A stretch of 64,000 nucleotides of DNA, taken from contig JAUSED010000008.1 in NCBI GenBank assembly GCA_030650425.1, positions 68,554 to 132,553 on the forward strand, read 5' to 3'. Source of the stretch: Candidatus Omnitrophota bacterium. GTDB taxonomy: Bacteria > Omnitrophota > Gorgyraeia > Gygaellales > Profunditerraquicolaceae. Both the position numbers and the translations under genes were made by a program. Below the pieces are notes generated by a model. The model searched no databases. It was not told the DNA's origin and was given only the letters and a program-made list of their open reading frames with translations. Position 1 is the stretch's first letter, and the number at the start of each line of letters is the position of its first letter. Positions 1 through 64,000 of the stretch are shown piece after piece.

Positions 1-1
1 C

Positions 2-826
2 TTGGATATTAGCAAGCTAAAAATCGTTTTTAACAGCAAGTGGTTTGAAAAAATGAAGGGCCAAGAGTTCGGGATGCTGCTTACCCACTATACAGCTAAT
101 AAAATGCTAGATCGTGAAGATTTTAGTCAGAGAAGGGCTAACAAAAAACCCGTATATATATCTGAGTTTATTTACCCCATACTTCAAGGGTATGATTCGG
201 TAATGCTTAAGGCAGATGTGGAATTAGGCGGGACCGACCAGATATTTAACCTTTTAGTTGGACGCGACCTGCAGGTGGATTTTAAACAACCTCAGCAGGT
301 AGTCATAACTATGCCGCTTTTAGAAGGGACCGACGGCGTCCAGAAAATGAGTAAGTCCTACGCTAACTATATCGGCATAAGTGAACCGACTAAAGAGATC
401 TTCGGAAAGATTATGTCTATCTCCGACGAGCTTATGCTAAAATATTACGAATTATTGACCGATGAAAATATGGATAGTATCAGAAAAATGCATCCTAAGC
501 AAGCCAAGGTAAATTTAGCTAAGCTGATCATCGCGCAATACCATTCAAAACCTGCCGCGGAAAAAGAGGCCGTGGAATTTGAGCGCGTCTTCTCGCAAAA
601 AGAAATACCGCAGGAAATCATCAAGTTTAAAACTGACGGTAAGAAAAAGATTATCATTATTCTTACTGAGAGCGGGCTGGCCGCAAGCGGTAACGAAGCC
701 CGTAGATTAATTAAGCAGGGAGCGGTAACCTTCGATAGCCAAAAAATAGAAAAGGAAGATTTTACGCCCAAGACGAGCGGTATTCTTAAGGCCGGCTCTC
801 GCAGGTTCTTGAAGATTATAATATGA
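2..826 (+). CDS. tyrS: tyrosine--tRNA ligase, C-terminal portion (5' end lies outside the window)
   Basis: KMSKS class-I aaRS signature (VQKMSKSYANYIG); GGTDQ motif; C-terminal S4-like domain (EARRLIKQGAVTFDSQKI). The ORF runs into the window edge. Confidence 0.8.
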   Translation: MDISKLKIVFNSKWFEKMKGQEFGMLLTHYTANKMLDREDFSQRRANKKPVYISEFIYPILQGYDSVMLKADVELGGTDQIFNLLVGRDLQVDFKQPQQVVITMPLLEGTDGVQKMSKSYANYIGISEPTKEIFGKIMSISDELMLKYYELLTDENMDSIRKMHPKQAKVNLAKLIIAQYHSKPAAEKEAVEFERVFSQKEIPQEIIKFKTDGKKKIIIILTESGLAASGNEARRLIKQGAVTFDSQKIEKEDFTPKTSGILKAGSRRFLKIII

Positions 827-1083
827 TCTCCACCCTCATCGGCTTAAGCGCCGCCACCTTAACTATGTTTTCCTTTATCCCGCAGATAGCTAGAGCGCTG
901 CGGACTAAATCTGTCAAAGATGTCAGCCCGGTTACCTTGTTTCAGCTTTCGCTGGGGGTGTGCTTATGGATAATCTACGGGGTTTTACGGAAAGATCCGG
1001 TAATCATAACCGCGAATGTGGTAACTTTAATCAGCCTGGGAATACTCATATTTTTGTTTTTTAAATATGGGAGAGAAAAATGA
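823..1083 (+). CDS. SemiSWEET / PQ-loop sugar transporter (about 86 aa, 3 TM)
   Basis: 86-aa hydrophobic protein with a PQ motif (FIPQIARAL) and the [11 protein letters not shown] / ANVVTL pattern, very close to characterised bacterial SemiSWEETs. Start overlaps the tyrS stop. Confidence 0.8.
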
Positions 1084-1946
1084 AAGGGATAATCTTAGCC
1101 GGCGGTAAAGCTACGCGGCTTTACCCGATTACTAAAGGTATATGTAAACAGCTGCTGCCTATTTACGATAAACCGATGATTTATTATCCGCTTTCGGTTT
1201 TAATGCTGGCTGGGATTAGGGATATTTTAGTTATTTCTACGCTTAAAGATACTCCTCGGTTTCGGGACTTGTTGGGAGACGGGAGGGGCCTGGGGATCAG
1301 ACTTTCTTATGCCGTGCAGCCTGAGCCAAAAGGCATTGCTCAAAGTTTTATTATCGCCGAAGAATTCATCGGCAGAGAGAGCGTTTCGCTTATTTTAGGA
1401 GATAATGTATTCTACGGCCATAATTTAAGCGAGCTCTTGCGGGAGGCGGCCAAGCTAAAAAACGGGGCGCTGGTTTTTGGTTATTATGTTAAAGACCCAG
1501 GCCGTTACGGCGTGGTTGAATTTAATAAAAAATGCAAGGTGGTTTCTATCGCGGAAAAGCCCAGGAAGCCAAAATCAAATTGGGTGGTTTCGGGGTTATA
1601 TTTTTATGATAACAAAGTCGTGGATATTGCCAAGAAACTCAGGCCTTCCAGCCGCGGAGAACTGGAAATCACTTCGGTTAATAATGAATACATCAAACGC
1701 GGAAAACTGAAGGTGCAATTTCTCGGCCGGGGCCACGCTTGGCTCGATACAGGCACCTACGAATCTTTGATTGATGCCTCCATCTTTATTAAGACGATCG
1801 AGGAGAGGCAGGGGTTAAAGATCGGCTGTATTGAAGAGGTTAGCTATCGCATGGGATATATCAATAAAAAACAACTTTTTAACTTAGCTAACCAGATACC
1901 TACAAGCTACGGCGAATATTTAAAGGATTTACTGAAGCAGCAGTAG
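1080..1946 (+). CDS. rmlA: glucose-1-phosphate thymidylyltransferase
   Basis: [16 protein letters not shown]...[17 protein letters not shown], the canonical RmlA/RfbA N-terminus. Length 288 aa. ATGA overlap with the upstream gene. Confidence 0.92.
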
Positions 1947-1953
1947 GGAAGCG

Positions 1954-2012
1954 GCAGTAGGGGACACTTTCCTACGTTCGTTTACTGCTTGTTGGAAAGT
2001 GTCCCCTACTGC
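1954..2012. repeat. perfect 19-bp inverted repeat (GCAGTAGGGGACACTTTCC ... GGAAAGTGTCCCCTACTGC) around a 21-nt loop, immediately after the rmlA stop
   Basis: Read directly from sequence. The arms are exact reverse complements. No downstream U-tract. Confidence 0.9.
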
Positions 2013-2023
2013 TGTCGAAGTCT

Positions 2024-2040
2024 GGAAAATGTCCCCTAGG
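2024..2040. repeat. third, degenerate copy of the same arm (GGAAAATGTCCCCTAGG) 11 nt after the hairpin
   Basis: Matches the right arm at 14 of 17 positions. Lies just upstream of the next start codon. Confidence 0.6.
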
Positions 2041-2048
2041 ATGCTAAA

Positions 2049-2870
2049 ATGAACAAAAAAATCCTTATACTGGGTAAAGGCTTTATCGGCGAGAGGCTGC
2101 AAAGGGCGCTGAATTGCCGGATTTCCGGAAAATTCATAAGATCTTTTGCTGATGCCGATAAAATAATCAGGCAATATAAACCTAGGGTAATCATTAATTG
2201 TATCGGTATAACGGGAAAGAGGAATGTTGATGATTGCGAACTGGAAAAAGACACAACTTTACTGGCAAATAGTTTTGTCCCGTTAATGCTGGCGGAAGCC
2301 GCGCTGCGTAATAATATCAAGCTGGTGCATATCTCTACCGGCTGTATATTTAATTTTGATTACGCTAGAAATAAGCCCATTAAAGAAGAAACTCTGCCGG
2401 ATTTTTTTGATTTATTCTATAGCCGTTCCAAGATTTATTCGGATATAGCGTTAGAAGCGTTAAGTAAGAAATACAATATTTTAATCGCACGCCTGCGTAT
2501 CCCGCTATTAAATGAATCTCATCCCAAAAACCTTCTGGATAAATTGATCAAGTATAAGCAAGTAATCGATATCCCCAATTCCGTAACCTATATCCCTGAT
2601 TTTGTCCGAGCGCTAAAACACTTGATTAAAATTAATGCCAGAGGATCCTATAACATAGTTAATAAGGGAGGCTTGCGGTATCCTAAACTTATGGATATAT
2701 ATAAAAAACATGTTCCCGGTTTTAGTTATGAAAAAATAGATTTCCATAAATTGAGTTTGACTCGCACAAATCTAATTATGTCCACGCGTAAACTTGAAAA
2801 GAGCGGTTTTAAAGTCCGTAAGATTGATTCTGTGTTGGAAGAATGCGTAAAAGAATACCTAAAATCTTAG
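2049..2870 (+). CDS. RmlD-family NAD(P)-dependent sugar-nucleotide reductase (dTDP-4-dehydro-6-deoxyhexose reductase-like)
   Basis: N-terminal Rossmann ILILGKGFIGERL; 273 aa; sugar-nucleotide-binding (RmlD-type) layout; sits between rmlA and rmlB. Confidence 0.55.
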   Translation: MNKKILILGKGFIGERLQRALNCRISGKFIRSFADADKIIRQYKPRVIINCIGITGKRNVDDCELEKDTTLLANSFVPLMLAEAALRNNIKLVHISTGCIFNFDYARNKPIKEETLPDFFDLFYSRSKIYSDIALEALSKKYNILIARLRIPLLNESHPKNLLDKLIKYKQVIDIPNSVTYIPDFVRALKHLIKINARGSYNIVNKGGLRYPKLMDIYKKHVPGFSYEKIDFHKLSLTRTNLIMSTRKLEKSGFKVRKIDSVLEECVKEYLKS

Positions 2871-3886
2871 TCACCGGAGGCGCGGGGTTTATCGCTAGCG
2901 CCTTTGCGCGATCAGTCATTGCGAGGAGCGAAGCGACGAAGCAATCTCCGTTTCTTCAGGTTATAGTTGTCGATAACCTCACCTACGCCGGCGATTTAAA
3001 ACGCCTCGGACGAAAAAGGGGACTGTCCCCGAAGGGGACTGTCCCCTTTTTCTATAAGGTAGATATTTGCGACAAAAAACAAATTGCGCGTATCTTTAAA
3101 AAAGAAAAACCTGATATCGTGGTTAACTTTGCCGCCGAAACCCACGTCGATAGAAGTATCTTAGATGGAGACAAATTTCTCACGACAAATATTCTCGGTA
3201 CACAAAACCTACTGGAAGCGGCCAAGGAATTTGGCATAAGCCGTTTTGTGCATATTTCAACCGATGAAGTTTATGGGGATATAAAAAGAGGCAGGTTTAC
3301 GGAGAATTCTCCTTTAAATCCAAGTTCACCGTATTCCGCGAGCAAGGCCAGCGCGGATTTATTGGTTAAATCATATATCAGGACCTACAAATTCCCAGCT
3401 ATAATCGTCCGTCCTTCCAATAATTACGGGCCTTGGCAATATCCCGAAAAATTAATTCCGGTAATAATTTACAAAGCTATAAAAAATGAAAAAGTTCCTA
3501 TTTATGCCAAAGGCTTGAATGTGCGCGAATGGCTCTATGTTGATGATTGCGCCAGCGCGATTTCAAAAATATTGGAAAAGGGTAAACCCGGTGAAATTTA
3601 TAATATCGGTTCAGGAAACGAATGTAAGAATATCGAAGTGGTAAAGAAAATTCTTGATATTTTGGGAAAACCGCATAGCCTGATTAAATTCGTCCAGGAC
3701 CGTCCCGGCCATGATATCCGTTATTCTCTGGATTCTTCTAAGATAAGAAGAGAACTTGGTTGGTCGCCGGAGATAAGCTTTGATACAGGGATTAAAAAAA
3801 CAGTTAATTGGTATGTCGCTAACTTCTCTTGGCTTGAAACAAAGGCTAAAATTTTAAGAAATTACTGGAAGAAGGTGTATAAATAA
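2843..3886 (+). CDS. rmlB: dTDP-glucose 4,6-dehydratase
   Basis: [12 protein letters not shown]...[11 protein letters not shown]...[12 protein letters not shown]...[14 protein letters not shown], the RmlB hallmarks. Carries an in-frame palindromic segment at 3013-3051. Confidence 0.88.
3013..3051. repeat. 39-nt near-perfect palindrome inside rmlB: A5-GGGGACTGTCCCC-GAA-GGGGACTGTCCCC-T5 (two tandem 13-nt self-complementary units)
   Basis: Read directly. Each 13-mer is its own reverse complement around a central T. Encodes ...[15 protein letters not shown]... in a loop that is only about 4 aa longer than in E. coli RmlB. Confidence 0.85.
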
Positions 3887-4944
3887 TGGCGATTGTCTTA
3901 GTTACCGGTTCTTGCGGTTTAATCGGCTCTGAAACCGTAAGTTTCTTCGCCGAAAAAGGTTTTGATGTTGTGGGAATTGATAATAATATGCGTAAGTTAT
4001 TTTTCGGAGAAGACGGTTCCGTGCTTTGGAACCTAATGCGCATTAAGGCAAAATATAAGAACTACAAACATTATTCCGCGGATATCCGACGAGAAAATCA
4101 AATTAATAAAATATTTAAAAAATATGCTTCAGATATCGCGCTAATCGTCCATGCCGCGGCCCAGCCTTCACACGATTGGGCAGCCAAAGATCCGATGATC
4201 GATTTTGGGGTGAACGCGGCCGGAACATTGATTCTTCTGGAAGCCTTGCGTAAGTTCTGCCCTCAAGCGGTTTTCATTTTTATCTCTACCAATAAAGTTT
4301 ACGGTGATACTCCGAACCGCCTGCCGCTGATTGAAAGAGAAAAGCGTTTTGAGCTTCCGACAGATCATAAATTTTATAAAGGGATTGATGAATCGATGAA
4401 TATTGATCAGTCTCTGCATTCGGTTTTCGGGGCGTCAAAGGTAAGCGCTGATATTATGACTCAGGAATACGGCAGGTATTTTGGGCTTAAAACCGGCATA
4501 TTCCGCGGCGGCTGCCTTACCGGCCCGTTACATTCCGGAGCCCAATTACACGGTTTCTTGTCTTATTTTGTAAAATGCGCAATTACCGGCCGTAAATATA
4601 TGATTTACGGGTATAAAGGCAAACAGGTGCGGGATAATATTCATTCCTACGATTTGGTGAATGCGTTTTATCATTTCTTCAAAGCGCCGCGCTCCGGCCA
4701 AGTATATAACATCGGCGGCAGCAGGCTTGCCAATATTTCCATCTTAGAGGCGATTGATTTGTGCGAAAAAATAAGCGGCAGGAAATTTAATTATGAATAC
4801 GTGGATAAAAACAGGATCGGCGACCATATCTGGTGGATAAGCGACGTCTCCAAATTCAAATCGCATTATCCCGGATGGCAATACAAATTCGGCATAGAGG
4901 ATACGATGCAACAGATTTACCAAGCGCAGAAAGAATTGTTATGA
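3886..4944 (+). CDS. NAD-dependent epimerase/dehydratase (extended SDR, CDP-paratose/tyvelose 2-epimerase-like)
   Basis: [13 protein letters not shown]; [11 protein letters not shown]; [11 protein letters not shown] (YxxxK). 352 aa. Confidence 0.6.
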
Positions 4945-5978
4945 AATATAAAAGTTTACTGATTACCGGCGGCGCGGGTTTTATCGGCAGCAACTTAGCG
5001 GTCTATTTTAAGCGTAAATTTCCGTTTCTTAAGGTGTTTGTTTTAGATAATCTGGTGCGCCGGGGAAGTGAATTTAATTTGCCGCGGCTTAAAGAAAACG
5101 GCATTAAATTTATCCGCGGGGATATTCGGCGTCCTAAAGACCTTGATTTGAAGTTTGAAATAGACTTGATATTGGAATGTTCTGCGGAGCCCTCGGTATT
5201 GGCAGGTTATCAGAATCCAGCCTATATTATTGACACAAATCTGATCGGCACGGTTAATTGCCTTGAGTTGTGCCGCAAGCGTAAAGCGGGGATGATTTTT
5301 CTTTCTACCAGCAGGGTTTATCCTTATGAAAAAATAAACGCGATTAGGCGCCTGGAAACAAAAAGCAGGTTTGAATGGCCGCGTTCTTCCGGTATTGGCG
5401 CGGATTTTTCTCTGACCGGACCAAAGACTTTATACGGCGCGACTAAACTGGCGTCGGAATTCATCCTTCAGGAGTATATTGCCGCATACGGCATCAGAGC
5501 GGTTGTGAATCGTTGCGCAGTGGTTGCCGGACCGTGGCAGTTTGGCAAGGTTGACCAAGGTGTGTTTACCTACTGGATGCTGGCGCACTATTTTAAGAAA
5601 CCGCTTAAATATATCGGTTTTGGCGGGCAGGGAAAGCAGGTGCGCGATCTTTTACACGTTGATGACCTTTGCCGGTTAATTGGCTTGCAGGCAAACATCC
5701 TTTCTCAATTAAGCGGTAATACCTATAATGTCGGCGGCGCAAGAGAGGTAAGCCTTTCTTTGTTGGAGGCCACCGCGCTTTGCCGGCAGATTACCGGTAA
5801 CAAGATTAAAGTAGGACGAAACCCGCGTAACCGGCCGGGAGATATCGCGATATACCTTACAGACAACCAGAAAGTTACCCGGGAACTGAAATGGAAACCG
5901 CAGAAGCCGGCAGCAATGATTCTAAATGATATCTTTAACTGGATTAGAGATAATGAATCACAGCTAAGAGAGCTATAG
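4941..5978 (+). CDS. NAD-dependent epimerase/dehydratase (CDP-paratose 2-epimerase-like), paralogue of the previous gene
   Basis: [18 protein letters not shown]...[14 protein letters not shown]...YGATKLASE. Start taken at ATG 4941 (ATGA overlap) rather than the upstream in-frame extension in the ORF track. Confidence 0.65.
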
Positions 5979-5984
5979 TGAATA

Positions 5985-6725
5985 ATGCTTAAGGATACAC
6001 TCCGCAAGCGTTTTATTGCCGTCGAATCCGACACTCTGGTTATCGAAACAATCCAAACCGAATCAAAAACCCTCCGTCAGCGCCTACGCGTGCTTAGGCT
6101 TAAAGGCACTTGGCGCGCTAATATCCAGAATGAGCTTTGTTTTGATGCTGTCCTGCGTAGGGGTCCGCCGGAGCACTATTCCTTCAAAGGAACTTGGAAG
6201 TTAAACAATAACCAACAGATCGAATATAACTGCGGCGAAGGCCCGGACGTCTTGACCTTCAAAGGCCACTGGGGTATATCTTCGGCTAATCGGCTTGTTT
6301 ATGCTTTGGAAGGCAGTTCAACCTCGCGTTTTGAATTTAAAGTCCAGCTTGAATCGTCAACACTTTATCCTAAAGCAGGCCAGATCCGCTACCGTATTGG
6401 CATAGGCGCGCGGAAAAATCGCCTGACTGCGGCAGGCCAGATGCTTATTCTTTATGGCGAATGGAAGTTTGGCCGCGATTTGGGGTTAATTTTCCAGATG
6501 AATTATGGGCAAGGAAGAGTTAAATCTATTGTTTTTGGGGCAGAGGTGACCTTTGATCACAATAAGCTTATTTTCGCGCTTAGAAATGAGTTTGGCGAGA
6601 CTTTAGGCCTAACCCTTACTATGACGCATCAATTCTTAGAAGATCTTGATACCGAAGCCTTTATCAGGCTGAAATCCCGCCGCAATGAACAGGCAATAGA
6701 AGTCGGAATAACCATTCCTTTTTGA
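5985..6725 (+). CDS. hypothetical protein, no recognisable domain (246 aa; soluble, predicted beta-rich)
   Basis: Clean ORF with coding-like composition. No motif I can assign. Confidence 0.4.
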   Translation: MLKDTLRKRFIAVESDTLVIETIQTESKTLRQRLRVLRLKGTWRANIQNELCFDAVLRRGPPEHYSFKGTWKLNNNQQIEYNCGEGPDVLTFKGHWGISSANRLVYALEGSSTSRFEFKVQLESSTLYPKAGQIRYRIGIGARKNRLTAAGQMLILYGEWKFGRDLGLIFQMNYGQGRVKSIVFGAEVTFDHNKLIFALRNEFGETLGLTLTMTHQFLEDLDTEAFIRLKSRRNEQAIEVGITIPF

Positions 6726-6739
6726 GCAAAAAACACTTT

Positions 6740-6816
6740 ATTCCCAAGGCTTTAATGATATAATATTAATTCTTAATAATGCCGTCATTGTGAGCGATCG
6801 ATTCCATTATAATGAA
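6740..6816 (+). promoter_or_regulatory. AT-rich intergenic region with candidate sigma70-type promoters (TTTATT-N16-TATAAT near 6743-6770; second TATAAT inside the palindrome CATTATAATG near 6806-6815)
   Basis: One of only a few intergenic gaps of about 100 nt. Hexamers read by eye. Confidence 0.35.
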
Positions 6817-6824
6817 GGTTTAAT

Positions 6825-7559
6825 ATGTCAAAACACTATGGTTGGTTACCGGACATTCCGGATAAGCGCGATTTACTCTACAGCGCCATCAAGCCCCGCG
6901 TCAGGCTTCTTCCTAAAGTTGACTTACGCGCAAGCTGTTCGCAAGTTGAACAGCAGGGAAAATTAGGCAGCTGTACCGCCAATGCCCTTGCAGGGAACAT
7001 TGAATATCTGGATAATCTTGTTGATTCAACTTATACCGATGTCAGCCGTCTTTTTATTTATTATAACGAAAGAGAGCTTGAATACACGCAAGATTATGAT
7101 GCCGGGGCATCTTTGCGCGACGGTATAAAAACTTTGAGGAAAACCGGTTATTGCTGGGAGAAAACTTGGCCTTATAAAATCGCCTTATTTGATCAAAAGC
7201 CGCCGCTTCGCTGTTATGAAGAAGCCAAACAGCATTGTATCCAATCTTACCACCGAATTAATAATTTACTGGAGATGCTGGTTTGTTTGAGTCAAGGCTA
7301 TCCTTTTGTTTTTGGTTTTACCGTTTACGAAAGTTTTGAGAGCCTAGCCGTAAAACGCTCCGGCGTGGCGAATATGCCTAAAAGAGGAGAACGCGTTTTA
7401 GGAGGGCACGCGGTGATGGCAGTCGGCTACAATCAGCAAGAGAAGCGTTTTCTGGCGCGTAATTCCTGGGGGAGGCAATGGGGTAAGCAAGGTTATTTCA
7501 CCATGCCTTTTGAATATCTGGAAAGCTTAGCCGCCGATTTTTGGACGATACGGAAATAG
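6825..7559 (+). CDS. papain-like (C1 family) cysteine peptidase, cytoplasmic (no signal peptide)
   Basis: Catalytic-triad context: QGKLGSCTANA (Gln/Cys), GGHAVMAVGY (His), NSWG (Asn-Trp). 244 aa. Confidence 0.7.
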   Translation: MSKHYGWLPDIPDKRDLLYSAIKPRVRLLPKVDLRASCSQVEQQGKLGSCTANALAGNIEYLDNLVDSTYTDVSRLFIYYNERELEYTQDYDAGASLRDGIKTLRKTGYCWEKTWPYKIALFDQKPPLRCYEEAKQHCIQSYHRINNLLEMLVCLSQGYPFVFGFTVYESFESLAVKRSGVANMPKRGERVLGGHAVMAVGYNQQEKRFLARNSWGRQWGKQGYFTMPFEYLESLAADFWTIRK

Positions 7560-7568
7560 AGGAGTAAA

Positions 7569-9579
<2,011 letters not shown>

Positions 9580-9585
9580 GCACTT

Positions 9586-9618
9586 TTGACTTGACAAAAC
9601 GGGTGTTTCTTGTACGAT
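9586..9618 (+). promoter_or_regulatory. sigma70-like promoter: TTGACA (9591-9596) - 16 nt - TGtTACGAT (extended -10, 9611-9618)
   Basis: Read directly. Sits in a 99-nt gap upstream of the regulator gene. Confidence 0.5.
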
Positions 9619-9664
9619 ATGTTCATTAATTGAACTGTTCATTTGTTCAGGTATTGAACATCAT
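9619..9664 (+). promoter_or_regulatory. operator-like array of TGTTCA/TGAACA half-sites (two TGTTCA-N5-TGAAC(A) dyads) between the promoter and the regulator start
   Basis: aTGTTCAttaatTGAACtGTTCAttTGTTCAggtatTGAACAtcat read directly from sequence. Confidence 0.5.
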
Positions 9665-9678
9665 AAGGGAGTAATTTT

Positions 9679-10218
9679 ATGCTTGATGAAAGAGATTTTG
9701 AGCTAATAAATATTATTGGTTCAGAAATTGCCTCCAACCAGCGTGACCTATCCCGCCAAATGAACCTTTCCTTAGGGATGACTAATATGCTTATCCGGCG
9801 GCTTCTTGCCAAAGGATATATTCGTATCCGTCAGTTGAATAAGAAAAAATTTGAGTATATCCTTACACCTGAAGGATTTAAAGAGAAGATGCGTAAATCC
9901 GTAAAATATACCTTAAAGACAATCAATTCAATTGGCCTGATTAAAGAGCGTTTTAATTCTTTATTTAAAGAGATATACGCGAAAGGCGAACGGAGATTTT
10001 TTATCCTTGGCGAGTCTGATTTGACTTTTTTAGTGGAGATGGTCATGCGCGAACTTTCTTTGAAGGATTGTTCTGTTGAGCGGATTAAAGATTTACCGAG
10101 TAATGGGATAAACGGGACTATTCTCGTCTGTCAAGAGGATATTTTTGATAAGATTACGGCTGATAATAAGGTTGATTTGATTCATGAATTGGCCAAGGAT
10201 TTAGTCCTAAAAAACTAA
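9679..10218 (+). CDS. winged-helix (MarR-like N-terminal) transcriptional regulator with a C-terminal domain of unknown function
   Basis: N-terminal 60 aa resemble a wHTH (NQRDLSRQMNLSLGMTNMLIRRLLAKGYI). 179 aa. Confidence 0.45.
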   Translation: MLDERDFELINIIGSEIASNQRDLSRQMNLSLGMTNMLIRRLLAKGYIRIRQLNKKKFEYILTPEGFKEKMRKSVKYTLKTINSIGLIKERFNSLFKEIYAKGERRFFILGESDLTFLVEMVMRELSLKDCSVERIKDLPSNGINGTILVCQEDIFDKITADNKVDLIHELAKDLVLKN

Positions 10219-10235
10219 AATTATTGAGGAGACTT

Positions 10236-11267
10236 ATGCTTAGCCATAAAACTATTTTGATCACCGGCGGGACAGGGTCATTCGGTAAAAAAATGCTCCA
10301 GATTGTGCTTGCGCAGTATAAACCGAAGCGGCTTATCATCTTCAGCCGCGATGAGTTGAAACAATTCGAGATGGCCCAGAAGTGGGGTCCGCATAAATAT
10401 CCATCTCTTCAGTATGTTTTGGGAGATGTGCGGGATAGGGATCGTTTGATGAGTGTATTTAAAGGAGTTGATTATATTATCCACGCAGCCGCCTTAAAGC
10501 AGGTTCCGGCAGCAGAACGCAACCCGGAAGAATATATCAAGACTAACGTTCTGGGGGCGATGAATATTATCGATGCGGCAATCCAATGCAAGGTTAAGAG
10601 CGTTGTAGCTTTGTCAACTGACAAGGCCTGCAACCCGATCAATCTTTACGGGGCGACCAAGCTCTGTTCCGACAAGCTGTTTACGGCAGCAGGGTTTTTA
10701 GCCACAGAAAATGAAACGCGCTTTGCGGTTGTGCGTTATGGTAATGTTTTGGGCAGCCGTGGGTCGGTTGTGCCGTTTTTTAAGGAACGCCTGAAAACAG
10801 GTGTGTTGCCTATTACGGATGAACGGATGACTCGTTTTTGGATCACACTTGACCAGGCGGCTTATTTTGTTTTGGAATCATTAAAACGTATGAAGGGAGG
10901 CGAGATCTTTGTCCCGCGCATCCCTTCGATGAAGATTGTGGACCTTGCCAAGGCCATAGGGCCTAAATGTAAGCTTGAGGCTGTAGGTATCCGCCCCGGT
11001 GAAAAGATCCACGAGACTCTTATCAGCGAGGATGAGGCGCGTAATACCGTAATATTTAAGGATTGTTTTGTGGTTCAGCATAATGCCACGCTGCGTTCGG
11101 ATCTAGCCAAGGGTAAGGGACGGTTATCCCCCGAAGGATTTAGGTATAATTCTGGTGATAACGATATGTGGCTTTCTATCTCGGATCTTAAAAAACTGGT
11201 TGAGCAAGTCGCAGATGATTATGCCATTGAAGATTCCCGTTGGTCAATGGACGATTTACCGGAGTAA
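10236..11267 (+). CDS. pseB: UDP-N-acetylglucosamine 4,6-dehydratase (inverting), PseB/FlaA1/CapD short form
   Basis: TILITGGTGSFGK; YGATKLCSDKL; about 343 aa. ATG 10236 preferred (GAGGAG RBS 6 nt upstream) over TTG 10224. Confidence 0.75.
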   Translation: MLSHKTILITGGTGSFGKKMLQIVLAQYKPKRLIIFSRDELKQFEMAQKWGPHKYPSLQYVLGDVRDRDRLMSVFKGVDYIIHAAALKQVPAAERNPEEYIKTNVLGAMNIIDAAIQCKVKSVVALSTDKACNPINLYGATKLCSDKLFTAAGFLATENETRFAVVRYGNVLGSRGSVVPFFKERLKTGVLPITDERMTRFWITLDQAAYFVLESLKRMKGGEIFVPRIPSMKIVDLAKAIGPKCKLEAVGIRPGEKIHETLISEDEARNTVIFKDCFVVQHNATLRSDLAKGKGRLSPEGFRYNSGDNDMWLSISDLKKLVEQVADDYAIEDSRWSMDDLPE

Positions 11268-11305
11268 AGTTGAGAAATCTACAGGTAGAAAGTTGGTAGC
11301 TGTTT

Positions 11306-12271
11306 ATGAAAGAAGACCGGTTATTTGATCGTAAAGCATTAAAATTAGAATCCTTATCCCAAAGGAAGAGTGATTTGAATGTTTCCATAATCGCGCCGCT
11401 GGATTTTAACTTAAACTTTAAATCAAACGGTGACTTGAAAGAAATTAGTAAGCGGATAATCAGGGCCAAAAAGAAGAAAGCCTCCGTCATCTGGATGATA
11501 GGCGGGCACGTTATCAGGTCAGGGGTACAGCGATATATCATAGATTTGATGGAGAGAGGATATATTTCCTGTTTGGCGATGAACGGAGCCGGGATAATTC
11601 ATGATTATGAATTATCTCTTATTGGGGCAACTACCGAGAGCGTGGCTCAATATATCAAAGAAGGGCAGTTCGGTTTATGGAAAGAAACAGGAGAAATCAA
11701 TAATATAATCAATAGAAGCTACAAGCAGGGACTTGGTTTGGGCGAGGGAGTTGGTAAAGCTATTTACGAAGGCGATTTTCCTTATAAAGAGTTTAGCCTG
11801 TTGGCAGCAGGTTATCGTTTGAAGATTCCGGTAACGGTGCACGTCGGCATAGGTTATGATATTATCCATGAGCATCCTAATTGCGATGGCGCGGCAACGG
11901 GCGCTACTTCTTACCGCGATTTTCTAATCTTTACCAAATTAGTCAGCAATCTGGAAAGGGGAGTAATCATGAATTTCGGGAGCGCAGTAATGGCCCCGGA
12001 GGTATTCTTGAAGGCCTTGAGCATGGCAAGGAACGCTCTCCGCCGGAAGAAGAAGCAAATCAGGCATTTTACTTCAGTTGTCTGCGACCTTTATAATTTA
12101 CCGGCTAAATTTAACAAAGAACCGGATAAGCGCAATCCGGGTTATTATTTCAGGCCGTGGAAGACAATGCTCGTCAGGACAGTAGCTGACGGAGGAAGCT
12201 CTTTTTACGTCAAAGGCTGCCACGCGGATATTCTCCCTGCGCTTTGGAAAGAGATTAATGAAAATTCTTGA
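11306..12271 (+). CDS. deoxyhypusine-synthase-like (DHS-fold) protein of unknown function
   Basis: Segment VIWMIGGHVIRSGVQRYIIDLMERGYISCLAMNGAGIIHDYE matches the DHS core block [41 protein letters not shown]. 321 aa. Confidence 0.4.
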   Translation: MKEDRLFDRKALKLESLSQRKSDLNVSIIAPLDFNLNFKSNGDLKEISKRIIRAKKKKASVIWMIGGHVIRSGVQRYIIDLMERGYISCLAMNGAGIIHDYELSLIGATTESVAQYIKEGQFGLWKETGEINNIINRSYKQGLGLGEGVGKAIYEGDFPYKEFSLLAAGYRLKIPVTVHVGIGYDIIHEHPNCDGAATGATSYRDFLIFTKLVSNLERGVIMNFGSAVMAPEVFLKALSMARNALRRKKKQIRHFTSVVCDLYNLPAKFNKEPDKRNPGYYFRPWKTMLVRTVADGGSSFYVKGCHADILPALWKEINENS

Positions 12272-12734
12272 AATCGACAGTTTGGCAAAGACAATTAAAG
12301 GCCTGAAGGCTTCCGGAAAAAAGGTTGTCCTCTGTCACGGCTGTTTTGACCTTATGCACCCCGGACATATTAAATATTTTCAAGCCGCTAAAAAAATGGG
12401 GGATATTCTTGTTGTAACGGTTACCCCTGATATTTATATTGATAAAGGGCCGGGGAGGCCGGTATTTAACCAGCAATTACGGGTTGAATCAATCGCCGCC
12501 CTTGAATGCGTTGATTATGTAGCGCTAAATCAGTGGTCCACGGCAGAAGAAACCTTGAGGTTATTAAGGCCTGATATATATGTTAAAGGGCAGGAATTCG
12601 AAGGGCTTCAAGATAAGACTGGGAAACTCCAGAAAGAATTAAAAGTTATTCAGGAAGTCGGAGCCGAAATAAGGTTTACTCATGAGGTGGTATTTTCTTC
12701 AACCAGATTAATTAATAATAACCTTAAAAAATAA
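12258..12734 (+). CDS. cytidylyltransferase-like nucleotidyltransferase (HldE/RfaE domain II-like; heptose-1-phosphate adenylyltransferase family)
   Basis: VVLCHGCFDLMHPGHIKYF; 158 aa stand-alone domain. Confidence 0.7.
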   Translation: MKILEIDSLAKTIKGLKASGKKVVLCHGCFDLMHPGHIKYFQAAKKMGDILVVTVTPDIYIDKGPGRPVFNQQLRVESIAALECVDYVALNQWSTAEETLRLLRPDIYVKGQEFEGLQDKTGKLQKELKVIQEVGAEIRFTHEVVFSSTRLINNNLKK

Positions 12735-12735
12735 A

Positions 12736-14268
12736 ATGAAAAACACGCCCAAAAGTAAAATATTATTGCTTGATGATTTAATTAATAAAGTAAAGAGCCT
12801 TAAGGCTTCCGGAAAAGTTGTAGTCCAGAGCCACGGAATCTTTGACTTAATCCATCCCGGAGTGATCGAACATCTTAAATCAGCTAAGGAACGAGGAGAT
12901 GTGTTGATAGCTACCGTTATCACGGATAAAGATGTGCGTAAGGGTCCGGGTAGGCCGATCTTCTCCGGAAATTTAAGGGCAGAAAATGTAGCGAGCCTTT
13001 CTATGGTTGATTATGTTTGCGTGGTAGGTGATGAAACACCTTTTGAATGCGTAAAAAGAATAAAACCGAATATTTTTGCCAAAGGAAAATCAATAAAAGA
13101 TCTTGATAATGAAATTAACAATAAGATATTTGAAGAAGTAAAGGAGCTTTATTTCGGAAAGGTAAGGATCCATGAAACCGGTGGCTTCTCTTTAAGCTCT
13201 TCGGAAATAATCAATAATTTTATTGATATCTATCCTGAAGAGGTAAAAAGCTTTCTGAAAGACTTCTCCAGGAAATACAGTTTTAAGGAGATAAGCAGAA
13301 AGATAAACAGCTTAAATAAATTAAAGATACTTCTTGTTGGTGACGGCATAATAGATGAGTATCATTATTGCGAGGCTATGGGTAGGTCAGCTAAGGCTCC
13401 GCTGGTGGTAAATAAATATATAACCCATGAGATATTTGCCGGAGGCGCTTTTGCCATTGCGAACCATTTGGCGGGATTATCAGGAAACATTCATTTAGTC
13501 TCTTTACTGGGAAACGAACCAGCCAGGGAGGATTTTATTCGCTCCAACTTGAAACCGAATGTAACTACGAAGTTTTTTTACCGTAAAGACGGCTCTACAA
13601 TAGTAAAAAAGAGGTACATAAACCAGTATCAGAACCAAAAACTTTTTGAAGTTAATTACCTAAGCGACTCTTATATTAATGGTGGTTTGGAATCAGGGAT
13701 AATTAAATACTTGAATAGCGTGGCAGCGTCTTATGATTTAATCTTGATTTCCGATTTTGGCCATGGTTTTATTACGAATCGGATAATCGAAGCAATTCAG
13801 GATTCTAAGGTTAAGTTTGCGGTGAATACCCAGACAAATGCCGCTAATGCCGGCTTTAACATGATTACCAAGTATCGTAAGCCGTTTTATGTTTGCTTGG
13901 ATGAACCGGAATTAAGATGGGCAGCGCAAGAGAGATTCGCCGATATTGAATCTGTAGCTAAGAAAATCCTGGAAACCGTCCATGCCTCTAACCTTGTTGT
14001 AACCTTGGGTAAAAGAGGCTCATTTGGGATAAATAATAGAGGCCAGATAAATTATACTCCTATTTTTTCTTCAAAAGTTATAGATACTGTAGGTGCTGGC
14101 GACGCTTTTTTTGCTTTTACCGCGCCTTGTGTTGCTCAGAAGATGCCTCTGGATTTAGTTTCTTTTATCGGAAATGCCGTAGGGGCCTTAGCAGTTCAGA
14201 TCGTTTGTAACAAAAGACCAATTGAAAAATATGAACTCCTTGAGTTTATCCACGCGCTAATGAAGTAG
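12736..14268 (+). CDS. bifunctional nucleotidyltransferase (N-terminal) / PfkB-family sugar kinase (C-terminal); HldE-like with reversed domain order
   Basis: N-terminal VVVQSHGIFDLIHPGVIEHL (paralogue of the upstream gene). C-terminal DTVGAGDAFFAFTA ribokinase/PfkB motif. 510 aa. Confidence 0.7.
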   Translation: MKNTPKSKILLLDDLINKVKSLKASGKVVVQSHGIFDLIHPGVIEHLKSAKERGDVLIATVITDKDVRKGPGRPIFSGNLRAENVASLSMVDYVCVVGDETPFECVKRIKPNIFAKGKSIKDLDNEINNKIFEEVKELYFGKVRIHETGGFSLSSSEIINNFIDIYPEEVKSFLKDFSRKYSFKEISRKINSLNKLKILLVGDGIIDEYHYCEAMGRSAKAPLVVNKYITHEIFAGGAFAIANHLAGLSGNIHLVSLLGNEPAREDFIRSNLKPNVTTKFFYRKDGSTIVKKRYINQYQNQKLFEVNYLSDSYINGGLESGIIKYLNSVAASYDLILISDFGHGFITNRIIEAIQDSKVKFAVNTQTNAANAGFNMITKYRKPFYVCLDEPELRWAAQERFADIESVAKKILETVHASNLVVTLGKRGSFGINNRGQINYTPIFSSKVIDTVGAGDAFFAFTAPCVAQKMPLDLVSFIGNAVGALAVQIVCNKRPIEKYELLEFIHALMK

Positions 14269-14271
14269 GAT

Positions 14272-14850
14272 TTGGATATGAAAAAAGATATAGGAAAATA
14301 CCATAAACGTTTTTTAAAGCTGATCGATTCTATTATAGCCACGGATTGCCGTAATAAAGATATCGATTTTCTTTTCGGCATTGAGATCGCCTGCAATTTA
14401 ATTAAAAAACAATCAAAAAAAAACAGTAAGATCTTTTTTGTCGGAAATGGCGGAAGCGCTGCTATTGCAAATCACGCTGCGATTGATTTTATGAAAAATT
14501 TGGGATTAAGGGCACATTCTTTCAGCGATAGTTCGCTATTAACCTGCATTAGTAATGATTTTGGATACGAATATGTTTTTGCTAAACCAATTGAGTTTTT
14601 TTCTGACAAAGAGGATGTACTAGTTACTATTAGTAGCTCTGGTAAGTCTAAAAATATACTAAAAGCAGTCGAGATTGCGGAGTCAAAAGGCGTTGATATC
14701 ATTACTTTATCAGGGTTTGATTTGAATAATCCCTTGCGCTCAAAGGGCGTTTGTAATTTTTATGTTCCCTCTAAAGAATACGGCCTTGTAGAAGTGGCGC
14801 ATCAATACATTTGTCACTATATCGCGGATATTCTAATGAAGCATAAATAA
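14272..14850 (+). CDS. gmhA: SIS-domain sedoheptulose-7-phosphate isomerase (GmhA-like)
   Basis: IFFVGNGGSAAIANHAAIDF...VLVTISSSGKSKNIL; 192 aa. Confidence 0.75.
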   Translation: MDMKKDIGKYHKRFLKLIDSIIATDCRNKDIDFLFGIEIACNLIKKQSKKNSKIFFVGNGGSAAIANHAAIDFMKNLGLRAHSFSDSSLLTCISNDFGYEYVFAKPIEFFSDKEDVLVTISSSGKSKNILKAVEIAESKGVDIITLSGFDLNNPLRSKGVCNFYVPSKEYGLVEVAHQYICHYIADILMKHK

Positions 14851-14852
14851 AA

Positions 14853-15920
14853 ATGGATAAATTCAAAATAGATAGCCATAAATTAATGTACCACGTGGAT
14901 CGTCTTTCAGATTGGCATGCCGGAAAGAATATCTATCCTATCTACATTGAAGTAGGTCCTTCGGGAGCCTGCAATCACCGTTGCGTGTATTGCGCGCTTG
15001 ACTTTATGGAGTATCAGCCACGCTTCCTTAAAACCGAGATCTTTTTGGAGCGCTTATCCGAATTCGGCGTTAAAGGCGTTCGAAGCATGATGTTCGCTGG
15101 CGAAGGCGAGCCATTCTTGCACAAAGATATAGCCGAGATCGCTGTACATACGAAAAAGGCTGGTATAGATGTCGCATTCACTACGAATGGGACTCTAATG
15201 AAAAGGGATATTGCTGAAAAGATCCTGGGGGTGACGGAATGGATCAAGATCAGCATTAATGGTGCAACAGCCGGTACATATGCCAAAATTCATCGGACAA
15301 CAGAGAATGATTTTCATCGTTTAATCAATAATTTGAAAGAGGCAGTCAATCTCCGGCGCAAGAACAATTATAGTTGTACCATCGGCATGCAGCTTCTATT
15401 GTTACCGGATAATTACCACGAGGCCGTCTCTTTGGCGCGCCTGGCTAGAGATATCGGATTGGATTATTTGGTGATCAAGCCGTATTCTCAGCATCCGCAG
15501 AGTAAAACTAATATTTATAGCAATATTAAATATAGCGATTATTTTTTCCTGCAGGATGAGTTACTTAAAGAGAATACGGCGGATTTTCAGGTTATTTTTC
15601 GTATAAATACAATGAAGAAATGGGACAATGGCCAGAAACCTTATAATCGCTGTATTGCCCAGCCGTTTTGGTCGCATATCGACGCGGGCGGAAATGTATG
15701 GGGTTGCAGCGCGTTCTTGAATGTCGAACGGTTCTTGTATGGCAACATCTATGAACAGACTTTTCAGGAGATTTGGGAGGGTAAAAAACGTTTGGAATCG
15801 CTGCATTGGGTTGAAGGGTACATGGATGCTACCGGTTGCCGTCTGAACTGTAGAATGGATGAGGTGAACCGGTACTTATGGGAATTAAAGATCCCACCAG
15901 AGCATGTGAATTTTATTTGA
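14853..15920 (+). CDS. radical SAM protein (with C-terminal Cys-rich SPASM/twitch-like region)
   Basis: CNHRCVYC (CxxxCxxC); later Cys cluster WGCSAF...GCRLNC. 355 aa. Confidence 0.7.
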   Translation: MDKFKIDSHKLMYHVDRLSDWHAGKNIYPIYIEVGPSGACNHRCVYCALDFMEYQPRFLKTEIFLERLSEFGVKGVRSMMFAGEGEPFLHKDIAEIAVHTKKAGIDVAFTTNGTLMKRDIAEKILGVTEWIKISINGATAGTYAKIHRTTENDFHRLINNLKEAVNLRRKNNYSCTIGMQLLLLPDNYHEAVSLARLARDIGLDYLVIKPYSQHPQSKTNIYSNIKYSDYFFLQDELLKENTADFQVIFRINTMKKWDNGQKPYNRCIAQPFWSHIDAGGNVWGCSAFLNVERFLYGNIYEQTFQEIWEGKKRLESLHWVEGYMDATGCRLNCRMDEVNRYLWELKIPPEHVNFI

Positions 15921-15944
15921 TATTAATATGAAAAAAGGATGTTT

Positions 15945-16787
15945 ATGCCGTTATCGATAGAAGAATTGGAAGTTAAAGCTCGCAAAGTTCGTCAAGAGAT
16001 TTTTAAGATGATCTGTGGCGCAGGCGGCGGGCATATCCCGGCTTGTTTATCCATCGTCGAAATTTTAGTTACGCTTTACAACGGTGTGCTTAGGGTTAAT
16101 CCTGGCGGGCCTCGCGATCCCGGTCGTGATCGATTCATTTTGAGTAAAGGGCACGGCGGTGTCGCGCTTTATGCCATATTGGCGGATAAAGGATTTCTTG
16201 ACCCTCGGCTTTTGTTAACCCATGGAAAGAAAGGAACTATTCTCGGTGGGCATCCGGATATGCATAAGGTCTCGGGGATCGAGGCTTCCACAGGAGCTCT
16301 CGGGCACGGGCTCCCTTTTGGCGCCGGTGTTGCGTTGGCAGCGAAAATAGACGCTAAAGATTATCGCGTATTTGTTCTTGTAGGAGACGGGGAATGCCAG
16401 GAGGGGAGTATTTGGGAAGCCGCGCTTTTTGCGCCTCAAATGAGACTCGATAATCTTACAGTAATTGTGGATCACAACAAGCTGCAAGCTATGGGCAGTT
16501 TAGACGATATTATCGGGTTATCTCCCTTTGCAGATAAATGGAAGGTTTTTGGTTGGGCAGTGGAAGAGGTTGATGGCAATAATATCAGTGATCTCCGCAA
16601 TACTTTTGGCCGGCTTCCTCTGAAGCCTGGCCGGCCAACTTGTATTGTCGCGCATACGCTCAAAGGAAAGGGAATTTCGTTTATGGAGAATGCGCCGATT
16701 TGGCACTATCGGATGCCAAATCCCGAAGAGATGAAGATGGCATGTGCAGAACTAGGATTGGCATTTGAAGATGGAGTTATCGAATGA
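15945..16787 (+). CDS. transketolase, N-terminal (TPP-binding) subunit
   Basis: Split transketolase N half: GHGG...LVGDGECQEGSIWEA. AAGGA RBS 6 nt upstream of ATG 15945. Confidence 0.8.
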   Translation: MPLSIEELEVKARKVRQEIFKMICGAGGGHIPACLSIVEILVTLYNGVLRVNPGGPRDPGRDRFILSKGHGGVALYAILADKGFLDPRLLLTHGKKGTILGGHPDMHKVSGIEASTGALGHGLPFGAGVALAAKIDAKDYRVFVLVGDGECQEGSIWEAALFAPQMRLDNLTVIVDHNKLQAMGSLDDIIGLSPFADKWKVFGWAVEEVDGNNISDLRNTFGRLPLKPGRPTCIVAHTLKGKGISFMENAPIWHYRMPNPEEMKMACAELGLAFEDGVIE

Positions 16788-17704
16788 GGAATGCTTACTT
16801 ATCGGCGTTATATGATTTAGCGAAAGAGAATAAAAATATAATGGCGTTGATTTCTGATAACGGCGCGATTGTTTATGATCAATATCGTGCGGATTTTCCT
16901 GAACAGTATCTTAACTGCGGGATTTCTGAAGCAAATATGGTCGGGGTTTCCGCCGGATTAGCGTCGTGCGGTAAGATCCCTTTTGCGTATACGATCGCGA
17001 ACTTTATAGTGTATCGCGCGTTTGAGCAGATCCGTAATGACGTCTGTCTTCAAAAAATGAATGTTAAATTAGTCGGAATTGGCGTTGGTTTTGTGTATAG
17101 CATTTTGGGGCCTACGCACCATACAACGGAAGATATCGCGTTGATGCGGGCGCTGCCGAATATGACTATTTTCTCTCCGTGTGACCCGCGAGAGGCGAAA
17201 AAGGTTACTTATGCCGCTGCTCAAATCAATGGCCCGGTTTATATCCGCCTGGCAACCGGCGGGACTCCGAAGGTTTATGAAAAAGATTATGATTTTCAGG
17301 TCGGCAGAGGCGTTGTCTTAAGAGAAGGCCGTGACCTAACAATGATTTCGACCGGTAGTATTTTGCTGGAGGCCTTGCAAGCGGCTGACCAGCTAAAGGC
17401 AGAGGGCGTAGGTGTACGGTTTATCAATATGCATACATTAAAGCCAATGGATCAGGCGATTATTCTAAAAGCCGCACGGGAGACAAGCCGTATTCTGATC
17501 GTTGAAGATCAAAATTTACAGGGAGGATTAGGTTCGGCGGTTGCCGAAACTTTGGCTGATAATGCAGTCGTCTGTAGATTCAAACGTTTAGGCTTACAAG
17601 ATGTTTTTACGGAAGGCTATGGTTCGTACCAGGATTTAAAGGAAATTAACGGGATCGCGAAGAAAAATATTAAGGATGCCGCTAAAGGCCTGTTGGAGGC
17701 GTAA
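16784..17704 (+). CDS. transketolase, C-terminal (pyrimidine-binding/transketolase C) subunit
   Basis: Split transketolase C half. ATGA overlap with the N subunit. Confidence 0.8.
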   Translation: MRNAYLSALYDLAKENKNIMALISDNGAIVYDQYRADFPEQYLNCGISEANMVGVSAGLASCGKIPFAYTIANFIVYRAFEQIRNDVCLQKMNVKLVGIGVGFVYSILGPTHHTTEDIALMRALPNMTIFSPCDPREAKKVTYAAAQINGPVYIRLATGGTPKVYEKDYDFQVGRGVVLREGRDLTMISTGSILLEALQAADQLKAEGVGVRFINMHTLKPMDQAIILKAARETSRILIVEDQNLQGGLGSAVAETLADNAVVCRFKRLGLQDVFTEGYGSYQDLKEINGIAKKNIKDAAKGLLEA

Positions 17705-17705
17705 G

Positions 17706-18371
17706 ATGGGACAATTATTGAATATTATCACTCCGCTGCATACAAGAACTAAACGTAATTATCTGGAACGTATGCAGAATGAAAAAGTATATTGTTCAGA
17801 AGTCGCCCGAAAATATGGAAAAGATTTCTGGGATGGCGACCGGCAGTTTGGTTATGGAGGATATAAATATGACGGCCGCTGGTCAGTTGCCGTGGAGGCG
17901 TTAGCCAGGCAGTATGGATTAAAGACGGATGCCCGTATTTTGGATGTCGGCTGCGGCAAAGGGTTTATGCTCTATGAGTTTAAAAATATTTTAAAGGATT
18001 GTACCGTCAAAGGTTTTGATATCTCCCATTATGCCGTTAAAAACGGCAAAGAGGAAATCAAGGAAGATTTATTCTGCCATAAAGCGGAAGCGGCGCCGTA
18101 TCCTTTTAAAGATAAAGAATTTGATTTGGTTATCTCCACGGGTACATTGCATAATTTGCGGGTTTATGATTTAAAGCAGGCGCTTCAGGAAATTGAGCGC
18201 GTTGGAAAGAATAAGTATATTTTGGTTGAAGCCTTCCGTAACATAGAGGAGCTTTTTAATCTTCAATGCTGGGCGTTGACCTGCGAACTGTTTTTCCGTC
18301 CCGAGGAGTGGGTCTGGTTATTCCAGGAATTCGGCTATACCGGAGATTATGAATTTATCTACTTTGAATAA
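17706..18371 (+). CDS. class I SAM-dependent methyltransferase
   Basis: ILDVGCGKGFMLYEF (motif I GxGxG); LVISTGTLHNL. ATG 17706 used, not the overlapping upstream extension. Confidence 0.7.
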   Translation: MGQLLNIITPLHTRTKRNYLERMQNEKVYCSEVARKYGKDFWDGDRQFGYGGYKYDGRWSVAVEALARQYGLKTDARILDVGCGKGFMLYEFKNILKDCTVKGFDISHYAVKNGKEEIKEDLFCHKAEAAPYPFKDKEFDLVISTGTLHNLRVYDLKQALQEIERVGKNKYILVEAFRNIEELFNLQCWALTCELFFRPEEWVWLFQEFGYTGDYEFIYFE

Positions 18372-18380
18372 AAGAAAAAA

Positions 18381-19463
18381 ATGAAGAAAGAAGCCAGCCT
18401 TTTATATACTAAAATGAAGATTTTCCATTTTAAGGATAAAATCGATTCTTTGACTCGGAATAATCCTTTGATTATGCCTCCCTTGCATATTCGGATAAAG
18501 CCGACGAATGCCTGTAATCATAATTGTACTTATTGCGCTTATCGGGTGGATAACCTGCAACTTGGTAAAAACATGGAGACAAGAGATTCTATTCCGAAAG
18601 AAAAGATGCTCGAGATAATCGAAGATTTAAGGGAGATAAAAGTTAAAGCTGTTACTTTTAGCGGCGGAGGCGAGCCTTTTTGCTATCCCTATCTGTTTGA
18701 CGCGGTATTAAAGCTTATTAAATCAAAGATTTCCTTTGCTTCGCTAACTAACGGTTCTCTGCTCTCGGGAGATATTGCCGAACTCTTCAGCCGTTACGCT
18801 ACTTGGGTAAGGATTTCTATTGACGGCTGGGATGATAAGAGTTATTCCATCTACCGCCGGGTGCGCGAGGGCGAATTCAGTAAAGTTATACATAATATCA
18901 AGTGTTTTAAAAAAAATAGAGGAAGATGTTATTTAGGGGTGAGTATTGTTGTTAATAAGCATAACGCTCCCCATATATATGACCTTGTGATGCTTTTACG
19001 CGATAGCGGCACTGATAGCGTGAAGATATCGCCTTGTATTATCAGTAACAGTGGAAAAAGCAATAATGCTTATCATAGCAGTCTTTATAAAACAGTTAAA
19101 GGCCAAATTGCTAAGGCATATAGTAGGTGCGCTAAAAAAGGATTCGAGATTTTTGATTCATATCATACCCAACTGGAAAGTTTTGCCAAGTCTTACCATT
19201 GGTGTCCTTATTTACAGATTCTTCCGGTGATAGGAGCTGATTTAAATATCTATCCATGCCAAGATAAAGCATATAATCTTGATGAGGGATTGGTTGGTTC
19301 GATAAAAAAGGAAAGATTCAAGGATTTTTGGTTTTCAAATAAAAACAAGTTTTTTAAGGTAAATCCTGCAAAGGTTTGCAATCATCACTGCGTTGCAAAT
19401 GAGAAAAATAAGATGATTCTGGAATATTTAAATACGGACGCTAAGCATTTATTTTTCGTTTAG
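18381..19463 (+). CDS. radical SAM protein with C-terminal Cys-rich (SPASM-like) region; paralogue of 14853-15920
   Basis: CNHNCTYC; C-terminal CPYLQ...CQDKAYN...CNHHC. Confidence 0.7.
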   Translation: MKKEASLLYTKMKIFHFKDKIDSLTRNNPLIMPPLHIRIKPTNACNHNCTYCAYRVDNLQLGKNMETRDSIPKEKMLEIIEDLREIKVKAVTFSGGGEPFCYPYLFDAVLKLIKSKISFASLTNGSLLSGDIAELFSRYATWVRISIDGWDDKSYSIYRRVREGEFSKVIHNIKCFKKNRGRCYLGVSIVVNKHNAPHIYDLVMLLRDSGTDSVKISPCIISNSGKSNNAYHSSLYKTVKGQIAKAYSRCAKKGFEIFDSYHTQLESFAKSYHWCPYLQILPVIGADLNIYPCQDKAYNLDEGLVGSIKKERFKDFWFSNKNKFFKVNPAKVCNHHCVANEKNKMILEYLNTDAKHLFFV

Positions 19464-19492
19464 GGCTCTAAATCTATGGAGAACGGGGTTCA

Positions 19493-20371
19493 GTGAGGAA
19501 GGTTATTCTGCTTGGGCATACTGGTTTTGTCGGGTCTCATTTATATAAGTCACTGGTCCAAACTTTACCTGAAGTGCCGCTTGTAGGATCTTCATTCCCG
19601 GAGCTTGACCTGACGCGATCCGAAAGCGTTGGTATATTAAAGGCGTTATTCGATCGGCATACAGTGGTTATCCTTTGTTCAGGCATTAAGCGGCAGTTTG
19701 GCGATAGCCCGGATATCTTTGAAAAAAATGTTGCGATGTGTTTGAATGTTGTCCGGGCGTTAGAGGTATCGCCGGTTGCCAGGATGGTCTTTTTTAGTTC
19801 TATGGCTGTTTATGGGGAAGACATCCATAATATTGGCATTGATGAGAATACGCCCATATGTCCACGATCTTACTACGGCCTTGCGAAATATGTAGGGGAA
19901 CTTGTTTTCGAACGTATCTTCAGCCGTCAGAATGGTTCTTACGTGGCTATACGCCTGCCGGTTATTTATGGTCCTGGGGATGGAGGCAATACCTATGGCC
20001 CGGCCGGGTTCTTGAAAGCTGCGATGGAGGGCCGGGTAGTCACGCTATGGGGCGATGGGGAGGAGCTAAGGGAGTTTATATTTATTGATGATGTTGTCGA
20101 AATTGTTAAACGCCTCTTGACGGTTGAGTATCAAGGTGTTGTGAATGTTACTGCCGGTAAAAGTTACTCGTTTAGGGACATTTTGAATATTCTTGATCGA
20201 CTTTTGCCGCAAGGCGTTCAAGTGGCATCGCGGGCTCGTTCCAAGGATAAGGTGGATAATGCCAGCTGTAACGCCAAAATTCAGCAGTGGACGGGTGGGT
20301 TTGTTTTTACGGCTCTTGAGGATGGTATTCGAAAAATGTTTGAAGTCGAAAAGTCGCGTGTTAAACCGTAG
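19493..20371 (+). CDS. NAD-dependent epimerase/dehydratase family protein (possible NDP-sugar 4-reductase or heptose 6-epimerase-like)
   Basis: VILLGHTGFVGSHL; YGLAKYVGE; GTG start. Confidence 0.55.
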   Translation: MRKVILLGHTGFVGSHLYKSLVQTLPEVPLVGSSFPELDLTRSESVGILKALFDRHTVVILCSGIKRQFGDSPDIFEKNVAMCLNVVRALEVSPVARMVFFSSMAVYGEDIHNIGIDENTPICPRSYYGLAKYVGELVFERIFSRQNGSYVAIRLPVIYGPGDGGNTYGPAGFLKAAMEGRVVTLWGDGEELREFIFIDDVVEIVKRLLTVEYQGVVNVTAGKSYSFRDILNILDRLLPQGVQVASRARSKDKVDNASCNAKIQQWTGGFVFTALEDGIRKMFEVEKSRVKP

Positions 20372-20385
20372 CAGGCAGGTCTTCT

Positions 20386-21582
20386 ATGTTGCTTTGCAGG
20401 GCATGTTATTCCGAGAGCGTTTTCCCAATGCTTGATGTTGGATTGCAACCGTTGAGTAATCGGTTTGTTTGTATAAAAGGCGAAGAGGAGCCGCTTTTTC
20501 CTTTTAAGTGGAATTTATGCCGGCGTTGCGGGCTCGTTCAGTTTGATACTTCTGTGCCGGCTGATGAACTTAAGCCGCGTTTCAATTGGATCACCTACAG
20601 CGAACCCGAAGACCATTTAGATGATATGGTGGATATGCTTGAGGAATTACCTGGAATGACAACAAATTCGCTTCTTATGGGTGTGAGCTATAAAGATGAT
20701 ACAACGCTTCGCCGTTTTGAGAAGAAAGGCGTAACGCGCACAATTCGTATTGATCAAGCGGCTGACCTCGGCATTACGGATAGGTGCGCTGGAATAGAGA
20801 CACTGCAGAATCGTATTATTCCAGAGCGAATGCTCGAGGTTTCCGCTAAATATGGGCGGGTTAATATGGTTATTGTCCGCCAGGTGCTTGAGCATGCGGA
20901 GGATCTAAGGGCTTTTTTAAATGGTCTCAAAGAATTAATTGCGCCCGGCGGTTATGTTGTTATTGAGGTCCCTGATTCTTTACGCGCGATTGAACGTTGT
21001 GACTATACGATGCTTTGGGAGGAGCATGTTGTATATTTTACCCCATCAACCTTTCGCCGTTGCCTTAATGAGGCGGGATTCAATGTGGTGAATTTTATCG
21101 TTTATCCGTATACCTTTGAGGACTCTTTGGTTTGTGTTGCCCAGATCGGAAAACATGGCGGGGTGCAGCAAAAGGAAGAGGTGAAAAAGGCTTTGTTAGA
21201 TGCGGAACATTTCGCGAAAGAATTCAAGGGTTATGGTATTAAATTCAAAAATGCGCTGGAAGCATTTTATCGGGAAAAGGGTAAAATTGCCATATTTGGA
21301 GCCGGACACCAGGCCTGCGGCTACGTTAATTTTTTTGGCCTCACGGATCTGATCGACTTTGTGGTAGATGACAATCCTAATAAAAAGGAGCTTTTTATGC
21401 CGGGTTCGCAATTACCGATTCTGAGTTCCCGGGCTTTGTTGGAACGGGATATTAAACTATGCCTGTTGACGATTAATCCCATTCGCGAAGAGAACGTATT
21501 ATTACGTAATTGCGCTTTTGTTGGTCAGGGGGGCCAGTTTAGGTCCATTTTTTTGTCCAGCCGTCACGCATTTAAGTGCTAA
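20386..21582 (+). CDS. NDP-hexose C-methyltransferase family protein (TylC3/NovU-like: Zn-ribbon + class I MT + C-MT C-terminal domain)
   Basis: N-terminal CRAC...CRRC zinc ribbon; MT core VIEVPD; C-terminal Rossmann-like region (IFGAGHQA). 398 aa. Confidence 0.55.
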   Translation: MLLCRACYSESVFPMLDVGLQPLSNRFVCIKGEEEPLFPFKWNLCRRCGLVQFDTSVPADELKPRFNWITYSEPEDHLDDMVDMLEELPGMTTNSLLMGVSYKDDTTLRRFEKKGVTRTIRIDQAADLGITDRCAGIETLQNRIIPERMLEVSAKYGRVNMVIVRQVLEHAEDLRAFLNGLKELIAPGGYVVIEVPDSLRAIERCDYTMLWEEHVVYFTPSTFRRCLNEAGFNVVNFIVYPYTFEDSLVCVAQIGKHGGVQQKEEVKKALLDAEHFAKEFKGYGIKFKNALEAFYREKGKIAIFGAGHQACGYVNFFGLTDLIDFVVDDNPNKKELFMPGSQLPILSSRALLERDIKLCLLTINPIREENVLLRNCAFVGQGGQFRSIFLSSRHAFKC

Positions 21583-21591
21583 GGAGGTTTG

Positions 21592-22101
21592 ATGGTTTAT
21601 AAAAAGATAAATGACGAAGTTTTGTATTCTGATGAGCAGATCGTTACGGTGAGCGCCTCTGACCTTGCGTTTTTGAAAGAAGCCGCTACGCACAATGTGC
21701 GTAAACGAATTCGTTTATGCACCCATACCGGGGTAAATGATAAAGTCCATGAAATGTTCATTGTCCATATGAAGGGCGCCTATGTTCGTCCGCATAAAAT
21801 TTTAGGTAAGAGTGAGTCATTCCAGGTTCTTGAGGGCGAGGTTGACGTTATTTTGTATGCCGATGATGGCCGCCTGACGCGGGTTATTAAGATGGGGGAT
21901 ATGGCTTCTGATAAGGCGTTTTATTATAGGCTTCCCGAGTCGGTCTTCCATACGCTTCGCGTCCGTTCCGAGGTGGTTTGTTTTAAGGAGGTCACGCTTG
22001 GCCCATTTATCTCTAATGGTACGATTTTTGCGCCGTGGTCGCCAGACCAGAATGATCTTTCTGGTGTGGCGAAGTTCTTAGAGAAGCTTAACGAGGCATA
22101 G
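21592..22101 (+). CDS. cupin-fold protein (possibly WbuC family)
   Basis: Small beta-rich protein with His-containing motifs (HTGVNDKVHEMFIVHMKG) between two C-methyltransferase genes. AGGAGG RBS. Confidence 0.35.
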   Translation: MVYKKINDEVLYSDEQIVTVSASDLAFLKEAATHNVRKRIRLCTHTGVNDKVHEMFIVHMKGAYVRPHKILGKSESFQVLEGEVDVILYADDGRLTRVIKMGDMASDKAFYYRLPESVFHTLRVRSEVVCFKEVTLGPFISNGTIFAPWSPDQNDLSGVAKFLEKLNEA

Positions 22102-22147
22102 ACTTTTAAAAGACTAGGGGAAACAGAGTAAATAAAAAGGAAAAAAG

Positions 22148-23398
22148 ATGAAAAAAGAATATTATAAAAGATCTACCTGCCGTCTATGTGATTCAACAAG
22201 GGTTTACTCCGGAGTAAAATTTGAGGCGACTCCGCCCGGCGATACTTTTGTAACACAAGCGGAGATTAACCGGGCACAAAAGAGATATCCTATTGATGTT
22301 TGTCTCTGCGAGGATTGCGGCAGTATTCAGCTTTTAGATGTGGTAAACCCAGAGATTCTTTATGGCCCTTATCTTTATCAGACATCCATCTCTCTGGGGT
22401 TGCCTGAGCATTTTCGCAGGTATGCAGATGAGGTTTTGGCTGCGGTAGCCATTAAGCCGGGCAGCCTGGTTATTGATATCGGCAGTAATGACGGGACCCT
22501 TTTGCGGTGTTTTCAGGAAAGAGGTATGAAGGTATTGGGGATAGATCCCGCGTCGGCGGCGGTTAAGACTGCCCTTGCAAGAGGGGTTGATACGATTCAG
22601 GCGTTCTTTGACCGAAACCTGGCCAGGAAAATACGCAGCGAGCGGGGAGATGTCGGGATCGTAGCTGCTAATAATGTGATTGCTAATGTTGATGCGCTGG
22701 GGGATTTCGTAGACGGCATCAGAGAACTTATTGAGCCTAACGGATATTTTGTGATGGAAACCGGCTGCGGGGCGTCCCTTCTTGAGAAACGATTAATTGA
22801 TGTGGTCTATCACGAGCACCTTTCTTATTTTACAGTAAAACCTTTGGAGGGTTTCTTTCGTCGGCATGGGATGAAGATTATTGATGCGTATTGGATTCCC
22901 TCTAAAGGGGGTTCGATTCGTTGTTTTGTTCAAGCGGATAAATCTTCGGCCATTCCGAAGCCGTCGGTTAGGGAGATGATTTATATGGAAGAAGATAAAG
23001 GCATTGGCACTATGGATTCGCTCCGCAAGATGGGCGTGTTTATCACGGAAAGAAAAAAAGGGTTAACATCTCTTCTTGATGGTCTTCGGGCGCAGGGAAA
23101 GACGATCGTTGGTTACGGCGCTTCTGTTGGCGTGACCACGCTCTTGTACCTCTTTGGTTTGGATAAGTACCTGGATTATCTGGTTGATGATGATGCAACG
23201 CGATTTGAGCGTTTTTCTCCCGGGCAGCATATCCCGGTGTATTCGTCGGTTGTCCTTAATGAAAAAAACCCCGATTATGTCCTTATTTTAGCGTGGCGCT
23301 ATACAGACCCGATTATGAAACGCCACGAAAAATATATCCAGCAGGGAGGAAGGTTTATTTCACTTTTGCCCGAGTTAAAGATTTTCGGTGTTTCTTAA
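22148..23398 (+). CDS. NDP-hexose C-methyltransferase family protein (TylC3-like), second paralogue
   Basis: CRLC...CEDC zinc ribbon; VIDIGSNDGTLL motif I; same architecture as 20386-21582. Confidence 0.55.
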   Translation: MKKEYYKRSTCRLCDSTRVYSGVKFEATPPGDTFVTQAEINRAQKRYPIDVCLCEDCGSIQLLDVVNPEILYGPYLYQTSISLGLPEHFRRYADEVLAAVAIKPGSLVIDIGSNDGTLLRCFQERGMKVLGIDPASAAVKTALARGVDTIQAFFDRNLARKIRSERGDVGIVAANNVIANVDALGDFVDGIRELIEPNGYFVMETGCGASLLEKRLIDVVYHEHLSYFTVKPLEGFFRRHGMKIIDAYWIPSKGGSIRCFVQADKSSAIPKPSVREMIYMEEDKGIGTMDSLRKMGVFITERKKGLTSLLDGLRAQGKTIVGYGASVGVTTLLYLFGLDKYLDYLVDDDATRFERFSPGQHIPVYSSVVLNEKNPDYVLILAWRYTDPIMKRHEKYIQQGGRFISLLPELKIFGVS

Positions 23399-23419
23399 TG
23401 ATTTTTTGGAGGGAGTTAC

Positions 23420-24571
23420 TTGAAGAAGGCAAAAAGTTTTTTAGAGTTTTATGGTGAGCATAATATTTCTCCTGTTCGGCAGGATTTATCCGATTATCTG
23501 AAGCATCGCCTCCGGAGAGAATGTTTGTATAGGCACTTAGGTTTATTACCGAGTTATTTTACAGGAAAGAAGATTTTGGAATTCGGCCCGGGAGGCGGAT
23601 TCAATTCCCTTATTATTGCGGATTTTGGTCCAAGACAGTATACTTTAGTGGAAGGGAATCCACAGGGAGTAAGGGAGATAAAGGCTAATTTTAAAAAGCA
23701 TCCTTTATTAAATTTTGGCCGGTTCAAGGTAGTTCACTCTAAGGTAGAGGATTATTCAACCAAAGAATTATTCGATATCGCTATTTGTGAATGCATGGTT
23801 CCTCATTCCAAGAATCAGGCGGTCATCTTGAATAAGCTGGATTCTTTATTGCTCCCGAAGGGAGTTATGATTGTGACTTGCGAAGATGAAATATCTTCTT
23901 TTTATGAATTTATTAAGCGGTATTTTGCCTTTCAGCTCGTAAAGGATGTTGTCGGTTTTGAAAACAAGGTTTCTATTTTGGTTGAGGCATTTGAGCGCCA
24001 TAAGAAAACCTTACTCGGTAGCAGCAGGTATACCCGTGATTGGGTTATAGATACTTTTTTAAACGAAGCGGTTTTTAATCCGTTATTTTCCATTAAGGAT
24101 TGCCTTGCCTCTTTGGGGAAAAAATATCTGGTTTACCATACCTCTCCGATGATTTTTACCGATTATCGATGGTACAAATCTATCCCTGAAGATCGCAAAA
24201 GTTTTAATAATTATGTCATAGAGGAATTTGATACAATCCGGCATAATTTATTTTTTACGAATAAAAATTTTAATAAGCGCACAAAAATTAAGAACGATAA
24301 GTTATCTAAGCTTTGCTGGCAAGCCAGGAGGTTAATTTATCTTAATGAAATGAAAGGATTGGATGTAAAAAAAAGCATGCTTGAGGTTATTTCCGGATTA
24401 ATATCTAATTTAAAAGACACAGACAATGACGTCCTTGGGTCTCTAAGGGATATTCGGGAACTCTTGAAGATGAAAATACAAGTTAAGGATATCAGTCAAA
24501 AGTATCCATTGTTTATAAAAGCCTTTGGAAAAGTGTCACAATACATAAGCCTGATAAAAAATCATGAATAA
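23420..24571 (+). CDS. putative SAM-dependent methyltransferase (class I-like) with a long C-terminal extension
   Basis: ILEFGPGGGFNSLIIA motif I. TTG start with GGAGGG RBS. Confidence 0.45.
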   Translation: MKKAKSFLEFYGEHNISPVRQDLSDYLKHRLRRECLYRHLGLLPSYFTGKKILEFGPGGGFNSLIIADFGPRQYTLVEGNPQGVREIKANFKKHPLLNFGRFKVVHSKVEDYSTKELFDIAICECMVPHSKNQAVILNKLDSLLLPKGVMIVTCEDEISSFYEFIKRYFAFQLVKDVVGFENKVSILVEAFERHKKTLLGSSRYTRDWVIDTFLNEAVFNPLFSIKDCLASLGKKYLVYHTSPMIFTDYRWYKSIPEDRKSFNNYVIEEFDTIRHNLFFTNKNFNKRTKIKNDKLSKLCWQARRLIYLNEMKGLDVKKSMLEVISGLISNLKDTDNDVLGSLRDIRELLKMKIQVKDISQKYPLFIKAFGKVSQYISLIKNHE

Positions 24572-25310
24572 ACATATTCTGATTATTGGCGGTACCAGGG
24601 GGTTGGGTAAAGTATTGGTTAAGAATCTTTTAAAAAAGAAATACGTTTTGTCTGTAGTTGGCCGAACAGCCGCCTTCTCCCGGCGCGCTCACCCCGGGAT
24701 AGTTTATTGGCCATATGATTTACGGCATACCCAAAATATCCCCAGGCTTATTTCGCGTATTTTAAAGGCAAAAGGCAAGCTTGACAGCATCGTTTTTCTG
24801 CAAAGATTTAGAGGACAGGGAGACGCTTGGCAGGGAGAAATAGATGTTAGTCTGACCGCAACTAAGATTATTATTGATAGCGCGGCAGGGCATTTTAATA
24901 AAAAAGGGAATAAGACAATTGTGATTGTAAGCTCTATTGCGGGCTCATTAATTGTAGAAGACCAACCTTTAAGTTACCATGTGGGGAAAGCAGCCTTGAA
25001 CCAGATGGTCAGATTTTATGCTGTTAAGTTAGCCGTAAAGGGAGTGCGGGTTAACGGGGTCTCTCCGACATTGGTCCTAAAGCCCGAGTCAAAACAGTTT
25101 TATTTAAAGGATAAGGGCCTCTACAATTTATATAAGGCGGTCCACCCTTTAAATAAAATAAATACGGCGGAAGAAGTAGCCGATATTATTGAATTCCTTA
25201 TGCATGACAAATCCAGGGCAATTTCCGGTCAAAACATTGTTGTTGACGGAGCCTTATCTTTGCAGGGACACGAAAGCCTGGCTGTAAAATTAAATAATTT
25301 TGGGGAATAA
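24564..25310 (+). CDS. short-chain dehydrogenase/reductase (SDR)
   Basis: ILIIGGTRGLGK; YHVGKAAL (YxxxK). Confidence 0.7.
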   Translation: MNKHILIIGGTRGLGKVLVKNLLKKKYVLSVVGRTAAFSRRAHPGIVYWPYDLRHTQNIPRLISRILKAKGKLDSIVFLQRFRGQGDAWQGEIDVSLTATKIIIDSAAGHFNKKGNKTIVIVSSIAGSLIVEDQPLSYHVGKAALNQMVRFYAVKLAVKGVRVNGVSPTLVLKPESKQFYLKDKGLYNLYKAVHPLNKINTAEEVADIIEFLMHDKSRAISGQNIVVDGALSLQGHESLAVKLNNFGE

Positions 25311-25333
25311 AGGTTGGTTAAACGGCGGAGGTT

Positions 25334-26587
25334 ATGCAAAATCTCCATAAAAGGATAAATTTGATTAGGAAGATTTATTTGTTGAGTAAAAAAATTTGTT
25401 TCTTCATTTTGGCTATGCCTTTTATTATGGTTATGTCAATATTACGGCCGTTTATCTTAGTACGTTTAGGGCTTGTTGATATTGGGCGCTTTGGTGGCGT
25501 GTATGACGCCGAATGGTATTTGGCTGAACGGGCTGCGGGTATTCATCAAAAAAGAAGTTTTGATCTATTTTTTTTCTTTCGCTCTACAGGGATTATCTCT
25601 AATCAGTTTTGGGAAAAATTATGGAAACGGACATTAAATGTTTTTCCTTTTTGGCGGCTTGGGTACACTTTATATACATTATGCCATAAATTTCAGGTGC
25701 TTCATGTACATATTATACCCCTGGATGATGTCAGGCCAATTTATGGAAAAGAATATAAGGGATTTATAACACATCATTGTATTTTAAAGCATTACCAGCC
25801 CCCTGTTTTATTTACCCCTGAGGAAGAATTATTGGGGAAAGACGCTTTGGAGCATTTTGGTATTTCGCAGAGCAAGCCTTTTATATGTTTTCATGCAAGG
25901 GATTCTGCTTATTTGGAAAGGATAGCGCCTAATTGCGATTGGCGGTATCACGGTTATAGAGATTCGGATATTAAAAATTATATTCCGGCGGCAGAAGAAC
26001 TGATGCGCCGCGGTTATTATACCGTCAGAATGGGGGTTTTTGTAAAAGAGAAGTTATCTCTTGAAAATCCTTTGTTTATCGATTATGCCATGAATGGCAA
26101 GCGGACAGAATTTTTGGATATATATTTGGGAGCAAAATGCCGTTTCTTTGTCTGTTCTGATACCGGCATATCTATGGTCCCTGAAGTTTTTAGGAGGCCG
26201 TTGGTCTATGTAAACTGGGTGCCTTTACTACGCTGCCCCGCATTCTATGTCCATAATGCTTTATTGATTCCTAAAAAGTTTATTTTAAAAAAAGAAAAAC
26301 GCGAGCTGACATTTCGGGAGATTATTTTTTCACCAATAGGAAGCACGTTTGAAAAGGGAGTTTTTGACCGGATGGGGATAGAGTTAATAGAGAATACGCC
26401 GGAGGAAATTACAGCTGTAGCCTTGGAAATGGATGAACGTTTTAATGGTAGATGGAAAACAACAGATGAAGATGAGGAGTTGCAGCGGCGTTTTTGGAAA
26501 CTTTTTGAGTCGTACGAATTAAATAATCCCGGCGTTAGAATAGGCGCTGAATTTTTACGCCAGCACAAATATTTATTGGATAATTAA
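25334..26587 (+). CDS. putative GT-B-like glycosyltransferase of uncharacterised family (TIGR04372-like), paralogue A
   Basis: CRFFVCSDTGISMVPEVFRRPLVYVNWVP, a GT-B C-terminal-like block shared with the next gene. Confidence 0.35.
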   Translation: MQNLHKRINLIRKIYLLSKKICFFILAMPFIMVMSILRPFILVRLGLVDIGRFGGVYDAEWYLAERAAGIHQKRSFDLFFFFRSTGIISNQFWEKLWKRTLNVFPFWRLGYTLYTLCHKFQVLHVHIIPLDDVRPIYGKEYKGFITHHCILKHYQPPVLFTPEEELLGKDALEHFGISQSKPFICFHARDSAYLERIAPNCDWRYHGYRDSDIKNYIPAAEELMRRGYYTVRMGVFVKEKLSLENPLFIDYAMNGKRTEFLDIYLGAKCRFFVCSDTGISMVPEVFRRPLVYVNWVPLLRCPAFYVHNALLIPKKFILKKEKRELTFREIIFSPIGSTFEKGVFDRMGIELIENTPEEITAVALEMDERFNGRWKTTDEDEELQRRFWKLFESYELNNPGVRIGAEFLRQHKYLLDN

Positions 26588-26595
26588 TAACCCTT

Positions 26596-28188
26596 ATGGC
26601 GATTGTTAAGAAAATTTATTTATTTTTTAAGCATCAGGCCGATGATCTTCAAGAAGGCGGCCTGTGCGTCTTTTTTAGAAAAGTTAAAAAGTTTCCGCAA
26701 CTCTTCCTCTTGCGGATTTTTGCTCCGTTGGCGGTTAAGTGGGGTATTCATTGGCCAAAGGCGTATCTTTTTATGGCCTATAAGTTTATAAAACAATATA
26801 AGACTACGCGTGTAAGCCATCGCGTAAATAGAAAAGAATTAGAAGCCCTTTCCGAGAAGTCTATAAATTATATGAAGAAATATATTGGATATAAACCAAT
26901 CGCGGCTAATTTATCTGACTGGATTAACGCAAACAATGGATTGAGTTTCTTTCTCTGGGATAAGGGCGATATTAATGAAACGATTCAAAGTATAAATAGA
27001 GTCATGGAGATACAAAATACAATATGCCGAGAGCATCAATTGGATAAATTGGATATCGTTTTTATCCCGCGGGCATTTGCGATAGGGGCAATCGGTCCTT
27101 ATGAGAATGTTTACTCATATATTAAGGCAGGAATCCTTGGCCTGCGTCCTCCTCAAAAGATGATTCTGCTGCTGGAGCCCGACGCGCAAGTTAACAACAG
27201 GCATTATTTAAATTATTTTAAGCAATACATTTCAATTATAACGGATACCAGGCTTATTGAGCTGCTTTCTCCTTTAGAGAAGTTTTTGGCTGTTCCTTTG
27301 GGTTTAATTATGCCTATTTACGGGAAAGGCTTTATAAGCCATCTTTCTTTTGGTTTAATTCAAGAGCAATGGCATAAAGAGAAGCGCACGCCGTTGCTCA
27401 CTCTTTTAAATACAGATCGCCAACGCGGCTGGCAGCATTTAATATCTTTGGGGGTTCCTCAGGGGGCCTGGTTTGTGTGTTTGCATGTAAGAGAATCGGG
27501 ATGGCGCGATGAGGGGTCTATTTCAGAAGATTACCGGAATGCCGACATCAATACCTACATACCGGCGATAAAGGCGATTACTTCTGCCGGCGGTTGGGTT
27601 ATTCGTATAGGTGATCCGGGGATGAAGCCATTGCCTGAAATGTCTCAGGTTATTGATTATGCGCATAGTAATATTAAAAGCGATTGGATGGATGTGTTTT
27701 TATGCGCAGAATGCCGGTTTTTTATCGGGACATCTTCCGGGCCATTTACTTTGGCGGTAGCCTTTGGAGTCCCTGTTTTGGTAACGAATCTGCTGCCCGG
27801 GCATGCCCTATATCATCTATCCAGTAAAGATCTATTTCTTCCGAGGCTTTGCTGGTTAGAAGATGAAAAACGTTATCTTAATTTTAGAGAGTTAATCGCT
27901 CCACCGGTAGGAATGGCCAGTTCAAAAACTTCTTTTGAGAAACTGCATCTTAATATTGTGCCTAATGATGCCGAGGAAATTAAGGATTTAGTTATAGAGA
28001 TGTTAGAAAAATGTGCTGGCAAATTAAAATATAGCGATGAAGAAGAAAATTTACAGAGATGTTTTAAAATGATGGCTGCCGAATGCGGCAAACTTTACGG
28101 TGACGAAAGGATCGTTTGTAATGCGCGCATAGGAAGATATTTTTTATCTCGACATGCGCCACTCTTATGGAGGGGACAAAATGATTGA
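26596..28188 (+). CDS. putative GT-B-like glycosyltransferase of uncharacterised family (TIGR04372-like), paralogue B (530 aa)
   Basis: CAECRFFIGTSSGPFTLAVAFGVPVLVTNLLP, paralogous to the preceding gene. Confidence 0.35.
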   Translation: MAIVKKIYLFFKHQADDLQEGGLCVFFRKVKKFPQLFLLRIFAPLAVKWGIHWPKAYLFMAYKFIKQYKTTRVSHRVNRKELEALSEKSINYMKKYIGYKPIAANLSDWINANNGLSFFLWDKGDINETIQSINRVMEIQNTICREHQLDKLDIVFIPRAFAIGAIGPYENVYSYIKAGILGLRPPQKMILLLEPDAQVNNRHYLNYFKQYISIITDTRLIELLSPLEKFLAVPLGLIMPIYGKGFISHLSFGLIQEQWHKEKRTPLLTLLNTDRQRGWQHLISLGVPQGAWFVCLHVRESGWRDEGSISEDYRNADINTYIPAIKAITSAGGWVIRIGDPGMKPLPEMSQVIDYAHSNIKSDWMDVFLCAECRFFIGTSSGPFTLAVAFGVPVLVTNLLPGHALYHLSSKDLFLPRLCWLEDEKRYLNFRELIAPPVGMASSKTSFEKLHLNIVPNDAEEIKDLVIEMLEKCAGKLKYSDEEENLQRCFKMMAAECGKLYGDERIVCNARIGRYFLSRHAPLLWRGQND

Positions 28189-29593
28189 GCCAAAGAATAG
28201 GTTAAAACGTTTAATTAATATTTATCTGGGATTGTTTGTTCTCTTGAGCCTTTTTGCAGTAGTGTACACCGTTTTTACAAACTATGCTGCGCATGAAAAA
28301 ATTCTCAACAAATCTTTAATCGCAACTCTTTCTTTTGCTATTGTCACGGCAGCGCTGTTTTTTTTGGACGCGAAAAAGAGAGCCAATGCCGCGTTAATGC
28401 ATTTTTCGATACTTTTCTCTCTATTTTTAATCAATCTGTTGTTTGAAATTCCGTTAGATCAAGGCAACATTGAACGCGCGGCAAAGCGCACAGGCATTAA
28501 ATGGGATAAAAGAAATAAATATGAGGTTGTAGATGCTCTTAGGAAAAAGGATATTACGGCATTTCCTACTGCATTTTTTCCGGCTTTTGTCGGCGAGGAG
28601 GGTTTCTTTACGGAGAAATTCGGGCTTAAATTGGATAACCTTTTTCCGCTAAGCGGAGTTGCCAATGTTGAAACGGTGCTATCCAATGAAACCGGGGAAT
28701 GGATAATTTATAAGTCGGATAGATATGGATTTAACAATGACGATAGTGTTTATGAAAAAAGCGGCCGGCCTATTCTTATTGTGGGTGATTCTTTTGCGCA
28801 AGGCATAAGCGTTCCTCAAAAAGATAGTGTTGCCGGTAATCTTTTACATAGAGGTTACAAAGCTATCAGTTTGGGCACAGGAGGCAGCGGGCCGCTAATT
28901 GAACTGGCCGCAATAAAAGAGTATGGGCCTTATCTAAAACCTAAAATAATATTGTGGTTCTATTATGAAGGGAACAATTACCTCCATTTACCTAAGGAAT
29001 ATAGGTATCCTGCGTTGAACAAGTATCTTGAGAAGGGATATTCGCAGCACTTAATTAATAGACAGCCGGAGATAGATCAATTTTGGGCCGATTTTTTTGC
29101 TAAAGCAGAAAAATACCTTAAAAACGAAAAGGAGAGTGTTGTATTCTGGAGGAAGGCAAGCTCCAAGAAGCTGCTTAAGGGCTTAATTCTAAGAATGGTT
29201 ACATTACACAATATCAGAAAGATTGCAGGGGTTTCAAGGCATAGCTATCTTTTTGAAGGGGTAGATAGGTCGGGTTTTGACACAACGGAGCCAATGTTCA
29301 GGAATGTTATGAAAATAGCTAAGGAGGAGGCGGAGGGCTTAGGCGCCAAACTATATTTTGTATATCTCCCGAACTATGCAAGTTTTTTTAACCAGAAAAT
29401 TCTGCTATCGCCAAGTTCCCAGACAGTCCGGAAGATTATAGCTGAATTGGATATCCCTGTTATTGATTTTTATAAATGCTTAAAGGATACCGGAGATCCG
29501 AACGAGTTTTTTCCGTTTCGGCTAGGCGGCCATTATAGCGTTAAAGGGTATAATTTATTAGCGAATCTTATTGAAGAGGAGGCGTTAAAGTGA
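28181..29593 (+). CDS. membrane-anchored SGNH/GDSL-type hydrolase or acyltransferase
   Basis: Two N-terminal TM helices, then ILIVGDSFAQG (GDS block). GGAGGGG RBS before ATG 28181. Confidence 0.5.
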   Translation: MIEPKNRLKRLINIYLGLFVLLSLFAVVYTVFTNYAAHEKILNKSLIATLSFAIVTAALFFLDAKKRANAALMHFSILFSLFLINLLFEIPLDQGNIERAAKRTGIKWDKRNKYEVVDALRKKDITAFPTAFFPAFVGEEGFFTEKFGLKLDNLFPLSGVANVETVLSNETGEWIIYKSDRYGFNNDDSVYEKSGRPILIVGDSFAQGISVPQKDSVAGNLLHRGYKAISLGTGGSGPLIELAAIKEYGPYLKPKIILWFYYEGNNYLHLPKEYRYPALNKYLEKGYSQHLINRQPEIDQFWADFFAKAEKYLKNEKESVVFWRKASSKKLLKGLILRMVTLHNIRKIAGVSRHSYLFEGVDRSGFDTTEPMFRNVMKIAKEEAEGLGAKLYFVYLPNYASFFNQKILLSPSSQTVRKIIAELDIPVIDFYKCLKDTGDPNEFFPFRLGGHYSVKGYNLLANLIEEEALK

Positions 29594-30549
29594 GGTTAAC
29601 GTTTCATTCAAGATCGCAAGCCATTAAGAATTGTTGGCGATTTATAAAAAGGGCAATTTTTTTTATCCAAAGCAAGCTAAGTAAGTTTATTATATGGTCA
29701 TCACAAATAACGAAAACCGAATTTAGGTTAAGGAATGAGATCAACCGCTATTATGATGATTTTTATTTGCGTAAAGATTTTTCGGAATATATCTCAAGAA
29801 TTTTTAATGGAAAATTGATTCATCTTGATGTGGGTTCACGAGGAGGTTCTTTAGAAATTACCAAAAAATATTCGAAATTTATGGAAATAATAATGTGCGA
29901 ACCTGAGAAGCGGGAAGCTAAAAAATTACGAGAAGAAGGATTTAAGGTAATTGATATGCCATTATCGAAGGATTGCCAAGAAGCGACCTTTTTTGAAACT
30001 CGTATGCCCGCCGGTTCTTCTATTTATAGGCCGCAAGGCCCTTATTTAGATTTTTATGATACTGAGCCGGATTGCTCTTTTCGCTATGAAATTATTAATC
30101 AGCGGGTTATTAACTGTTCTACTCTTTCGAAAGAGCTTTCTAATCTGGGAGTTTTAGATCTTGATTTCTTAAAAATAGATACCCAGGGGGCGGAATTAGA
30201 TGTCTTGATGGGATTAGGAAAATATCGGCCCTTAATTATGCAGGTGGAAATTGAATATTTGCCTTTATATCATAATATGCCAAATGCTTATCAGGTTTGT
30301 CAGTATCTTTTTGAATTAGGCTACATACCTTTTACACTGACATCGCATAATGCCAGGGCCTTATGCCCTATTTGGGGGGATGGCTTTTTTATGCCTAGTT
30401 GGGTAGACCCTAAGGGGATTGAGTTAATTCAAGCCAGAGAAGAAAAGTATATTGCATTAATGCTTATGTTTGGGCAGTTAACTATACTTAAATTTGTTAA
30501 TGAGAAGATTAAGCTGCGCAACGCTAGTTTTATTAAATCATTTAATTAA
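29590..30549 (+). CDS. FkbM-family methyltransferase
   Basis: LDFLKIDTQGAELDVLMG, the signature FkbM block. GTG start overlapping the upstream stop. Confidence 0.65.
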   Translation: MRLTFHSRSQAIKNCWRFIKRAIFFIQSKLSKFIIWSSQITKTEFRLRNEINRYYDDFYLRKDFSEYISRIFNGKLIHLDVGSRGGSLEITKKYSKFMEIIMCEPEKREAKKLREEGFKVIDMPLSKDCQEATFFETRMPAGSSIYRPQGPYLDFYDTEPDCSFRYEIINQRVINCSTLSKELSNLGVLDLDFLKIDTQGAELDVLMGLGKYRPLIMQVEIEYLPLYHNMPNAYQVCQYLFELGYIPFTLTSHNARALCPIWGDGFFMPSWVDPKGIELIQAREEKYIALMLMFGQLTILKFVNEKIKLRNASFIKSFN

Positions 30550-30558
30550 GAGATACAT

Positions 30559-32370
30559 ATGTTTTCTTCAGCAAGAAAAATATTAAGTTTATTGACGATC
30601 GGCGGCCGAAAGAAATTCTTTTGGTTAATGGCGGCTACTATTGTTATGGCTTTCCTTGATATGATTGGGGTAGCTTCAATATTTCCATTTTTAAGCTTGA
30701 TTTCTAATCCCGAAGCAATTCATACAAATTTAAAATTAAAATGGGTTTATGATACATTTCAATTTACAAACAAAGATAGTTTTCTTATAACTTTGGGTGT
30801 ATTTTCATTTGCTCTTTTGGTAATTAACAACGTTCTTCGAGCCAATATAGCAATGGCATTGCTTCGGTTTACCTGGTATATACGTTATGTTATTTCAAAA
30901 GATTTATTTTCAAAGTATCTTTTTGAACCATATGTATTCTTTCTTAATCGAAATACTTCAGAGCTTACGGCTTATTTGGCTTCAGAGGTGGCTCGGGTTG
31001 TAAGCAGCGTACTTATTCCGGCTGTGCAAGTATGCGCGCAATTTTTGCTTGTTTTGTTGATACTTGTGTTACTAATAATAGTTAATCCGATTATAGCAGT
31101 AGTTGTTTTTATGGTTATTGGCGGCGGGTATGCCATAATTTACGTTTTTACGAAAAAGCGGCTTTCACAAACTGGAAAGAACCTATCAAGGTACAGTAAA
31201 GAAATATTTAAAGCCCTTAATGAAACTTTTGGGGGGATAAAAGAGATTAAACTTTCAGGAAAAGAAGCAGTGTTTATAGAAAAATTTTCTATTCCTACTA
31301 AAAAAAGCGTTAACTGTTATTGCTCTCAATTTTTGATTTCTCAAGTCCCTAAATATGCTTTTGAAGTTTTAGCATTTGGAGGGATATTATTTATTGCGGT
31401 TTATATTGCAATTATTAAAAAAGAACCTCAACAAGTTTTTCCTCTTGTGGGCTTGTACGCGCTAGCCGCATACCGTTTATTTCCTGCGATGCAGCAAGTG
31501 TTTAGCGAACTTACTTCAATACAGTTTGGGTATACCGCATTTGAAAATGTGTATCAAGATTTTCATAATCGTACAAGAAGAAAACACGAAGAAAGAATAG
31601 TTCCTGCGCTAGCGTTGCCTTTTTTAAACGGTATTGAATTTAGAAATTTGGCATTCACTTATCCCAACGCACAAAAACCCGTTATTGAAAATCTTAATTT
31701 CATTATTAAGGCAAATACAACTGTCGGCTTAGTGGGGGGGTCAGGAGCGGGCAAGACTACAATGGTTGATATTTTACTTGGTTTATTGCGCCCCCAAAAG
31801 GGAGAACTCGTTGTAGATGATACGATAATCAGTGACGATAATCTTTTTTCATGGCAGGCTAATATTGGTTATGTTACTCAACATATTTATTTGTGTGATG
31901 ATACTATTACCCGAAATATCGCTTTTGGCGTCCCGGATCAAGAGATTGACCATCAGGCTGTAAAGCGCGCGGCCAAGTTAGCGAATATCGATGATTTTGT
32001 CGTTAATGAGCTTCCTTATGGTTATGATACGGAAATTGGCGAGCGGGGCGTGCGTCTTAGCGGAGGGCAAAGGCAGCGGATAGGTATTGCCAGGGCAATG
32101 TATTACAACCCATCATTACTGGTGTTTGATGAGGCGACAAGCGCGCTTGACGGAATTACGGAAGGAATTATCTTAGAAGCAATTCACAATTTAGCGCATC
32201 AGAAAACTATTATCATCATTGCGCATAGGTTTAGCACGGTTAAAGAGTGTGACGTAATTTATATGCTGGAAAGGGGAAAAATCGTTGGGCAGGGTACGTA
32301 CGCGCAGCTTTTAGATGACAATGAACAATTTCGTCAAATGGCCAAGGTAACTTTAAGAAAGAACGATTAG
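30559..32370 (+). CDS. ABC transporter, fused permease/ATPase (type-1 exporter)
   Basis: Six-helix TMD followed by Walker A GGSGAGKTT, signature LSGGQRQR, Walker B LLVFDEATSALD. Confidence 0.88.
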   Translation: MFSSARKILSLLTIGGRKKFFWLMAATIVMAFLDMIGVASIFPFLSLISNPEAIHTNLKLKWVYDTFQFTNKDSFLITLGVFSFALLVINNVLRANIAMALLRFTWYIRYVISKDLFSKYLFEPYVFFLNRNTSELTAYLASEVARVVSSVLIPAVQVCAQFLLVLLILVLLIIVNPIIAVVVFMVIGGGYAIIYVFTKKRLSQTGKNLSRYSKEIFKALNETFGGIKEIKLSGKEAVFIEKFSIPTKKSVNCYCSQFLISQVPKYAFEVLAFGGILFIAVYIAIIKKEPQQVFPLVGLYALAAYRLFPAMQQVFSELTSIQFGYTAFENVYQDFHNRTRRKHEERIVPALALPFLNGIEFRNLAFTYPNAQKPVIENLNFIIKANTTVGLVGGSGAGKTTMVDILLGLLRPQKGELVVDDTIISDDNLFSWQANIGYVTQHIYLCDDTITRNIAFGVPDQEIDHQAVKRAAKLANIDDFVVNELPYGYDTEIGERGVRLSGGQRQRIGIARAMYYNPSLLVFDEATSALDGITEGIILEAIHNLAHQKTIIIIAHRFSTVKECDVIYMLERGKIVGQGTYAQLLDDNEQFRQMAKVTLRKND

Positions 32371-32376
32371 GGAAAT

Positions 32377-34521
32377 ATGGCGGTTAATTCAAGGAAAAAA
32401 ATTTTAATTACAGGCGCGAGCGGAGTTTTAGGCAGCAACCTCACGTTTTTCTTTAAAGATTATTTTGATGTTATCGGAGTTTATCATTCGCATCCTGTTT
32501 CTATGGCTGCGGCAGAAATGGTTCAGGCGGACCTTTGTGATGCGAGAATAGTTACAGGCTTGGTAGTAAAGTATAAACCAGATGTTATTATTCATTGTGC
32601 CGCGCAGGTGGATGTAGATGCCTGTGAGGAGAATCCTAAGCTTGCGCATCGAAAGAATGTGGAGATGACGCGTAATATTGTTAATGCCATAAGAAACCGG
32701 AAGGCCAAATTAGTTTTCATTTCAACGGATCTTGTTTATGGCCCATCAAACAGGCCTCATAAAGAAGAGGATGTTCTTTTGCCATGCAATGAATATGGCC
32801 GCACCAAAGTTTTGGCGGAGGAAGTTGTCCTCAAGAGAAAAGGCGCACTTGTTTTAAGAACAAATTTTTTTGGATGGAGTGTTGGTGGAAGAAAGAGCCT
32901 TGGGGAATGGGTGATTGAATCTTTGAGCCAGAATGTTCGAATCCAGGGGTTTAAAGATGTCCATTTTTCTTCTATCTATACGTTTGATCTAGCGGAAATT
33001 CTAAGTCGGTGCTTACGAAAGAATTTAAGCGGAGTGTTTAATCTGGGATCAGCCACTTCTTTATCTAAATATGAGTTTTTGAGAAGTATAGGGAATTCTC
33101 TATCTCTCAACGTCTCTTTGGTTGATAAGATCTCTGTTGATGATTTACCTTTACGCGCGGCGCGCAACAAGAATACCATAATGGATATCCGCAAAATCTC
33201 TATGGCGCTGGGTATAAAACTTCCTACTCTGGAAGATTCTCTTGAGCACTTTGTGGTTCATTATCGTAAAGGGATGTCTCGAGTAATTTGTGGGTCAGAG
33301 GCCTGTTATCCCGAATTAGACTATATTCCTTACGGACGGCAGTGGATTGATGAAGAAGATATTAACGCGGTTGTTCAAGTGCTTAAATCGCCCAATTTAG
33401 CTCAAGGCCCAAAAATTATTGAGTTTGAGTATGCTCTTGCGCAATATGCTGGCGCGGAATATTGCGCGGCGCTTAATTCAGGAACATCCGCCCTTCACGC
33501 GGCGTGTCTTGCTATTGGCATTAAGAAGGGCGACGAAGTTATCACGTCCGCGAATACTTTTGTGGCATCGTCCAATTGTGTTGTTTATTGCGGGGGGACT
33601 CCTATTTTCGCGGATATAGACCTTAAAACATACAATCTTTCTCATCTTGATGTTGAAAAAAAGATTACAGCAAGGACCAAAGCTGTTATTCTTGTTCATT
33701 TTGCCGGGCAGAGCTGTGATATGCAGGTTCTTTGTTCAGTGGTGCGTAAAAAAGAAAAGCAATTTGGACGAAAAATCTATATTATCGAAGATGCTTCTCA
33801 TGCTTTGGGGTCTTGTTATAAGAAGGCCCCGGTAGGAAATTGCCGGTTTTCAGATATGGCGGTTTTAAGTTTTCATCCGGTTAAACATATTACAACTGGG
33901 GAAGGAGGAGCTGTTTTAACGAATAGCAAAGAGATGTATCGCAAGGTCTGTTATTTTCGTTCTCATGGGATCACCGGATTCCCAGAGGAACTCACGAATC
34001 AACCAGAGGGATTTGAGGAAGTGCGCAATAGAGGGCTAATGAAAAAACCATGGTATTATGAACAGCTTTATCTTGGGTATAATTATCGCATCACCGATAT
34101 TCAGTGTGCTTTGGGTATATCTCAACTACGTAAATTAGCCATGTTTAAGGAGCGCCGCCGGCAGATTTGGGATTTTTATAATCGTTGTTTTAAAAATGAA
34201 GGACTTTTAGTTATTCCTTATGAAAGTCAGGATGCGGATAGTAATTTTCATCTGTATGTGGTATTGATTGATTTCGTGGCTCTAAATAAAACCCGGACAG
34301 AAGTAATGCTGGCATTAAAAGATTTTGGCGTCGGTACCCAAGTTCACTATATTCCGGTGTATACACATCCATTTTATCGCGATCGATTTAACGGGACTTG
34401 GGGAGATTGCCCTAATGCTGAAAAATATTATAAAAAATGTCTTTCTCTTCCTATTTTTCCAGCAATGAAAGATAGGGATGTCAGAAAAGTAATTGAGTCT
34501 ATTTATAAGGTCCTAAATTAG
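32377..34521 (+). CDS. fusion protein: RmlD-like NAD(P) reductase domain (N-terminal) + DegT/DnrJ/EryC1 PLP-dependent sugar aminotransferase (C-terminal, PseC-like)
   Basis: N-terminal ILITGASGVLGSNL...FISTDLVYG...YGRTKVLAE. C-terminal IIEDASHALGS, FHPVKHITTGEGGAV, SNFHLYVV. 714 aa. Confidence 0.7.
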   Translation: MAVNSRKKILITGASGVLGSNLTFFFKDYFDVIGVYHSHPVSMAAAEMVQADLCDARIVTGLVVKYKPDVIIHCAAQVDVDACEENPKLAHRKNVEMTRNIVNAIRNRKAKLVFISTDLVYGPSNRPHKEEDVLLPCNEYGRTKVLAEEVVLKRKGALVLRTNFFGWSVGGRKSLGEWVIESLSQNVRIQGFKDVHFSSIYTFDLAEILSRCLRKNLSGVFNLGSATSLSKYEFLRSIGNSLSLNVSLVDKISVDDLPLRAARNKNTIMDIRKISMALGIKLPTLEDSLEHFVVHYRKGMSRVICGSEACYPELDYIPYGRQWIDEEDINAVVQVLKSPNLAQGPKIIEFEYALAQYAGAEYCAALNSGTSALHAACLAIGIKKGDEVITSANTFVASSNCVVYCGGTPIFADIDLKTYNLSHLDVEKKITARTKAVILVHFAGQSCDMQVLCSVVRKKEKQFGRKIYIIEDASHALGSCYKKAPVGNCRFSDMAVLSFHPVKHITTGEGGAVLTNSKEMYRKVCYFRSHGITGFPEELTNQPEGFEEVRNRGLMKKPWYYEQLYLGYNYRITDIQCALGISQLRKLAMFKERRRQIWDFYNRCFKNEGLLVIPYESQDADSNFHLYVVLIDFVALNKTRTEVMLALKDFGVGTQVHYIPVYTHPFYRDRFNGTWGDCPNAEKYYKKCLSLPIFPAMKDRDVRKVIESIYKVLN

Positions 34522-34545
34522 GCCCTTTATAAAAGGGGGTAATCG

Positions 34546-36156
34546 TTGAGGGTTCTTTTGGTAGTTCCTGATTATGGAACTAGGAAGTATTTTATGCCGG
34601 TAGGCATTATGTATGTTTCTGCTTATTTAAAACAACAGAAGCATGATGTTATTTGCCTTAATCAAAATCATTATCCAGCTGGCCGTCTTAAAGAGTTGTT
34701 GCAAGAAATGCCTTTTGATGTGGTTGCGACCGGAGGACTTTTTGTCGATATTGTTATTTGTCAGAATGTTATTCGAACCGTTCGAGAATACGATCCCAAC
34801 ATAAAAGTGATTTTGGGAGGAGCTATTGCTTCTGCTGACCCGGAGTTTATTATGGGAGAATTGAAGCCGGATTTTTTAGTGATTGGTGAAGGAGAACGGA
34901 CAGCGGATTTACTTTTGAAGGCATTAGAAAATAGAACGTCTCTACGGCAGGTCAATGGTATTGGATTTATCGAAGAGGGAAAGTTGGTAAAAACGCCTCC
35001 GACTTCCTTGATTAAGGATCTTGATACTCTTCCTTTACCGGATTACGAAGGATTTGAATATAATGATTATTTAGATCGAGTTTCTTCGCGTAATCCACAA
35101 CTTTGCTCTATTCGAGGTAATGATCATATGGTAAGGATGGCTCCTGTGTTCTCTAGCCGTGATTGTGTAGCTAAGTGCACGTTTTGCTACCGGCTCATGG
35201 GAGGCAAGTACCGTCTTCGTTCCATTCGCAATGTTATTCGTGAGATTCATTATTTGGTAGATCGTTACAAGGTCAATGAAATTTCTGTTCTTGATGAGAT
35301 GTTCGTGACAGGGAAAGATCGAATTCAGGAGTTTTGTGAGGCTATCAAACCGCTGGGGATTCCTTGGCAGTGTCAGTCGCGAGTGACGGCGGTTAATGAT
35401 GAGATTTTAATAATGATGAAAGAATCGGGATGTTATTTTATTAGTTATGGTTTTGAGAGCGGAAGCCCGACCGTCTTAAAAAGTATGCGCAAGGGAGTTT
35501 CGCCGGAAAGTATGGAGCGGGCGATCAGGTCTACGCAAAAGGCTCGGATGGCGATTCAGGGAAATTTTATTTTTGGTGATCCGGCAGAGACGATGGCCAC
35601 AGCTAGAGAAACAATTCAATTCTCGAGAAAATTTGAGCGCCTTTTTTTGGGGTATGGATTTATTTTTCCTTATCCAGGAACGGAACTTTATAGCAGGCTG
35701 GTCTTACAGGGAAAGATGCCTGATCGGCGGTTATTTTATGAATGCCCCGGGCATAAGTTTTATAATATGACGAACCTGTCAGATATTGATTTTCAGGTAT
35801 TAGTTATGAAGGTCCGGGTTGAACAATTTCGTCGTAACTTACTTTCATCAGGCAAAATTCTCAGTTTAAAGAAAAAGGAGAAGGGTTGGTATTTAATTGA
35901 TTTTCGTTGTCACCATTGCGGCGGTGACAACCCTGGGTGCCTGATGGAGTCTTCCGGGAAGAATATAATAATATGTAAATATTGTTATCAACGGAATGGA
36001 TTTGATCGTGCTGACATCAGGTTTGGAGATGCCCGGGCATTTATCAAAAAGATTCTTTTCTTTTATGTGATGTCGATTCCGGGTTCCTTGTTTTTTTTTA
36101 AGGCTCGTTGTTACTTACGCAATATGAAGGCATGGTTAAAAAAAGGATGTGTATAA
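34546..36156 (+). CDS. cobalamin-binding (class B) radical SAM protein
   Basis: N-terminal B12-binding-like domain (VLLVVPD...GGLF); CVAKCTFC; extra C-terminal Cys (CHHCGG...CKYCYQ). Confidence 0.65.
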   Translation: MRVLLVVPDYGTRKYFMPVGIMYVSAYLKQQKHDVICLNQNHYPAGRLKELLQEMPFDVVATGGLFVDIVICQNVIRTVREYDPNIKVILGGAIASADPEFIMGELKPDFLVIGEGERTADLLLKALENRTSLRQVNGIGFIEEGKLVKTPPTSLIKDLDTLPLPDYEGFEYNDYLDRVSSRNPQLCSIRGNDHMVRMAPVFSSRDCVAKCTFCYRLMGGKYRLRSIRNVIREIHYLVDRYKVNEISVLDEMFVTGKDRIQEFCEAIKPLGIPWQCQSRVTAVNDEILIMMKESGCYFISYGFESGSPTVLKSMRKGVSPESMERAIRSTQKARMAIQGNFIFGDPAETMATARETIQFSRKFERLFLGYGFIFPYPGTELYSRLVLQGKMPDRRLFYECPGHKFYNMTNLSDIDFQVLVMKVRVEQFRRNLLSSGKILSLKKKEKGWYLIDFRCHHCGGDNPGCLMESSGKNIIICKYCYQRNGFDRADIRFGDARAFIKKILFFYVMSIPGSLFFFKARCYLRNMKAWLKKGCV

Positions 36157-36162
36157 AATATC

Positions 36163-37479
36163 ATGAATCTTCAAAAATCGCAGGAGTGCCAAAATAAAGC
36201 CCGTAAATTAATACCCGGTATGACACAGCTTTTGTCCAAACGGCCGGATATGTTTTCGCTTGGTGTGTGGCCAACGTATTACAGTAAGTCCAAAGGCGCG
36301 AAAGTTTGGGATTTAGACGGTAATGTTTATATTGATATGAGTATTGCTGGTATTGGGGCTAATATTCTTGGTTACGCTGATCAGGATATTAATGCCGCGG
36401 TAATTGACGCGATTAAGAACGGTTCAAGTTCATCGTTGAATTGTCCGGAGGAAGTTGATCTTGCGGAAGAATTGTGTAGTTTGCATCCTTGGGCGCAGAT
36501 GGTCCGTTTCGCGCGTAGTGGCGGCGAGTCTATGGCGGTTGCGGTGCGTATTGCGCGGGCGCATACCGGCCGTGATCTTGTGGTGATTTGTGGTTACCAC
36601 GGCTGGCATGACTGGTATCTAGCCGCTAATCTTGGTACCGAGAACGCTTTGGGAGAGCATCTTATTCCTGGATTAAGCCCAACCGGCGTGCCAAAAGCGC
36701 TTAAAGGCACAACGTTAACATTTAAATATAATGATATCGATAGTCTTAAAACGGTGATTGCCGCGCATAAGGGTGAGGTTGCGGCTATTGTTATGGAGCC
36801 GGTGCGTAATATCCAGCCTACGCAGGGTTTTTTGCAGGGTGTTAGATTGCTGACTGATCAGGCAGGCGCTATATTTATTTTTGATGAAATTTCATCAGGT
36901 TTTCGTTTGAATTGTGGTGGGGCGCATATTCTTTACGGGGTTGATCCGGATATAGCAGTTTTTTCAAAGGCTTTGGGCAATGGTTATCCTATTGCGGCTA
37001 TTATTGGCCGTGCCTTCGTTATGGAGTCGGCGCAGAAAAGTTTTATCAGCAGCACGATGTGGACGGAACGTATTGGCCCTGTTGCGGCATTGGCAATGAT
37101 AAAGAAGTTTCGCGCTTTTAAAGCGCACGAGCATCTAATGGAAATAGGGAGGTTGGTCCAGAAGGGTTGGGAGGTTGTTAGTAAGCGTCATGGCTTGCCG
37201 GTTAAGATTTCTGGAATCTATCCGCTTGGTCATTTTGTTTTTGATGATCAGGATCAGCCGGTTATGAAAGCATTTTTTGTGCAGGAAATGCTGGCGAAAG
37301 GATTTTTGGCATCGAACGTTTTTTATTCCATGTTAGCGCATACCAAAGAAGATGTTGAGGCATATTTGATGGCGGCGGATGAGGTGTTTGGGCGCATTAG
37401 GCAGTTAAAAGATAGCGGTAGACTGCGCTCCGCGCTGAAAGGCGAGCCGTCAGCTTCGGGTTTTAAGCGGATGACTTAA
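36163..37479 (+). CDS. class III aminotransferase (glutamate-1-semialdehyde 2,1-aminomutase-like)
   Basis: GSA-aminomutase-like layout with FDEISSGFR. 438 aa. Confidence 0.75.
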   Translation: MNLQKSQECQNKARKLIPGMTQLLSKRPDMFSLGVWPTYYSKSKGAKVWDLDGNVYIDMSIAGIGANILGYADQDINAAVIDAIKNGSSSSLNCPEEVDLAEELCSLHPWAQMVRFARSGGESMAVAVRIARAHTGRDLVVICGYHGWHDWYLAANLGTENALGEHLIPGLSPTGVPKALKGTTLTFKYNDIDSLKTVIAAHKGEVAAIVMEPVRNIQPTQGFLQGVRLLTDQAGAIFIFDEISSGFRLNCGGAHILYGVDPDIAVFSKALGNGYPIAAIIGRAFVMESAQKSFISSTMWTERIGPVAALAMIKKFRAFKAHEHLMEIGRLVQKGWEVVSKRHGLPVKISGIYPLGHFVFDDQDQPVMKAFFVQEMLAKGFLASNVFYSMLAHTKEDVEAYLMAADEVFGRIRQLKDSGRLRSALKGEPSASGFKRMT

Positions 37480-38367
37480 ATGACCGATAGATTAGTTCTT
37501 GGCACTGTTCAATTGGGCATGCCATATGGTATTAGCAATAAAACTGGAAAGCCGGATTTTAATAGTGCATGCGATATGATTAAAACGGCTTTTGATCAAG
37601 ATATTGCATGTTTTGATACCGCCCAGGCTTACGGGGATAGCGAAGAGGTTTTGGGAAGAGTCTTTGCTAAACTTAAGGTAGGCGCGCAGGTAAAGGTTTA
37701 TAGTAAATTGCATCCGCGGCTTGATTTGCATGACGAAGACGCCGTTAGGCAATCAGTTGAGGATTCTTTGCGCAAGCTTAATATGGACCAGCTTGAAGGT
37801 TTGTTGTTGCATGGCGAAGATGGGATACGATTTTGGGATGAAGGGTTGGGCAATGTGTTGAGGGGATTGGTTATCCGGGGGAAAGTGAAGTTGATCGGTG
37901 TTTCGTTTTATACTCCAGAAAAAGCCCTTGATGCTTTGGATGTTGACGGAATCGACATGATACAGGTGCCAGCCAATATATTTGACCGTCGGTTTGAGGA
38001 TGCCGGTGTCTTTAGAAAGGCTCAAGAGCGCGGTAAAGAAGTTTTTATACGTAGCGTGTTTCTTCAGGGCCTTCTTCTGATGGAACCGGAGGCTATCCCT
38101 GAGAAGGTGTGGCTGGCAAGAAGAGCGGTGGCTGAGTTCGCAAAGCTTGCTTCTGTGTGGCGGTTAGATCGTAAAGAGCTGGCCTTAAGATATGTGTTGA
38201 GCAAATGGCGGTATGCGCGGGTAGTCGTTGGAGCAGAAACTGCGCAGCAGGTGGCAGAAAACGTCAAGATCGCTATTCAAGATTTACCCCAGGAATGCAT
38301 GCATCAAATTGATAAGGCATTTAAAAGAGTAGAGCAGAAAATTATTAACCCCGCTGAATGGGCGTAA
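37480..38367 (+). CDS. aldo/keto reductase
   Basis: LVLGTVQLGMPYG; DTAQAYGDSEEVLG. Confidence 0.7.
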   Translation: MTDRLVLGTVQLGMPYGISNKTGKPDFNSACDMIKTAFDQDIACFDTAQAYGDSEEVLGRVFAKLKVGAQVKVYSKLHPRLDLHDEDAVRQSVEDSLRKLNMDQLEGLLLHGEDGIRFWDEGLGNVLRGLVIRGKVKLIGVSFYTPEKALDALDVDGIDMIQVPANIFDRRFEDAGVFRKAQERGKEVFIRSVFLQGLLLMEPEAIPEKVWLARRAVAEFAKLASVWRLDRKELALRYVLSKWRYARVVVGAETAQQVAENVKIAIQDLPQECMHQIDKAFKRVEQKIINPAEWA

Positions 38368-38391
38368 AAATATCGGAGGCAAAAAGTTATC

Positions 38392-39771
38392 ATGAAAGAG
38401 AAGGTTGTTTTATTTTATCCGAGTTTCACAGGCAGCGGTAAATATCATTGGGCGCCATTCCCCTATATTTATTTAGGGCCTTTCTTGGAGAAGGAGGGGT
38501 TTGAAGTCCGGGTGATTGACGCCCGCGTGGATTCGCAATGGAGAATCGTTCTTAAGCGCGCCTTGGACGGTGCCCTTTGCCTAGGGGTTACCTCAATGAC
38601 TGGGCCGGATTATAATGATGCCGTCGAGGCTACGCGTATTGCCAAGGCGATAGATTCTTGGTTCCCTGTGATCTGGGGAGGCCCCCAGGCAACGGATCAG
38701 ACCAGCCTTATCGCGGATATTGCCAGCGTCGATGTAGTGGTCAGGGGGCAGGGAGAGATTGTTTTACGGGAATTTGTTCAGAGGCTTGCTGCGGGCAAGC
38801 CGTATAATGACCTGAAGGGGATTGTGTATAAACACGGGGGAGTTGTTTACGAAAATAAGCCGGCCGAACCGATCCCGTTTGATTATGATATTTTTGAAGG
38901 TTGGCATCTTTTGGATATTGAAAAATACCGTTCCCCGAACAATATTGTTGCTATTTTTACAGCCAGAGGTTGCCCGTTCTCCTGCACTTTTTGCACTACC
39001 GGGGCAAAATCATATTCTGAGCGCAGCTTTGAACAGGTTCAAAGACAGGTTCTATATGTTGTTAATGACCTTAAGTTTGACAACATTTTCATTCAGGATG
39101 GGACTTATTTTTTTAATAAGGACAGGGTTCTAAAAATAGCTCGTTGGTTTGTTGACGTTAACCTGAATATTAAGTGGAAGGCCAAGGCGCGTGCGAATAC
39201 GTTGTTCATCTATTCTGATGAAGAAATGCGCCTATTGAAGAAGTCAGGCCTTGTTTCGATATTCTTTGGAATGGAGTCAGGCTCTGATAAGGTATTGAAG
39301 AATATGAATAAGAATATTAAATCACAAGACGCGGAAAGAAGCGCTAAGATTTGCCGCAGCCATGGCATAGAATTTTATGCATCGTATATGTTCGCTACGC
39401 CTTATGAAACAGTTGAAGACCTTAAAGCTACGATTGAGAGTATGAGACGCATTAAGCAAGTTAATCCAGATGCAGTCATCCAAAATTGTATTTATCTGCC
39501 GCTTCCGGGGACGCCGATGTATGAGCAGGCGCGAGCCTGCGGGTTTGTCCCTCACCTGACTATTGAGGAATGGGGGAACCGGAAGGTAGCGACACACTTT
39601 GATTCAAAAGATTTGGTTACTTGGATTCCCGAAGATATCCTACAGGAGTATATCAAGGTTTATTCACAGGAATTCACGGGTTATAAAAATCTGTGGGAGC
39701 GTGAACTCGATGGTTCATATAAATCGGTATTTAATTCGCCTTCTGGCTCAGAAATGGAGGCTGAAGGTTAA
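38392..39771 (+). CDS. cobalamin-binding (class B) radical SAM protein
   Basis: VVLFYPSF...; ARGCPFSCTFC. Confidence 0.7.
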   Translation: MKEKVVLFYPSFTGSGKYHWAPFPYIYLGPFLEKEGFEVRVIDARVDSQWRIVLKRALDGALCLGVTSMTGPDYNDAVEATRIAKAIDSWFPVIWGGPQATDQTSLIADIASVDVVVRGQGEIVLREFVQRLAAGKPYNDLKGIVYKHGGVVYENKPAEPIPFDYDIFEGWHLLDIEKYRSPNNIVAIFTARGCPFSCTFCTTGAKSYSERSFEQVQRQVLYVVNDLKFDNIFIQDGTYFFNKDRVLKIARWFVDVNLNIKWKAKARANTLFIYSDEEMRLLKKSGLVSIFFGMESGSDKVLKNMNKNIKSQDAERSAKICRSHGIEFYASYMFATPYETVEDLKATIESMRRIKQVNPDAVIQNCIYLPLPGTPMYEQARACGFVPHLTIEEWGNRKVATHFDSKDLVTWIPEDILQEYIKVYSQEFTGYKNLWERELDGSYKSVFNSPSGSEMEAEG

Positions 39772-40310
39772 TGGATACGCTGATAGGAGAGAGGATATAT
39801 TTTAAGAAGCTTGATCCGGATGGGCTTTCGTCATCCTATGTATCTTGGATGAAAGATACAGGGGTTGTGCGGTTTTTGGATAACCCTACTGGAGATTTCA
39901 ACGAAGTCCGCCTAAAAGAATTTGTCTCTAAGATGAATGCAAGCGGACGGGACTATCTTTTTGGTATTTTTTTGAACAAGGATTCCAGACATATCGGTAA
40001 TATTAAGCTGGGTAATGTTCATTCTGTTCATCGGTTCGCTGACCTTGGTATTATTATTGGAGCAAAAGACTGCTGGGGGAGGGGATACGCTACGGAGGCC
40101 GTTTGCCTTTTGACAGATTATGCTTTTGGGCCTTTAAGATTGCGTAAGGTGATTGCCGGAATGTTGGCCGTTAACCAGGCCTCGTACAAAGTTTTTTTAA
40201 AGGCAGGATATCGCGAGGTTGGCCGTTATGCTAAACATCGGCTGGTAAATGGTGTTTTTGTTGATTCTATTATTGTTGAAAAGTGTGCGGATGGGGCAGT
40301 ACCTGGTTAA
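39771..40310 (+). CDS. GNAT-family N-acetyltransferase (candidate PseH-like)
   Basis: GNAT A-motif region GIIIGAKDCWGRGYATEA. 179 aa. Sits beside the Pse genes. Confidence 0.6.
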   Translation: MDTLIGERIYFKKLDPDGLSSSYVSWMKDTGVVRFLDNPTGDFNEVRLKEFVSKMNASGRDYLFGIFLNKDSRHIGNIKLGNVHSVHRFADLGIIIGAKDCWGRGYATEAVCLLTDYAFGPLRLRKVIAGMLAVNQASYKVFLKAGYREVGRYAKHRLVNGVFVDSIIVEKCADGAVPG

Positions 40311-40326
40311 TAAGAAGTGGTGAGAT

Positions 40327-41055
40327 GTGAAGCCGTTAACTGTAGCGATTATTCAGGCGCGTAATGGTTCAACGCGCCTTCCTGGCAAGGTAATGCGCTG
40401 TGTGAATGAGCGCCCGATGGTTATCTGGGTTGTGGACCGTGTTCGAGCAGCTACTTTAGTTGATGAAGTGGTTGTGGCGACAACAGTTGATGCGCAAGAT
40501 GACGCTATGGCCGAGATGCTTTCTGATTCCGGAGTTAGGGTTCTGCGTGGTTCGACGCATGATGTTCTGGATCGGTATTATGTTGCGGCCCGCCAGGTTA
40601 GCGTAGAGAATATTGTTCGGATCACCGCGGATTGCCCTTTGATTGACGCGAGGGTCATCGACGATGTGGTGGGTCTTTTTTTAAAAAGCGGATCTGATTA
40701 TACATGCAATATCATGTCCAGGACTTATCCCGATGGGCAGGATGTGGAGGTTTTTTCTTTCGGTTCTCTGGAGCGGGCCTGGCAAGAAGCTAAAACACCA
40801 AGAGAGCGCGAGCATGTGACGATTTATTTCAGAGAGCATCCGGAGTTCTTTAAGATATCAAATTTGAAGTATGAGCATGAGTGGGGGCATATGCGTTGGA
40901 CGCTTGATTATGCGGAAGATTTTGCTATGATTGAAGAGGTCTTTAGGGCCTTTAAAGGCAGGGAATTAGAAGTTTCTATGGAGGAAATCGCGGCGTTTCT
41001 GCAGAAGAATCCGCAGGTCTGTGCTTTAAACCGTAAATATGCGGTGCAGGGTTGA
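40327..41055 (+). CDS. SpsF/NeuA-family cytidylyltransferase (candidate CMP-nonulosonate synthetase)
   Basis: AIIQARNGSTRLPGKV. 242 aa. GTG start. Confidence 0.6.
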   Translation: MKPLTVAIIQARNGSTRLPGKVMRCVNERPMVIWVVDRVRAATLVDEVVVATTVDAQDDAMAEMLSDSGVRVLRGSTHDVLDRYYVAARQVSVENIVRITADCPLIDARVIDDVVGLFLKSGSDYTCNIMSRTYPDGQDVEVFSFGSLERAWQEAKTPREREHVTIYFREHPEFFKISNLKYEHEWGHMRWTLDYAEDFAMIEEVFRAFKGRELEVSMEEIAAFLQKNPQVCALNRKYAVQG

Positions 41056-42047
41056 TGAAAGTTGCTATTTTGACTGAGGGCGGGAGAGCAAGAGGGCTTG
41101 GGCACGTGGTTCGTTGCCTTTCTTTACGGTTTGCTTTTTTGGAGTCTGGAGCGGAATGCGAGATGTTCATTGATGGGGACGATGCCTTGGGCAGCGTTAT
41201 GTCCGGCGCGCCTTGGCGTTGCTTGCATTGGGTAAGTGACGCGGAGATAATACGCGCTGTTGTTGGCGCCGCGGACATAGTTGTCATTGATTCCTATCTT
41301 GCTGCCCAGAATGTTTATGATGTAGTAGCGGAGAGTAAAAAATTAGCGATGTTTTTTGATGATACGCGCCGGCTGTTATATCCTTGCGGGTATGTGGTTA
41401 ACGCAAGTGCCGAATCTACAGGAACCGGATATCCGCCGCGGCAGGGTGTCAAATATTGCTTGGGGCCAGATTACATTTGTTTACGTCGTGAATTCTGGGA
41501 TCTTACTCCTTTCTTAGTTAGGCCGGATATTAAAAGGGTTTTCTTATCTTTTGGTGCGGTTGACAGTAAGAATATTCTTGGTCGCGTTTTAGGCGCATGC
41601 GTGAGCGCGCGCCCTGATTTGACATATCTGGCTGTGGTTGGGCCGGCGACCAGGAAAGGTCTTTCGTTATTGGAGGCCTACGAAAATGTTCAGTCAGTAG
41701 AATTTCTAAGAGATGTTTCGGTTAATAGGCTTATTAGCGCGATGCAAAGCGTTGATGTTGCGGTGAGTTCTTGCGGGCAGACTATTTATGAACTGGCTAA
41801 AACAGGTGTGCCATCTGTAACGGTGAGAGCCCATGAAAATCAGTACCTGACTTGGCAGATGATGGTAAGTTCAGGCGCTGTATGTGATGGCGGGGCTGTC
41901 AATGAAACACTGGAAGGCAGAGTGTTAGCAGCTCTGCAGGCAATGCAGGCCCCATCACTTAGGCAAGTCTGTCAAGATTCAGGTTGCCGCTTAGTAGACG
42001 GCCAAGGCGCTCGCCGTATCGTGAGCATACTTTTAAAAGGGAAGTAA
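41055..42047 (+). CDS. pseG: UDP-2,4-diacetamido-2,4,6-trideoxy-beta-L-altropyranose hydrolase (PseG/SpsG-like)
   Basis: KVAILTEGGRARGLGHVVRCLSL, the PseG-type N-terminal motif. GT28-like C-terminal half. Confidence 0.65.
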   Translation: MKVAILTEGGRARGLGHVVRCLSLRFAFLESGAECEMFIDGDDALGSVMSGAPWRCLHWVSDAEIIRAVVGAADIVVIDSYLAAQNVYDVVAESKKLAMFFDDTRRLLYPCGYVVNASAESTGTGYPPRQGVKYCLGPDYICLRREFWDLTPFLVRPDIKRVFLSFGAVDSKNILGRVLGACVSARPDLTYLAVVGPATRKGLSLLEAYENVQSVEFLRDVSVNRLISAMQSVDVAVSSCGQTIYELAKTGVPSVTVRAHENQYLTWQMMVSSGAVCDGGAVNETLEGRVLAALQAMQAPSLRQVCQDSGCRLVDGQGARRIVSILLKGK

Positions 42048-42048
42048 T

Positions 42049-43083
42049 ATGGAGCAAGGACCTTTCATTACGATTAACGGGCATCAGGTCGGGCCAGATT
42101 TTCCCGTCTATATCATCGCGGAAATAGGAATCAACCATAACGGTTGTCTTTCGACGGCGCTTGAGATGGTGCGTGTTGCCAAATCGGCAGGGGCGGATGC
42201 TGTTAAAGTTCAGATTCTTACCGCGGATCGTTGTTACAGCCGGAATAGCCCTTCTTATGCTATTTTTAAGAAAGCGGAGCTAACACATGACGATTGGCGT
42301 CTTGTGTTTAAAGAGGCTCAGTTGATCGGAATTGATTGTTTTGCGACATTCGTTGATGTCGCGGACCTGAAGGATTTTTCTGATCTCGTTAAGCCTGCAG
42401 TGAAGATTTCATCCAGCTGTATCACAAATATGCCTTTGTTGGAATATGTGGCAAAGTTAGGTGTGCCGGTCTTGGTCTCTAGCGGAATGAGCGATTTGGA
42501 GGAGGTACGGGAGGCGGTGCGGGTGTTACGCGCGGGCGGACAAAAGGATATCGCGCTTTTTCATTGTACATCGCTTTATCCTGCTCCTATTGAGGCATTG
42601 AATTTACGGGCGATCAGAACCATTGCTAGTGAATTTTCGGATATTCCTGTGGGATATTCTGATCATTCCGCAGGGATAATGGCCTCTGTTCTGTCGGTCG
42701 CGCTTGGTAGCGTTTTGGTCGAGAAACATTTTACTTTGAATAAACAGATGGAAGGCCCTGACCATCATTTTTCAGCTGATCCACAAGAGATGATTGAATT
42801 AGTGACAGCAATTCGTTCGGCTGCGGCAGCATTGGGCCGTGCAGAGAAGGCGCCTGATTCCCAAGAGGTTGCTGCGCGTGGCCACTTGCGCAGGACCATT
42901 GTCGCTTTGCGGGATATTTCAGCTGGAGAGGCCCTTACGCCAGAAAATACGGGATTGAAAAGGTGTGGCTCTATAGGGCTGGCGCCCGGAGAATTAGCAA
43001 ATGTTCTTGGGCGTGTTTTACGCTCTTCTATCAAAAGGGATGACCCGATCACTGAGCGTTTATTCTTGGAGAGTAGTGTATGA
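42049..43083 (+). CDS. pseI: N-acetylneuraminate-synthase-family enzyme (pseudaminic acid synthase PseI-like)
   Basis: YIIAEIGINHNG; TIM-barrel plus C-terminal SAF domain. 344 aa. Confidence 0.75.
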   Translation: MEQGPFITINGHQVGPDFPVYIIAEIGINHNGCLSTALEMVRVAKSAGADAVKVQILTADRCYSRNSPSYAIFKKAELTHDDWRLVFKEAQLIGIDCFATFVDVADLKDFSDLVKPAVKISSSCITNMPLLEYVAKLGVPVLVSSGMSDLEEVREAVRVLRAGGQKDIALFHCTSLYPAPIEALNLRAIRTIASEFSDIPVGYSDHSAGIMASVLSVALGSVLVEKHFTLNKQMEGPDHHFSADPQEMIELVTAIRSAAAALGRAEKAPDSQEVAARGHLRRTIVALRDISAGEALTPENTGLKRCGSIGLAPGELANVLGRVLRSSIKRDDPITERLFLESSV

Positions 43084-44090
43084 AAAAGAAGGTGCTGCTT
43101 ACTTCTTTCGGGGGCGTGTGGTCACTGGCTTTTTATGAGGATTTTTTGAAACGCGGAGATTACCGGGTTTTTTTTGCAGACGTTGATTCGCGCGCCCGCG
43201 CGCGATGTTTTGTGAAGGATTTTTTAACCCTTTTATCTCCCGGTGATCCGCATTACGTTGATGACCTCTTTGCTATTTGCCGCCGTAACGATATTCGATT
43301 TGTTATTCCCGGGGCAGACGAAGAGGCATTAAGGCTTATGCCGGAGCGCGCTCGTTTTGAACGTGCTGGCATTCTTCTGGCTGTTCAAGATATGGAGACG
43401 GCTTTGTGTTTTTCGTCTAAGTCAAGGATGTACGATTTTCTGCGGAAAAAGGGATTTCCTGTGCCATTCTATAAACGTTTCAAGACGAAACAGGGGTTTG
43501 AAGATGCTCTCTTGTCAGCAGAATATCCTGCGCGGCCTCTATTAATAAAGCCTGATAACGGACGAGGGGGCCGGGGGGTAATTTTGTTGTCGCAGCGGGC
43601 ATTTCCAAATAAAGATCAGTTGCAAATAATGGATAGTGCAGCGTTTCGTCAAATGATTGATGATGAACAGGAATATATACTCATGGATTACTTTGAGGCG
43701 GATACGTATGATATGGATGTATTGACTTACGAAGACGGCAGCGTATTTTTTGGGCTGCGTAAAAGATTTGCCAATGTATCTAAGGTTTTTATGGGTAATA
43801 TATTTGAAAGGCATGAACGGATTGAGGAGCTCTGCCGGAAACTTTATAACGTGTTACCGACACGCTACCTTATTGATTACGATATCATTGTTCCTGAGGG
43901 CCGGGAGCCTTTTTTGATGGAAGTCAATCCTAGGCCTAGCGGTAGCACGATATCCTATCTTCCTTTTGGGTATAATTTATATCATATTTTAATGCAGACA
44001 TACTTAGATAAAAAAAAGACAGTGCCGGATGGGTCGTATATCGGTAGGACAGCGCATGCGTTCCATCGTGTTTTGAAGGATGCGAGGTAA
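43080..44090 (+). CDS. ATP-grasp domain protein
   Basis: ATP-grasp layout; LIKPDNGRGGRGV; EVNPRPSGS. Confidence 0.55.
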   Translation: MKKKVLLTSFGGVWSLAFYEDFLKRGDYRVFFADVDSRARARCFVKDFLTLLSPGDPHYVDDLFAICRRNDIRFVIPGADEEALRLMPERARFERAGILLAVQDMETALCFSSKSRMYDFLRKKGFPVPFYKRFKTKQGFEDALLSAEYPARPLLIKPDNGRGGRGVILLSQRAFPNKDQLQIMDSAAFRQMIDDEQEYILMDYFEADTYDMDVLTYEDGSVFFGLRKRFANVSKVFMGNIFERHERIEELCRKLYNVLPTRYLIDYDIIVPEGREPFLMEVNPRPSGSTISYLPFGYNLYHILMQTYLDKKKTVPDGSYIGRTAHAFHRVLKDAR

Positions 44091-44096
44091 GTAAGT

Positions 44097-44837
44097 ATGG
44101 CTGAACAAATTCTGATTGTAGCAGCTCATCCGGATGATGAAGTGATAGGTTGCGGGGGAGCGATCGCTTGGCATTCCGCACGTGGAGATTATGTTCGGAT
44201 GATAATTATGGCGGATGGCGTAACATCAAGAAGCTACAATCCCGATATTCCGGTGCCTCGCGCAGAGGAGTTGTTGGTTTATCAGCAGGCTATTGAGCGT
44301 CGTAAAACCGAGTGCCGGGACGCGGCATCCCTTCTCGGCGTCAAGAAAAACGCTGTTTATTTCTTAGATCTGGCGGATCAACGTTTGGATACATATCCGT
44401 TTCTTGATTTGGTAAAACATATCGAGAAGGTCAAGGGGATTTTTTCTCCGACGCTGGTTTACACACATTTTTTCGGCGATCTTAATTTGGACCATCGTTT
44501 GACTGCTCAGGCTGTGTTGACCGCGTTCCGTCCGCGATTAGGAACTACTGCGGCAGTGAAGCTTTTTGAGGTCTATGAGACAACAAGAATTTCTAATCAG
44601 GCAGGTTATGGTGATTTTGTTCCGGATTATTTATTGGATATTTCGCCGTTTTGGGAGCTTAAGCAGAAGGCTCTTAGTGTTTATGTGAGTGAGAGTTGCA
44701 AGTATCCTCATTTCCGTTCTGTCCAGGCCTTGAGGGAACGGGCTGCTTTTTGGGGGGAGCGATCCGGCGTAAAATATGGAGAGGCTTTTTTGACCCGTTA
44801 CGCAGCTAGTGAGGAAATAGCTTATGGGAAAAGGTAA
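44097..44837 (+). CDS. PIG-L/LmbE-family N-deacetylase
   Basis: ILIVAAHPDDEVIGCGG signature. Confidence 0.8.
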   Translation: MAEQILIVAAHPDDEVIGCGGAIAWHSARGDYVRMIIMADGVTSRSYNPDIPVPRAEELLVYQQAIERRKTECRDAASLLGVKKNAVYFLDLADQRLDTYPFLDLVKHIEKVKGIFSPTLVYTHFFGDLNLDHRLTAQAVLTAFRPRLGTTAAVKLFEVYETTRISNQAGYGDFVPDYLLDISPFWELKQKALSVYVSESCKYPHFRSVQALRERAAFWGERSGVKYGEAFLTRYAASEEIAYGKR

Positions 44838-45327
44838 GGTGTCTTTAACAGGCGCGATAGGAGGCGGTGTACGTTTAAGGCCGGCTCGGGAAAGTGACGC
44901 GGAGTTTCTTTTTAAGCTGCGTAACGATCCTGAGGTTAGGCGCAGCGCCTTTAATGAGAAGCCCCTTGTATGGGAGGAGCATTTAAGTTGGATGGCAAAT
45001 AAATTGGCATCGCATAAGACAACCATCTTCATTGCCGAAGTGGAGGGGCAGCCTGCGGGCCAGGTGCGTTTCGATCTCGAAGAAGAGGGGGCGGTTGTGG
45101 ATATTACTTTAGCGCAACATCTGCGTGGTCGCGGGCTCGGGACGATTCTTCTGGAGCAAGGGGTCGGTCATTTTATTACGATGATGCCGGGAGTTAGTAT
45201 TGTGGCTTATGTGAAGAAAGAAAACACCCCGTCGTTGAGATGCTTTAAGAAGGCGGGATTCAGGGATGAGGGGGCTGTTATTATTCAGGGAACATCTTGT
45301 CACCGGATGCTTTTTTTATCTGATTAA
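44824..45327 (+). CDS. GNAT-family N-acyltransferase
   Basis: GNAT motif A LRGRGLGTILLE. 167 aa. Overlaps the deacetylase stop. Confidence 0.65.
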   Translation: MGKGKVSLTGAIGGGVRLRPARESDAEFLFKLRNDPEVRRSAFNEKPLVWEEHLSWMANKLASHKTTIFIAEVEGQPAGQVRFDLEEEGAVVDITLAQHLRGRGLGTILLEQGVGHFITMMPGVSIVAYVKKENTPSLRCFKKAGFRDEGAVIIQGTSCHRMLFLSD

Positions 45328-45363
45328 ACGGTTTTATTTAGTTGTAATAGGTTGGTGTCAAAA

Positions 45364-47031
45364 ATGAAAAAAAAGAATATTTTATTCGTCCATCTTCCTT
45401 CTTTGTCTGTTAAGTACATTGTTGAATCAATGAAGACGAAGAGTACTCAGGAGGTAAACTTAAGTTTTCCGCTGGGAATCTTGTATCTTTCATCGTATTT
45501 AAGAGCCAGCTGCGGTGCGGTCGGACGGGTAGCCATGCTTGATTATCCGTTGTATGTAAGGCAGGGCATCTCGAAGTATGAGTCGATTGAGGATTTTATC
45601 CTGAAAGAAGCGCAAAAACATATCGATTTTAAACCGGACATTATTGCATTTTCTCTTATGTTTTCTGCTTCCCATCAATTTTTCAAAATAGCAGCGCAAA
45701 CATTGAAATCGCTCTATCCTAATTCGATAAGCGTTGTTGGGGGAATCCACGCGACAAATATTTCTGATTTTCTACTTGATCAGAATTGTGCGGATTACGT
45801 GATCCGCGGCGAAGGAGAAGAAGCTTTTTCAAAAATGGTGGAATTATTAGCGCAGAACTTGCCTATAGACCTGGAAGGCGTTTACTCAAAAGCCAGCCAT
45901 AGCCTGCCTGTGCGGGATAAGATGACAGGATTTATTCAGGATCTGGACTCCTTGCCTTTCCCTGATTGGTCATTGTTGGAAATGGACAATTATTTGCTTT
46001 CAGACCAGAGGCGGTATACTGATAAAATTCTAGATAAACGCATGGCCACACTCATAACAACTCGTGGTTGTCCTTATAGGTGCAGTTTTTGTTCGGCGCA
46101 TACGGTCCATGGCAGGGTGATGAGATATCGTTCCATAGAGGATATTATAGAGGAGATAAAAACCCTGTATGAGCGTTATGGCGTGAATATTTTTGTGCCC
46201 TTCGATGATCTCTTTACCGCGAAAAAAGAACGGGCTTTATCGCTGTTGAGAAACATAAAAGCTCTTAATATCCCTCGTATGGAGGTGCAGTTCCCCAACG
46301 CACTGCACGTGAATACTTTGGATAACGACATTTTGGATTTGATGATTGAATGCGGAGTTAAGGTATTTAATCTGGCCATTGAGACGGGCACAGAGTACAT
46401 GCAGAAGAAGATTAATAAGCATTGCGATCTCAATAAAGCGCGAATGATTATCGATTATTGCCGAAAAAAAGGGATGATGGTCCGCTGCAATTTCATTCTT
46501 GGTTTTCCCGGGGAAACCAAGGAAATGATGAGCGAAAGCACGCGGTATATGAAAACTATCAGGCCGGATTGGTATAATTTATATATGGCCACACCCCTCA
46601 TCGGCACAGAGATGTATGATCAATTCGTGGAAAAAGGATATATCGTAGATTGTGAGGATACCTGGAATCAGGCTTTGGTTCAGAACCGAGCTTTTGACAC
46701 AGACGAAATTTCAGCAGTTGATTTGAAACGTTTTATTGACCGAACAAATATCGAGTTGAATTTTTTAAATAATAACAATTATCTGGAAGGAAAGTTTGAT
46801 CGGGCAACTTTATTATTTTATGATATTGTTAAACATTACCCGTTTCAAATATTCTCTTATTACGGGTTGTATCTTTCGTACAGAGGAAAAAAAGATTATG
46901 CGGGCGCAGACGGTTTCTTGAAGAAGATGGAAGATGTTATTGTCTCGGATCACCGCGCGGCCGAACTTTATAATAAGTACAATGATTTATTCCCCGAAAA
47001 CATTATAAACAGAATTGGGAGGTTCGTATGA
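45364..47031 (+). CDS. cobalamin-binding (class B) radical SAM protein
   Basis: ILFVHLPS...; TTRGCPYRCSFC. About 555 aa. Confidence 0.7.
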   Translation: MKKKNILFVHLPSLSVKYIVESMKTKSTQEVNLSFPLGILYLSSYLRASCGAVGRVAMLDYPLYVRQGISKYESIEDFILKEAQKHIDFKPDIIAFSLMFSASHQFFKIAAQTLKSLYPNSISVVGGIHATNISDFLLDQNCADYVIRGEGEEAFSKMVELLAQNLPIDLEGVYSKASHSLPVRDKMTGFIQDLDSLPFPDWSLLEMDNYLLSDQRRYTDKILDKRMATLITTRGCPYRCSFCSAHTVHGRVMRYRSIEDIIEEIKTLYERYGVNIFVPFDDLFTAKKERALSLLRNIKALNIPRMEVQFPNALHVNTLDNDILDLMIECGVKVFNLAIETGTEYMQKKINKHCDLNKARMIIDYCRKKGMMVRCNFILGFPGETKEMMSESTRYMKTIRPDWYNLYMATPLIGTEMYDQFVEKGYIVDCEDTWNQALVQNRAFDTDEISAVDLKRFIDRTNIELNFLNNNNYLEGKFDRATLLFYDIVKHYPFQIFSYYGLYLSYRGKKDYAGADGFLKKMEDVIVSDHRAAELYNKYNDLFPENIINRIGRFV

Positions 47032-48119
47032 AAACATCTGGGTTTACGGAGAAACTATACGGTGGATTCCAATTTAAATATTCGATTGATAGCCTTCCGC
47101 TACCGGATGGGTTCATCCGTTATCACCAGGATAATTTCTCTAGATATTTTCTATTACCCAAAGAAGAATTTAAGGGCAAGGCTATACTGGAGACTGGCTG
47201 CGGGCCGGGAAAGCACGCTGTGGCGTTGGCATTGCTGGGCGCACAGGTTACAGCAGTGGATCTGTCGGATGACAATGTTGAGAGAGGCAGGAGATTAATA
47301 GAATATTACAAATTCTCGAATCTTAACTTCTTAAAGCATGATCTCATGCAGCCTCTTTTACTGGAAGCTAATTTTGATCTGATAAGCATTCATAATTGGA
47401 TTCAGCATTCGTTAAATCCGGGGCTTGTCTTGAAGAACTTGACGGCTTTGCTAAAGCCGGGAGGAAGATGCTATATCAGTTGCTATCATGCTAATACATT
47501 CAGATTTTTCATCACCCAGATCGCGCGCTCATTGCTTATTCCCGGAGATTTTGAACAAATGCAGCAATTGGTTATGTTCGTTTTCCCCAGCGGATTCCGG
47601 GGATTTTCCAACCCCGATGATATATATTTTGAGAATATCTTTGATGATTTTCTTGTGCCGTATTGCCATACAACGACATATCCGATGCTTCTGTCCGTTA
47701 TGCAGGGGCTGGGGTACAGGGCTATTACGCAGGCCCCCGAGATAGGGGAGATATACGGCTACGATAATATTGCTTTGCGCATGGGCTTTGAGAAACAGGG
47801 CAATGTTAAGGTTAGTGATAAGGTGGCTTTTGATTGTTCAGTTGACGAATTTGACCGCGGATGCCCGGATATAGTTAAAGAGTCTATAAAATTGGCTGAA
47901 GAGGTCATCGCTTCTGTGAAGAAAGAAGGCGACCGAGAAAAAATCATGTTTTTTTGCTTAGGACTCTATCGGTTGAGAGCCGAAACTTGCGCAGAGAATA
48001 ATATGGGGCTAAAACACGGCTTGTTGCAGCAATACTTGAATATGGTGCTTTCAGGTAACATTAAGGCACACTCTGTTTTTTACGAAATGAAAGATTTTTA
48101 TGCAACCCCACAAGGATAA
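47028..48119 (+). CDS. class I SAM-dependent methyltransferase
   Basis: ILETGCGPGKHAVALA...VDLSDDNV...LKPGG. Confidence 0.7.
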   Translation: MKTSGFTEKLYGGFQFKYSIDSLPLPDGFIRYHQDNFSRYFLLPKEEFKGKAILETGCGPGKHAVALALLGAQVTAVDLSDDNVERGRRLIEYYKFSNLNFLKHDLMQPLLLEANFDLISIHNWIQHSLNPGLVLKNLTALLKPGGRCYISCYHANTFRFFITQIARSLLIPGDFEQMQQLVMFVFPSGFRGFSNPDDIYFENIFDDFLVPYCHTTTYPMLLSVMQGLGYRAITQAPEIGEIYGYDNIALRMGFEKQGNVKVSDKVAFDCSVDEFDRGCPDIVKESIKLAEEVIASVKKEGDREKIMFFCLGLYRLRAETCAENNMGLKHGLLQQYLNMVLSGNIKAHSVFYEMKDFYATPQG

Positions 48120-48122
48120 CTT

Positions 48123-50060
48123 ATGTGCGGTATAGCGGCAATCTTTAGCCTTGATGGAACTCCGGTTAAGGATGCGCGGTTAAGGGCCGAACGGATGAAA
48201 AAATTGCTTTATCATCGCGGTCCGGATAGCTGCGGTGTTTATGTTTCTCCTGACGGCGCCTGCGCCCTTGCGGTAACGCGCTTGGCTATAGTTGAACCCG
48301 GAAATACCCTTTCTCAGCCGTTGGCTACGGCCGACGGCAAGTGCGTGCTGGCGTTTAACGGGGAAATATATAACTATCTTGAAATGCGGCAATATCTGCA
48401 GTCGCGCGGGGTGCGCCTGCGGACCAAAATGGATACCGAGATTTTGCTTGAAGGGCTGCGTTTGGAAGGAGAGTCTTTCCTTGAGCGGCTTGACGGGATG
48501 TGGGCATTTGCTTTTTATAATGCGGCGGACAGGTCGCTTCTCTTAAGCCGCGATGTGCTGGGAGAGCGGCATCTGTTTTATCGTGTGGAGGGCAATGAAC
48601 TTATCTTTGCTTCCGAAGTAAAACCATTGCTTGCGGACTCATCGTTAACATTCAAGCTTGATTTTGAAAGCTTTTTGACTTCGTTGCAATATTTTGCTCC
48701 AGCTCCCGGCAAAACCATGGTGCGGGGTATCGAAAGGCTGCGGCCAGGTTATAATATTCAACTTAAGCAGAATGTTCCACCGAGGTTTTATTTACATCGC
48801 AAGCTGCATCCTGAGAAGTGGTTTGGCTTTTTTGATAAGGAGCCTTCTTTTCAAGAGGTTACCTCTCGTTTTGAAGACCTTTTTTTATCAGTTTGCAAGC
48901 GGCGTTTCCCGCGAGAGGTCCCGTTTATGTCCACATTAAGCGGCGGGATTGATAGCACGGCGATATGTATATTTCTCAGTGAATATGGAAAAGTGCCTGT
49001 TCGGACTCTTTTTGGAGAAGGGCCGCGTAAGCAGAATTATGCATCTGGAGAAATGACCGAATATGAGGCCAGCCTTTTTACTTCTCGTAAACTAGGGACT
49101 TCTCATAGTTATATAAATTTTGATTGTTCTGAATATGTGGATGTCTTAATCCATCTTGCGGGTAACGCTTTTGACGGGATTTATGATAACGGTACGGCAA
49201 TGTATGAGATGTTAGCGCGGCATGCCCATAAGAACGGCGCCAAGGTGCTGCTTTTTGCCGAAGGCCCAGACGAGTTTTTGGGTTATCCGAAAGATCTTCG
49301 CGCGTACACAGCAGATAGGCTTTATCATCGCAACAAGATTTTTTTTAAGATTATGCATTTTTTGTCGTCTCATACATCAGGCCGGCGTTTGCTAGAGAAA
49401 ACTGGATTTGCTCAGGCTATTATCCCAAACGGAATTTCGTATAAGCCTTTCCGGTTTTCTCCTATTAATAAAAGCTGGGGGCGCGCGGATATGCTTAAGC
49501 TTGTGAGCCATTCTCAATTTAATCTGGTCCGGGATCATTATGGCGTGGCAGCGCCTCAATATGATGATATCAGGCATAGGCTTGACTTTGCACAAATGCG
49601 AGCGTTGTCATACGCGGCTTTTAGCCTGCCTGATATGTATAATTTGAGAATAGATAAAGGGAATATGAATACCTCCGTAGAGGCGCGTCTTCCTTACCAG
49701 GCGCCGGAAATGGTGGAGTTTTTAGTAGCGCTTCCTTCTGTTTATCGGTTTGGCAAGGGGGTGACGACAAAATATATTCTTCGCGAGGTTGTTCGTAAGC
49801 ATATTGGTCCAGAGATCGCGTACCGTAAAAAAAGGGGGTTTGCTTTACCTCTTTGGGATCTTCCTCATATTTATAAAGCAATGGGTTATGATGAGATTTT
49901 ACGCGCTACTCCGGTATTTGAAGAATATTCATTTTCTAAGGGATTGAGGGAATTTATCTTGCGCGAAGAAAATAAGAGTTTTGTCTGGCCGTTCTATGCC
50001 TTGGCCAGGGTTCATGAACAGCTGGAAAAAAAATTGTACCTTAAGAATATTGATGGCTAA
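48123..50060 (+). CDS. asparagine-synthase-family glutamine amidotransferase (AsnB-like)
   Basis: MCGIAAIF (N-terminal Cys nucleophile); SGGIDST PP-loop. 645 aa. Confidence 0.85.
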   Translation: MCGIAAIFSLDGTPVKDARLRAERMKKLLYHRGPDSCGVYVSPDGACALAVTRLAIVEPGNTLSQPLATADGKCVLAFNGEIYNYLEMRQYLQSRGVRLRTKMDTEILLEGLRLEGESFLERLDGMWAFAFYNAADRSLLLSRDVLGERHLFYRVEGNELIFASEVKPLLADSSLTFKLDFESFLTSLQYFAPAPGKTMVRGIERLRPGYNIQLKQNVPPRFYLHRKLHPEKWFGFFDKEPSFQEVTSRFEDLFLSVCKRRFPREVPFMSTLSGGIDSTAICIFLSEYGKVPVRTLFGEGPRKQNYASGEMTEYEASLFTSRKLGTSHSYINFDCSEYVDVLIHLAGNAFDGIYDNGTAMYEMLARHAHKNGAKVLLFAEGPDEFLGYPKDLRAYTADRLYHRNKIFFKIMHFLSSHTSGRRLLEKTGFAQAIIPNGISYKPFRFSPINKSWGRADMLKLVSHSQFNLVRDHYGVAAPQYDDIRHRLDFAQMRALSYAAFSLPDMYNLRIDKGNMNTSVEARLPYQAPEMVEFLVALPSVYRFGKGVTTKYILREVVRKHIGPEIAYRKKRGFALPLWDLPHIYKAMGYDEILRATPVFEEYSFSKGLREFILREENKSFVWPFYALARVHEQLEKKLYLKNIDG

Positions 50061-52008
50061 AGCGGGATTTTCTATGTTAGAGCGGCGTATCATTATCTTT
50101 GAACGTTGTTATGGTTGGGCGTTTTGGTTTTTAATTTGGAATATCATACTGGGGCGGCGGGCCTACGTGGTAGATCCGTATTGGGCATATCATCATGTTC
50201 GAACGCCTATTCGGGGTTTTCCACATTCTTTGCCCGCATTTGTTAAAATAATGGTTAAGACCGGCTGGGTTAAGGTTTTAACCGTTGAAGAGTTGGGATG
50301 CCGCAGACATATTATTGAGGCGACGGAGCAAGCTGTGCGTTATTGTGAAAAGGCCGGAGATGTTTTTCAGGCCGAAGTCCGCAATAAAGATTTTTTAAGT
50401 TTCTATAAGGCTATTTTGGGCGATGCGGTGGTTGAGCGAACGATTAAGAAATCGGTGTGTAATGCCTTGGCTGAGTTTTTGTCTGTAAGGCTTTTGTTGA
50501 AGGCGCTTAGGAAGTGTTTTGGATCAAAAGAGTTTATGTTTATTCCGGCTTATAATGCGAGGCAGTATTTATTTTTTGAAAAGATATGGCCTAAATTGGA
50601 GCCTGATCATCCGGAGGCCGCGTTTAGATTCTCTCGGTTGACTTTGTGGTTTGATACCGTAGCATTTGGTTTTATTTTGTGTATGGATATCGGACGAGGT
50701 TTGGTCAAAGCGTTCATATTGTTCGCAAACAGGATCTGCCGGCGCGGACTTGTTCCGAGAGATGCCGTATGCGGCGTTTCTTTAGTTTCACTTGCCCGGC
50801 AGATAGGCGATGCCCAGAAATCTCTTAGCTTTCTTGTTGATGGCGCGCTGATCCGCCGAGAGGATACGATTATTTTCAATTACGCGAAGTGCGGCCCTCG
50901 AAAGAAGGCGTTTTTGTCCCGGAAGTTCCCAAACATTGTGCATATGCAAGACGCGGGCATAAGCTGGAGTGATTTTTTAACCTGCTTGAATGGCGCGCGT
51001 TCGGCGTTAAGAGGTTTTTCTTTAGGTGTGGGGATTGTTTATAAGGATTTGTCTTTGGTAATGGAGAATTATTTTGTCTGGAAGCAGATCGGAGAACGCA
51101 TTAGGCTTAGAAACTTTGTGACCCATTGCGACTTTGGCGCTTCGCAACTCGGGCGTAATTTGGCTTTGCGTGAGAAAGGCGTGAGGACATGGTTGTTTAT
51201 GGATTCTGCTAATCAGTCCTGTAATTTTATGACTGACAACAATGTTATGGGCGCGCAGCATCCTTTTTGGTGCTATCTGGACTATGATCATTTTGTTGCC
51301 TGGACCCCTTTTTTAGCGCAGTATTTTGCTTCGCATCCGGGTAGCGCCAAGCAGTTTCACGTAACCGGATGTTTTTGGGCAGACTATATTCAACCAAGGC
51401 GCGATGCCTTTAAGGCGCTCTCCATGGGATTACAAGAGCGGCTAAAGAGAAAGAAGGTTGTGGCGGCCTTTGACTCGACCTATTCAAGAAAAGGGATGAC
51501 TTCTTATCAGGAGGGGATTGCTTTTGCGCGGCATATTCTTGCGTTAGCTGATCTGAGCGATGATCTGCTTATCTTGTGGAGAGAGAAAATTACGCGTAAG
51601 TTACATTATAAGCTGGACGATATGAGCGCGGATGAACTTTTGGCTGTGTATGCAAAAATGGATGCGCATCCTCGGATTATTAACGTAACCAGAACATTAA
51701 CCGCAGGGGATATGATTGCTGTTTCCGACCTTGTTATTTCTTTTCCGTTCACATCTACCAGTCTGGAGGCGTTAAGCGCCCATAGAAGAGCGATTTGGCA
51801 TGATCCGTTAGCTTTTTATCGCAGGAATATTTATGATGATCGGCTGGTTACGCATGGCTGGAATGAGCTTCAAGATTTAGTTGTTCGGTTACTGCGGGGA
51901 GAGGAGCTGTCATTTGGGGAGGCCGAATCGAAGGTTAGGGATCCTTATTCTGACGGCCATGCGACGAATCGGTTTAGGAGATTATTATTGCAGTCGGAGC
52001 GTGATTAA
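50053..52008 (+). CDS. large hypothetical protein with GT-B-like C-terminal block (candidate glycosyl/glycerophospho-transferase or polymerase)
   Basis: No N-terminal match; C-terminal LTAGDMIAVSDLVISFPFTSTSLEALSAHRRAIWHD resembles the TagF/GT-B donor-binding region. Start at ATG 50053 overlapping the asnB stop. Confidence 0.35.
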   Translation: MAKAGFSMLERRIIIFERCYGWAFWFLIWNIILGRRAYVVDPYWAYHHVRTPIRGFPHSLPAFVKIMVKTGWVKVLTVEELGCRRHIIEATEQAVRYCEKAGDVFQAEVRNKDFLSFYKAILGDAVVERTIKKSVCNALAEFLSVRLLLKALRKCFGSKEFMFIPAYNARQYLFFEKIWPKLEPDHPEAAFRFSRLTLWFDTVAFGFILCMDIGRGLVKAFILFANRICRRGLVPRDAVCGVSLVSLARQIGDAQKSLSFLVDGALIRREDTIIFNYAKCGPRKKAFLSRKFPNIVHMQDAGISWSDFLTCLNGARSALRGFSLGVGIVYKDLSLVMENYFVWKQIGERIRLRNFVTHCDFGASQLGRNLALREKGVRTWLFMDSANQSCNFMTDNNVMGAQHPFWCYLDYDHFVAWTPFLAQYFASHPGSAKQFHVTGCFWADYIQPRRDAFKALSMGLQERLKRKKVVAAFDSTYSRKGMTSYQEGIAFARHILALADLSDDLLILWREKITRKLHYKLDDMSADELLAVYAKMDAHPRIINVTRTLTAGDMIAVSDLVISFPFTSTSLEALSAHRRAIWHDPLAFYRRNIYDDRLVTHGWNELQDLVVRLLRGEELSFGEAESKVRDPYSDGHATNRFRRLLLQSERD

Positions 52009-52021
52009 ACAGAATTATCTT

Positions 52022-53872
52022 ATGAAAAGAGTTGTAATAGCAAAGAATATTGACAAAAATACATTAAAGATGATTAGGGATCATCTTCCCGGGGGTAACG
52101 ATGAAAGGATCTATCTGGTATTTGGTAATCCAGATATTCATAACCTACATTCTTTAGAGGCATTGGGCTTTAAAGAGCAGTGCTTGCCTGCGCATGATGA
52201 ACAATACCGGGATAACTTTTTACGTGAATATATTGATCTTATAGGCAGCATAGGCAAAGAAAATAATATTCTTGAGTGGTGGGCAACGGATATAGCTTCT
52301 AAAAATCGTTTTACTTCCAGGATAACGGAGTTGTTATCTCATTTTTTAGACATTGTACAGACAGCCAAGGATAAGCCATTCGGGATTATGGTAGTGGTAA
52401 ATCCGGATTGGGCAATCGTTTCTTCTCTAAAGAAAGCCTGCCTAAAAGATGGCATTGGTTTTATTGCAGGTAATGGTTTTGCAGTGGAAAAAATTTTCAG
52501 TTTTACAGCTTTAAGGTTAAGAAGCCTGGCCTCTGTTATACGTAATTTTGGGAAGATAGGCATTAGATCTATCTATTGCCGTTTTATACTAGGGAAGAAG
52601 ACGCAATCCTCTGTGAAGGATAGCGGGCCATATTATGTGGTTAAGACATTCATCTACAACAGTTCTTTTTCCGAAGGGCATGATTATAAAGATAGCTTTT
52701 TCGGAAAACTACCGTATATATTAAGCAAAAACAGAAAAGTGCTCATTTTTGCTTCCGTACTCGGAAGCTATCGTTACTGTCTGCAAGAGATAAAAAAATG
52801 TAATTCGTTTAGGATTATTCCCGTAGAATATTTTATTACCTTTTTGGATTTAATTTCAGCTTTCAAGGCATTTATCTTGTCTAGGGTGGTTATAAGCGAT
52901 AAATATATGCTTAGCTGTGAAGTAGCGGGTATAATACGAAATGAGTTGGAGCGGACATGGAATGGAATACAGTATTACCAACTGTTCCATTACTGGGCTT
53001 TAAAGCGGCTGCTAAGCGGGGTAAGGGTGGATACCTTTCTTTTGACTTATGAGAATAATCCGTGGGAGAAGATGTGCATAGCCGCGTTAAGGCAGATATC
53101 GCCGGACACTTTTATCATAGGCTATCAACATACAATTGTTTCTCAGGCTTCGGCGAATATGTTCCCCAGCCGTTATGAAAATGGCATTATGCCTTTTCCT
53201 GATAAGATAGTGACGGTTGGCGAGGCCACTAAGAATATTATGCAGCGATACGGGAATTTTGGGGATGTTTCAATCCGCGCTTCATGCGGCCTCAGGTTTG
53301 AGTATCTTTTCGATCTAGGCCGGCTTGAGAGGAAAAATAATGGGAATATTCTGCTTGCGCTTGAAGGCATAAAAGATGCGCATAAACTAGTGGCTTATGT
53401 TCTCAGAGAGCTGGGAGGAAAAAGTAAGTACAACGTTAGAATCAGGACTCATCCCGCGCTTCCCTGGCAATATTTTCAGAGTAGGTGTAGATTTGACCTG
53501 GCGAAATACTCCAATTTTCATCTTTCGCCTGGAGGATTAGTAAGGGCCGACATGGAGTGGGCAGATACAGTTATATACTGGGGAAGCACTATCGCTGTTG
53601 AAGCGCTTAACCTTGGCAGGCCCGTAGTTCACTATAACACAGGCTCTATCTTAAATTATGACCCTTTATTTGAATCCTCCGATTTTAAATGGGTAGTAAA
53701 CGAAAATGTCAGTTTGACCGTTATCCTTGAAAAGATAAATAGTCTGGATGATCAGGAGTTTACTTCTGGCTGGAAAAAGGCAAAAACATATTTGGACGAC
53801 TATTTCCATCCGATCACCGAAGAAAATATGAAAGAATTTATAAAAGATGCCTCGTCAATTGGGGCAAAGTGA
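52022..53872 (+). CDS. large hypothetical protein with GT-B-like C-terminal block (second candidate transferase)
   Basis: ADMEWADTVIYWGSTIAVEALNLGRPVVHYNTG, a GT-B-type block. ATG 52022 chosen after the upstream stop. Confidence 0.35.
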   Translation: MKRVVIAKNIDKNTLKMIRDHLPGGNDERIYLVFGNPDIHNLHSLEALGFKEQCLPAHDEQYRDNFLREYIDLIGSIGKENNILEWWATDIASKNRFTSRITELLSHFLDIVQTAKDKPFGIMVVVNPDWAIVSSLKKACLKDGIGFIAGNGFAVEKIFSFTALRLRSLASVIRNFGKIGIRSIYCRFILGKKTQSSVKDSGPYYVVKTFIYNSSFSEGHDYKDSFFGKLPYILSKNRKVLIFASVLGSYRYCLQEIKKCNSFRIIPVEYFITFLDLISAFKAFILSRVVISDKYMLSCEVAGIIRNELERTWNGIQYYQLFHYWALKRLLSGVRVDTFLLTYENNPWEKMCIAALRQISPDTFIIGYQHTIVSQASANMFPSRYENGIMPFPDKIVTVGEATKNIMQRYGNFGDVSIRASCGLRFEYLFDLGRLERKNNGNILLALEGIKDAHKLVAYVLRELGGKSKYNVRIRTHPALPWQYFQSRCRFDLAKYSNFHLSPGGLVRADMEWADTVIYWGSTIAVEALNLGRPVVHYNTGSILNYDPLFESSDFKWVVNENVSLTVILEKINSLDDQEFTSGWKKAKTYLDDYFHPITEENMKEFIKDASSIGAK

Positions 53873-53879
53873 GAATAGG

Positions 53880-54962
53880 ATGCGAGAGAACAAAAAAATA
53901 TTAAAGGCTGGTATAATCGGTTACGGTTATATGGGTAAAATTCGTAAAAAGATTATTGAGTCTTCGGCGGTCCTTAAACTCGAGGGAATATGCGATATAA
54001 ATAGAGAGTTGATTACCGTTGATCAGTCTGTTAAATGCAAGATCTATGATTCTTATAAGAAACTAATCGCGTCGGATATCGACATTGTTTTTGTCTGTAC
54101 GCCTAATTCATTTTCCCCTCAGATCGTGGTTGACAGCTTGCGGGCTGGCAAACATGTTTTCTGTGAGAAACCTCCCGGAAGGACGCTTGCGGATGTAAAA
54201 CTGATCATAGAGCAGGAGAAAAAGCGCCCGGAACTTAAACTGATGTTTGGTTTTAACCATAGATATCATCCGGGAATACTCGAGGCCAGGACTATCGTTG
54301 ACAGCAAGAGATTTGGTAAAATCTTATTTTTAAAAGGGACATACGGAAAATCGGGAGGCAGGAACTATCTTCAGTCTTGGCGTAACCAAAAAGAGGTAGC
54401 AGGGGGAGGCATACTCCTTGATCAGGGAATACATATGCTTGATTTGTTTCGTTATTTCTGTGGTAATTTCAGTGAGGTAAAATGCTTTCTTTCGAAGATG
54501 TTCTGGGATACTGATGTCGAAGATAACGCCTTTATTTTTCTCCGCAACAGGTTTGGGCAGGTCGCTACCCTCCATTCTTCAGCTACATTGTGGAAACACT
54601 GTTTCAGGATAGAGATATTTCTTGAGGATGCTTACCTTATAGTATCTGGTCTTTTGTCCAAAACAGGAAGCTACGGCAGGGAAACTCTCACTATCGGCCG
54701 GAGGCAATTTGAAGACGAAACTTTCGCTTTGGGCAATCCGCGGGAAGAGGTGGTGTATTTTGACCAGGATTTATCTTGGGAGGCAGAAGTAACCAAGTTT
54801 ATCGACTATATTACCAATGATAATAAGGTGGATAATAGCTCTTCTTATGACGCGCTAAAGGTAATGGAGATAATAGAACGGGCGTATAAGAACAATTCAG
54901 TCAAAGGTTGCCCTAATCTGGCGGGAAAAGGAGATCGATTCCATGAAAAACGTAGTAATTAA
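53880..54962 (+). CDS. Gfo/Idh/MocA-family NAD(P)-dependent oxidoreductase
   Basis: KAGIIGYGYMGK; HVFCEKPP. Confidence 0.8.
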   Translation: MRENKKILKAGIIGYGYMGKIRKKIIESSAVLKLEGICDINRELITVDQSVKCKIYDSYKKLIASDIDIVFVCTPNSFSPQIVVDSLRAGKHVFCEKPPGRTLADVKLIIEQEKKRPELKLMFGFNHRYHPGILEARTIVDSKRFGKILFLKGTYGKSGGRNYLQSWRNQKEVAGGGILLDQGIHMLDLFRYFCGNFSEVKCFLSKMFWDTDVEDNAFIFLRNRFGQVATLHSSATLWKHCFRIEIFLEDAYLIVSGLLSKTGSYGRETLTIGRRQFEDETFALGNPREEVVYFDQDLSWEAEVTKFIDYITNDNKVDNSSSYDALKVMEIIERAYKNNSVKGCPNLAGKGDRFHEKRSN

Positions 54963-55971
54963 TGAGACCGGAAAGGCGTCTGAGTTTAAGCCGGATGTAA
55001 TATTTGAAAAATACCTGAAGCTGGCTGAAAAAGATGTAAGGGATGAATTTAGTCAGAAAAGAAACCTGGCACTCTCAAATTGTCCTGCCTGCAGGTCGAA
55101 AAAGAAAAGAATCGTTTTTTCCCATTTTGGGTTTGAATATGCGGAGTGTTTGGCTTGTGACAGTGTCTATATGAACCCGCGTCCCCTAGACGCAAAGATT
55201 AAAAAACACTACCTTGAATCGGCTTCAGCCAGTTTTTGGCGGAATACGCTTTCAAAAAAGACTGAAGGTAAAAGAAAAGAAAAGATTTACGAAAAACGAT
55301 TCCAGTGGTTCAGTGATATTGCCCAAAACCACTTACCTTGCGCCACCACGATTGCTGATTTTAATTCAAAAGACCCGGAATACACCAAGGAATTCCTGCA
55401 AAACGGTTATTTTAAGCGCAAAATAGTGATTAATCCATATTTTAATATCTTAGCGTTGGATAAGTTTAACGTAGACGCAAGCAGCTACCCGGTGATAGAA
55501 GAGCTTGCTGATTCGCTTGAGGATAGAGGGATGGTTGATGTTGCCTGTGCGTTTGAAGCTATAGATTGTTTTGCGGATGTTGAGCTCTTACTTAAGACTA
55601 TTAATGCTTTGCTATGCAAGGGCGGCTTGTGTTTTGTGACTACTATTTCAATCAGTGGGTTTGATCTTCAGGTTTTGTGGGGAAATTCAACGAGTATATT
55701 CCCGCCTGACAGGATTAATGTCTTTTCCCGAAAAGGACTTGAGCTATTGTTTAAACGGCATGGTTTTGATATAATAGAATATAGTACGCCCGGTTTCCTG
55801 GATTTAGATATAGTTAAAAACGCGCTAAAGAAAGATTCATCTATTGAACTGCCAAGATTCGTCAGGACTATTCTTAAGAATGGCGATGATCAAGTCTATC
55901 AGGATTTTCAGGAGTTTTTGCAGTTAAGCAAACTCAGCTCATTCGTTAGAATAGTGCTTAAGAAAAAATAA
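54943..55971 (+). CDS. putative methyltransferase with N-terminal Zn-ribbon (CPAC...CLAC)
   Basis: Zn-ribbon followed by a Rossmann-like MT-like core. 342 aa. Confidence 0.4.
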   Translation: MKNVVINETGKASEFKPDVIFEKYLKLAEKDVRDEFSQKRNLALSNCPACRSKKKRIVFSHFGFEYAECLACDSVYMNPRPLDAKIKKHYLESASASFWRNTLSKKTEGKRKEKIYEKRFQWFSDIAQNHLPCATTIADFNSKDPEYTKEFLQNGYFKRKIVINPYFNILALDKFNVDASSYPVIEELADSLEDRGMVDVACAFEAIDCFADVELLLKTINALLCKGGLCFVTTISISGFDLQVLWGNSTSIFPPDRINVFSRKGLELLFKRHGFDIIEYSTPGFLDLDIVKNALKKDSSIELPRFVRTILKNGDDQVYQDFQEFLQLSKLSSFVRIVLKKK

Positions 55972-55981
55972 GAGGAGAAAT

Positions 55982-56584
55982 ATGGCATACGTCGAGCAGT
56001 ATCTAAAAGAGGTAACGGAAATAGCGCAGGGCATAAACGTAGTTGATATTGAAAAAATAATAAAAGTATTACTGCAAGTAAAACAAGATAATGGCCGTAT
56101 TTTCTTTTTGGGAGTGGGCGGCAGCGCAGGGAACGCATCGCATGCGGTAAACGATTTCAGGAAACTTGCTGGATTTGAGGCGTATTCGCCTGTTGACAAT
56201 GTATCTGAGCTTATGGCTAGGACAAATGACGAGGGTTGGGATACGGTTTTTTCGGAATGGCTAAAAGGTAGCCGTTTGCGTAAAGAGGATGCGGTTTTTG
56301 TTTTTTCAGTCGGGGGCGGTAACGCTGAAAAAAACATAAGCAAAAATCTGGTGACGGCGCTTGAATATGCCAAATCGGTCAAAGCAAAAATTTTAGGTAT
56401 CATAGGCAGGGATGGCGGATTTACTGCTCAGGTCGCGGACGCCTGTGTTATAGTTCCTACGGTCAATTCCAACACGGTTACTCCTCACTCCGAGGCTTTC
56501 CAGGGTGTGATATGGCATCTGATAGTATCAGACTCCAGGCTTAGAGTTGTTGAGAACAAATGGGAGTCCTTTAACAAAAAATAA
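55982..56584 (+). CDS. SIS-domain sugar-phosphate isomerase (second GmhA-like copy)
   Basis: IFFLGVGGSAGNASHAVNDF...VFVFSVGGGN. Confidence 0.7.
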   Translation: MAYVEQYLKEVTEIAQGINVVDIEKIIKVLLQVKQDNGRIFFLGVGGSAGNASHAVNDFRKLAGFEAYSPVDNVSELMARTNDEGWDTVFSEWLKGSRLRKEDAVFVFSVGGGNAEKNISKNLVTALEYAKSVKAKILGIIGRDGGFTAQVADACVIVPTVNSNTVTPHSEAFQGVIWHLIVSDSRLRVVENKWESFNKK

Positions 56585-56596
56585 GGAGTTGAATAA

Positions 56597-57283
56597 ATGG
56601 CGATCTTCTTGGATACGGGAAATATTAAAGAGGTAGAAAGATTCATGAAAATGGGTATTATCCGCGGTGTGACTACTAATCCGACCATATTGTTTAAGGC
56701 CGGGGTAACGTCAGGTAATCAAGGAATTAAGTCTAGGTCTATTGAGATCTCGAAGATAATAGCGCCCTATCCTTTGTCTGTCGAGGTCACGACTAACGAT
56801 TATGACAAGATGATCGAACAGGCTCAGGAATATTCAGGATGGGCTAAGAATATTAACGTGAAGATCACTATCCACGGCCCAAAGGGCGAGACCGAAAACC
56901 TTGAAGCTATACACGAGCTTTCATCAAAATATAAGATGAGCATTAACGCGACCGCTATGATGAGCGCCCAGCAATGCTTGCTTGCTGCAATGGCAGGCGC
57001 TGAGTATGTGTCTATTTTTGGAGGTAGGGTTAATAATATGGGCTATAATTCTTGTTCCGAGATCAGCAAGCTCAGGGTTGTGCTTGACAGGCAGCAGTTA
57101 ACCTCAAAGATTATAGTAGGTTCTACTAGGGAGGTTCTTAATATCATAGAGTGGCTGGAGGCTGGCGCGGATATTGTCACCGTTTTGCCGGAGATACTTA
57201 ACGGCATGATTGTTCATCCTTATTCAAAGGAGACTGTGCAGATGTTTCTGGAAGACGCAGCCAAGACAGAAAGGTTGCTCTAA
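56597..57283 (+). CDS. transaldolase-family protein (Fsa/TalC-type)
   Basis: IFLDTGNIKEV...GVTTNPTIL, the Fsa/TalC N-terminus. 228 aa. Confidence 0.8.
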   Translation: MAIFLDTGNIKEVERFMKMGIIRGVTTNPTILFKAGVTSGNQGIKSRSIEISKIIAPYPLSVEVTTNDYDKMIEQAQEYSGWAKNINVKITIHGPKGETENLEAIHELSSKYKMSINATAMMSAQQCLLAAMAGAEYVSIFGGRVNNMGYNSCSEISKLRVVLDRQQLTSKIIVGSTREVLNIIEWLEAGADIVTVLPEILNGMIVHPYSKETVQMFLEDAAKTERLL

Positions 57284-57297
57284 AAAAGGGGATTAAG

Positions 57298-58086
57298 ATG
57301 CTTGCTATGGAAAAAAGAAGATTGGTTTTAAGGACAAAATTGAGAAGTCGCAAACTGGTTTTTGCGGCTTGGACATCGCTCTATCATCCTTCAATAACGG
57401 AGATCTTCAGCCATTCCGGGGTTGATTTTGTAGGGATAGATATCGAGCATAGTACTATAAGCCAGGAACAGTCTCAACGCATCATCGCAACAGCCCAGGC
57501 ATCAGATTCATTATGCCTGCCAAGGGTAGCGTCGCATAATATGGAAATGATAAAACGGTTGTTGGATTCCGGGGCTGACGGTATCATAGTCCCTATGGTT
57601 AATACTGCGCGGGAAGCCCGGGAGATCGCATCCTGGTGTAAATATCCGCCGCAGGGAAAGCGCAGTTTTGGAATTTCCCGCGGGCAGGGTTACGGTTTTG
57701 ATTTTGACAGGTATACAAAAAAATGGAATTCTGTTTCTTCGCTGATAGTCCAGATAGAATCTATTACCGGAGTTGAGAATATTGAAGATATCCTTGGCAT
57801 AGATGCTGTAGACGCAGCAATGGTAGGCCCTTATGATCTCTCAGGTTCACTTAATATTCCCGGAAAAATTGACCACCCAAAAATCCGCGAAGCGGCAAAA
57901 CGGGTTATTGCCGCGTGCAGGAAAGCCGGTAAAGCCTGTGGCACGCAGATCATAGATCCCGATGCCAGACAGATAAAAAATGCCTTAGATCAGGGGTTTA
58001 CTTTTATTGTCCTTTCCTCAGATGTTTTTTTACTCTGGAAATGGGCGCAAAGGATGCGTGGGTATACCCGTATGAATAGAAAATAA
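57298..58086 (+). CDS. HpcH/HpaI-family class II (pyruvate/2-keto-3-deoxy acid) aldolase
   Basis: IVQIESITGVENIEDILGIDAVDAAMVGPYDLSGSL block. 262 aa. Confidence 0.65.
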   Translation: MLAMEKRRLVLRTKLRSRKLVFAAWTSLYHPSITEIFSHSGVDFVGIDIEHSTISQEQSQRIIATAQASDSLCLPRVASHNMEMIKRLLDSGADGIIVPMVNTAREAREIASWCKYPPQGKRSFGISRGQGYGFDFDRYTKKWNSVSSLIVQIESITGVENIEDILGIDAVDAAMVGPYDLSGSLNIPGKIDHPKIREAAKRVIAACRKAGKACGTQIIDPDARQIKNALDQGFTFIVLSSDVFLLWKWAQRMRGYTRMNRK

Positions 58087-58089
58087 AAA

Positions 58090-58743
58090 ATGAACCATAA
58101 GGTTATTGTTTTTGATTTTGACGGCGTAATCGTTGAATCGAACGGTATCAAGCACGATGCTTTTTCCAGTATTTTTCGCCGCTACCCAAAATATTACAAA
58201 ACTATGATGTCGTTTCATTACGAACACAATCATCTGCCTCGCCAGGATAAATTCAGGTATCTGGTGAAGGAACTAATGGGTAAAACTGACTGCGAGGATG
58301 ATGTTGCCAGCCTTACTTATGAGTTTGAGGGTTTAACGCGGCAGCGAATCATTTCCTGTCCATATGTTGCGGGGGCTAGGGAATGCATAGATTATTTCTC
58401 TGATCGTCTTCCATTGTATATAGTTTCAGCCACGCCAGAAGCGGAATTAATGATTATACTTGAGGCTCGGGACATGATTAAGAAGTTTAAGGGAGTGTAT
58501 GGCCCTCCTATGACAAAGAGCCATGCTTTTAAAACGATAATTGGGCAAGAACAGGTTGCCGCCTTTCAGGTTTTGTTTGTCGGAGATAGCATTGAAGATT
58601 ATTCTGTCGCGAAAGAAGCGGGAATTTATTTTGTAGCAAGAAAAACTAAAGAAAATTCATTCGATGCGCATATACCTATTTGTAATAATCTAAGCGAATT
58701 AAAGGATTTGATTCTTGATGGTTCGAAGCCAGCATGGCGATAG
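58090..58743 (+). CDS. HAD-superfamily hydrolase (phosphatase)
   Basis: VIVFDFDGVIV (DxD motif I); LFVGDSIEDY. Confidence 0.7.
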   Translation: MNHKVIVFDFDGVIVESNGIKHDAFSSIFRRYPKYYKTMMSFHYEHNHLPRQDKFRYLVKELMGKTDCEDDVASLTYEFEGLTRQRIISCPYVAGARECIDYFSDRLPLYIVSATPEAELMIILEARDMIKKFKGVYGPPMTKSHAFKTIIGQEQVAAFQVLFVGDSIEDYSVAKEAGIYFVARKTKENSFDAHIPICNNLSELKDLILDGSKPAWR

Positions 58744-58753
58744 GAGGTACGAA

Positions 58754-59533
58754 TTGTCTGAATACATTTCAGGTCTTTTTGGTTTAGAAGGTAAGACTGC
58801 TGCTGTTATTGGGGCCGGCGGATATCTTTGTAGTGAAATGTCCAAAGCATTCTCTAAGGCCGGAGCTAGGGTGGCCGTCATTGATAAAAACCTGGAAAAT
58901 GCTAAAAAGGTTTCTGAAGCTATCCGCGCTTTTGGCGGTGATTCCATAGCTTTGGATATAGACGTCACACAAAAAGGAAGCCATGAAAAGGCGCTTGAAA
59001 CAGTGCTTAAGAAATTCAAGACTATAGATATCCTGGTTAATGGCGCGGGGATAAATGCTCCTACTAAGTTTTTTGAGATAAGCCTGCAGGAATGGGAGGG
59101 TATTATTGCCGTTTGTCTTACCGGCACCATGCTTGGTTGTCAGGTTTTCGGCGGCCAAATGGTAAAAGAGAATAAGGGGTCCATTATTAATGTATCATCT
59201 GCTTCGGCTGGGCCGCCGCTTTCGAAGGCGTTTACCTATTCCGTAGCTAAGTCCGGGGTAAAAAATCTTACCCAGAATCTGGCCCGCGAATGGGCTCCTT
59301 ACAATGTAAGGGTTAATGCTCTTTGTCCGGGATTTTTTCCGACCGAATGGAGTAAAAATAATTTTATTGACGTACACAGAGAAAAGGCTATATTAGAACA
59401 TACTCCAATGAAAAGGTATGGAAGGCCTGAAGAGTTAGTAGGAGCAGTGCTTTGGCTTTCTTCTGAGTCTGCCAGTTTTGTCACGGGCGCAGAGATAAAA
59501 GTGGATGGCGGATTTTCCTGCATGACTATATAG
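58754..59533 (+). CDS. SDR-family oxidoreductase (FabG-like)
   Basis: KTAAVIGAGGYLC; YSVAKSGV (YxxxK). TTG start with AGGAGG RBS 6 nt upstream. Confidence 0.7.
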   Translation: MSEYISGLFGLEGKTAAVIGAGGYLCSEMSKAFSKAGARVAVIDKNLENAKKVSEAIRAFGGDSIALDIDVTQKGSHEKALETVLKKFKTIDILVNGAGINAPTKFFEISLQEWEGIIAVCLTGTMLGCQVFGGQMVKENKGSIINVSSASAGPPLSKAFTYSVAKSGVKNLTQNLAREWAPYNVRVNALCPGFFPTEWSKNNFIDVHREKAILEHTPMKRYGRPEELVGAVLWLSSESASFVTGAEIKVDGGFSCMTI

Positions 59534-59540
59534 TTTACTT

Positions 59541-60305
59541 ATGAAAAAAAATGTTGCTGGGAAAATGGTGGTTATCACAGGCGGCAGCCGGGGCATAGGC
59601 GCTGCGATCACCAAGGCATTTTGGGAGGCCGGAGACTATGTGCTTGTCGGAGCAAGAAGATCCAACGATTTTCTTAAAGGCTTCGGAAGGAGGGTTCGTT
59701 TTAAAAAGATTGACGTGCGCTTTGAATCAGAACAGGCGGCCTTAGCGGGCACAGCCATAAAATGGAGAGGCCGAATAGATATATTTGTAAATTGCGCGGG
59801 ATTTTCCGATTGGCGCTCTGTGGATAAAGTTGATGAAAAATTCTGGAGCACAATGATCGACACGAACCTAAAGGGGGTATTTTGGGGCTGCAAGGTTGCT
59901 TCCCTCTGCCTGCCTAAAGGCGGCTGTATCATTAATATCTCAAGCCTCGCCGGAAAACGCGGCAGCGCAAACAACTCCGTTTATTGCGCGTCAAAATTTG
60001 GTGTTAATGGAATAACGCAGTCGTTGGCGAAAGAGTTGGGTCCCAGAGGGATCAGGGTAAATGCGCTATGCCCTGTCTATGTTGAGACTGAAGCCTTACA
60101 TAACGCGCTTGGCGATGAGCTATCTCCGTCAGGAGGAAAGAATATAAACGTTTTCTTGAAAGATTTTGCTAAAAGTAATGCGGCGCTGAGGCGTTTGCCT
60201 AGCGCTGAAGAGATAGCGCAACTTTGCGTTTTCTTGGCATCGGATAAAGCCTCGGCAATTACCGGCCAGTGCATTAATGTTGACTGCGGAGTTTTGCCGC
60301 AATAA
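59541..60305 (+). CDS. SDR-family oxidoreductase (FabG-like)
   Basis: MVVITGGSRGIGAAI; YCASKFGV. Confidence 0.75.
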   Translation: MKKNVAGKMVVITGGSRGIGAAITKAFWEAGDYVLVGARRSNDFLKGFGRRVRFKKIDVRFESEQAALAGTAIKWRGRIDIFVNCAGFSDWRSVDKVDEKFWSTMIDTNLKGVFWGCKVASLCLPKGGCIINISSLAGKRGSANNSVYCASKFGVNGITQSLAKELGPRGIRVNALCPVYVETEALHNALGDELSPSGGKNINVFLKDFAKSNAALRRLPSAEEIAQLCVFLASDKASAITGQCINVDCGVLPQ

Positions 60306-60319
60306 TTAAAGAGGAGAAT

Positions 60320-61093
60320 GTGCGCAAACGAAAGGTAGTAGGCGTAATACCCGCGCGGATGGAGGCATCGAGGTTTCCGGGAAAACCGCTGGCGATGATA
60401 CTCGGTTTGCCGATGATCGAGCATGTGCGCAGAAGAGTTTGCCTCTCCGATGTATTTGACGATATTTATGTAGCGACATGCAACAAAGAGATATTTGATA
60501 CGGTTAGGAAAAATGGCGGCAAGGCCTTAATGACAGCGAATACCCATCAACGTTGCACGGATAGGGTAGAAGAAGCGGTCCGTGAAATCGACGCCGACAT
60601 CGTAGTCATAATCCAGGGGGACGAGCCCCTGCTCGATCCGCATATCTTCCATAGCTTAATTGAGCCTATGTTGAGAGATAATTTTCTAAAATGCGCTAAT
60701 CTCTTATCGGTTATAAATGAGAAAAGCGACCTGGCGGATACCGATATAGTAAAGGCTGTTTTGGATGAGCAGGGTTTTGTGATGTATTATTCAAGGGCGC
60801 CGATTCCTTACCTGCGCGCGGATAAATCTCGCCCGATGTATCGTCAGACAGGATTATCGGTTTTCACAAAAAAATTTATTCAGCTATTTTCTAATTTGGC
60901 GCCTACGCCCCTTGAAAAAGCAGAATCTGTTGATTTTTTACGTATCCTTGAGCACGGTTACGAAATTAAAGGTGTCCTCTATAATAATATGACGGTTGGC
61001 ATAGACCGTCAGGATGATATTCAAAAAGTGGAAACCATCCTAAAAGCCGATCCAAAACAGTTCGGCATATATGAAAATATATTAAAGATATGA
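60320..61093 (+). CDS. 3-deoxy-manno-octulosonate cytidylyltransferase-like (CMP-Kdo synthetase family)
   Basis: VVGVIPARMEASRFPGKPLAMILGLPMIEHV matches the KdsB N-terminus. GTG start with AGGAGA RBS. Confidence 0.7.
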   Translation: MRKRKVVGVIPARMEASRFPGKPLAMILGLPMIEHVRRRVCLSDVFDDIYVATCNKEIFDTVRKNGGKALMTANTHQRCTDRVEEAVREIDADIVVIIQGDEPLLDPHIFHSLIEPMLRDNFLKCANLLSVINEKSDLADTDIVKAVLDEQGFVMYYSRAPIPYLRADKSRPMYRQTGLSVFTKKFIQLFSNLAPTPLEKAESVDFLRILEHGYEIKGVLYNNMTVGIDRQDDIQKVETILKADPKQFGIYENILKI

Positions 61094-62013
61094 AAGCGAA
61101 GATATTTGTTGCCTTGTCTTCATTTGCGGAATTTGGAAACGAGCCCTTGAAGCTATTTGAGGATAATGGGTTTGAATACTCCCTTAATTCTCTGGGAAGG
61201 CGCCTGATACAGCAGGAAATCGTCCAGCTGGGAAAAGACTGCGAAGGGATTATCGCGGGGGTTGAACCTTATGACGATTATGTGTTGGAGAGGATGCCGA
61301 AACTACGTTGTATAAGCCGCTGCGGCGTTGGAATAGATAATATAGACCTGGGGAAGGCAAAAGAAAAAGGGATTACCGTCAAAAATACCCCCGATATTGT
61401 AACCCTGCCTGTAGCTGAGTTGACGATAGGTATGATCTTTGATTTGTTGCGGAAGATATCCTATCACACTAATCTGATGAAAGCGCGCCAATGGCGGAGA
61501 AAGGCAGGCAGTTTGCTTTCAGGCAGTAAAATCGGAGTCTTGGGGTTAGGGAGGATAGGGAAAAAAGTATCTGAAATGCTCGTTGGTTTGAATGCCGTTG
61601 TTTACGGAGCCGATTTATCTCCAAACACTTCCTGGGCAGCGAAGAATAAAGTTGAAATTGTTTCTAAGGATTTTATATTAAGGGAATGTGATATCATAAC
61701 TATTCATATTGCATCACCGGAGGGGGAGGAGTTTATTCTTAGTAAAAAAGAAATCGAAGCTATGAAAAAAGGGGCTTTATTGATCAATACCTCCAGAGGT
61801 AAATTTCTTGATGAAACAGCCTTATGCGCTGCCTTGGAGTCAAATCATCTAGGCGGAGCTGCGTTAGATGTGTATTCCCAGGAGCCTTATGCTGGGCCTT
61901 TATGCGATATGGATAATGTTGTGTTAATCCCCCATCTAGGCAGTTTCACCAGAGAATCAAGAAATCAAATGGAAATAGAAGCCGTTAAAAATGCAATCAA
62001 TTTTCTTAAGTAA
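61090..62013 (+). CDS. D-isomer-specific 2-hydroxyacid dehydrogenase (NAD-binding)
   Basis: IGVLGLGRIGKKV; catalytic and NAD-binding domain layout. Confidence 0.8.
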   Translation: MKAKIFVALSSFAEFGNEPLKLFEDNGFEYSLNSLGRRLIQQEIVQLGKDCEGIIAGVEPYDDYVLERMPKLRCISRCGVGIDNIDLGKAKEKGITVKNTPDIVTLPVAELTIGMIFDLLRKISYHTNLMKARQWRRKAGSLLSGSKIGVLGLGRIGKKVSEMLVGLNAVVYGADLSPNTSWAAKNKVEIVSKDFILRECDIITIHIASPEGEEFILSKKEIEAMKKGALLINTSRGKFLDETALCAALESNHLGGAALDVYSQEPYAGPLCDMDNVVLIPHLGSFTRESRNQMEIEAVKNAINFLK

Positions 62014-62041
62014 ATTTCAAGCAGTATATTTTAAACTAAGC

Positions 62042-62698
62042 ATGTTTACGAAAAGCTTGCGGAATATTCCTGCGCAAACAAGCAAAGAAATAAATATGTT
62101 CAAGATAATTCTTGATCAATATCTAGATAGGCCTATTAAAATTTTTGAATGGGGGAGCGGATGCAGCACAATTTATTATTCAAAGTATTTAAAATCTAAA
62201 AATGCGAATTTCCAGTGGCATGCGGTTGATAATAATAAGCCTTGGTATGAAAAGGTATTAACTGATATAAAAAAAGAAAATCTGATCTCTCATATCCATC
62301 TATATTTGAAAGAATTCTTGCCATTTTGGCAGAAGCCGGGATGGGGCCAAATACCGCCTCCCTGCGCTGTTTTTAGCCCGAAGGAAGATAATGAATGGGC
62401 TTATATTCGTCTGCCTCAAGAGATGAATCAGAAATTTGATATCATTATTATTGACGCAAGGTTTCGCAGGCATTGCGTTCAGATTGCCAAGCAGGTACTC
62501 GCCCCCGGTGGGGTTGTGATTATGCATGACGCGCATAAACCGCATTATCACCAGGGATTGGAGGGTTTTCCTTTAAGGAGTTTTTACGATACTGGTTCTT
62601 GGTATCCGTTTCAAGAAAGACCCAATCAAGTTTGGGTGGGCAGTATGAAAAATCAAATTATTTTTGACGTACTAAAATCATTCGAGAAGGCTGTATGA
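62042..62698 (+). CDS. putative SAM-dependent methyltransferase-like protein (start uncertain)
   Basis: IFEWGSGCSTIYY (GxGxG-like); IIIDARF...GGVVIMHD. The ORF track extends upstream to 61991 into the previous gene, so the start is uncertain. Confidence 0.35.
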   Translation: MFTKSLRNIPAQTSKEINMFKIILDQYLDRPIKIFEWGSGCSTIYYSKYLKSKNANFQWHAVDNNKPWYEKVLTDIKKENLISHIHLYLKEFLPFWQKPGWGQIPPPCAVFSPKEDNEWAYIRLPQEMNQKFDIIIIDARFRRHCVQIAKQVLAPGGVVIMHDAHKPHYHQGLEGFPLRSFYDTGSWYPFQERPNQVWVGSMKNQIIFDVLKSFEKAV

Positions 62699-64000
62699 TG
62701 AAAGTCTTGCTTATTAATCCCCCGATGTTGGTAGATGAAAAACCGAAATTTCCTTCTTTTGGCATGGCCTATATTTATCATGCCTTACGGTCAGCTGGTT
62801 ATGAAACGGCCTTGCTGGATATTGACGCTTATCGCTACCCTAAAGAATACGTTCTTGACTTTATCCGGGCGAATCAACCGGATGTAATTGGTCTAGGCGG
62901 CCTGGTCACGGTTTACCCTTATTTGGCCTGGCTGGTCCCGGAGGCCCGGAAAATATTCCCGGATATTAAAATAGCGCTTGGAGGTCCGGTAGCCTCATCG
63001 TTAAGAGAAAGGTGTTTTGAACGGTTAGCCGTTGATTTTATTGTTGTCGGGGAAGGCGAACTAACTGTTGTCCAGTTATTAAATGCCTTGCAGGGCAAGG
63101 AAAATATACTTCAGGTGAATGGAATAGGATTTAAAGATAGCGGAAAGGTTATTTTTACAGAACCCAGGCCCTTGATGCCGGATCTCTCAGGGGTGCCTTT
63201 TTTTGATGATACGATCTTTCCGATGGAAGATTTTCTTAAGCGGAGCTCCGGGGTTTTCCAGATTCACGTCCAACGGGGATGTCCGTCTAATTGCACTTTT
63301 TGTTTTAACGCCTTCCGTGTGGTGAGCCGAAAGGTGCGTTATCGGCCTGTCTCGCATATTCTGAGGGAGTTAAAATCGTTTAAAGAGAAATATAAAGAAA
63401 AAATAAGTCTTTTTGCGCTCGCAGGTGAATGCGTCACTATGAACAGAGAATGGCTGAGAGATTTCTCCCAAGGCCTAATTGAGGCCGAATTAAACATCAA
63501 TTATCGTGTTACCTCCCGCGTTGATACGATCGATGAAGAAAGATTGGAGTGGCTGCGCAGAAGCGGCTGCTCAACAATCTCTTTTGGGCTTGAATCCGGC
63601 AGCAGCGATATCCTAAGAATTATGCGGAAAAACTCTACGCCGGAGAAAGGCCTCCGCGCTGTTCATTTGGCGCGGAAGTATATCCCGCACGTTGAAGTTT
63701 CCATTATGCTGGGATATGTGGGAGAAAATCGGAAAACCTTGGATGAGACAGTATCTTTTTGCAAAAAGCTGGGCATCCGTCCGGTTATTTTTTATGCGAC
63801 ACCTTTTCCGGGTACGGAACTCTATTCCATGGCGCTGCAAAAAAGACGTATTCTTGACGAAGAAAGTTATCTGATGGGCCTGGATAAAAAGGTTATTTCT
63901 GCGTTGAACCTGAATTTAACCGATATGGAAGATAAGGATGCGCGCTCCTTAATCATTGCGGCCCATAAAGAAATTGAGAGATATTATTTTGTACGCAGCC
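62698..64000 (+). CDS. cobalamin-binding (class B) radical SAM protein, 3' end outside the window
   Basis: Open frame from ATG 62698 to the window edge with no stop. VLLINPP... B12-binding-like N-terminus; QRGCPSNCTFC. Not in the ORF track because it is unterminated. Confidence 0.7.
   Translation, partial: MKVLLINPPMLVDEKPKFPSFGMAYIYHALRSAGYETALLDIDAYRYPKEYVLDFIRANQPDVIGLGGLVTVYPYLAWLVPEARKIFPDIKIALGGPVASSLRERCFERLAVDFIVVGEGELTVVQLLNALQGKENILQVNGIGFKDSGKVIFTEPRPLMPDLSGVPFFDDTIFPMEDFLKRSSGVFQIHVQRGCPSNCTFCFNAFRVVSRKVRYRPVSHILRELKSFKEKYKEKISLFALAGECVTMNREWLRDFSQGLIEAELNINYRVTSRVDTIDEERLEWLRRSGCSTISFGLESGSSDILRIMRKNSTPEKGLRAVHLARKYIPHVEVSIMLGYVGENRKTLDETVSFCKKLGIRPVIFYATPFPGTELYSMALQKRRILDEESYLMGLDKKVISALNLNLTDMEDKDARSLIIAAHKEIERYYFVRS

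What the first reader, a model, noticed from the sequence alone, without database searches (positions are those of the whole stretch)
1..64000. 64 kb with every gene on one strand and extensive stop/start overlap
About 62 consecutive CDSs lie on the + strand. Many junctions are ATGA, TAATG or GTGA overlaps (1080, 3886, 4941, 16784, 29590, 43080, 47028, 50053, 61090 and others). Only a handful of gaps exceed 40 nt. All credible minus-strand ORFs in the track are shadow ORFs inside + strand genes. This is consistent with a few very long translationally coupled transcripts, which is an extreme organisation for a glycan locus.
Basis: seen in the sequence. Interest (0 to 1): 0.55.

Follow-up and report, generated by a model that had tools for sequence, protein, structure and literature searches.

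The report
One-strand giant glycan locus, Omnitrophota
The 64 kb window is the sugar-precursor part of a very large surface-glycan gene cluster in an uncultured Omnitrophota bacterium; all genes do lie on one strand and are tightly packed, but unrelated neighbouring genes in relatives are arranged the same way, so this is mostly a chromosome trait and not one giant glycan operon.

Summary
The window holds 62 CDSs, all on the + strand, at 98.8% coding density. Of 61 junctions, 22 overlap (nine by 4 nt, three by 1 nt, four by 8 nt). The median gap is 6 nt and only four gaps exceed 40 nt. All minus-strand ORFs look like shadows.

The DNA comes from a Candidatus Omnitrophota genome. In five or more relatives, every called gene for at least 28 kb upstream of tyrS is also on the tyrS strand and is similarly compact. 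These genes (type IV pilus, RNase G, L21, Obg, ProBA, NadD, S1) have nothing to do with glycans. Co-orientation is therefore a regional or lineage property with positive GC skew, not a signature of one glycan transcript.

Two of the four larger gaps carry promoter evidence. One has a sigma70-like promoter conserved in relatives. The other has TTGACA-16-TACGAT followed by two exact GTTCA-N5-TGAAC palindromes in front of a MarR-like regulator. A third gap holds a 22-bp hairpin. The stretch 22148 to beyond 64000 has no gap over 36 nt and could be one very long operon, but this is untested.

One-strand organisation is normal for glycan loci; only the size is exceptional.

The parts
2..826 (+). g01 tyrS, C-terminal 274 aa of tyrosyl-tRNA synthetase
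   Evidence: Pfam tRNA-synt_1b 1e-43. It is 69-77% identical to Omnitrophota MAG TyrRS.
823..1083 (+). g02 SemiSWEET/PQ-loop membrane protein, 86 aa, with ATGA overlaps on both sides
   Evidence: MtN3_slv 1.7e-12 and PQ-loop. It is called as a gene on Logan contig L011 and is conserved after tyrS in relatives.
1080..1946 (+). g03 RmlA-like sugar-1-phosphate nucleotidyltransferase
   Evidence: NTP_transferase 5e-73
1954..2012 (.). 22-bp perfect inverted repeat (hairpin) in the 102-nt gap, with a third arm copy at 2024-2039 and no U-tract
   Evidence: RNA fold -51.2 kcal/mol, z -6.2. Repeat I1. Arm copies. It is absent in relatives, where rmlA and g04 overlap. Logan contig L011 ends inside it.
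2049..2870 (+). g04 RmlD-like short SDR
   Evidence: RmlD_sub_bind 2e-13
2843..3886 (+). g05 NDP-sugar 4,6-dehydratase (RmlB-like), carrying an in-frame GGGGACTGTCCCC doublet at 3012-3052
   Evidence: GDP_Man_Dehyd 1.5e-74. Palindrome.
3886..4944 (+). g06 SDR epimerase/dehydratase
   Evidence: Epimerase 8e-35
4941..5978 (+). g07 SDR epimerase/dehydratase
   Evidence: Epimerase 1e-37
5985..6725 (+). g08 conserved protein with no family match
   Evidence: No Pfam or NCBIfam hit. Relatives have homologues at 63-78% identity.
6735..6764 (+). Candidate internal promoter: TTTATT, 16-nt spacer, TG-n-TATAAT (extended -10)
   Evidence: Sequence. The -35/-10-like boxes are conserved directly after the g08 stop in L002, L004, L013, L015 and L019, although the downstream genes differ.
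6825..7559 (+). g09 papain-like cysteine peptidase
   Evidence: Peptidase_C1 4.5e-15
7569..8612 (+). g10 GDP-mannose 4,6-dehydratase
   Evidence: GDP_Man_Dehyd 7e-136
8605..9579 (+). g11 GDP-fucose-synthase-like epimerase/reductase
   Evidence: Epimerase 3e-54
9591..9659 (+). Candidate regulated promoter: TTGACA-16-TACGAT (9591-9618) followed by two exact GTTCA-N5-TGAAC palindromes (9621-9635 and 9645-9659)
   Evidence: Promoter scan 10/12; this is the only such site in an intergenic gap. Sequence. Palindrome: 2 matches against 0.02 expected.
9679..10218 (+). g12 MarR_EPS-like winged-helix regulator
   Evidence: HTH_24 6e-7. TIGR04176 MarR_EPS 4.7e-14, below the cutoff.
10236..11267 (+). g13 PseB, UDP-GlcNAc 4,6-dehydratase (inverting)
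   Evidence: TIGR03589 472.8 bits against a cutoff of 407.75
11306..12271 (+). g14 GSU2086-family protein
   Evidence: NF052581 1.6e-118
12258..12734 (+). g15 cytidylyltransferase-like protein
   Evidence: CTP_transf_like 1e-16
12736..14268 (+). g16 HldE-like nucleotidyltransferase plus PfkB kinase (heptose pathway), domain order reversed
   Evidence: PfkB and CTP_transf_like. HldE and rfaE domains I and II, below cutoffs.
14278..14850 (+). g17 SIS-domain isomerase (GmhA-like)
   Evidence: SIS_2 5e-14
14853..15920 (+). g18 radical SAM/SPASM enzyme
   Evidence: Radical_SAM and SPASM
15945..16787 (+). g19 split transketolase, N-terminal subunit
   Evidence: Transketolase_N 5.5e-35
16784..17704 (+). 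g20 split transketolase, C-terminal subunit (ATGA overlap)
   Evidence: Transket_pyr and Transketolase_C
17706..18371 (+). g21 SAM methyltransferase
   Evidence: Methyltransf_31/11/25
18381..19463 (+). g22 radical SAM enzyme
   Evidence: Radical_SAM 4.5e-23
19493..20371 (+). g23 SDR epimerase
   Evidence: Epimerase 7e-36
20386..21582 (+). g24 sugar C-methyltransferase
   Evidence: Methyltransf_13/14
21592..22101 (+). g25 WbuC-family cupin
   Evidence: TIGR04366 1.7e-35
22148..23398 (+). g26 sugar C-methyltransferase; first gene of the stretch with no gap over 36 nt
   Evidence: Methyltransf_14 2.6e-42. Gaps.
23420..24571 (+). g27 methyltransferase
   Evidence: Methyltransf_11/23
24564..25310 (+). 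g28 short-chain dehydrogenase
   Evidence: adh_short_C2 9e-29
25334..26587 (+). g29 TIGR04372-family glycosyltransferase
   Evidence: TIGR04372 8.5e-71
26596..28188 (+). g30 TIGR04372-family glycosyltransferase
   Evidence: TIGR04372 3.5e-66
28181..29593 (+). g31 protein of unknown family; the only hint is a weak YfhO-like (membrane protein family) match
   Evidence: YfhO at E 0.0025 only
29590..30549 (+). g32 FkbM methyltransferase (GTGA overlap)
   Evidence: Methyltransf_21 1e-11
30559..32370 (+). g33 PglK/MsbA-like fused ABC exporter
   Evidence: ABC_tran and ABC_membrane. PglK model 5e-99, below the cutoff.
32377..34521 (+). g34 fusion of an RmlD-like reductase and the PseC aminotransferase
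   Evidence: TIGR03588 PseC 473.4 bits against a cutoff of 423.5; rmlD domain
34546..36156 (+). g35 B12-binding radical SAM enzyme
   Evidence: B12-binding and Radical_SAM
36163..37479 (+). g36 class III aminotransferase
   Evidence: Aminotran_3 3e-43
37480..38367 (+). g37 aldo/keto reductase
   Evidence: Aldo_ket_red 3e-36
38392..39771 (+). g38 B12-binding radical SAM enzyme
39771..40310 (+). g39 GNAT acetyltransferase (TAATG overlap)
   Evidence: Acetyltransf_3 2e-21
40327..41055 (+). g40 CMP-sugar cytidylyltransferase
   Evidence: CTP_transf_3 3e-31
41055..42047 (+). g41 PseG-like nucleotidase
   Evidence: TIGR03590 4.4e-29, below the cutoff
42049..43083 (+). g42 NeuB/PseI-family nonulosonic acid synthase
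   Evidence: NeuB 2e-71. It scores below both equivalog cutoffs.
43080..44090 (+). g43 ATP-grasp ligase (ATGA overlap)
   Evidence: ATP-grasp_3
44097..44837 (+). g44 PIG-L family deacetylase
   Evidence: PIG-L 1e-24
44824..45327 (+). g45 GNAT acetyltransferase
45364..47031 (+). g46 B12-binding radical SAM enzyme
47028..48119 (+). g47 methyltransferase (ATGA overlap)
48123..50060 (+). g48 AsnB-like amidotransferase
   Evidence: GATase_7 and Asn_synthase
50053..52008 (+). g49 PFTS-motif polysaccharide biosynthesis protein (rare)
   Evidence: TIGR04417 7e-32. PF27878. Only 5 homologues at E<=1e-10.
52022..53872 (+). g50 TIGR04326/TIGR04396-like surface carbohydrate biosynthesis protein
   Evidence: Weak hits. 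There is a homologue in L024.
53880..54962 (+). g51 GFO/IDH/MocA oxidoreductase
54943..55971 (+). g52 methyltransferase
55982..56584 (+). g53 SIS-domain isomerase
56597..57283 (+). g54 transaldolase/fructose-6-phosphate aldolase family
   Evidence: TAL_FSA 3e-35
57298..58086 (+). g55 HpcH/HpaI class II aldolase
   Evidence: 1e-35
58090..58743 (+). g56 HAD phosphatase
58718..59533 (+). g57 short-chain dehydrogenase
   Evidence: The start agrees with the Logan gene call.
59541..60305 (+). g58 short-chain dehydrogenase
60320..61093 (+). g59 KdsB-like CMP-ulosonic acid cytidylyltransferase
   Evidence: NF009905 263.8 bits against a cutoff of 255; TIGR00466 159.5 against 155.2
61090..62013 (+). g60 D-2-hydroxyacid dehydrogenase (ATGA overlap)
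61991..62698 (+). g61 methyltransferase (Methyltransf_24)
62695..64000 (+). g62 B12-binding radical SAM enzyme. It runs off the window (the full gene is 62695-64113) and is followed by a + strand GT2 gene from 64131.
   Evidence: Logan contig L012. GT2.

Best explanation
The window is the 5' part of a very large surface-glycan biosynthesis locus in a Candidatus Omnitrophota genome. This part mostly makes nucleotide-sugar precursors. The locus lies directly downstream of tyrS.

What the locus encodes (shown by family matches):
- dTDP/NDP-hexose, GDP-mannose/fucose and heptose routes.
- A pseudaminic-acid-like nonulosonic acid route.
- A Kdo-like CMP-ulosonic acid route.
- Many methyltransferases and five B12-radical-SAM enzymes.
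- A PglK-like ABC exporter and four candidate transferases from poorly characterised families.
- Classical GT2 genes start just beyond the window.

Why all genes are on one strand (shown by comparison): the locus sits inside a long chromosomal stretch in which every gene is co-oriented. In relatives this stretch includes at least 28 kb of unrelated genes upstream of tyrS. G exceeds C and T exceeds A at third codon positions, which is the usual signature of the leading, or heavily transcribed, strand. New glycan genes are evidently retained only in that orientation. The genome is also compact, at 93-99% coding in the neighbouring housekeeping region.

How it is probably expressed (inferred, not shown): transcription most likely runs in several polycistronic units, not one.
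- Unit 1 enters from tyrS or further upstream. It crosses, or is attenuated or stabilised by, the 22-bp hairpin at 1954-2012, and ends after g08.
- Unit 2 starts at the conserved promoter at about 6735-6764.
- Unit 3 starts at the MarR-controlled promoter at 9591-9659.
- Unit 3 may run up to 55 kb, or may be broken at the 46-nt gap at 22102-22147 or by promoters inside genes.

The 22 overlapping stop/start junctions allow termination-reinitiation coupling. Most downstream genes also have their own Shine-Dalgarno-like motif.
For: Lineage: TyrRS is 69-77% identical to Omnitrophota MAGs. The neighbouring Obg and TPR proteins of relatives are named Omnitrophota by NCBI.

Gene content. PseB, PseC and KdsB-like score above the curated cutoffs.

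Layout: 62 of 62 CDSs on +, 98.8% coding, 22 of 61 overlaps, 4 gaps over 40 nt.

Co-orientation beyond the locus: tool gene calls in relatives are all on + in L026-L032, covering PilC, pilins, PilMNOQ, radical SAM, Memo/AMMECR1, RsmE, MiaB-like, RNase G, L21, Obg, ProB, ProA, NadD, Rpe, PGM, PlsC, S1, TyrS, then glycan genes (Pfam on L019). The Pirellulales outgroup locus L009 has mixed strands.

Composition: GC skew is +0.05 to +0.27 across the window and +0.04 to +0.25 in related loci. GC3 skew is +0.18 and AT3 skew is -0.24.

Variable site: the same site downstream of tyrS holds a different glycan locus (Wzx plus GT2) in L028.

Other loci of this type: loci with the rare PFTS protein are also fully one-stranded, L024 22/22 and L025 13/13.

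Internal promoters.

Hairpin.

SD-like motifs: 39 of 61 starts against 18.6% background.

No antitermination element or known RNA family: Rfam gave 0 hits, and the ops core occurs at chance level.
Against: - No transcript data exist, so the unit boundaries are inferred from sequence only.
- The sigma70 and terminator consensus scans are at chance level overall. They can neither find nor exclude promoters inside genes.
- Genome-wide strand bias could not be measured. All related loci sample the same syntenic neighbourhood, so they are not independent samples of the chromosome.
- The replication direction is inferred from skew alone.
- The glycan product and its acceptor (LPS, capsule or protein) are unknown. 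No initiating transferase, Wzx, Wzy or ligase lies in the window.
Confidence: 0.7

Rival explanations
1. The one-strand, overlap-rich layout exists because the glycan locus is expressed as one or a few giant, translationally coupled transcripts. The organisation would then be a specific adaptation of this locus, for example for stoichiometric co-expression, possibly with processive antitermination.
For: 57 of 61 junctions are 40 nt or less, and 22 overlap. No terminator-like site lies in any intergenic gap except the hairpin, which has no U-tract. The stretch 22148 to beyond 64000 has no gap over 36 nt. Gaps over 40 nt are rarer here (4 of 61) than in the housekeeping region of relatives, where they make up roughly a quarter of junctions.
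Against: Co-orientation and compaction continue through at least 28 kb of unrelated genes in relatives. A conserved promoter follows g08. A promoter plus paired operators precedes the MarR-like gene. There is no NusG/RfaH/UpxY-like protein among the 62 products, no JUMPStart or other Rfam hit, and ops occurs at chance level. Most genes carry their own SD-like motif.
Confidence: 0.2
2. The window is an assembly artefact or chimera. Fragments of several organisms' glycan loci would have been joined, and the uniform strand would come from how the contigs were concatenated.
For: GC content varies between genes (34-50%). GC3 skew is near 0 for genes 1-11 but 0.2-0.45 for genes 23-49. MAG contigs of relatives tend to break just downstream of tyrS. 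The Logan assembly is fragmented and breaks at the hairpin.
Against: Independent Logan contigs are 100% identical and collinear over 1-2007 and over the continuous 27 kb from 36648 to 64000. Codon-usage scores are uniform across all 60 complete genes, at 0.10-0.31. ORFs are tiled seamlessly with overlapping stop/start codons across every junction, which random joins would not produce. The first 9.5 kb is syntenic with several relatives. Mosaic composition is normal for horizontally exchanged glycan modules.
Confidence: 0.04
3. The cluster is not a surface-glycan locus but a secondary-metabolite cluster, aminoglycoside-like or glycosylated natural product. Such clusters are also often unidirectional.
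For: The window has five B12-radical-SAM enzymes, two further radical SAM enzymes, NDP-sugar C-methyltransferases, aminotransferases and an ATP-grasp ligase. One NCBIfam hit of g62 is to AprD4-type enzymes. Few classical glycosyltransferases lie in the window.
Against: PseB and PseC score above their equivalog cutoffs. PseG-like, NeuB-family and two CMP-transferases are present, one of them KdsB-like above its cutoff. Gmd/Fcl, GmhA/HldE-like, a PglK/MsbA-like exporter, a MarR_EPS-like regulator and the TIGR04372, PFTS and TIGR04326 surface-carbohydrate families are also present. GT2 follows at 64131. The related PFTS locus L024 continues into GT2 and Wzy_C. No PKS, NRPS or aminocyclitol core enzyme was found.
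Confidence: 0.05

Closest known systems
Leptospira rfb (LPS O-antigen) locus
   Same: It is a very large glycan locus of tens of kb and dozens of genes. It begins with a MarR-family regulator and fcl, followed by many sugar-modifying enzymes (PMC10958091). From my own knowledge, not verified with the tools here, nearly all of its genes are on one strand. Several NCBIfam surface-carbohydrate families that hit here (TIGR04326 'O_ant_LIC13510', TIGR04372, TIGR04396) are of the type found in such loci.
   Different: The phylum is different. No Wzx or Wzy lies in the window. Here the one-strand layout extends far beyond the glycan genes.
Enterobacterial O-antigen/capsule operons (JUMPStart/ops with RfaH) and Bacteroides capsule loci (UpxY)
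   Same: These are unidirectional, tightly packed glycan operons of 10-30 genes, transcribed as long units.
   Different: There is no JUMPStart or other Rfam match, and the ops core occurs at chance level inside genes. No NusG-like protein is among the products. This locus is 3-5 times longer. It has sequence evidence for internal promoters.
High gene-strand-bias chromosomes or domains (Bacillota up to about 85%; the 600-kb high-bias region of Gemmatimonadota)
   Same: These are long stretches in which almost all genes face the same way, including core and highly expressed genes, together with replication-associated skew (PMC11237797).
   Different: Omnitrophota are not mentioned in that work or in any paper I could find. 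I could only sample about 30 kb plus the 64 kb window, not a chromosome. The position relative to ori and ter is unknown.
Pseudaminic acid pathway and flagellin/protein glycosylation islands (Campylobacter, Helicobacter, Clostridium)
   Same: PseB and PseC equivalogs are present. So are PseG-like, NeuB/PseI-family, a CMP-transferase, GNAT, ATP-grasp, an AsnB-like amidotransferase and methyltransferases, as in Pse-derivative islands.
   Different: No Maf/DUF115 transferase or flagellin is in the window. PseG, PseI and PseF-like score below the equivalog cutoffs. From my own knowledge, those islands are usually of mixed orientation and smaller per pathway.

Membership tests
Single operon (one polycistronic transcription unit) | All genes on the same strand | tested here: met
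   62 of 62 CDSs are on +
Single operon (one polycistronic transcription unit) | Short intergenic distances throughout | tested here: met
   57 of 61 junctions are 40 nt or less and the median is 6 nt. Four gaps of 46-102 nt remain.
Single operon (one polycistronic transcription unit) | No internal promoters | tested here: not met
   A sigma70-like promoter is conserved after g08. TTGACA-16-TACGAT plus two GTTCA-N5-TGAAC operators lie before g12. This is sequence evidence only.
Single operon (one polycistronic transcription unit) | One continuous transcript observed | not testable with these tools
   No RNA data are available
Translationally coupled gene pairs | Stop and start codons overlap or abut (ATGA, TAATG and similar) | tested here: met
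   22 of 61 junctions overlap; 9 by 4 nt, 3 by 1 nt and 4 by 8 nt
Translationally coupled gene pairs | Downstream translation depends on upstream translation | not testable with these tools
   14 of the 22 overlapped starts have their own SD-like motif, so independent initiation is possible
RfaH/ops or JUMPStart antitermination-controlled glycan operon | An ops (GGCGGTAG) or JUMPStart element in the 5' leader | tested here: not met
   There are 2 matches, both inside genes, against 1.08 expected. Rfam gave no hit.
RfaH/ops or JUMPStart antitermination-controlled glycan operon | A NusG-paralogue (RfaH/UpxY/LoaP) gene associated with the locus | tested here: not met
   None of the 62 window products has a NusG/KOW domain. 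One could be encoded elsewhere in the genome.
High gene-strand-bias chromosomal domain | Co-orientation extends over functionally unrelated neighbouring genes | tested here: met
   L026-L032 have 23-29 of 23-29 genes on one strand, reaching at least 28 kb upstream of tyrS
High gene-strand-bias chromosomal domain | The coding strand is the leading strand (skew signature) | tested here: inconclusive
   GC skew is positive throughout, GC3 skew is +0.18 and AT3 skew is -0.24. This fits leading-strand bias but also transcription-associated bias. ori and ter were not located.
High gene-strand-bias chromosomal domain | Bias measured over the whole chromosome or a domain with defined borders | not testable with these tools
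   Only 20-kb slices around looked-up genes can be fetched, and the look-up caps are exhausted
Pseudaminic acid biosynthesis pathway | PseB and PseC | tested here: met
   TIGR03589 scores 472.8 against 407.75 and TIGR03588 scores 473.4 against 423.5
Pseudaminic acid biosynthesis pathway | PseH, PseG, PseI and PseF equivalogs | tested here: inconclusive
   PseG scores 102 against a cutoff of 153.55. PseI scores 257 against 340 and NeuB scores 299 against 400. For PseH and PseF, only general GNAT and CTP_transf_3 family hits were found.
Surface polysaccharide (O-antigen/capsule) locus | Nucleotide-sugar synthesis genes together with glycosyltransferases and an exporter | tested here: met
   Many NDP-sugar enzymes, two TIGR04372 glycosyltransferases, the PFTS protein and a PglK-like ABC exporter. 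GT2 lies just beyond the window.
Surface polysaccharide (O-antigen/capsule) locus | Initiating phosphoglycosyl transferase, polymerase or ligase | tested here: not met
   None lies in the window. The locus continues beyond 64 kb. The related locus L024 has Wzy_C.

The most novel reading that the evidence does not exclude
This Omnitrophota clade may have a chromosome, or a very large chromosomal domain, with essentially complete gene co-orientation. Joining the relatives' upstream genes to the window by synteny gives at least about 95 consecutive genes over roughly 92 kb without one opposite-strand gene. That would exceed the ~85% maximum strand bias reported for Bacillota. To my knowledge, Omnitrophota are not among the PolC-carrying phyla in which strong strand bias is usual; I did not check this here. 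Within that domain, the stretch from the MarR-controlled promoter at 9.6 kb to beyond 64.9 kb could be a single operon of more than 55 kb, which would be among the longest known in bacteria.
Probability: 0.25. Interest if true: 0.55.

Novelty: new member of a known kind. Interest (0 to 1): 0.3.

Why it matters
As posed, the finding is mostly explained. One-strand glycan loci are the norm, and here the strand uniformity belongs to the chromosome neighbourhood, not to the locus.

Three things remain useful:

1. It is a documented example of a glycan locus of more than 65 kb and more than 63 genes in Omnitrophota. This phylum of ultra-small, possibly host-dependent bacteria has an unstudied surface chemistry. 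The locus has an unusually rich set of sugar-tailoring enzymes: five B12-radical-SAM enzymes, C-methyltransferases, a split transketolase and a Kdo-like route built on a class II aldolase.

2. There is a hint that this lineage has extreme gene-strand bias and compaction. That can be tested quickly on existing 0.2-0.7 Mb contigs. It bears on the open question of what sets strand bias in bacteria.

3. There are concrete, testable promoter and operator sites for a MarR-type regulator at the head of the long gene array.

Tried and rejected
- Rfam on the whole window gave no match, so there is no JUMPStart, EAR or riboswitch.
- tRNA scan: none found.
- Sigma70 promoter and intrinsic-terminator consensus scans gave counts no higher than, or barely above, shuffled controls, and nearly all sites lie inside genes. 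These scans cannot settle the operon structure. Only the site at 9591-9618 lies in a gap.
- The ops core motif occurs at chance level.
- Literature: nothing was found on strand bias or gene orientation in Omnitrophota, on coding density specific to Omnitrophota, or on the PFTS, TIGR04372 and TIGR04326 families. The unidirectionality of the Leptospira rfb locus could not be confirmed in the papers held, so it is cited as my own knowledge.
- My crude ORF picker called a minus-strand gene in L005, L006, L013 and L019. It turned out to be the shadow of ribosomal protein L21 and was discarded.
- I considered a flagellin-glycosylation island and rejected it, because no Maf or flagellin is present.
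- I considered a prophage or mobile element and rejected it, because no phage, integrase or transposase domain is among the window products.
- The source contig itself was not found in the searchable collections. Only Logan fragments of it were found, so the ends of the run could not be reached in the source organism.

Full report

Yes. ORF listing shows 61 + strand ORFs of at least 100 aa tiling the window end to end. No minus-strand ORF is longer than 154 aa.

The one apparent 253-nt gap (826-1080) is filled by an 86-aa PQ-loop/SemiSWEET gene at 823-1083. It overlaps tyrS and the next gene by ATGA on both sides.

With curated starts, 22 of 61 junctions overlap. Nine overlap by 4 nt, three by 1 nt, four by 8 nt and six by 14-28 nt. 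The median spacing is 6 nt, four gaps exceed 40 nt and 98.8% of the bases are coding.

The one qualification is 50053, which is an 8-nt overlap and not one of the three named types. Independent gene calls on public Logan contigs of the same DNA use the same starts for 36.6-64 kb.

The 12 minus ORFs of at least 100 aa all lie within + genes. Their codon-usage scores are -0.39 to +0.03, against +0.10 to +0.31 for the + genes.

No tRNA and no Rfam family interrupts the array.

**2. Where does the DNA come from, and is the assembly sound?**

The partial TyrRS is 69-77% identical to TyrRS of Candidatus Omnitrophota MAGs and of groundwater and sediment metagenome contigs. Obg and a TPR protein from the same neighbourhood in relatives are named Omnitrophota by NCBI.

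The window is 100% identical to contigs assembled independently from run SRR13727527, over 1-2007 and over a continuous 27 kb from 36648 to 64000. That contig extends 0.9 kb past the window. There, g62 ends at 64113 and a + strand GT2 glycosyltransferase starts at 64131. So the run, and the locus, continue.

**3. What do the genes encode?**

The window is a glycan-precursor factory.

*Nucleotide-sugar routes*
- An RmlA-like transferase and four SDR enzymes.
- Gmd and an Fcl-like enzyme.
- PseB, above its equivalog cutoff.
- A heptose set: a GmhA-like SIS protein and an HldE-like fusion.

*Tailoring enzymes*
- Radical SAM/SPASM enzymes and a split transketolase.
- Two sugar C-methyltransferases and a WbuC cupin.
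- Three further B12-radical-SAM enzymes, giving five in all.

*Candidate transferases and export*
- Two TIGR04372 glycosyltransferases.
- A PglK/MsbA-like ABC exporter.
- A rare PFTS-motif protein with only five homologues, and a TIGR04326-like protein.

*Nonulosonic acid block*
- A PseC fused to an RmlD-like domain.
- A CMP-transferase, a PseG-like enzyme, a NeuB-family synthase, an ATP-grasp ligase, a PIG-L deacetylase, GNATs and an AsnB-like amidotransferase.

*Kdo-like module*
- SIS, transaldolase, HpcH aldolase, HAD, two SDRs, a KdsB-like enzyme above its cutoff, and a 2-hydroxyacid dehydrogenase.

No initiating transferase, Wzx, Wzy or ligase lies in the window.

**4. Is the one-strand layout specific to the glycan locus?**

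No. This is the key result.

Relatives share the order tyrS, SemiSWEET, rmlA, g04, g05, g06, g08, then gmd and fcl, all on one strand.

More importantly, gene calls supplied by the look-up tool for Omnitrophota contigs around obg and tyrS are 24/24, 27/27, 24/24, 25/25, 23/23, 26/26 and 29/29 on the tyrS strand. These genes reach at least 28 kb upstream of tyrS and are functionally unrelated to glycans. They include PilC, pilins, PilM/N/O and secretin, a radical SAM enzyme, Memo/AMMECR1, RsmE, a MiaB-like enzyme, RNase G, L21, Obg, ProB, ProA, NadD, Rpe, phosphoglucomutase, PlsC and ribosomal protein S1.

That upstream region is itself 93-99% coding. By the same naive measure it has a similar share of overlapping junctions.

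A Pirellulales locus picked up by the same search has mixed orientation. The method can therefore see strand switches.

The coding strand has positive GC skew in the window (+0.05 to +0.27) and in the relatives. At third codon positions G exceeds C (+0.18) and T exceeds A (-0.24). This is the usual leading-strand signature, although transcription-associated bias gives the same sign.

Two further loci that carry the rare PFTS protein are also fully one-stranded, at 22/22 and 13/13 genes.

In L028 a different glycan locus (Wzx plus GT2) follows tyrS. The site downstream of tyrS is therefore a variable glycan site embedded in a conserved co-oriented stretch.

**5. One transcript or several?**

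Consensus scans for sigma70 promoters and intrinsic terminators are at shuffled-control level, and nearly all sites lie inside genes. They decide nothing. The four larger gaps are more informative.

- *Gap 6726-6824.* It holds TTTATT-16-TGaTATAAT directly after the g08 stop. The same -35/-10-like boxes are conserved at the same place in five relatives, although the gene that follows differs: a peptidase here and gmd in L002; the others were not identified. A non-coding motif conserved ahead of changing cargo is good comparative evidence for a promoter.
- *Gap 9580-9678.* It holds TTGACA-16-TACGAT, the only 10/12 promoter match that lies in a gap. This is followed by two exact GTTCA-N5-TGAAC palindromes 24 bp apart, found nowhere else in the window (0.02 expected). 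They lie directly before a MarR_EPS-like regulator. This looks like an autoregulated promoter at the head of the long array. The Leptospira rfb locus is also described as starting with a MarR regulator (PMC10958091).
- *Gap 1947-2048.* It holds a 22-bp perfect hairpin (-51 kcal/mol, z -6.2) with no U-tract. It is absent in relatives, where rmlA and g04 overlap. The Logan contig ends inside it. It looks like an inserted, probably multi-copy, palindromic element. It could attenuate or stabilise RNA.
- *Gap 22102-22147.* I saw no obvious signal in it.

SD-like motifs precede 39 of 61 starts against 18.6% background, including 14 of the 22 overlapped starts. Translational coupling is therefore possible but not required.

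No ops or JUMPStart element and no NusG paralogue is present.

My reading is at least three transcription units. The last one is possibly 42-55 kb long.

**6. Comparison with what is known**

To my knowledge, unidirectional, tightly packed organisation is standard for O-antigen and capsule loci. The Leptospira rfb locus is a known case of similar size and, from memory, near-complete one-strandedness. I could not verify that in the papers held.

Long, highly strand-biased chromosomal regions are known in Bacillota and Gemmatimonadota (PMC11237797). I found no such report for Omnitrophota.

The window is therefore a new, very large member of a known kind of locus, sitting in a known kind of chromosomal context.

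**7. Verdict**

I rate interest as low to moderate (0.3).

The most novel reading still open is near-total gene co-orientation of this Omnitrophota chromosome, together with a single operon of more than 50 kb. It is cheap to test on existing long contigs and with metatranscriptomes.

Noticed in passing
window 3012-3052 (inside g05); L019 18421-18570; L027 20456-20966: A doublet of the palindrome GGGGACTGTCCCC sits in frame inside the RmlB-like gene. It encodes [10 protein letters not shown], a 6-aa insertion relative to relatives. The same doublet, tandemly repeated (QKGLSPQGTVPEILVWGSGRG, more than two copies), forms an in-frame insertion of about 46 aa in the fcl homologue of relative L019. 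SPQGTVP and SPKGTVP occur in two loops of the g05 homologue in L027. This looks like a small palindromic element that inserts in frame, reminiscent of Rickettsia palindromic elements.
   Followed up: partly
window 1954-2012 and 2024-2039: An intergenic 22-bp perfect hairpin contains a GGGGACA core and has a third arm copy. It is absent at this junction in all relatives. The independent Logan contig L011 ends inside it, which suggests a multi-copy repeat.
   Followed up: partly
window 50053-62013; L024 10001-19772; L025: The rare PFTS-motif protein has only 5 homologues in 5.8 billion clusters. In the window and in L024 it lies near a NeuB-family synthase, and next to a module made of an HpcH class II aldolase, a HAD phosphatase, a KdsB-like CMP-transferase, a 2-hydroxyacid dehydrogenase and a g50-like protein. 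L025, whose contig ends at the PFTS gene, shows the NeuB-family synthase but not that module. This may be a CMP-ulosonic acid pathway that uses a non-KdsA aldolase, with its dedicated transferase.
   Followed up: partly
window 823-1083: An 86-aa SemiSWEET (PQ-loop) gene is wedged between tyrS and rmlA with ATGA overlaps on both sides. It is conserved at this position in most relatives. A sugar transporter translationally linked to a tRNA synthetase and a glycan locus is odd.
   Followed up: partly
window 1-9579 versus 19493-52008: Third-position GC skew is about 0 for the conserved genes 1-11 but 0.2-0.45 for genes 23-49. GC content varies from 34% to 50% between genes. This suggests a mosaic origin by horizontal transfer, or very different transcription levels along the array.
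   Followed up: no
window 6825-7559: A papain-family cysteine peptidase (Peptidase_C1) gene lies inside the glycan locus, directly behind the conserved promoter. Relatives carry other genes at this position.
   Followed up: no
window 34546-36156, 38392-39771, 45364-47031, 62695-64000 (plus the radical SAM genes at 14853 and 18381): An unusually high number of B12-binding radical SAM and other radical SAM enzymes is present in one sugar locus. No Pfam-recognisable GT2 or GT4 lies within 64 kb. The first GT2 begins at 64131.
   Followed up: no
L032 3438-4028: An IS200-type Y1 transposase gene in a relative's upstream region is also on the common strand. Even mobile DNA conforms to the orientation there.
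   Followed up: no
L028 19454-20954: In a more distant Omnitrophota relative, tyrS is followed directly by a Wzx-type flippase and a GT2 instead of SemiSWEET and rmlA. The position downstream of tyrS is a variable glycan-locus site.
   Followed up: no

What the first reader, a model, noticed from the sequence alone, without database searches (positions are those of the whole stretch)
3013..3051. 39-nt near-perfect palindrome embedded in frame inside rmlB
AAAAAGGGGACTGTCCCC-GAA-GGGGACTGTCCCCTTTTT consists of two tandem copies of a 13-nt self-complementary unit flanked by A5/T5. A palindrome of this length is very unlikely by chance in a coding region. It encodes a lysine/arginine/glycine-rich surface loop ([15 protein letters not shown]) only about 4 residues longer than the equivalent E. 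coli RmlB loop. Possibilities are a miniature palindromic insertion (MITE/REP-like) tolerated in a loop, a protein-binding site, or an RNA structure causing translational pausing. Its GGGGAC/GTCCCC core is shared with the intergenic hairpin at 1954-2012.
Basis: seen in the sequence. Interest (0 to 1): 0.6.

Follow-up and report, generated by a model that had tools for sequence, protein, structure and literature searches.

The report
REP-like palindrome inserted in-frame in rmlB
A 39-base hairpin-forming repeat, of a family that elsewhere flanks its own transposase-like gene, sits in frame in a floppy surface loop of a sugar-nucleotide enzyme of an uncultivated Omnitrophota bacterium, and the same family has entered this and other housekeeping genes repeatedly.

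Summary
Window 3013-3051 reads AAAAA-GGGGACTGTCCCC-GAA-GGGGACTGTCCCC-TTTTT. It lies in frame (codons 58-70) in an intact dTDP-glucose 4,6-dehydratase (RmlB) of a Candidatus Omnitrophota MAG.

It is an insertion: the closest RmlB homologues (73-76% identity) lack it. The same doublet is found at the DNA level:
- in the same loop of distant RmlBs;
- decayed, in all three frames and both orientations, in a second RmlB loop (28 of 120 homologues carry this or a second palindrome);
- in frame in MiaB-like, MetRS, UvrC, CobQ and glycosyltransferase genes of Omnitrophota, Patescibacteria and Planctomycetota;
- in intergenic, terminator-like positions.

The family has a fixed polarity (T centres with a GNA spacer), and its long hairpin shows compensatory changes. 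In Planctomycetota contigs, doublets of the unit flank a Y1 (RAYT-type) transposase gene on both sides. In 21 of 80 metagenomic RAYT loci a single unit caps a hairpin just upstream of the gene.

Best reading: a REP/REPIN-type selfish palindrome tolerated in a disordered loop, working like Rickettsia palindromic elements. Not shown: a RAYT or further copies in the source genome, or any effect on rmlB expression. It is a new variant of a known kind, of moderate interest.

The parts
3013..3051 (+). 39-nt palindromic element (REP doublet): A5 flank 3013-3017, unit 1 GGGGACTGTCCCC 3018-3030, spacer GAA 3031-3033, unit 2 GGGGACTGTCCCC 3034-3046, T5 flank 3047-3051. It encodes K58-F70 of RmlB.
   Evidence: sequence, chance, fold. 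Absent from the nearest homologues. Same doublet in L003, L004, L120, L066 and others. Stop-free in all six frames.
2843..3886 (+). Host gene rmlB (dTDP-glucose 4,6-dehydratase, 347 aa), apparently intact.
   Evidence: 1bxk, E = 2e-94. (100% identical to an NCBI 'Candidatus Omnitrophota' MAG protein on a 288-kb contig). (catalytic and NAD motifs invariant). (AlphaFold mean pLDDT 84.6; residues 49-65 below 50).
2918..2945 (+). Second, unrelated palindromic insert in RmlB loop 1: ATTGCGA-GGAGCGAAGCGAC-GAAGCAAT (peptide IARSEATKQ). The outer stem ATTGC/GCAAT is conserved and the inner hairpin varies between copies.
   Evidence: 1 match, 0.01 expected. Absent from P0003/L001 rmlB. The inner stem covaries in L002, L004, L008, L001, L126 and L096. 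The identical 28-mer occurs in a Deltaproteobacteria MAG (L096 5907). The window copy itself does not fold better than shuffles (z = +0.6).
1954..2012 (+). Intergenic REPIN-like hairpin between rmlA and rmlD: two inverted copies of GTAGGGGACACTTTCC (22-nt arms, 15-nt spacer).
   Evidence: I1, 95% complementary. (-47.7 kcal/mol, z = -5.7).. In most relatives rmlA and rmlD overlap with no spacer. L002 carries a doublet of the variant unit GTGACTGTCAC at the same junction.
2024..2038 (-). Third, single copy of the intergenic REP-like unit (CTAGGGGACATTTTCC on the minus strand).
   Evidence: (I12).

Best explanation
The 39-nt palindrome is a copy of a short, oriented, hairpin-forming repeat family with consensus GGGGACTGTCCCC-GNA-GGGGACTGTCCCC plus complementary flanks. 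The family behaves like REP/REPIN elements. In other lineages the same units flank a RAYT-type Y1 (HUH) transposase gene or sit just upstream of it, which is the signature of REPs and the enzyme thought to mobilise them on single-stranded DNA.

One copy landed in, or was copied into, rmlB in the lineage of this Omnitrophota genome. It survived for three reasons: the net change is a multiple of three, the element has no stop codon in any frame, and the site is a disordered surface loop between helix 49-54 and strand 69-72 of the Rossmann domain. The enzyme simply carries about six extra residues.

**Shown:**
- it is an insertion;
- it belongs to the family;
- the family has a fixed polarity and a covarying hairpin;
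- the family is associated with RAYT genes in Planctomycetota and in metagenomic contigs;
- copies recur in frame in RmlB and in other housekeeping genes, and old copies decay.

**Inferred:**
- a RAYT mobilised this particular copy;
- insertion happened on the lagging-strand template;
- the copy is neutral or nearly so for rmlB.

A side effect is likely but untested. The mRNA has a -33 kcal/mol hairpin followed by U5. This would behave as a terminator or pause site only when translation is uncoupled from transcription.
For: **1. It is an insertion.** P0003 (76% identity), P0002 and P0004 (73%) lack the segment. The codon alignment shows about 6 extra codons.

**2. The same DNA occurs elsewhere in RmlB.**
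- L003 and L004 are only 61-63% identical to the window at the protein level, with third-codon identity 0.42. Yet they carry the doublet in the same loop with 28-29 of 29 core bases identical.
- Their flanks differ but stay complementary: A4/T4 in L003, AATT/AATT in L004.
- Decayed copies lie in loop 1 of L003, L005, L006 and L215.
- 28 of 120 homologues carry peptides derived from this element or from element A. The peptides appear as GDCP, GLSP and GTVP (the three frames) and as GDSP and GQSP (the reverse orientation).
- The distribution on an NJ tree is patchy.

**3. The family is dispersed.**
- Extra units occur within the same 8 kb in many loci, up to 10.
- In-frame copies lie inside Pfam-confirmed MiaB-like, MetRS, UvrC, GT4 and CobQ genes.
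- Intergenic copies with A-run/T-run flanks look like bidirectional terminators.

**4. Shared polarity.** After orienting doublets to T centres, the spacer is GCA, GAA or GGA in 33 of 48 and never the reverse complement.

**5. Covariation of the long hairpin.** 10 of 17 pairs change on both sides, and 0 of 500 shuffles reach this. L214 keeps the hairpin through two compensatory double changes.

**6. RAYT link.**
- In L097 a Y1_Tnp gene (Pfam E = 3e-15) has units and doublets on both sides.
- Its 65%-identical relative in L207-L212 has two doublets upstream and two downstream.
- In 21 of 80 metagenomic RAYT loci (17 exact; about 0.3 exact expected by my own back-of-envelope estimate for roughly 70% G+C, not a tool result) GGGACWGTCCC caps a variable-stem hairpin about 100-170 nt upstream of the gene.
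- The literature describes RAYTs as typically flanked by REPINs, and REP doublets as flanked by A and T runs (PMC3337134).

**7. Tolerance.** AlphaFold gives pLDDT below 50 for residues 49-65, with coil over 55-68. The element is stop-free in six frames.

**8. Orientation.** GC skew is positive across the whole window, so the strand with the GNA-loop hairpin is the lagging-strand template (inference).
Against: - No RAYT gene is found in the 64-kb window (tblastn).
- The window holds no second copy of the element, at the DNA or the peptide level. The defining multi-copy property is therefore unverified for the source genome, and the rest of that genome could not be read.
- No Omnitrophota RAYT flanked by this unit was found. 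The one RAYT seen in an Omnitrophota relative (L008) is flanked by different inverted repeats (GTAGACAGT...).
- The two units here are in direct orientation (T,T). A classical REPIN, and the RAYT-flanking doublets in L207, have them inverted.
- No target-site duplication is visible. The insertion is accompanied by loss of about 4 ancestral residues, so the event was not a clean cut-and-paste.
- In about 162 kb of Omnitrophota rml neighbourhoods the perfect units are found only in rmlB. This could mean site preference, or some rml-specific role.
- L003 and L004 keep perfect copies despite saturated synonymous sites. A purely neutral relic would be expected to decay.
- Cross-phylum occurrence could be inflated by chance among very many GC-rich hairpins, because the genome scan was selected on the motif and truncated.
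Confidence: 0.68

Rival explanations
1. The hairpin is a selected cis-regulatory RNA or DNA element of the rml operon. It would be an intragenic, translation-dependent attenuator or terminator, an exonuclease barrier, or a ribosome-pausing site that tunes rmlB expression. It may have been co-opted from a REP.
For: The stem is very stable, and a U5 tract follows it. The minus-strand half scores as terminator-like. Three palindromic elements lie within 1954-3051 and none in the other 63 kb. Perfect units in 162 kb of relatives' rml regions occur only in rmlB. L003 and L004 retain 28 of 29 bases despite third-position identity of 0.49. The long hairpin shows compensatory changes. REP doublets with A/T runs have been proposed as co-opted attenuators (PMC3337134).
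Against: The closest relatives lack it. Its position varies between two loops, three frames and both orientations. Many copies are visibly decaying (L003 loop 1, L006, L008, L215, P0109). The same element sits in unrelated genes and phyla. No Rfam family matches. A terminator 170 nt into an essential-pathway gene would be costly.
Confidence: 0.13
2. The palindrome arose locally, without a transposase. Candidate routes are templated repair, template switching or gene conversion from a nearby terminator-like hairpin, followed by arm-to-arm correction. These are processes that create and perfect quasi-palindromes.
For: There is no target-site duplication, and the insertion replaces about 4 ancestral residues. 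The ancestral loop is AT-rich with an AAAGG..AAATTT microhomology to the element's flanks. The flanks always extend the palindrome with locus-specific sequence. Both units of a doublet change in concert in variants (GAGACTGTCTC x2, GTGACTGTCAC x2, GGGGTCAG(A/T)TCCC x2).
Against: De novo origin cannot explain the identical oriented 29-mer with a GNA spacer in many genomes and phyla. It also cannot explain its clustering around RAYT genes. Gene conversion from another genomic copy remains compatible with family membership.
Confidence: 0.12
3. The segment is selected at the protein level (a Lys/Arg/Gly/Pro-rich loop with a function in RmlB), or it is a double-stranded binding site for a regulator.
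For: The loop lies next to the NAD-binding Rossmann core and is basic. Each 13-mer is a dyad of the kind dimeric regulators bind.
Against: Homologues use all three frames and both orientations, giving unrelated peptides. The loop is predicted to be disordered. Nucleotides, not amino acids, are what is conserved. No regulator or motif family was identified.
Confidence: 0.04
4. It is a chance palindrome or an assembly artefact.
For: The window comes from a metagenome-assembled genome. Palindromes can arise from chimeric reads.
Against: The expected number is about 1e-4 per window. The reading frame is intact. The same element sits at the same loop in independent assemblies from NCBI, ENA and Logan.
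Confidence: 0.01

Closest known systems
REP / REPIN elements and their RAYT (REP-associated tyrosine transposase) genes (Nunvar 2010; Bertels & Rainey 2011, PMC3116915, PMC3337134; Messing 2012, PMC3479197)
   Same: It is a short GC-rich imperfect palindrome, organised as doublets that fold into one hairpin. A and T runs flank the doublet. Several dispersed copies occur per genome in several lineages. Subfamilies show compensatory variation. Units flank a Y1_Tnp/RAYT-like gene on both sides (L097, L207-L212) or cap a hairpin just upstream of it (21 of 80 metagenomic loci).
   Different: This copy is intragenic and in frame, whereas REPs are by definition extragenic. The doublet is far more compact than described REPINs: 29-39 nt against an 89-bp example. 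The two units here are direct rather than inverted, and each unit is itself a dyad. There is no GTAG-type 5' tetranucleotide. The same core recurs across phyla, whereas, from my own knowledge of the literature, described REPs are species-specific. No RAYT or second copy has been shown in the source genome.
Rickettsia palindromic elements (RPE; Ogata et al. 2000, cited in PMC3184786 and PMC10969869)
   Same: Both are palindromic selfish DNA inserted in frame into unrelated housekeeping genes. Both are open in the frames used, sit at sites compatible with the protein fold, recur, and decay over time.
   Different: RPEs are about 105-150 bp, specific to Rickettsia, and encode a recognisable peptide segment. 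This element is 39 nt, adds about 6-13 residues, occurs in Omnitrophota, Patescibacteria and Planctomycetota, and has a candidate mobilising enzyme. There is no sequence relationship. It works like an RPE but is not a member.
Terminator-like and other small repeats found inside genes: SPRITE of S. pneumoniae, BRE of Betaproteobacteria, ERIC/YPAL (Delihas 2011, PMC3184786)
   Same: These are small repeats that look like Rho-independent terminators or stem-loops. They are sometimes fused internally to coding sequences.
   Different: Those elements are about 100 bp or longer and restricted to a lineage. The present one is a minimal hairpin with a cross-phylum core.
Mobile GC clusters of yeast mitochondrial genomes (my own knowledge, not checked here)
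   Same: Both are short GC-rich palindromes spreading in an AT-richer genome, occasionally in frame inside protein genes such as var1.
   Different: Organellar and eukaryotic, with unrelated sequence and mechanism. This is an analogy only.

Membership tests
REP/REPIN-RAYT system | Short (about 20-40 nt) imperfect palindrome able to form a stem-loop | tested here: met
   13-nt dyad units. The 39-nt hairpin folds at -32.7 kcal/mol, z = -5.3.
REP/REPIN-RAYT system | Two REPs forming one hairpin (REP doublet, REPIN) | tested here: met
   The doublet folds as one 18-bp stem. Across 27 copies, 10 of 17 pairs show compensatory changes, and 0 of 500 shuffles reach this. Caveat: the units are direct (T,T) here. 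They are inverted in the RAYT-flanking doublets of L207.
REP/REPIN-RAYT system | Many dispersed copies in the same genome, mainly extragenic | tested here: inconclusive
In other genomes the feature is met: 10 units in 8 kb in L097, 12 in 6.6 kb in L207, 8 in L015, L021, L103 and L110.
REP/REPIN-RAYT system | A cognate RAYT (Y1/HUH transposase) gene flanked by the repeats | tested here: inconclusive
   Met for the family: L097, L207-L212 and 21 of 80 metagenomic RAYT loci. Not met in the window. Not shown for any Omnitrophota genome: the L008 RAYT has other flanking repeats.
REP/REPIN-RAYT system | Conserved 5' tetranucleotide (GTAG in enterobacterial REPs) next to the palindrome | tested here: not met
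   The flanks of the rmlB element are A5/T5. GTAG is present in the separate intergenic hairpin (GTAGGGGACAC). The feature is known for group 2 RAYT systems and may not be general.
REP/REPIN-RAYT system | RAYT-dependent cleavage or mobilisation of the element | not testable with these tools
   Needs biochemistry or genetics.
Rickettsia palindromic elements (RPE) | In-frame insertion in conserved protein genes at structurally tolerant sites | tested here: met
Rickettsia palindromic elements (RPE) | About 105-150 bp element of one of the RPE sequence families, in Rickettsia | tested here: not met
   The element is 39 nt and from the Omnitrophota phylum. RPE size is taken from PMC3184786.
Intrinsic (Rho-independent) terminator | GC-rich stem-loop followed by a U tract | tested here: met
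   18-bp stem, GAA loop, then U5. The minus-strand half is flagged by the scan. The U5 is predicted to pair with the A5.
Intrinsic (Rho-independent) terminator | Located at the end of a transcription unit and stops transcription | tested here: not met
   It lies 170 nt into a 1044-nt ORF. Its activity is not testable here.
MITE | Terminal inverted repeats derived from an IS, with a target-site duplication | tested here: not met
   No direct repeat flanks the element. The flanks are complementary, not duplicated.

The most novel reading that the evidence does not exclude
A single, ancient and oriented REP family (GGGGACTGTCCCC-GNA-GGGGACTGTCCCC), tied to one clade of RAYT transposases, is shared across several bacterial phyla. 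In Omnitrophota, Patescibacteria and Planctomycetota it routinely colonises coding sequences in frame. This would be an RPE-like process driven by a REP/RAYT system. It would reshape surface loops of housekeeping enzymes, with rmlB and the rml operon as a hot spot. It would also leave the recurrent GLSP, GTVP, GDCP, GQSP and GDSP peptide strings seen in proteins predicted from metagenomes.
Probability: 0.4. Interest if true: 0.7.

Novelty: new variant of a known kind. Interest (0 to 1): 0.55.

Why it matters
- REPs are defined as extragenic. From my own knowledge of the literature, in-frame palindromic insertions have mainly been described in Rickettsia. Here a minimal REP doublet with a candidate transposase does the same thing in uncultivated phyla. 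This extends both concepts.
- It offers a tractable system: a 13-nt core plus a small RAYT. That system could test how REPs move and why some protein loops are hit repeatedly.
- It explains a class of odd low-complexity peptide strings and loop length variation in MAG proteomes.
- It warns annotators that such strings are repeat-derived.
- It provides markers for dating insertions in Omnitrophota.
- For rmlB itself the consequence is probably small.

Tried and rejected
- **Exact-protein look-up of the source contig** failed, so the rest of the source genome could not be examined.
- **Rfam search** at E <= 1 over window 1-8000 gave only chance miRNA hits on the intergenic hairpin and nothing at 3013-3051.
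- **Literature search** for the 11-mer in either orientation found only unrelated eukaryotic primers. No paper in the library links RAYT or REP with Omnitrophota, Planctomycetes or CPR.
- **Viral contigs** have no exact canonical 29-mer, so there is no sign of phage carriage.
- **The Y1 transposase next to the rml operon in L008** was tested as the mobiliser. Its flanking inverted repeats are GTAGACAGT..., not the GGGGAC unit, so this was rejected as direct evidence.
- **A protein search with the L097 RAYT** returned only 27 hits, none labelled Omnitrophota.
- **Cross-phylum abundance from the genome scan** was rejected as proof of homology by itself. The scan was selected on the motif and truncated, and GC-rich hairpins are extremely numerous. 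The polarity test and the RAYT association were used instead.
- **The count of independent insertions from the NJ tree** is not relied on. Insert-bearing proteins share an AFVRLL-type N-terminus, which suggests shared ancestry or recombination. Only at least 4-5 events are claimed: two element types, two loops, different frames and orientations.
- **A protein-level function of the loop** was rejected because all frames occur.

Full report
**1. The observation**

Window 3013-3051 reads AAAAA GGGGACTGTCCCC GAA GGGGACTGTCCCC TTTTT. The repeat finder gives 19-nt arms, 95% complementary, around a 3-nt loop. The only mismatch is the T/T pair formed by the centres of the two 13-mers.

From base composition about 1e-4 such palindromes are expected per 64 kb, and one is found. 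The exact 13-mer occurs nowhere else in the window. As RNA the segment folds at -32.7 kcal/mol, with z = -5.3 against shuffles.

The element lies in frame in ORF 2843..3886 (+) and covers codons 58-70. This ORF is a dTDP-glucose 4,6-dehydratase: 1bxk E = 2e-94, catalytic and NAD motifs intact. It is 100% identical to a protein of a Candidatus Omnitrophota MAG.

**2. It is an insertion**

The three closest homologues (73-76% identity) have the canonical loop DLKRL..KGKFKFYK and lack the segment. A codon alignment shows about six extra codons in the window, together with replacement of about four ancestral residues. AlphaFold (mean pLDDT 84.6) places the segment in a coil between helix 49-54 and strand 69-72, with pLDDT below 50 for residues 49-65.

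**3. The same DNA recurs in RmlB**

Loop 2 copies in distant homologues:
- L003 and L004 encode RmlBs only 61-63% identical to the window's protein, with third-codon identity 0.42. They carry the doublet in the same loop with 28-29 of 29 core bases identical.
- Their flanks are different but complementary: AAAA/TTTT in L003, AATT/AATT in L004.
- L215 has a slightly decayed copy.
- L214 has a copy in which two compensatory double substitutions preserve the long hairpin.
- L008 has a concerted variant, GGGGTCAG(A/T)TCCC twice.

A second loop (loop 1) holds decayed copies in L003, L005, L006 and L215.

Among 120 homologues, 28 carry peptides explained either by this element or by a second palindrome. 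The peptides cover all three frames (GDCP, GLSP, GTVP) and the reverse orientation (GDSP, GQSP). They match the six stop-free translations of the element.

The distribution on a rough NJ tree is patchy. I claim only at least 4-5 independent events, because insert-bearing proteins share N-terminal features that could reflect common ancestry or recombination.

**4. A dispersed, oriented family**

Many loci have further units within the same 8 kb.

In low-GC genomes the doublet lies inside real genes, confirmed by Pfam:
- a MiaB-like methylthiotransferase (Omnitrophota);
- MetRS and UvrC (Patescibacteria);
- GT4 glycosyltransferases (Omnitrophota, Saccharibacteria);
- CobQ (Planctomycetia).

It also lies in intergenic spots with A-run/T-run flanks that look like bidirectional terminators (L120, L126, L004).

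The scan was selected on the motif, so abundance alone is not proof of homology. Two independent properties are:
- After orienting doublets to T centres, the spacer is GCA, GAA or GGA in 33 of 48 and never the reverse complement.
- The long hairpin shows compensatory changes at 10 of 17 pairs, and 0 of 500 shuffles reach this.

**5. Link to a transposase**

L097 is a Planctomycetota locus with ten units in 8 kb. It encodes a Y1_Tnp protein (Pfam E = 3e-15) with units and doublets on both sides. A 65%-identical relative, found on several contigs (L207-L212), has two doublets upstream and two downstream of the gene, and more beyond the next gene.

A metagenome scan with an alignment of three such proteins returned 80 loci. 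In 21 of them (17 exact; about 0.3 exact expected by my own back-of-envelope estimate for roughly 70% G+C, not a tool result), GGGACWGTCCC sits at the apex of a hairpin with a locus-specific stem, about 100-170 nt upstream of the gene.

This is the arrangement described for RAYTs and their REP/REPIN elements. The same literature notes A and T runs flanking REP doublets (PMC3337134; PMC5581495).

The window itself has no RAYT and no second copy. The one RAYT seen in an Omnitrophota relative has other flanking repeats. Mobilisation of this particular copy by a RAYT is therefore an inference.

**6. Mechanism proposed**

A REP doublet was inserted, or copied by recombination, into a tolerant loop. 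It persists because it is stop-free in every frame, the net length change is a multiple of three, and the loop is disordered. Copies then decay unless refreshed.

GC skew is positive throughout the window. The strand carrying the GNA-loop hairpin is therefore the lagging-strand template, where HUH transposases act. This is consistent with the model but is weak evidence.

The mRNA consequence, a very stable hairpin followed by U5, is probably masked by translation. A conditional terminator or pausing role cannot be excluded and is the main rival. It is helped by the clustering of three palindromic elements in 1954-3051 and by the perfect copies in L003 and L004. It is weakened by absence from the nearest relatives, the variable position and frame, the decay of many copies, and presence in unrelated genes.

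**7. Comparison with known systems**

The element works like Rickettsia palindromic elements, which insert in frame in housekeeping genes (PMC10969869, PMC3184786). It is not a member of that family by size, sequence or taxon.

By anatomy and RAYT association it fits the REP/REPIN kind. It differs in several ways: it is intragenic, extremely compact, has direct rather than inverted units in this copy, lacks a GTAG, and shares its core across phyla.

No paper in the searched library describes this sequence, and none links RAYT with these phyla.

Verdict: a real feature and a new variant of a known kind, of moderate interest.

Noticed in passing
window 2918-2945 (also L002 2543-2570, L004 4101-4137, L008 rmlB loop 1, L001 86-134, L126 3027, L096 x4): A second palindromic family lies in frame in RmlB loop 1 (peptide [11 protein letters not shown]): GTCATTGCGA-[variable GC-rich hairpin, often with a GAA loop]-GAAGCAATC. 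The outer stem is conserved and the inner stem covaries between copies. The exact 28-mer of the window recurs in a Deltaproteobacteria MAG. In L001 a copy sits in rmlD instead of rmlB.
   Followed up: partly
window 1954-2038: The 102-nt rmlA-rmlD spacer holds three copies of a GTAG-prefixed REP-like 16-mer ([G/C]TAGGGGACA[C/T]TTTCC). Two of them form a -47.7 kcal/mol hairpin. In most relatives rmlA and rmlD overlap, with no spacer. L002 has a doublet of the variant unit GTGACTGTCAC at the same junction. GCAGTAGGG is duplicated at 1938 and 1954 and includes the rmlA stop codon.
   Followed up: partly
L008 6555-8045: In an Omnitrophota relative, a RAYT-like Y1_Tnp gene has inserted just upstream of the rml operon. 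It is flanked by inverted repeats GTAGACAGT.../...ACTGTCTAC. A 60-nt direct repeat brackets an adjacent BrnT-family toxin gene and its small downstream partner ORF.
   Followed up: partly
L002 1694-2465 and 3504-4194: In the relative L002, two gene pairs interrupt the rml operon on either side of rmlB: one with a faint Zeta-toxin hit, and one with nucleotidyltransferase plus HepT-like hits. The operon appears to attract selfish elements in this phylum.
   Followed up: no
window 2843-2870 and homologous loci: rmlD and rmlB overlap by 28 nt. The first ~35 nt of rmlB (ATGCGTAAAAGAATACCTAAAAT...) are nearly identical at the DNA level across homologues that are otherwise only ~60% identical. This is probably dual-coding constraint.
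   Followed up: no
window 1-64000: GC skew is positive in every 2-kb bin and its cumulative curve rises monotonically. The whole window therefore lies on one replichore, with the + strand as the leading-strand sequence.
   Followed up: no
L213 2860-2940: Upstream of another RAYT relative (P0125) there is no GGGGAC unit. Instead there is a tandem array of GTACCCGGTACAC(C/T)T repeats. This suggests that different RAYT relatives pair with different repeats.
   Followed up: no
L006 7042-7100 and 12137-12165: Two copies of a longer repeat, GGGA(T/C)T(G/C)TCCCC(C/T)TCTCTGGCTAATCC. One lies inside a B12-binding radical SAM gene together with a second GGGGGCTGTCCCC unit.
   Followed up: no

What the first reader, a model, noticed from the sequence alone, without database searches (positions are those of the whole stretch)
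10236..45327. Dispersed pseudaminic-acid-like nonulosonate pathway with an unusual reductase-aminotransferase fusion
A PseB-like 4,6-dehydratase (10236), a GNAT (39771), an SpsF-type cytidylyltransferase (40327), a PseG-like hydrolase (41055) and a PseI/NeuB-like synthase (42049) are present. The aminotransferase step is supplied by a 714-aa protein in which a DegT/PseC-like PLP domain is fused behind an RmlD-like NAD(P) reductase domain (32377-34521). I do not recognise this fusion as a known architecture. It could channel a 4-keto intermediate to either reduction or transamination, or make a different 4-amino sugar altogether.
Basis: partly seen in the sequence, partly recalled or inferred. 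Interest (0 to 1): 0.65.

Follow-up and report, generated by a model that had tools for sequence, protein, structure and literature searches.

The report
Reductase-aminotransferase fusion in nonulosonate pathway
A real gene in an uncultured Omnitrophota bacterium joins a sugar-reducing enzyme to the amino-adding enzyme of a sialic-acid-like sugar pathway; the same pair occurs in many bacteria, as separate neighbouring genes in Leptospira interrogans, and nobody has worked out what the reducing half does.

Summary
ORF 32377-34521 is one uninterrupted 714-aa frame. It has a complete RmlD-family SDR domain (aa 8-305), a roughly 11-aa low-confidence linker, and a complete PseC-type aminotransferase domain (aa 317-714). 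It is not an artefact. At least 119 database clusters (90% identity) from several phyla share the architecture, and both active sites are invariant across 25 of them. In Leptospira interrogans and a Bacteroidia MAG the two halves are separate, overlapping genes.

The architecture is therefore not unseen. JGI/IMG already labels it bifunctional. The public NCBI protein for this exact sequence, however, starts at a non-conserved Met300 and omits the SDR domain.

The early steps are Pse-type: PseB and the PseC domain both pass NCBIfam equivalog cut-offs. The late steps are not canonical. The synthase fell outside the PseI clade in all 100 bootstraps. The cytidylyltransferase is SpsF-like, and the PseG and PseH matches are below cut-off.

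The fusion belongs to a conserved, uncharacterised module of HemL-like class-III aminotransferase, aldo/keto reductase, SpsF-like cytidylyltransferase and non-PseI synthase. That module is also known from Aeromonas, Legionella and Vibrionaceae.

My best guess (about 0.4) is that the SDR domain is a WbvR-like 4-ketoreductase acting on PseB's product, so the protein sits at a branch point. I rate this a new variant of a known kind, of moderate interest.

The parts
9679..10218 (+). Winged-helix (HTH_24) regulator directly upstream of PseB
   Evidence: Pfam HTH_24, E 6.1e-07. A homologue sits directly upstream of PseB in L083 and L084, and an HTH_24/MarR gene does so in L088.
10236..11267 (+). [quoted passage not shown] It lies 21 kb upstream of the rest of the module.
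   Evidence: TIGR03589 scores 472.8 bits against a 407.75 cut-off. Best PDB match is FlaA1/PseB 2GN4 at 1.1e-108, against Pen 6BWC at 9.6e-67. In relatives it sits immediately upstream of the fusion (L002, L003, L081, L083).
25334..28188 (+). Two TIGR04372-family putative glycosyltransferases
   Evidence: TIGR04372 scores 237.7 and 222.6 bits against a cut-off of 45. The same pair precedes the ABC gene and the reductase/PseC genes in Leptospira L085 and in L082.
30559..32370 (+). Fused ABC transporter (membrane plus ATPase domains), probably the glycan exporter or flippase
   Evidence: Pfam ABC_tran and ABC_membrane. It lies immediately upstream of the fusion or gene pair in L001 (separated by 2 genes), L082 and L085.
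32377..34521 (+). 714-aa fusion ORF (whole gene, stop codon included)
   Evidence: One uninterrupted frame. 119 of the 120 best database clusters share the two-domain architecture.
32398..33291 (+). N-terminal RmlD-family SDR domain (aa 8-305)
   Evidence: Pfam RmlD_sub_bind, E 7.6e-45. Best PDB matches are RmlD 2GGS (1.2e-25), MAT2B and RmlD 8G22. G13, S15, G16, G19, S116, D118, Y140, K144, R161-T162-N163 and W167 are invariant in 25 fusions.
33292..33324 (+). Variable linker (aa 306-316)
   Evidence: pLDDT is below 50 for residues 307-312. These columns vary in length and sequence in alignment A1. Met300, the start used in the public annotation, is not conserved.
33325..34518 (+). C-terminal PseC-type PLP aminotransferase domain (aa 317-714)
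   Evidence: TIGR03588 PseC scores 473.4 bits against 423.5. PDB matches are ArnB 1MDO (1.4e-58) and H. pylori PseC 2FN6 (2.6e-55). The SFHPVK motif with Lys503 is invariant. Foldseek TMt is 0.92-0.96 to ArnB and PseC.
34546..36156 (+). B12-binding radical SAM enzyme (tailoring role, function unknown)
   Evidence: Pfam B12-binding and Radical_SAM. No NCBIfam family reaches its cut-off. A homologue lies next to the fusion in L001, L002 and L082.
36163..37479 (+). HemL-like class-III aminotransferase, a conserved partner of the module
   Evidence: Pfam Aminotran_3, E 2.7e-43. Best PDB matches are glutamate-1-semialdehyde aminomutases. It is 48-77% identical across phyla and adjacent to the fusion in L001-L004, L081 and L083.
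37480..38367 (+). Aldo/keto reductase, a conserved partner of the module
   Evidence: Pfam Aldo_ket_red, E 2.7e-36. It is fused onto the reductase-PseC protein in P0033/L082, which is 1043 aa. It is fused to the SpsF-like cytidylyltransferase in Vibrionaceae (PMC7371886).
38392..39771 (+). Second B12-binding radical SAM enzyme
   Evidence: Pfam and NCBIfam with no family above cut-off.
39771..40310 (+). GNAT acetyltransferase (candidate N-acyltransferase)
   Evidence: Pfam Acetyltransf_3, E 1.7e-21. The PseH model scores only 27 bits against 93.1.
40327..41055 (+). SpsF-like CTP_transf_3 cytidylyltransferase (candidate CMP-nonulosonate synthetase)
   Evidence: Pfam CTP_transf_3, E 2.9e-31. The PseF model scores 32 bits against 205.7. 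It is fused to the class-III aminotransferase in L059, which is 680 aa.
41055..42047 (+). Distant PseG-like protein (candidate UDP-sugar hydrolase)
   Evidence: TIGR03590 scores 102 bits against 153.55. No PDB sequence match at E 1e-3.
42049..43083 (+). NeuB-family nonulosonate synthase, not of the PseI clade
   Evidence: Pfam NeuB (2e-71) and SAF. NeuB_NnaB scores 299 against 399.65 and PseI 257 against 340.25. It is about equally distant from SpsE, 6NCS, PseI and NmNeuB. It fell inside the PseI core clade in 0 of 100 bootstraps.
43080..45327 (+). ATP-grasp ligase, PIG-L-type de-N-acetylase and a second GNAT (likely N-acyl remodelling)
   Evidence: Pfam ATP-grasp_3, PIG-L (1.3e-24) and Acetyltransf_3. 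The second GNAT scores 41.9 on PseH against 93.1. The remodelling role is inferred.

Best explanation
ORF 32377-34521 encodes a genuine bifunctional enzyme of a nonulosonic-acid (sialic-acid-like sugar) pathway.

Shown: PseB (10236-11267) is of the type that converts UDP-GlcNAc to UDP-2-acetamido-2,6-dideoxy-beta-L-arabino-hexos-4-ulose. The C-terminal domain is a PseC-type PLP aminotransferase, which would turn that 4-ketone into UDP-4-amino-4,6-dideoxy-L-AltNAc.

Inferred: the N-terminal domain is an NAD(P)H-dependent C4-ketoreductase of the RmlD/WbvR kind that uses the same 4-keto sugar. It would give a UDP-2-acetamido-2,6-dideoxy-L-hexose of the L-6dAltNAc type. The protein would then sit at the branch point after PseB and deliver both a 4-amino and a 4-hydroxy product.

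Downstream, a conserved module processes these products into a CMP-activated nonulosonate that is related to canonical pseudaminic acid but not identical to it. The module comprises a HemL-like class-III aminotransferase, an aldo/keto reductase, a GNAT, an SpsF-like cytidylyltransferase, a distant PseG-like protein and a non-PseI NeuB-family synthase. The exact roles of the class-III aminotransferase and the aldo/keto reductase are not known.
For: The fusion is real.
- It is one uninterrupted frame.
- 119 of the 120 best clusters are two-domain proteins of 700-1043 aa, from Omnitrophota, Phycisphaerales and other phyla.
- True fusions occur in Omnitrophota, Thermodesulfobacteriota, Uhrbacteria, Chloroflexi and Bacteroidota genomes.
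- The Gly-rich NAD(P) motif, S116/D118, Y140xxxK144, the RTNxFGW motif and the PLP lysine K503 are invariant in 25 sequences sharing 49-69% identity.

The two halves form a functional pair.
- They are separate, overlapping genes in Leptospira interrogans (L085: 10001-10891 and 10888-12066) and in a Bacteroidia MAG (L069).
- In the PseC-domain tree, fused and unfused pairs mix in one clade, while a second clade is made up of fusions apart from one short-contig sequence, L005.

The N-domain looks like a reductase acting on PseB's product.
- It is RmlD-family by Pfam and by PDB matches.
- PseB directly precedes the fusion or the stand-alone homologue in L002, L003, L069, L081, L083, L084, L086 and L088.
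- In L084, L086 and L089 the PseB plus RmlD-like pair has no DegT gene nearby. That is the pattern of a two-step dehydratase/reductase pathway.

There is an enzymatic precedent. WbvB/WbvR/WbvD make UDP-L-QuiNAc (PMC6765297), and the E. coli counterpart QnlA is described as a dTDP-4-dehydrorhamnose reductase homologue (PMC7685785).

There is a chemical precedent. L-6dAltNAc and a 3,5,9-trideoxy (7-hydroxy) nonulosonate occur in the Fusobacterium nucleatum 25586 O-antigen (PMC13014188 and PMC7371886).

Some loci appear to make two products. L085 and L007 each carry one bona fide PseI (99 of 100 bootstraps) and one non-PseI synthase embedded in the aldo/keto reductase, cytidylyltransferase and class-III aminotransferase block.
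Against: - No biochemical data exist for any member of the fusion or of the gene pair.
- It is unusual for two enzymes that compete for one substrate to be fused.
- The window has only one synthase, so a two-product model requires that synthase to accept both sugars, or requires one product to be used directly as a glycan residue.
- A stand-alone homologue also lies between a dehydratase and a DegT gene in a legionaminic-type cluster (L088). Another lies between the cytidylyltransferase and NeuB with no PseB or PseC nearby (L087). These contexts fit a more general or later role.
- The aldo/keto reductase, the class-III aminotransferase and the cytidylyltransferase are linked to the fusion by other fusions (PMC7371886). 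This hints that the SDR domain may cooperate with them rather than simply reduce C4.
- The rmlD equivalog cut-off is not met (152 vs 224).
Confidence: 0.4

Rival explanations
1. The SDR domain does not reduce PseB's product. It works with the aldo/keto reductase and the class-III aminotransferase on another carbonyl or alcohol. It might act in the oxidative direction to create a ketone that is then transaminated or re-reduced (an OH-to-NH2 change or an epimerisation). It might instead act on the free or CMP-bound nonulosonate. Either route would give a new stereoisomer or an extra amino group.
For: - The module has two reductase/aminotransferase pairs: SDR with PseC, and aldo/keto reductase with class-III aminotransferase.
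- A network of fusions links its members: SDR~PseC~AKR in P0033/L082, AKR~cytidylyltransferase in Vibrionaceae (PMC7371886), and class-III aminotransferase~cytidylyltransferase in L059.
- A stand-alone homologue sits between the cytidylyltransferase and NeuB in Helicovermis (L087), and another sits inside a legionaminic-type cluster (L088).
- The synthase next to these genes is never PseI.
Against: - Characterised RmlD-family enzymes are NAD(P)H-dependent 4-ketoreductases of NDP-6-deoxy-L-hexoses. This rests on established knowledge of the family.
- PseB plus RmlD-like pairs occur without any aminotransferase or synthase nearby (L086, L089).
Confidence: 0.3
2. The SDR domain plays the role of Pal in the Bacillus thuringiensis Pen-Pal-Pam route. 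It would finish formation of the 4-keto sugar from a 5,6-ene intermediate and hand it to the fused aminotransferase.
For: The gene order dehydratase, SDR, aminotransferase matches the Pen, Pal and Pam reaction sequence. That sequence is described in PMC7439481 and PMC5109656.
Against: - The N-domain matches Pal (6BWL) only at E 7e-07, and only over residues 46-156. It matches RmlD at 1e-25 over its full length.
- The window's dehydratase is far closer to FlaA1/PseB (366 bits) than to Pen (228 bits), so a Pal step should not be needed.
Confidence: 0.1
3. The SDR domain is a non-catalytic, MAT2B-like nucleotide-binding or scaffolding domain that regulates or stabilises PseC.
For: MAT2B, a regulatory RmlD-fold protein, is among the best PDB matches (4NDN, 4.2e-25).
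Against: The catalytic Ser/Tyr/Lys residues, the Gly-rich motif and the RmlD-type substrate motifs are invariant in 25 fusions. Stand-alone homologues are common: 1468 clusters (50% identity) at E <= 1e-30.
Confidence: 0.06
4. The 714-aa ORF is an assembly or frameshift artefact, or the true gene is only the PseC half starting at Met300, as in the public annotation.
For: The public protein P0004 (415 aa) equals residues 300-714 exactly.
Against: - There is no stop codon between the halves.
- The same architecture is found on well over a hundred independent contigs.
- The linker is conserved with the closest relatives.
- Met300 is not conserved.
- The SDR part has no stop codon of its own, so it can only be made as part of the fusion.
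Confidence: 0.02

Closest known systems
[quoted passage not shown]
   Same: The dehydratase and the C-terminal domain both pass the NCBIfam equivalog cut-offs. Their best or near-best solved relatives are FlaA1/PseB (2GN4) and PseC (2FN6).
   Different: Canonical PseC is a single-domain protein of about 375 aa. Here it carries a 305-aa RmlD-like domain. The later Pse enzymes (PseH, PseG, PseI, PseF) are replaced by divergent or different proteins.
WbvB/WbvR/WbvD (Vibrio cholerae O37) and QnlA/QnlB: the UDP-L-RhaNAc / UDP-L-QuiNAc pathway
   Same: A PseB-family dehydratase is followed by an RmlD-like C4 reductase acting on a UDP-4-keto-6-deoxy-L-HexNAc (PMC6765297, PMC7685785). The PseB plus RmlD-like gene pairs in L084, L086 and L089 have the same layout.
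   Different: No 2-epimerase partner is seen here. The reductase is fused to an aminotransferase and sits in a nonulosonate cluster. I made no direct sequence comparison with WbvR, because no reference sequence was available.
Pen-Pal-Pam, the seven-enzyme CMP-Pse route of Bacillus thuringiensis
   Same: The order of steps is dehydratase, then SDR, then aminotransferase.
   Different: The N-domain is not a Pal homologue beyond the general SDR fold. The dehydratase is PseB-like rather than Pen-like.
Leptospira interrogans locus (CP039283, L085) with separate RmlD-like and DegT genes
   Same: The gene set and order match the window: two TIGR04372 glycosyltransferases, ABC transporter, RmlD-like, PseC-like, aldo/keto reductase, NeuB, cytidylyltransferase, class-III aminotransferase, PseG-like and GNAT.
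   Different: The two halves are separate genes that overlap by 4 bases. A second synthase, a true PseI type, is present. Identity to the window is 33% for the SDR and 43% for PseC. I found no functional study of this gene pair.
Pse-type clusters carrying an aldo/keto reductase and a class-III aminotransferase: Aeromonas group I flagellin glycosylation islands, Legionella pneumophila Sg6/Sg12 O-antigen loci, Vibrionaceae nab clusters
   Same: All have PseB, PseC, an aldo/keto reductase, a cytidylyltransferase, a class-III aminotransferase, often PseG, and a NeuB-family synthase (PMC7874193, PMC3694923, PMC7371886).
   Different: Those clusters have a plain PseC with no RmlD-like domain. The roles of the two accessory enzymes are not established in those papers.

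Membership tests
CMP-pseudaminic acid pathway | [quoted passage not shown] | tested here: met
   TIGR03589 scores 472.8 against 407.75. FlaA1/PseB 2GN4 matches at 1.1e-108.
CMP-pseudaminic acid pathway | PseC: UDP-4-keto-6-deoxy-L-AltNAc 4-aminotransferase | tested here: met
   TIGR03588 scores 473.4 against 423.5 on aa 317-713. The PLP lysine is conserved.
CMP-pseudaminic acid pathway | PseH: N-acetyltransferase | tested here: not met
   The two GNATs score 27 and 41.9 bits on TIGR03585, against a cut-off of 93.1. A GNAT could still carry out this step.
CMP-pseudaminic acid pathway | PseG: UDP-sugar hydrolase | tested here: inconclusive
   TIGR03590 scores 102 bits against 153.55 over nearly the full profile. 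No PDB sequence match.
CMP-pseudaminic acid pathway | PseI: pseudaminic acid synthase | tested here: not met
   TIGR03586 scores 257 against 340.25. The synthase fell inside the PseI core clade in 0 of 100 NJ bootstraps. True PseI genes of L085 and L007 fell inside in 99 of 100.
CMP-pseudaminic acid pathway | PseF: CMP-Pse synthetase | tested here: not met
   TIGR03584 scores 32 bits against 205.7. The enzyme is an SpsF-like CTP_transf_3 protein.
RmlD (dTDP-4-dehydrorhamnose reductase) | RmlD fold with the Ser/Thr-Tyr-Lys catalytic residues and a Gly-rich NAD(P) motif | tested here: met
   Pfam PF04321, E 7.6e-45. Full-length alignments to RmlD structures. The residues are invariant.
RmlD (dTDP-4-dehydrorhamnose reductase) | Equivalog-level similarity, and a place in an rmlABCD pathway | tested here: not met
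   TIGR01214 scores 152 against 224.05. The neighbours are nonulosonate genes. The rmlA- and rmlB-like genes at 1080-3886 have their own RmlD-like ORF at 2049-2870.
WbvR/QnlA-type UDP-4-keto-6-deoxy-L-HexNAc 4-reductases | RmlD-like reductase paired with a PseB/FnlA-family dehydratase | tested here: met
   PseB directly precedes the fusion or the stand-alone homologue in L002, L003, L069, L081, L083, L084, L086 and L088.
WbvR/QnlA-type UDP-4-keto-6-deoxy-L-HexNAc 4-reductases | Reductase activity on the UDP-4-keto sugar, and sequence grouping with WbvR | not testable with these tools
   No WbvR reference sequence or assay was available.
Pal (B. thuringiensis UDP-6-deoxy-GlcNAc-5,6-ene 4-oxidase/5,6-reductase) | Homology to Pal (6BWL), and partnership with a Pen-type 5,6-dehydratase | tested here: not met
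   6BWL matches at E 7e-07 over residues 46-156 only. The dehydratase is closer to PseB than to Pen.

The most novel reading that the evidence does not exclude
The linked set of RmlD-like reductase, PseC, aldo/keto reductase, HemL-like class-III aminotransferase, SpsF-like cytidylyltransferase and non-PseI synthase builds a nonulosonic acid that has not yet been described. Examples would be a 7-hydroxy or extra-amino sugar, or a new stereoisomer. The set is widespread in uncultured phyla and is also present in Leptospira interrogans, Aeromonas and Legionella. Under this reading, the fusion in this window is the Rosetta-stone clue that the reductase belongs to that pathway.
Probability: 0.35. 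Interest if true: 0.65.

Novelty: new variant of a known kind. Interest (0 to 1): 0.5.

Why it matters
Nonulosonic acids decorate flagella, lipopolysaccharide and capsules, and they shape immune recognition. The known routes (Neu, Leg, Pse) do not use an RmlD-like reductase, an aldo/keto reductase or a class-III aminotransferase. Yet these genes recur together in hundreds of clusters, including clusters in pathogens.

The fusion gives direct genetic evidence that the reductase works alongside PseC. It also yields a simple testable prediction: reduction versus amination of a single 4-keto sugar.

There is a practical point for annotation too. The public record for this exact sequence starts the gene at an internal methionine, and the SDR domain is lost.

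Tried and rejected
- **Pal hypothesis.** I considered that the SDR domain is the Pal of the Pen/Pal/Pam route. I rejected it on the PDB comparisons.
- **Artefact or misjoined genes.** Rejected.
- **Apparent N-terminal matches in the genome scan.** Many tblastn matches in the genome-contig scan that seemed to cover query residues 5-70 onward were the neighbouring PseB gene, not fusions. An ORF-level BLAST cut the true fusions among the 80 loci to L001-L004, L006, L007 and L012.
[quoted passage not shown] The original Pen/Pal papers are not held in the library.
- **Source contig.** Look-ups of P0004 and of the full 714-aa product returned nothing, so I could not inspect the source contig's own gene calls.
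- **PseG-like protein.** A PDB sequence search found nothing.
- **Foldseek on the full model.** It returned only single-domain aminotransferases (TMq at most 0.50). No solved structure among the hits listed covers both domains.
- **Synthase placement.** Its position relative to Leg and Neu synthases stayed unresolved. I had only four reference sequences, rebuilt from HMMER alignments, and only NJ trees.

Full report
**What is in the window**

The whole 64-kb window is one co-directional (+ strand) locus of sugar-nucleotide and glycan genes. An identical C-terminal protein in NCBI is labelled Candidatus Omnitrophota MAG.

**The fusion ORF**

ORF 32377-34521 is a single 714-codon frame.
- Pfam finds RmlD_sub_bind at aa 8-296 (E 7.6e-45) and DegT_DnrJ_EryC1 at aa 324-709 (E 1.4e-110).
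- NCBIfam scores the C-terminal half above the PseC equivalog cut-off (473.4 vs 423.5). It scores the N-terminal half as rmlD-like below cut-off (152 vs 224).
- Both halves align end to end with solved single-domain proteins: RmlD 2GGS, 8G22 and 3SC6 and MAT2B for the N-half, and ArnB and H. pylori PseC for the C-half.
- An AlphaFold2 model built from 25 homologues has mean pLDDT 88.7. Only residues 1-4 and 307-312 fall below 50, which puts the linker at about aa 306-316. The pTM of 0.61 means the relative orientation of the domains is not determined.
- Foldseek against the PDB returns only aminotransferases covering half of the model (TMq at most 0.50). No solved structure among the hits listed has this architecture.

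**Artefact or real?**

It is real.
- Of the 120 best database clusters (90% identity), 119 are 700-1043 aa and carry both Pfam domains. JGI labels several of them 'PseC / dTDP-4-dehydrorhamnose reductase'.
- A scan of one genome per species, checked at ORF level, gave true fusions in Omnitrophota, Thermodesulfobacteriota, Uhrbacteria, Chloroflexi and Bacteroidota. Context look-ups added a complete Phycisphaerales chromosome.
- In an alignment of 25 fusions (49-69% identical to the window) the following are invariant: the NAD(P) motif (G13, S15, G16, G19), S116-x-D118, Y140xxxK144, the RmlD-type RTNxFGW motif and the PLP lysine K503. The linker varies.
- The one exception is informative. P0004 (415 aa, NCBI) is exactly residues 300-714 of this ORF. 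The public annotation therefore begins at an internal Met that is not conserved in the family, and it drops the SDR domain.

**The two halves are a conserved pair**

- Stand-alone proteins of about 305 aa that are 33-47% identical to the N-domain are common. At E <= 1e-30 there are 1468 clusters (50% identity), and most are single-domain.
- In Leptospira interrogans such a gene (P0186) overlaps the start of a PseC-like DegT gene by four bases (L085). A Bacteroidia MAG has the same arrangement (L069).
- In an NJ tree of PseC domains, one clade consists of fusions apart from one short-contig sequence (L005). It contains the window, L001-L004 and L081-L083. A second clade mixes Bacteroidota fusions with the unfused Leptospira and Bacteroidia pairs. 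Fusion or fission has therefore happened more than once around a stable partnership.

**The module around it**

The genes next to the fusion are also conserved. They are a HemL-like class-III aminotransferase (36163-37479; 48-77% identical across phyla), an aldo/keto reductase (37480-38367), an SpsF-like cytidylyltransferase (40327-41055) and a NeuB-family synthase (42049-43083). PseB, often preceded by an HTH_24 regulator, usually lies directly upstream of the fusion. In the window, PseB and its regulator (9679-11267) are separated from the rest by 21 kb of other sugar genes, so 'dispersed' is a fair description.

The Leptospira locus is syntenic with window 25334-45327 almost gene for gene.

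Other fusions tie the members together:
- SDR~PseC~aldo/keto reductase (P0033, 1043 aa)
- class-III aminotransferase~cytidylyltransferase (L059, 680 aa)
- aldo/keto reductase~SpsF-like cytidylyltransferase in Vibrionaceae (PMC7371886)

[quoted passage not shown] This is seen in 13 of the fetched loci, in Aeromonas group I flagellin glycosylation islands (PMC7874193) and in Legionella pneumophila Sg6/Sg12 O-antigen loci (PMC3694923). None of these papers assigns the two enzymes a function.

**Is it a pseudaminic acid pathway?**

The early steps are. PseB passes its equivalog cut-off and is far closer to FlaA1/PseB (366 bits) than to Pen (228 bits). The PseC domain passes too.

The late steps are not canonical.
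- PseG scores 102 against 153.55.
- PseH scores 27 and 42 against 93.1.
- PseF scores 32 against 205.7.
- The synthase is below both the NeuB cut-off (299 vs 399.65) and the PseI cut-off (257 vs 340.25).

The synthase is about equally distant from SpsE, a Leptospira-type NeuB (6NCS), C. jejuni PseI and N. meningitidis NeuB. It fell inside the PseI core clade in 0 of 100 NJ bootstraps, and its nearest reference is unresolved.

The pattern generalises. The synthase embedded in the aldo/keto reductase, cytidylyltransferase and class-III aminotransferase block is never PseI. This holds for L001, L004, L007, L012, L081, L083, L084 and L085, each 0 of 100. When a locus has a second synthase, that one is PseI (L085 and L007, 99 of 100).

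These trees have limits. They are NJ trees with simple distances. They use four references rebuilt from HMMER alignments. The loci were retrieved through PseC, so the sample is biased.

**What the SDR domain most likely does**

I first tested the idea that it is Pal of the Bacillus Pen/Pal/Pam route (PMC7439481, PMC5109656). Pal (6BWL) matches only at 7e-07, over about 110 residues, and the dehydratase is PseB-like. I rejected the idea.

The domain has every hallmark of an active RmlD-type NDP-sugar 4-ketoreductase. It, or its stand-alone homologue, follows PseB directly in most loci. In three loci (L084, L086, L089) the PseB plus RmlD-like pair has no DegT gene nearby, as expected for a two-step dehydratase/reductase route.

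A precedent exists. WbvB/WbvR/WbvD make UDP-L-QuiNAc, and the reductase of that route is an RmlD homologue (PMC6765297, PMC7685785).

The predicted product class is also known in nature. L-6dAltNAc and a 3,5,9-trideoxy (7-hydroxy) nonulosonate occur in the Fusobacterium nucleatum 25586 O-antigen.

I therefore favour, at about 0.4, a branch-point enzyme in which one 4-keto sugar is either reduced or aminated. This is an inference. No member of the family has been assayed.

**What argues against this, and the rivals**

- Fusing two enzymes that compete for one substrate is odd.
- The window has only one synthase.
- Homologues occur in a legionaminic-type cluster (L088) and between the cytidylyltransferase and NeuB without PseB or PseC (L087).
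- The network of fusions with the aldo/keto reductase, class-III aminotransferase and cytidylyltransferase suggests that the SDR may act with them on another carbonyl or on the nonulosonate itself. I give that rival about 0.3.
- A Pal-like role (0.1), a regulatory MAT2B-like role (0.06) and an artefact (0.02) are less likely.

**Verdict**

The fusion is a genuine, widespread, already catalogued but functionally uncharacterised variant of a known kind of enzyme. It sits in a nonulosonate module whose product is probably not canonical pseudaminic acid. Interest is moderate (0.5). Its value is as a Rosetta-stone link and as a cleanly testable prediction for a pathway that also exists in Leptospira, Aeromonas and Legionella.

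Noticed in passing
window 53847-62013: A second conserved block: GFO_IDH_MocA oxidoreductase, methyltransferase, SIS_2, TAL_FSA aldolase, HpcH/HpaI aldolase, HAD phosphatase, two SDRs, a KdsB-like cytidylyltransferase (NF009905, 263.8 bits against a 255 cut-off) and a 2-hydroxyacid dehydrogenase. The same order occurs in two other Omnitrophota contigs (L086, L089), there just after a PseB plus RmlD-like pair. It may be an aldolase-based route to another ulosonic acid.
   Followed up: partly
window 11306-24571: The 21 kb between PseB and the rest of the module encode another elaborate sugar pathway. It includes an HldE-like kinase/nucleotidyltransferase, a GmhA-like SIS protein, two radical SAM enzymes (one with a weak SPASM-domain match), a split transketolase, two C-methyltransferases carrying the Methyltransf_13 and Methyltransf_14 domains, other methyltransferases and SDRs.
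   Followed up: no
window 34546-36156, 38392-39771, 45352-47031: Three B12-binding radical SAM genes are interleaved with the nonulosonate genes. None reaches any NCBIfam cut-off. Homologues also lie beside the fusion in L001, L002 and L082. They may methylate the sugar or its N-acyl groups.
   Followed up: no
window 33274 (Met300 of ORF 32377-34521): The public NCBI protein P0004 (415 aa, Candidatus Omnitrophota MAG) is exactly residues 300-714 of the ORF. The deposited annotation starts at an internal, non-conserved Met and omits the SDR domain.
   Followed up: yes
L082 10001-13132; L059 12092-14131: There are further fusions within the same module. One is SDR~PseC~aldo/keto reductase (1043 aa). 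The other is class-III aminotransferase~SpsF-like cytidylyltransferase (680 aa, Rhodocyclaceae MAG).
   Followed up: partly
L085 (Leptospira interrogans CP039283, 2535308-2556198): A pathogen locus is syntenic with window 25334-45327. It carries two synthases, one PseI type and one non-PseI, plus a CN_hydrolase gene. I found no functional study of the RmlD-like / DegT pair.
   Followed up: partly
window 6825-7559: A papain-family (Peptidase_C1) cysteine protease ORF sits among the sugar-nucleotide genes. A 68%-identical homologue is in the Omnitrophota locus L028.
   Followed up: no
window 48123-53872: An AsnB-type glutamine amidotransferase (TIGR01536, 291 bits against 267) could make amidino or amide modifications. 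It is followed by two large ORFs, one with a PFTS-motif polysaccharide biosynthesis match (TIGR04417, 110.8 against 100).
   Followed up: no
window 1080-3886: RmlA-like and RmlB-like genes flank a short RmlD-like ORF (2049-2870, 273 aa; RmlD_sub_bind E 2.1e-13). The locus therefore has a separate candidate dTDP-rhamnose-type reductase distinct from the fused domain. No RmlC-like gene was seen.
   Followed up: no
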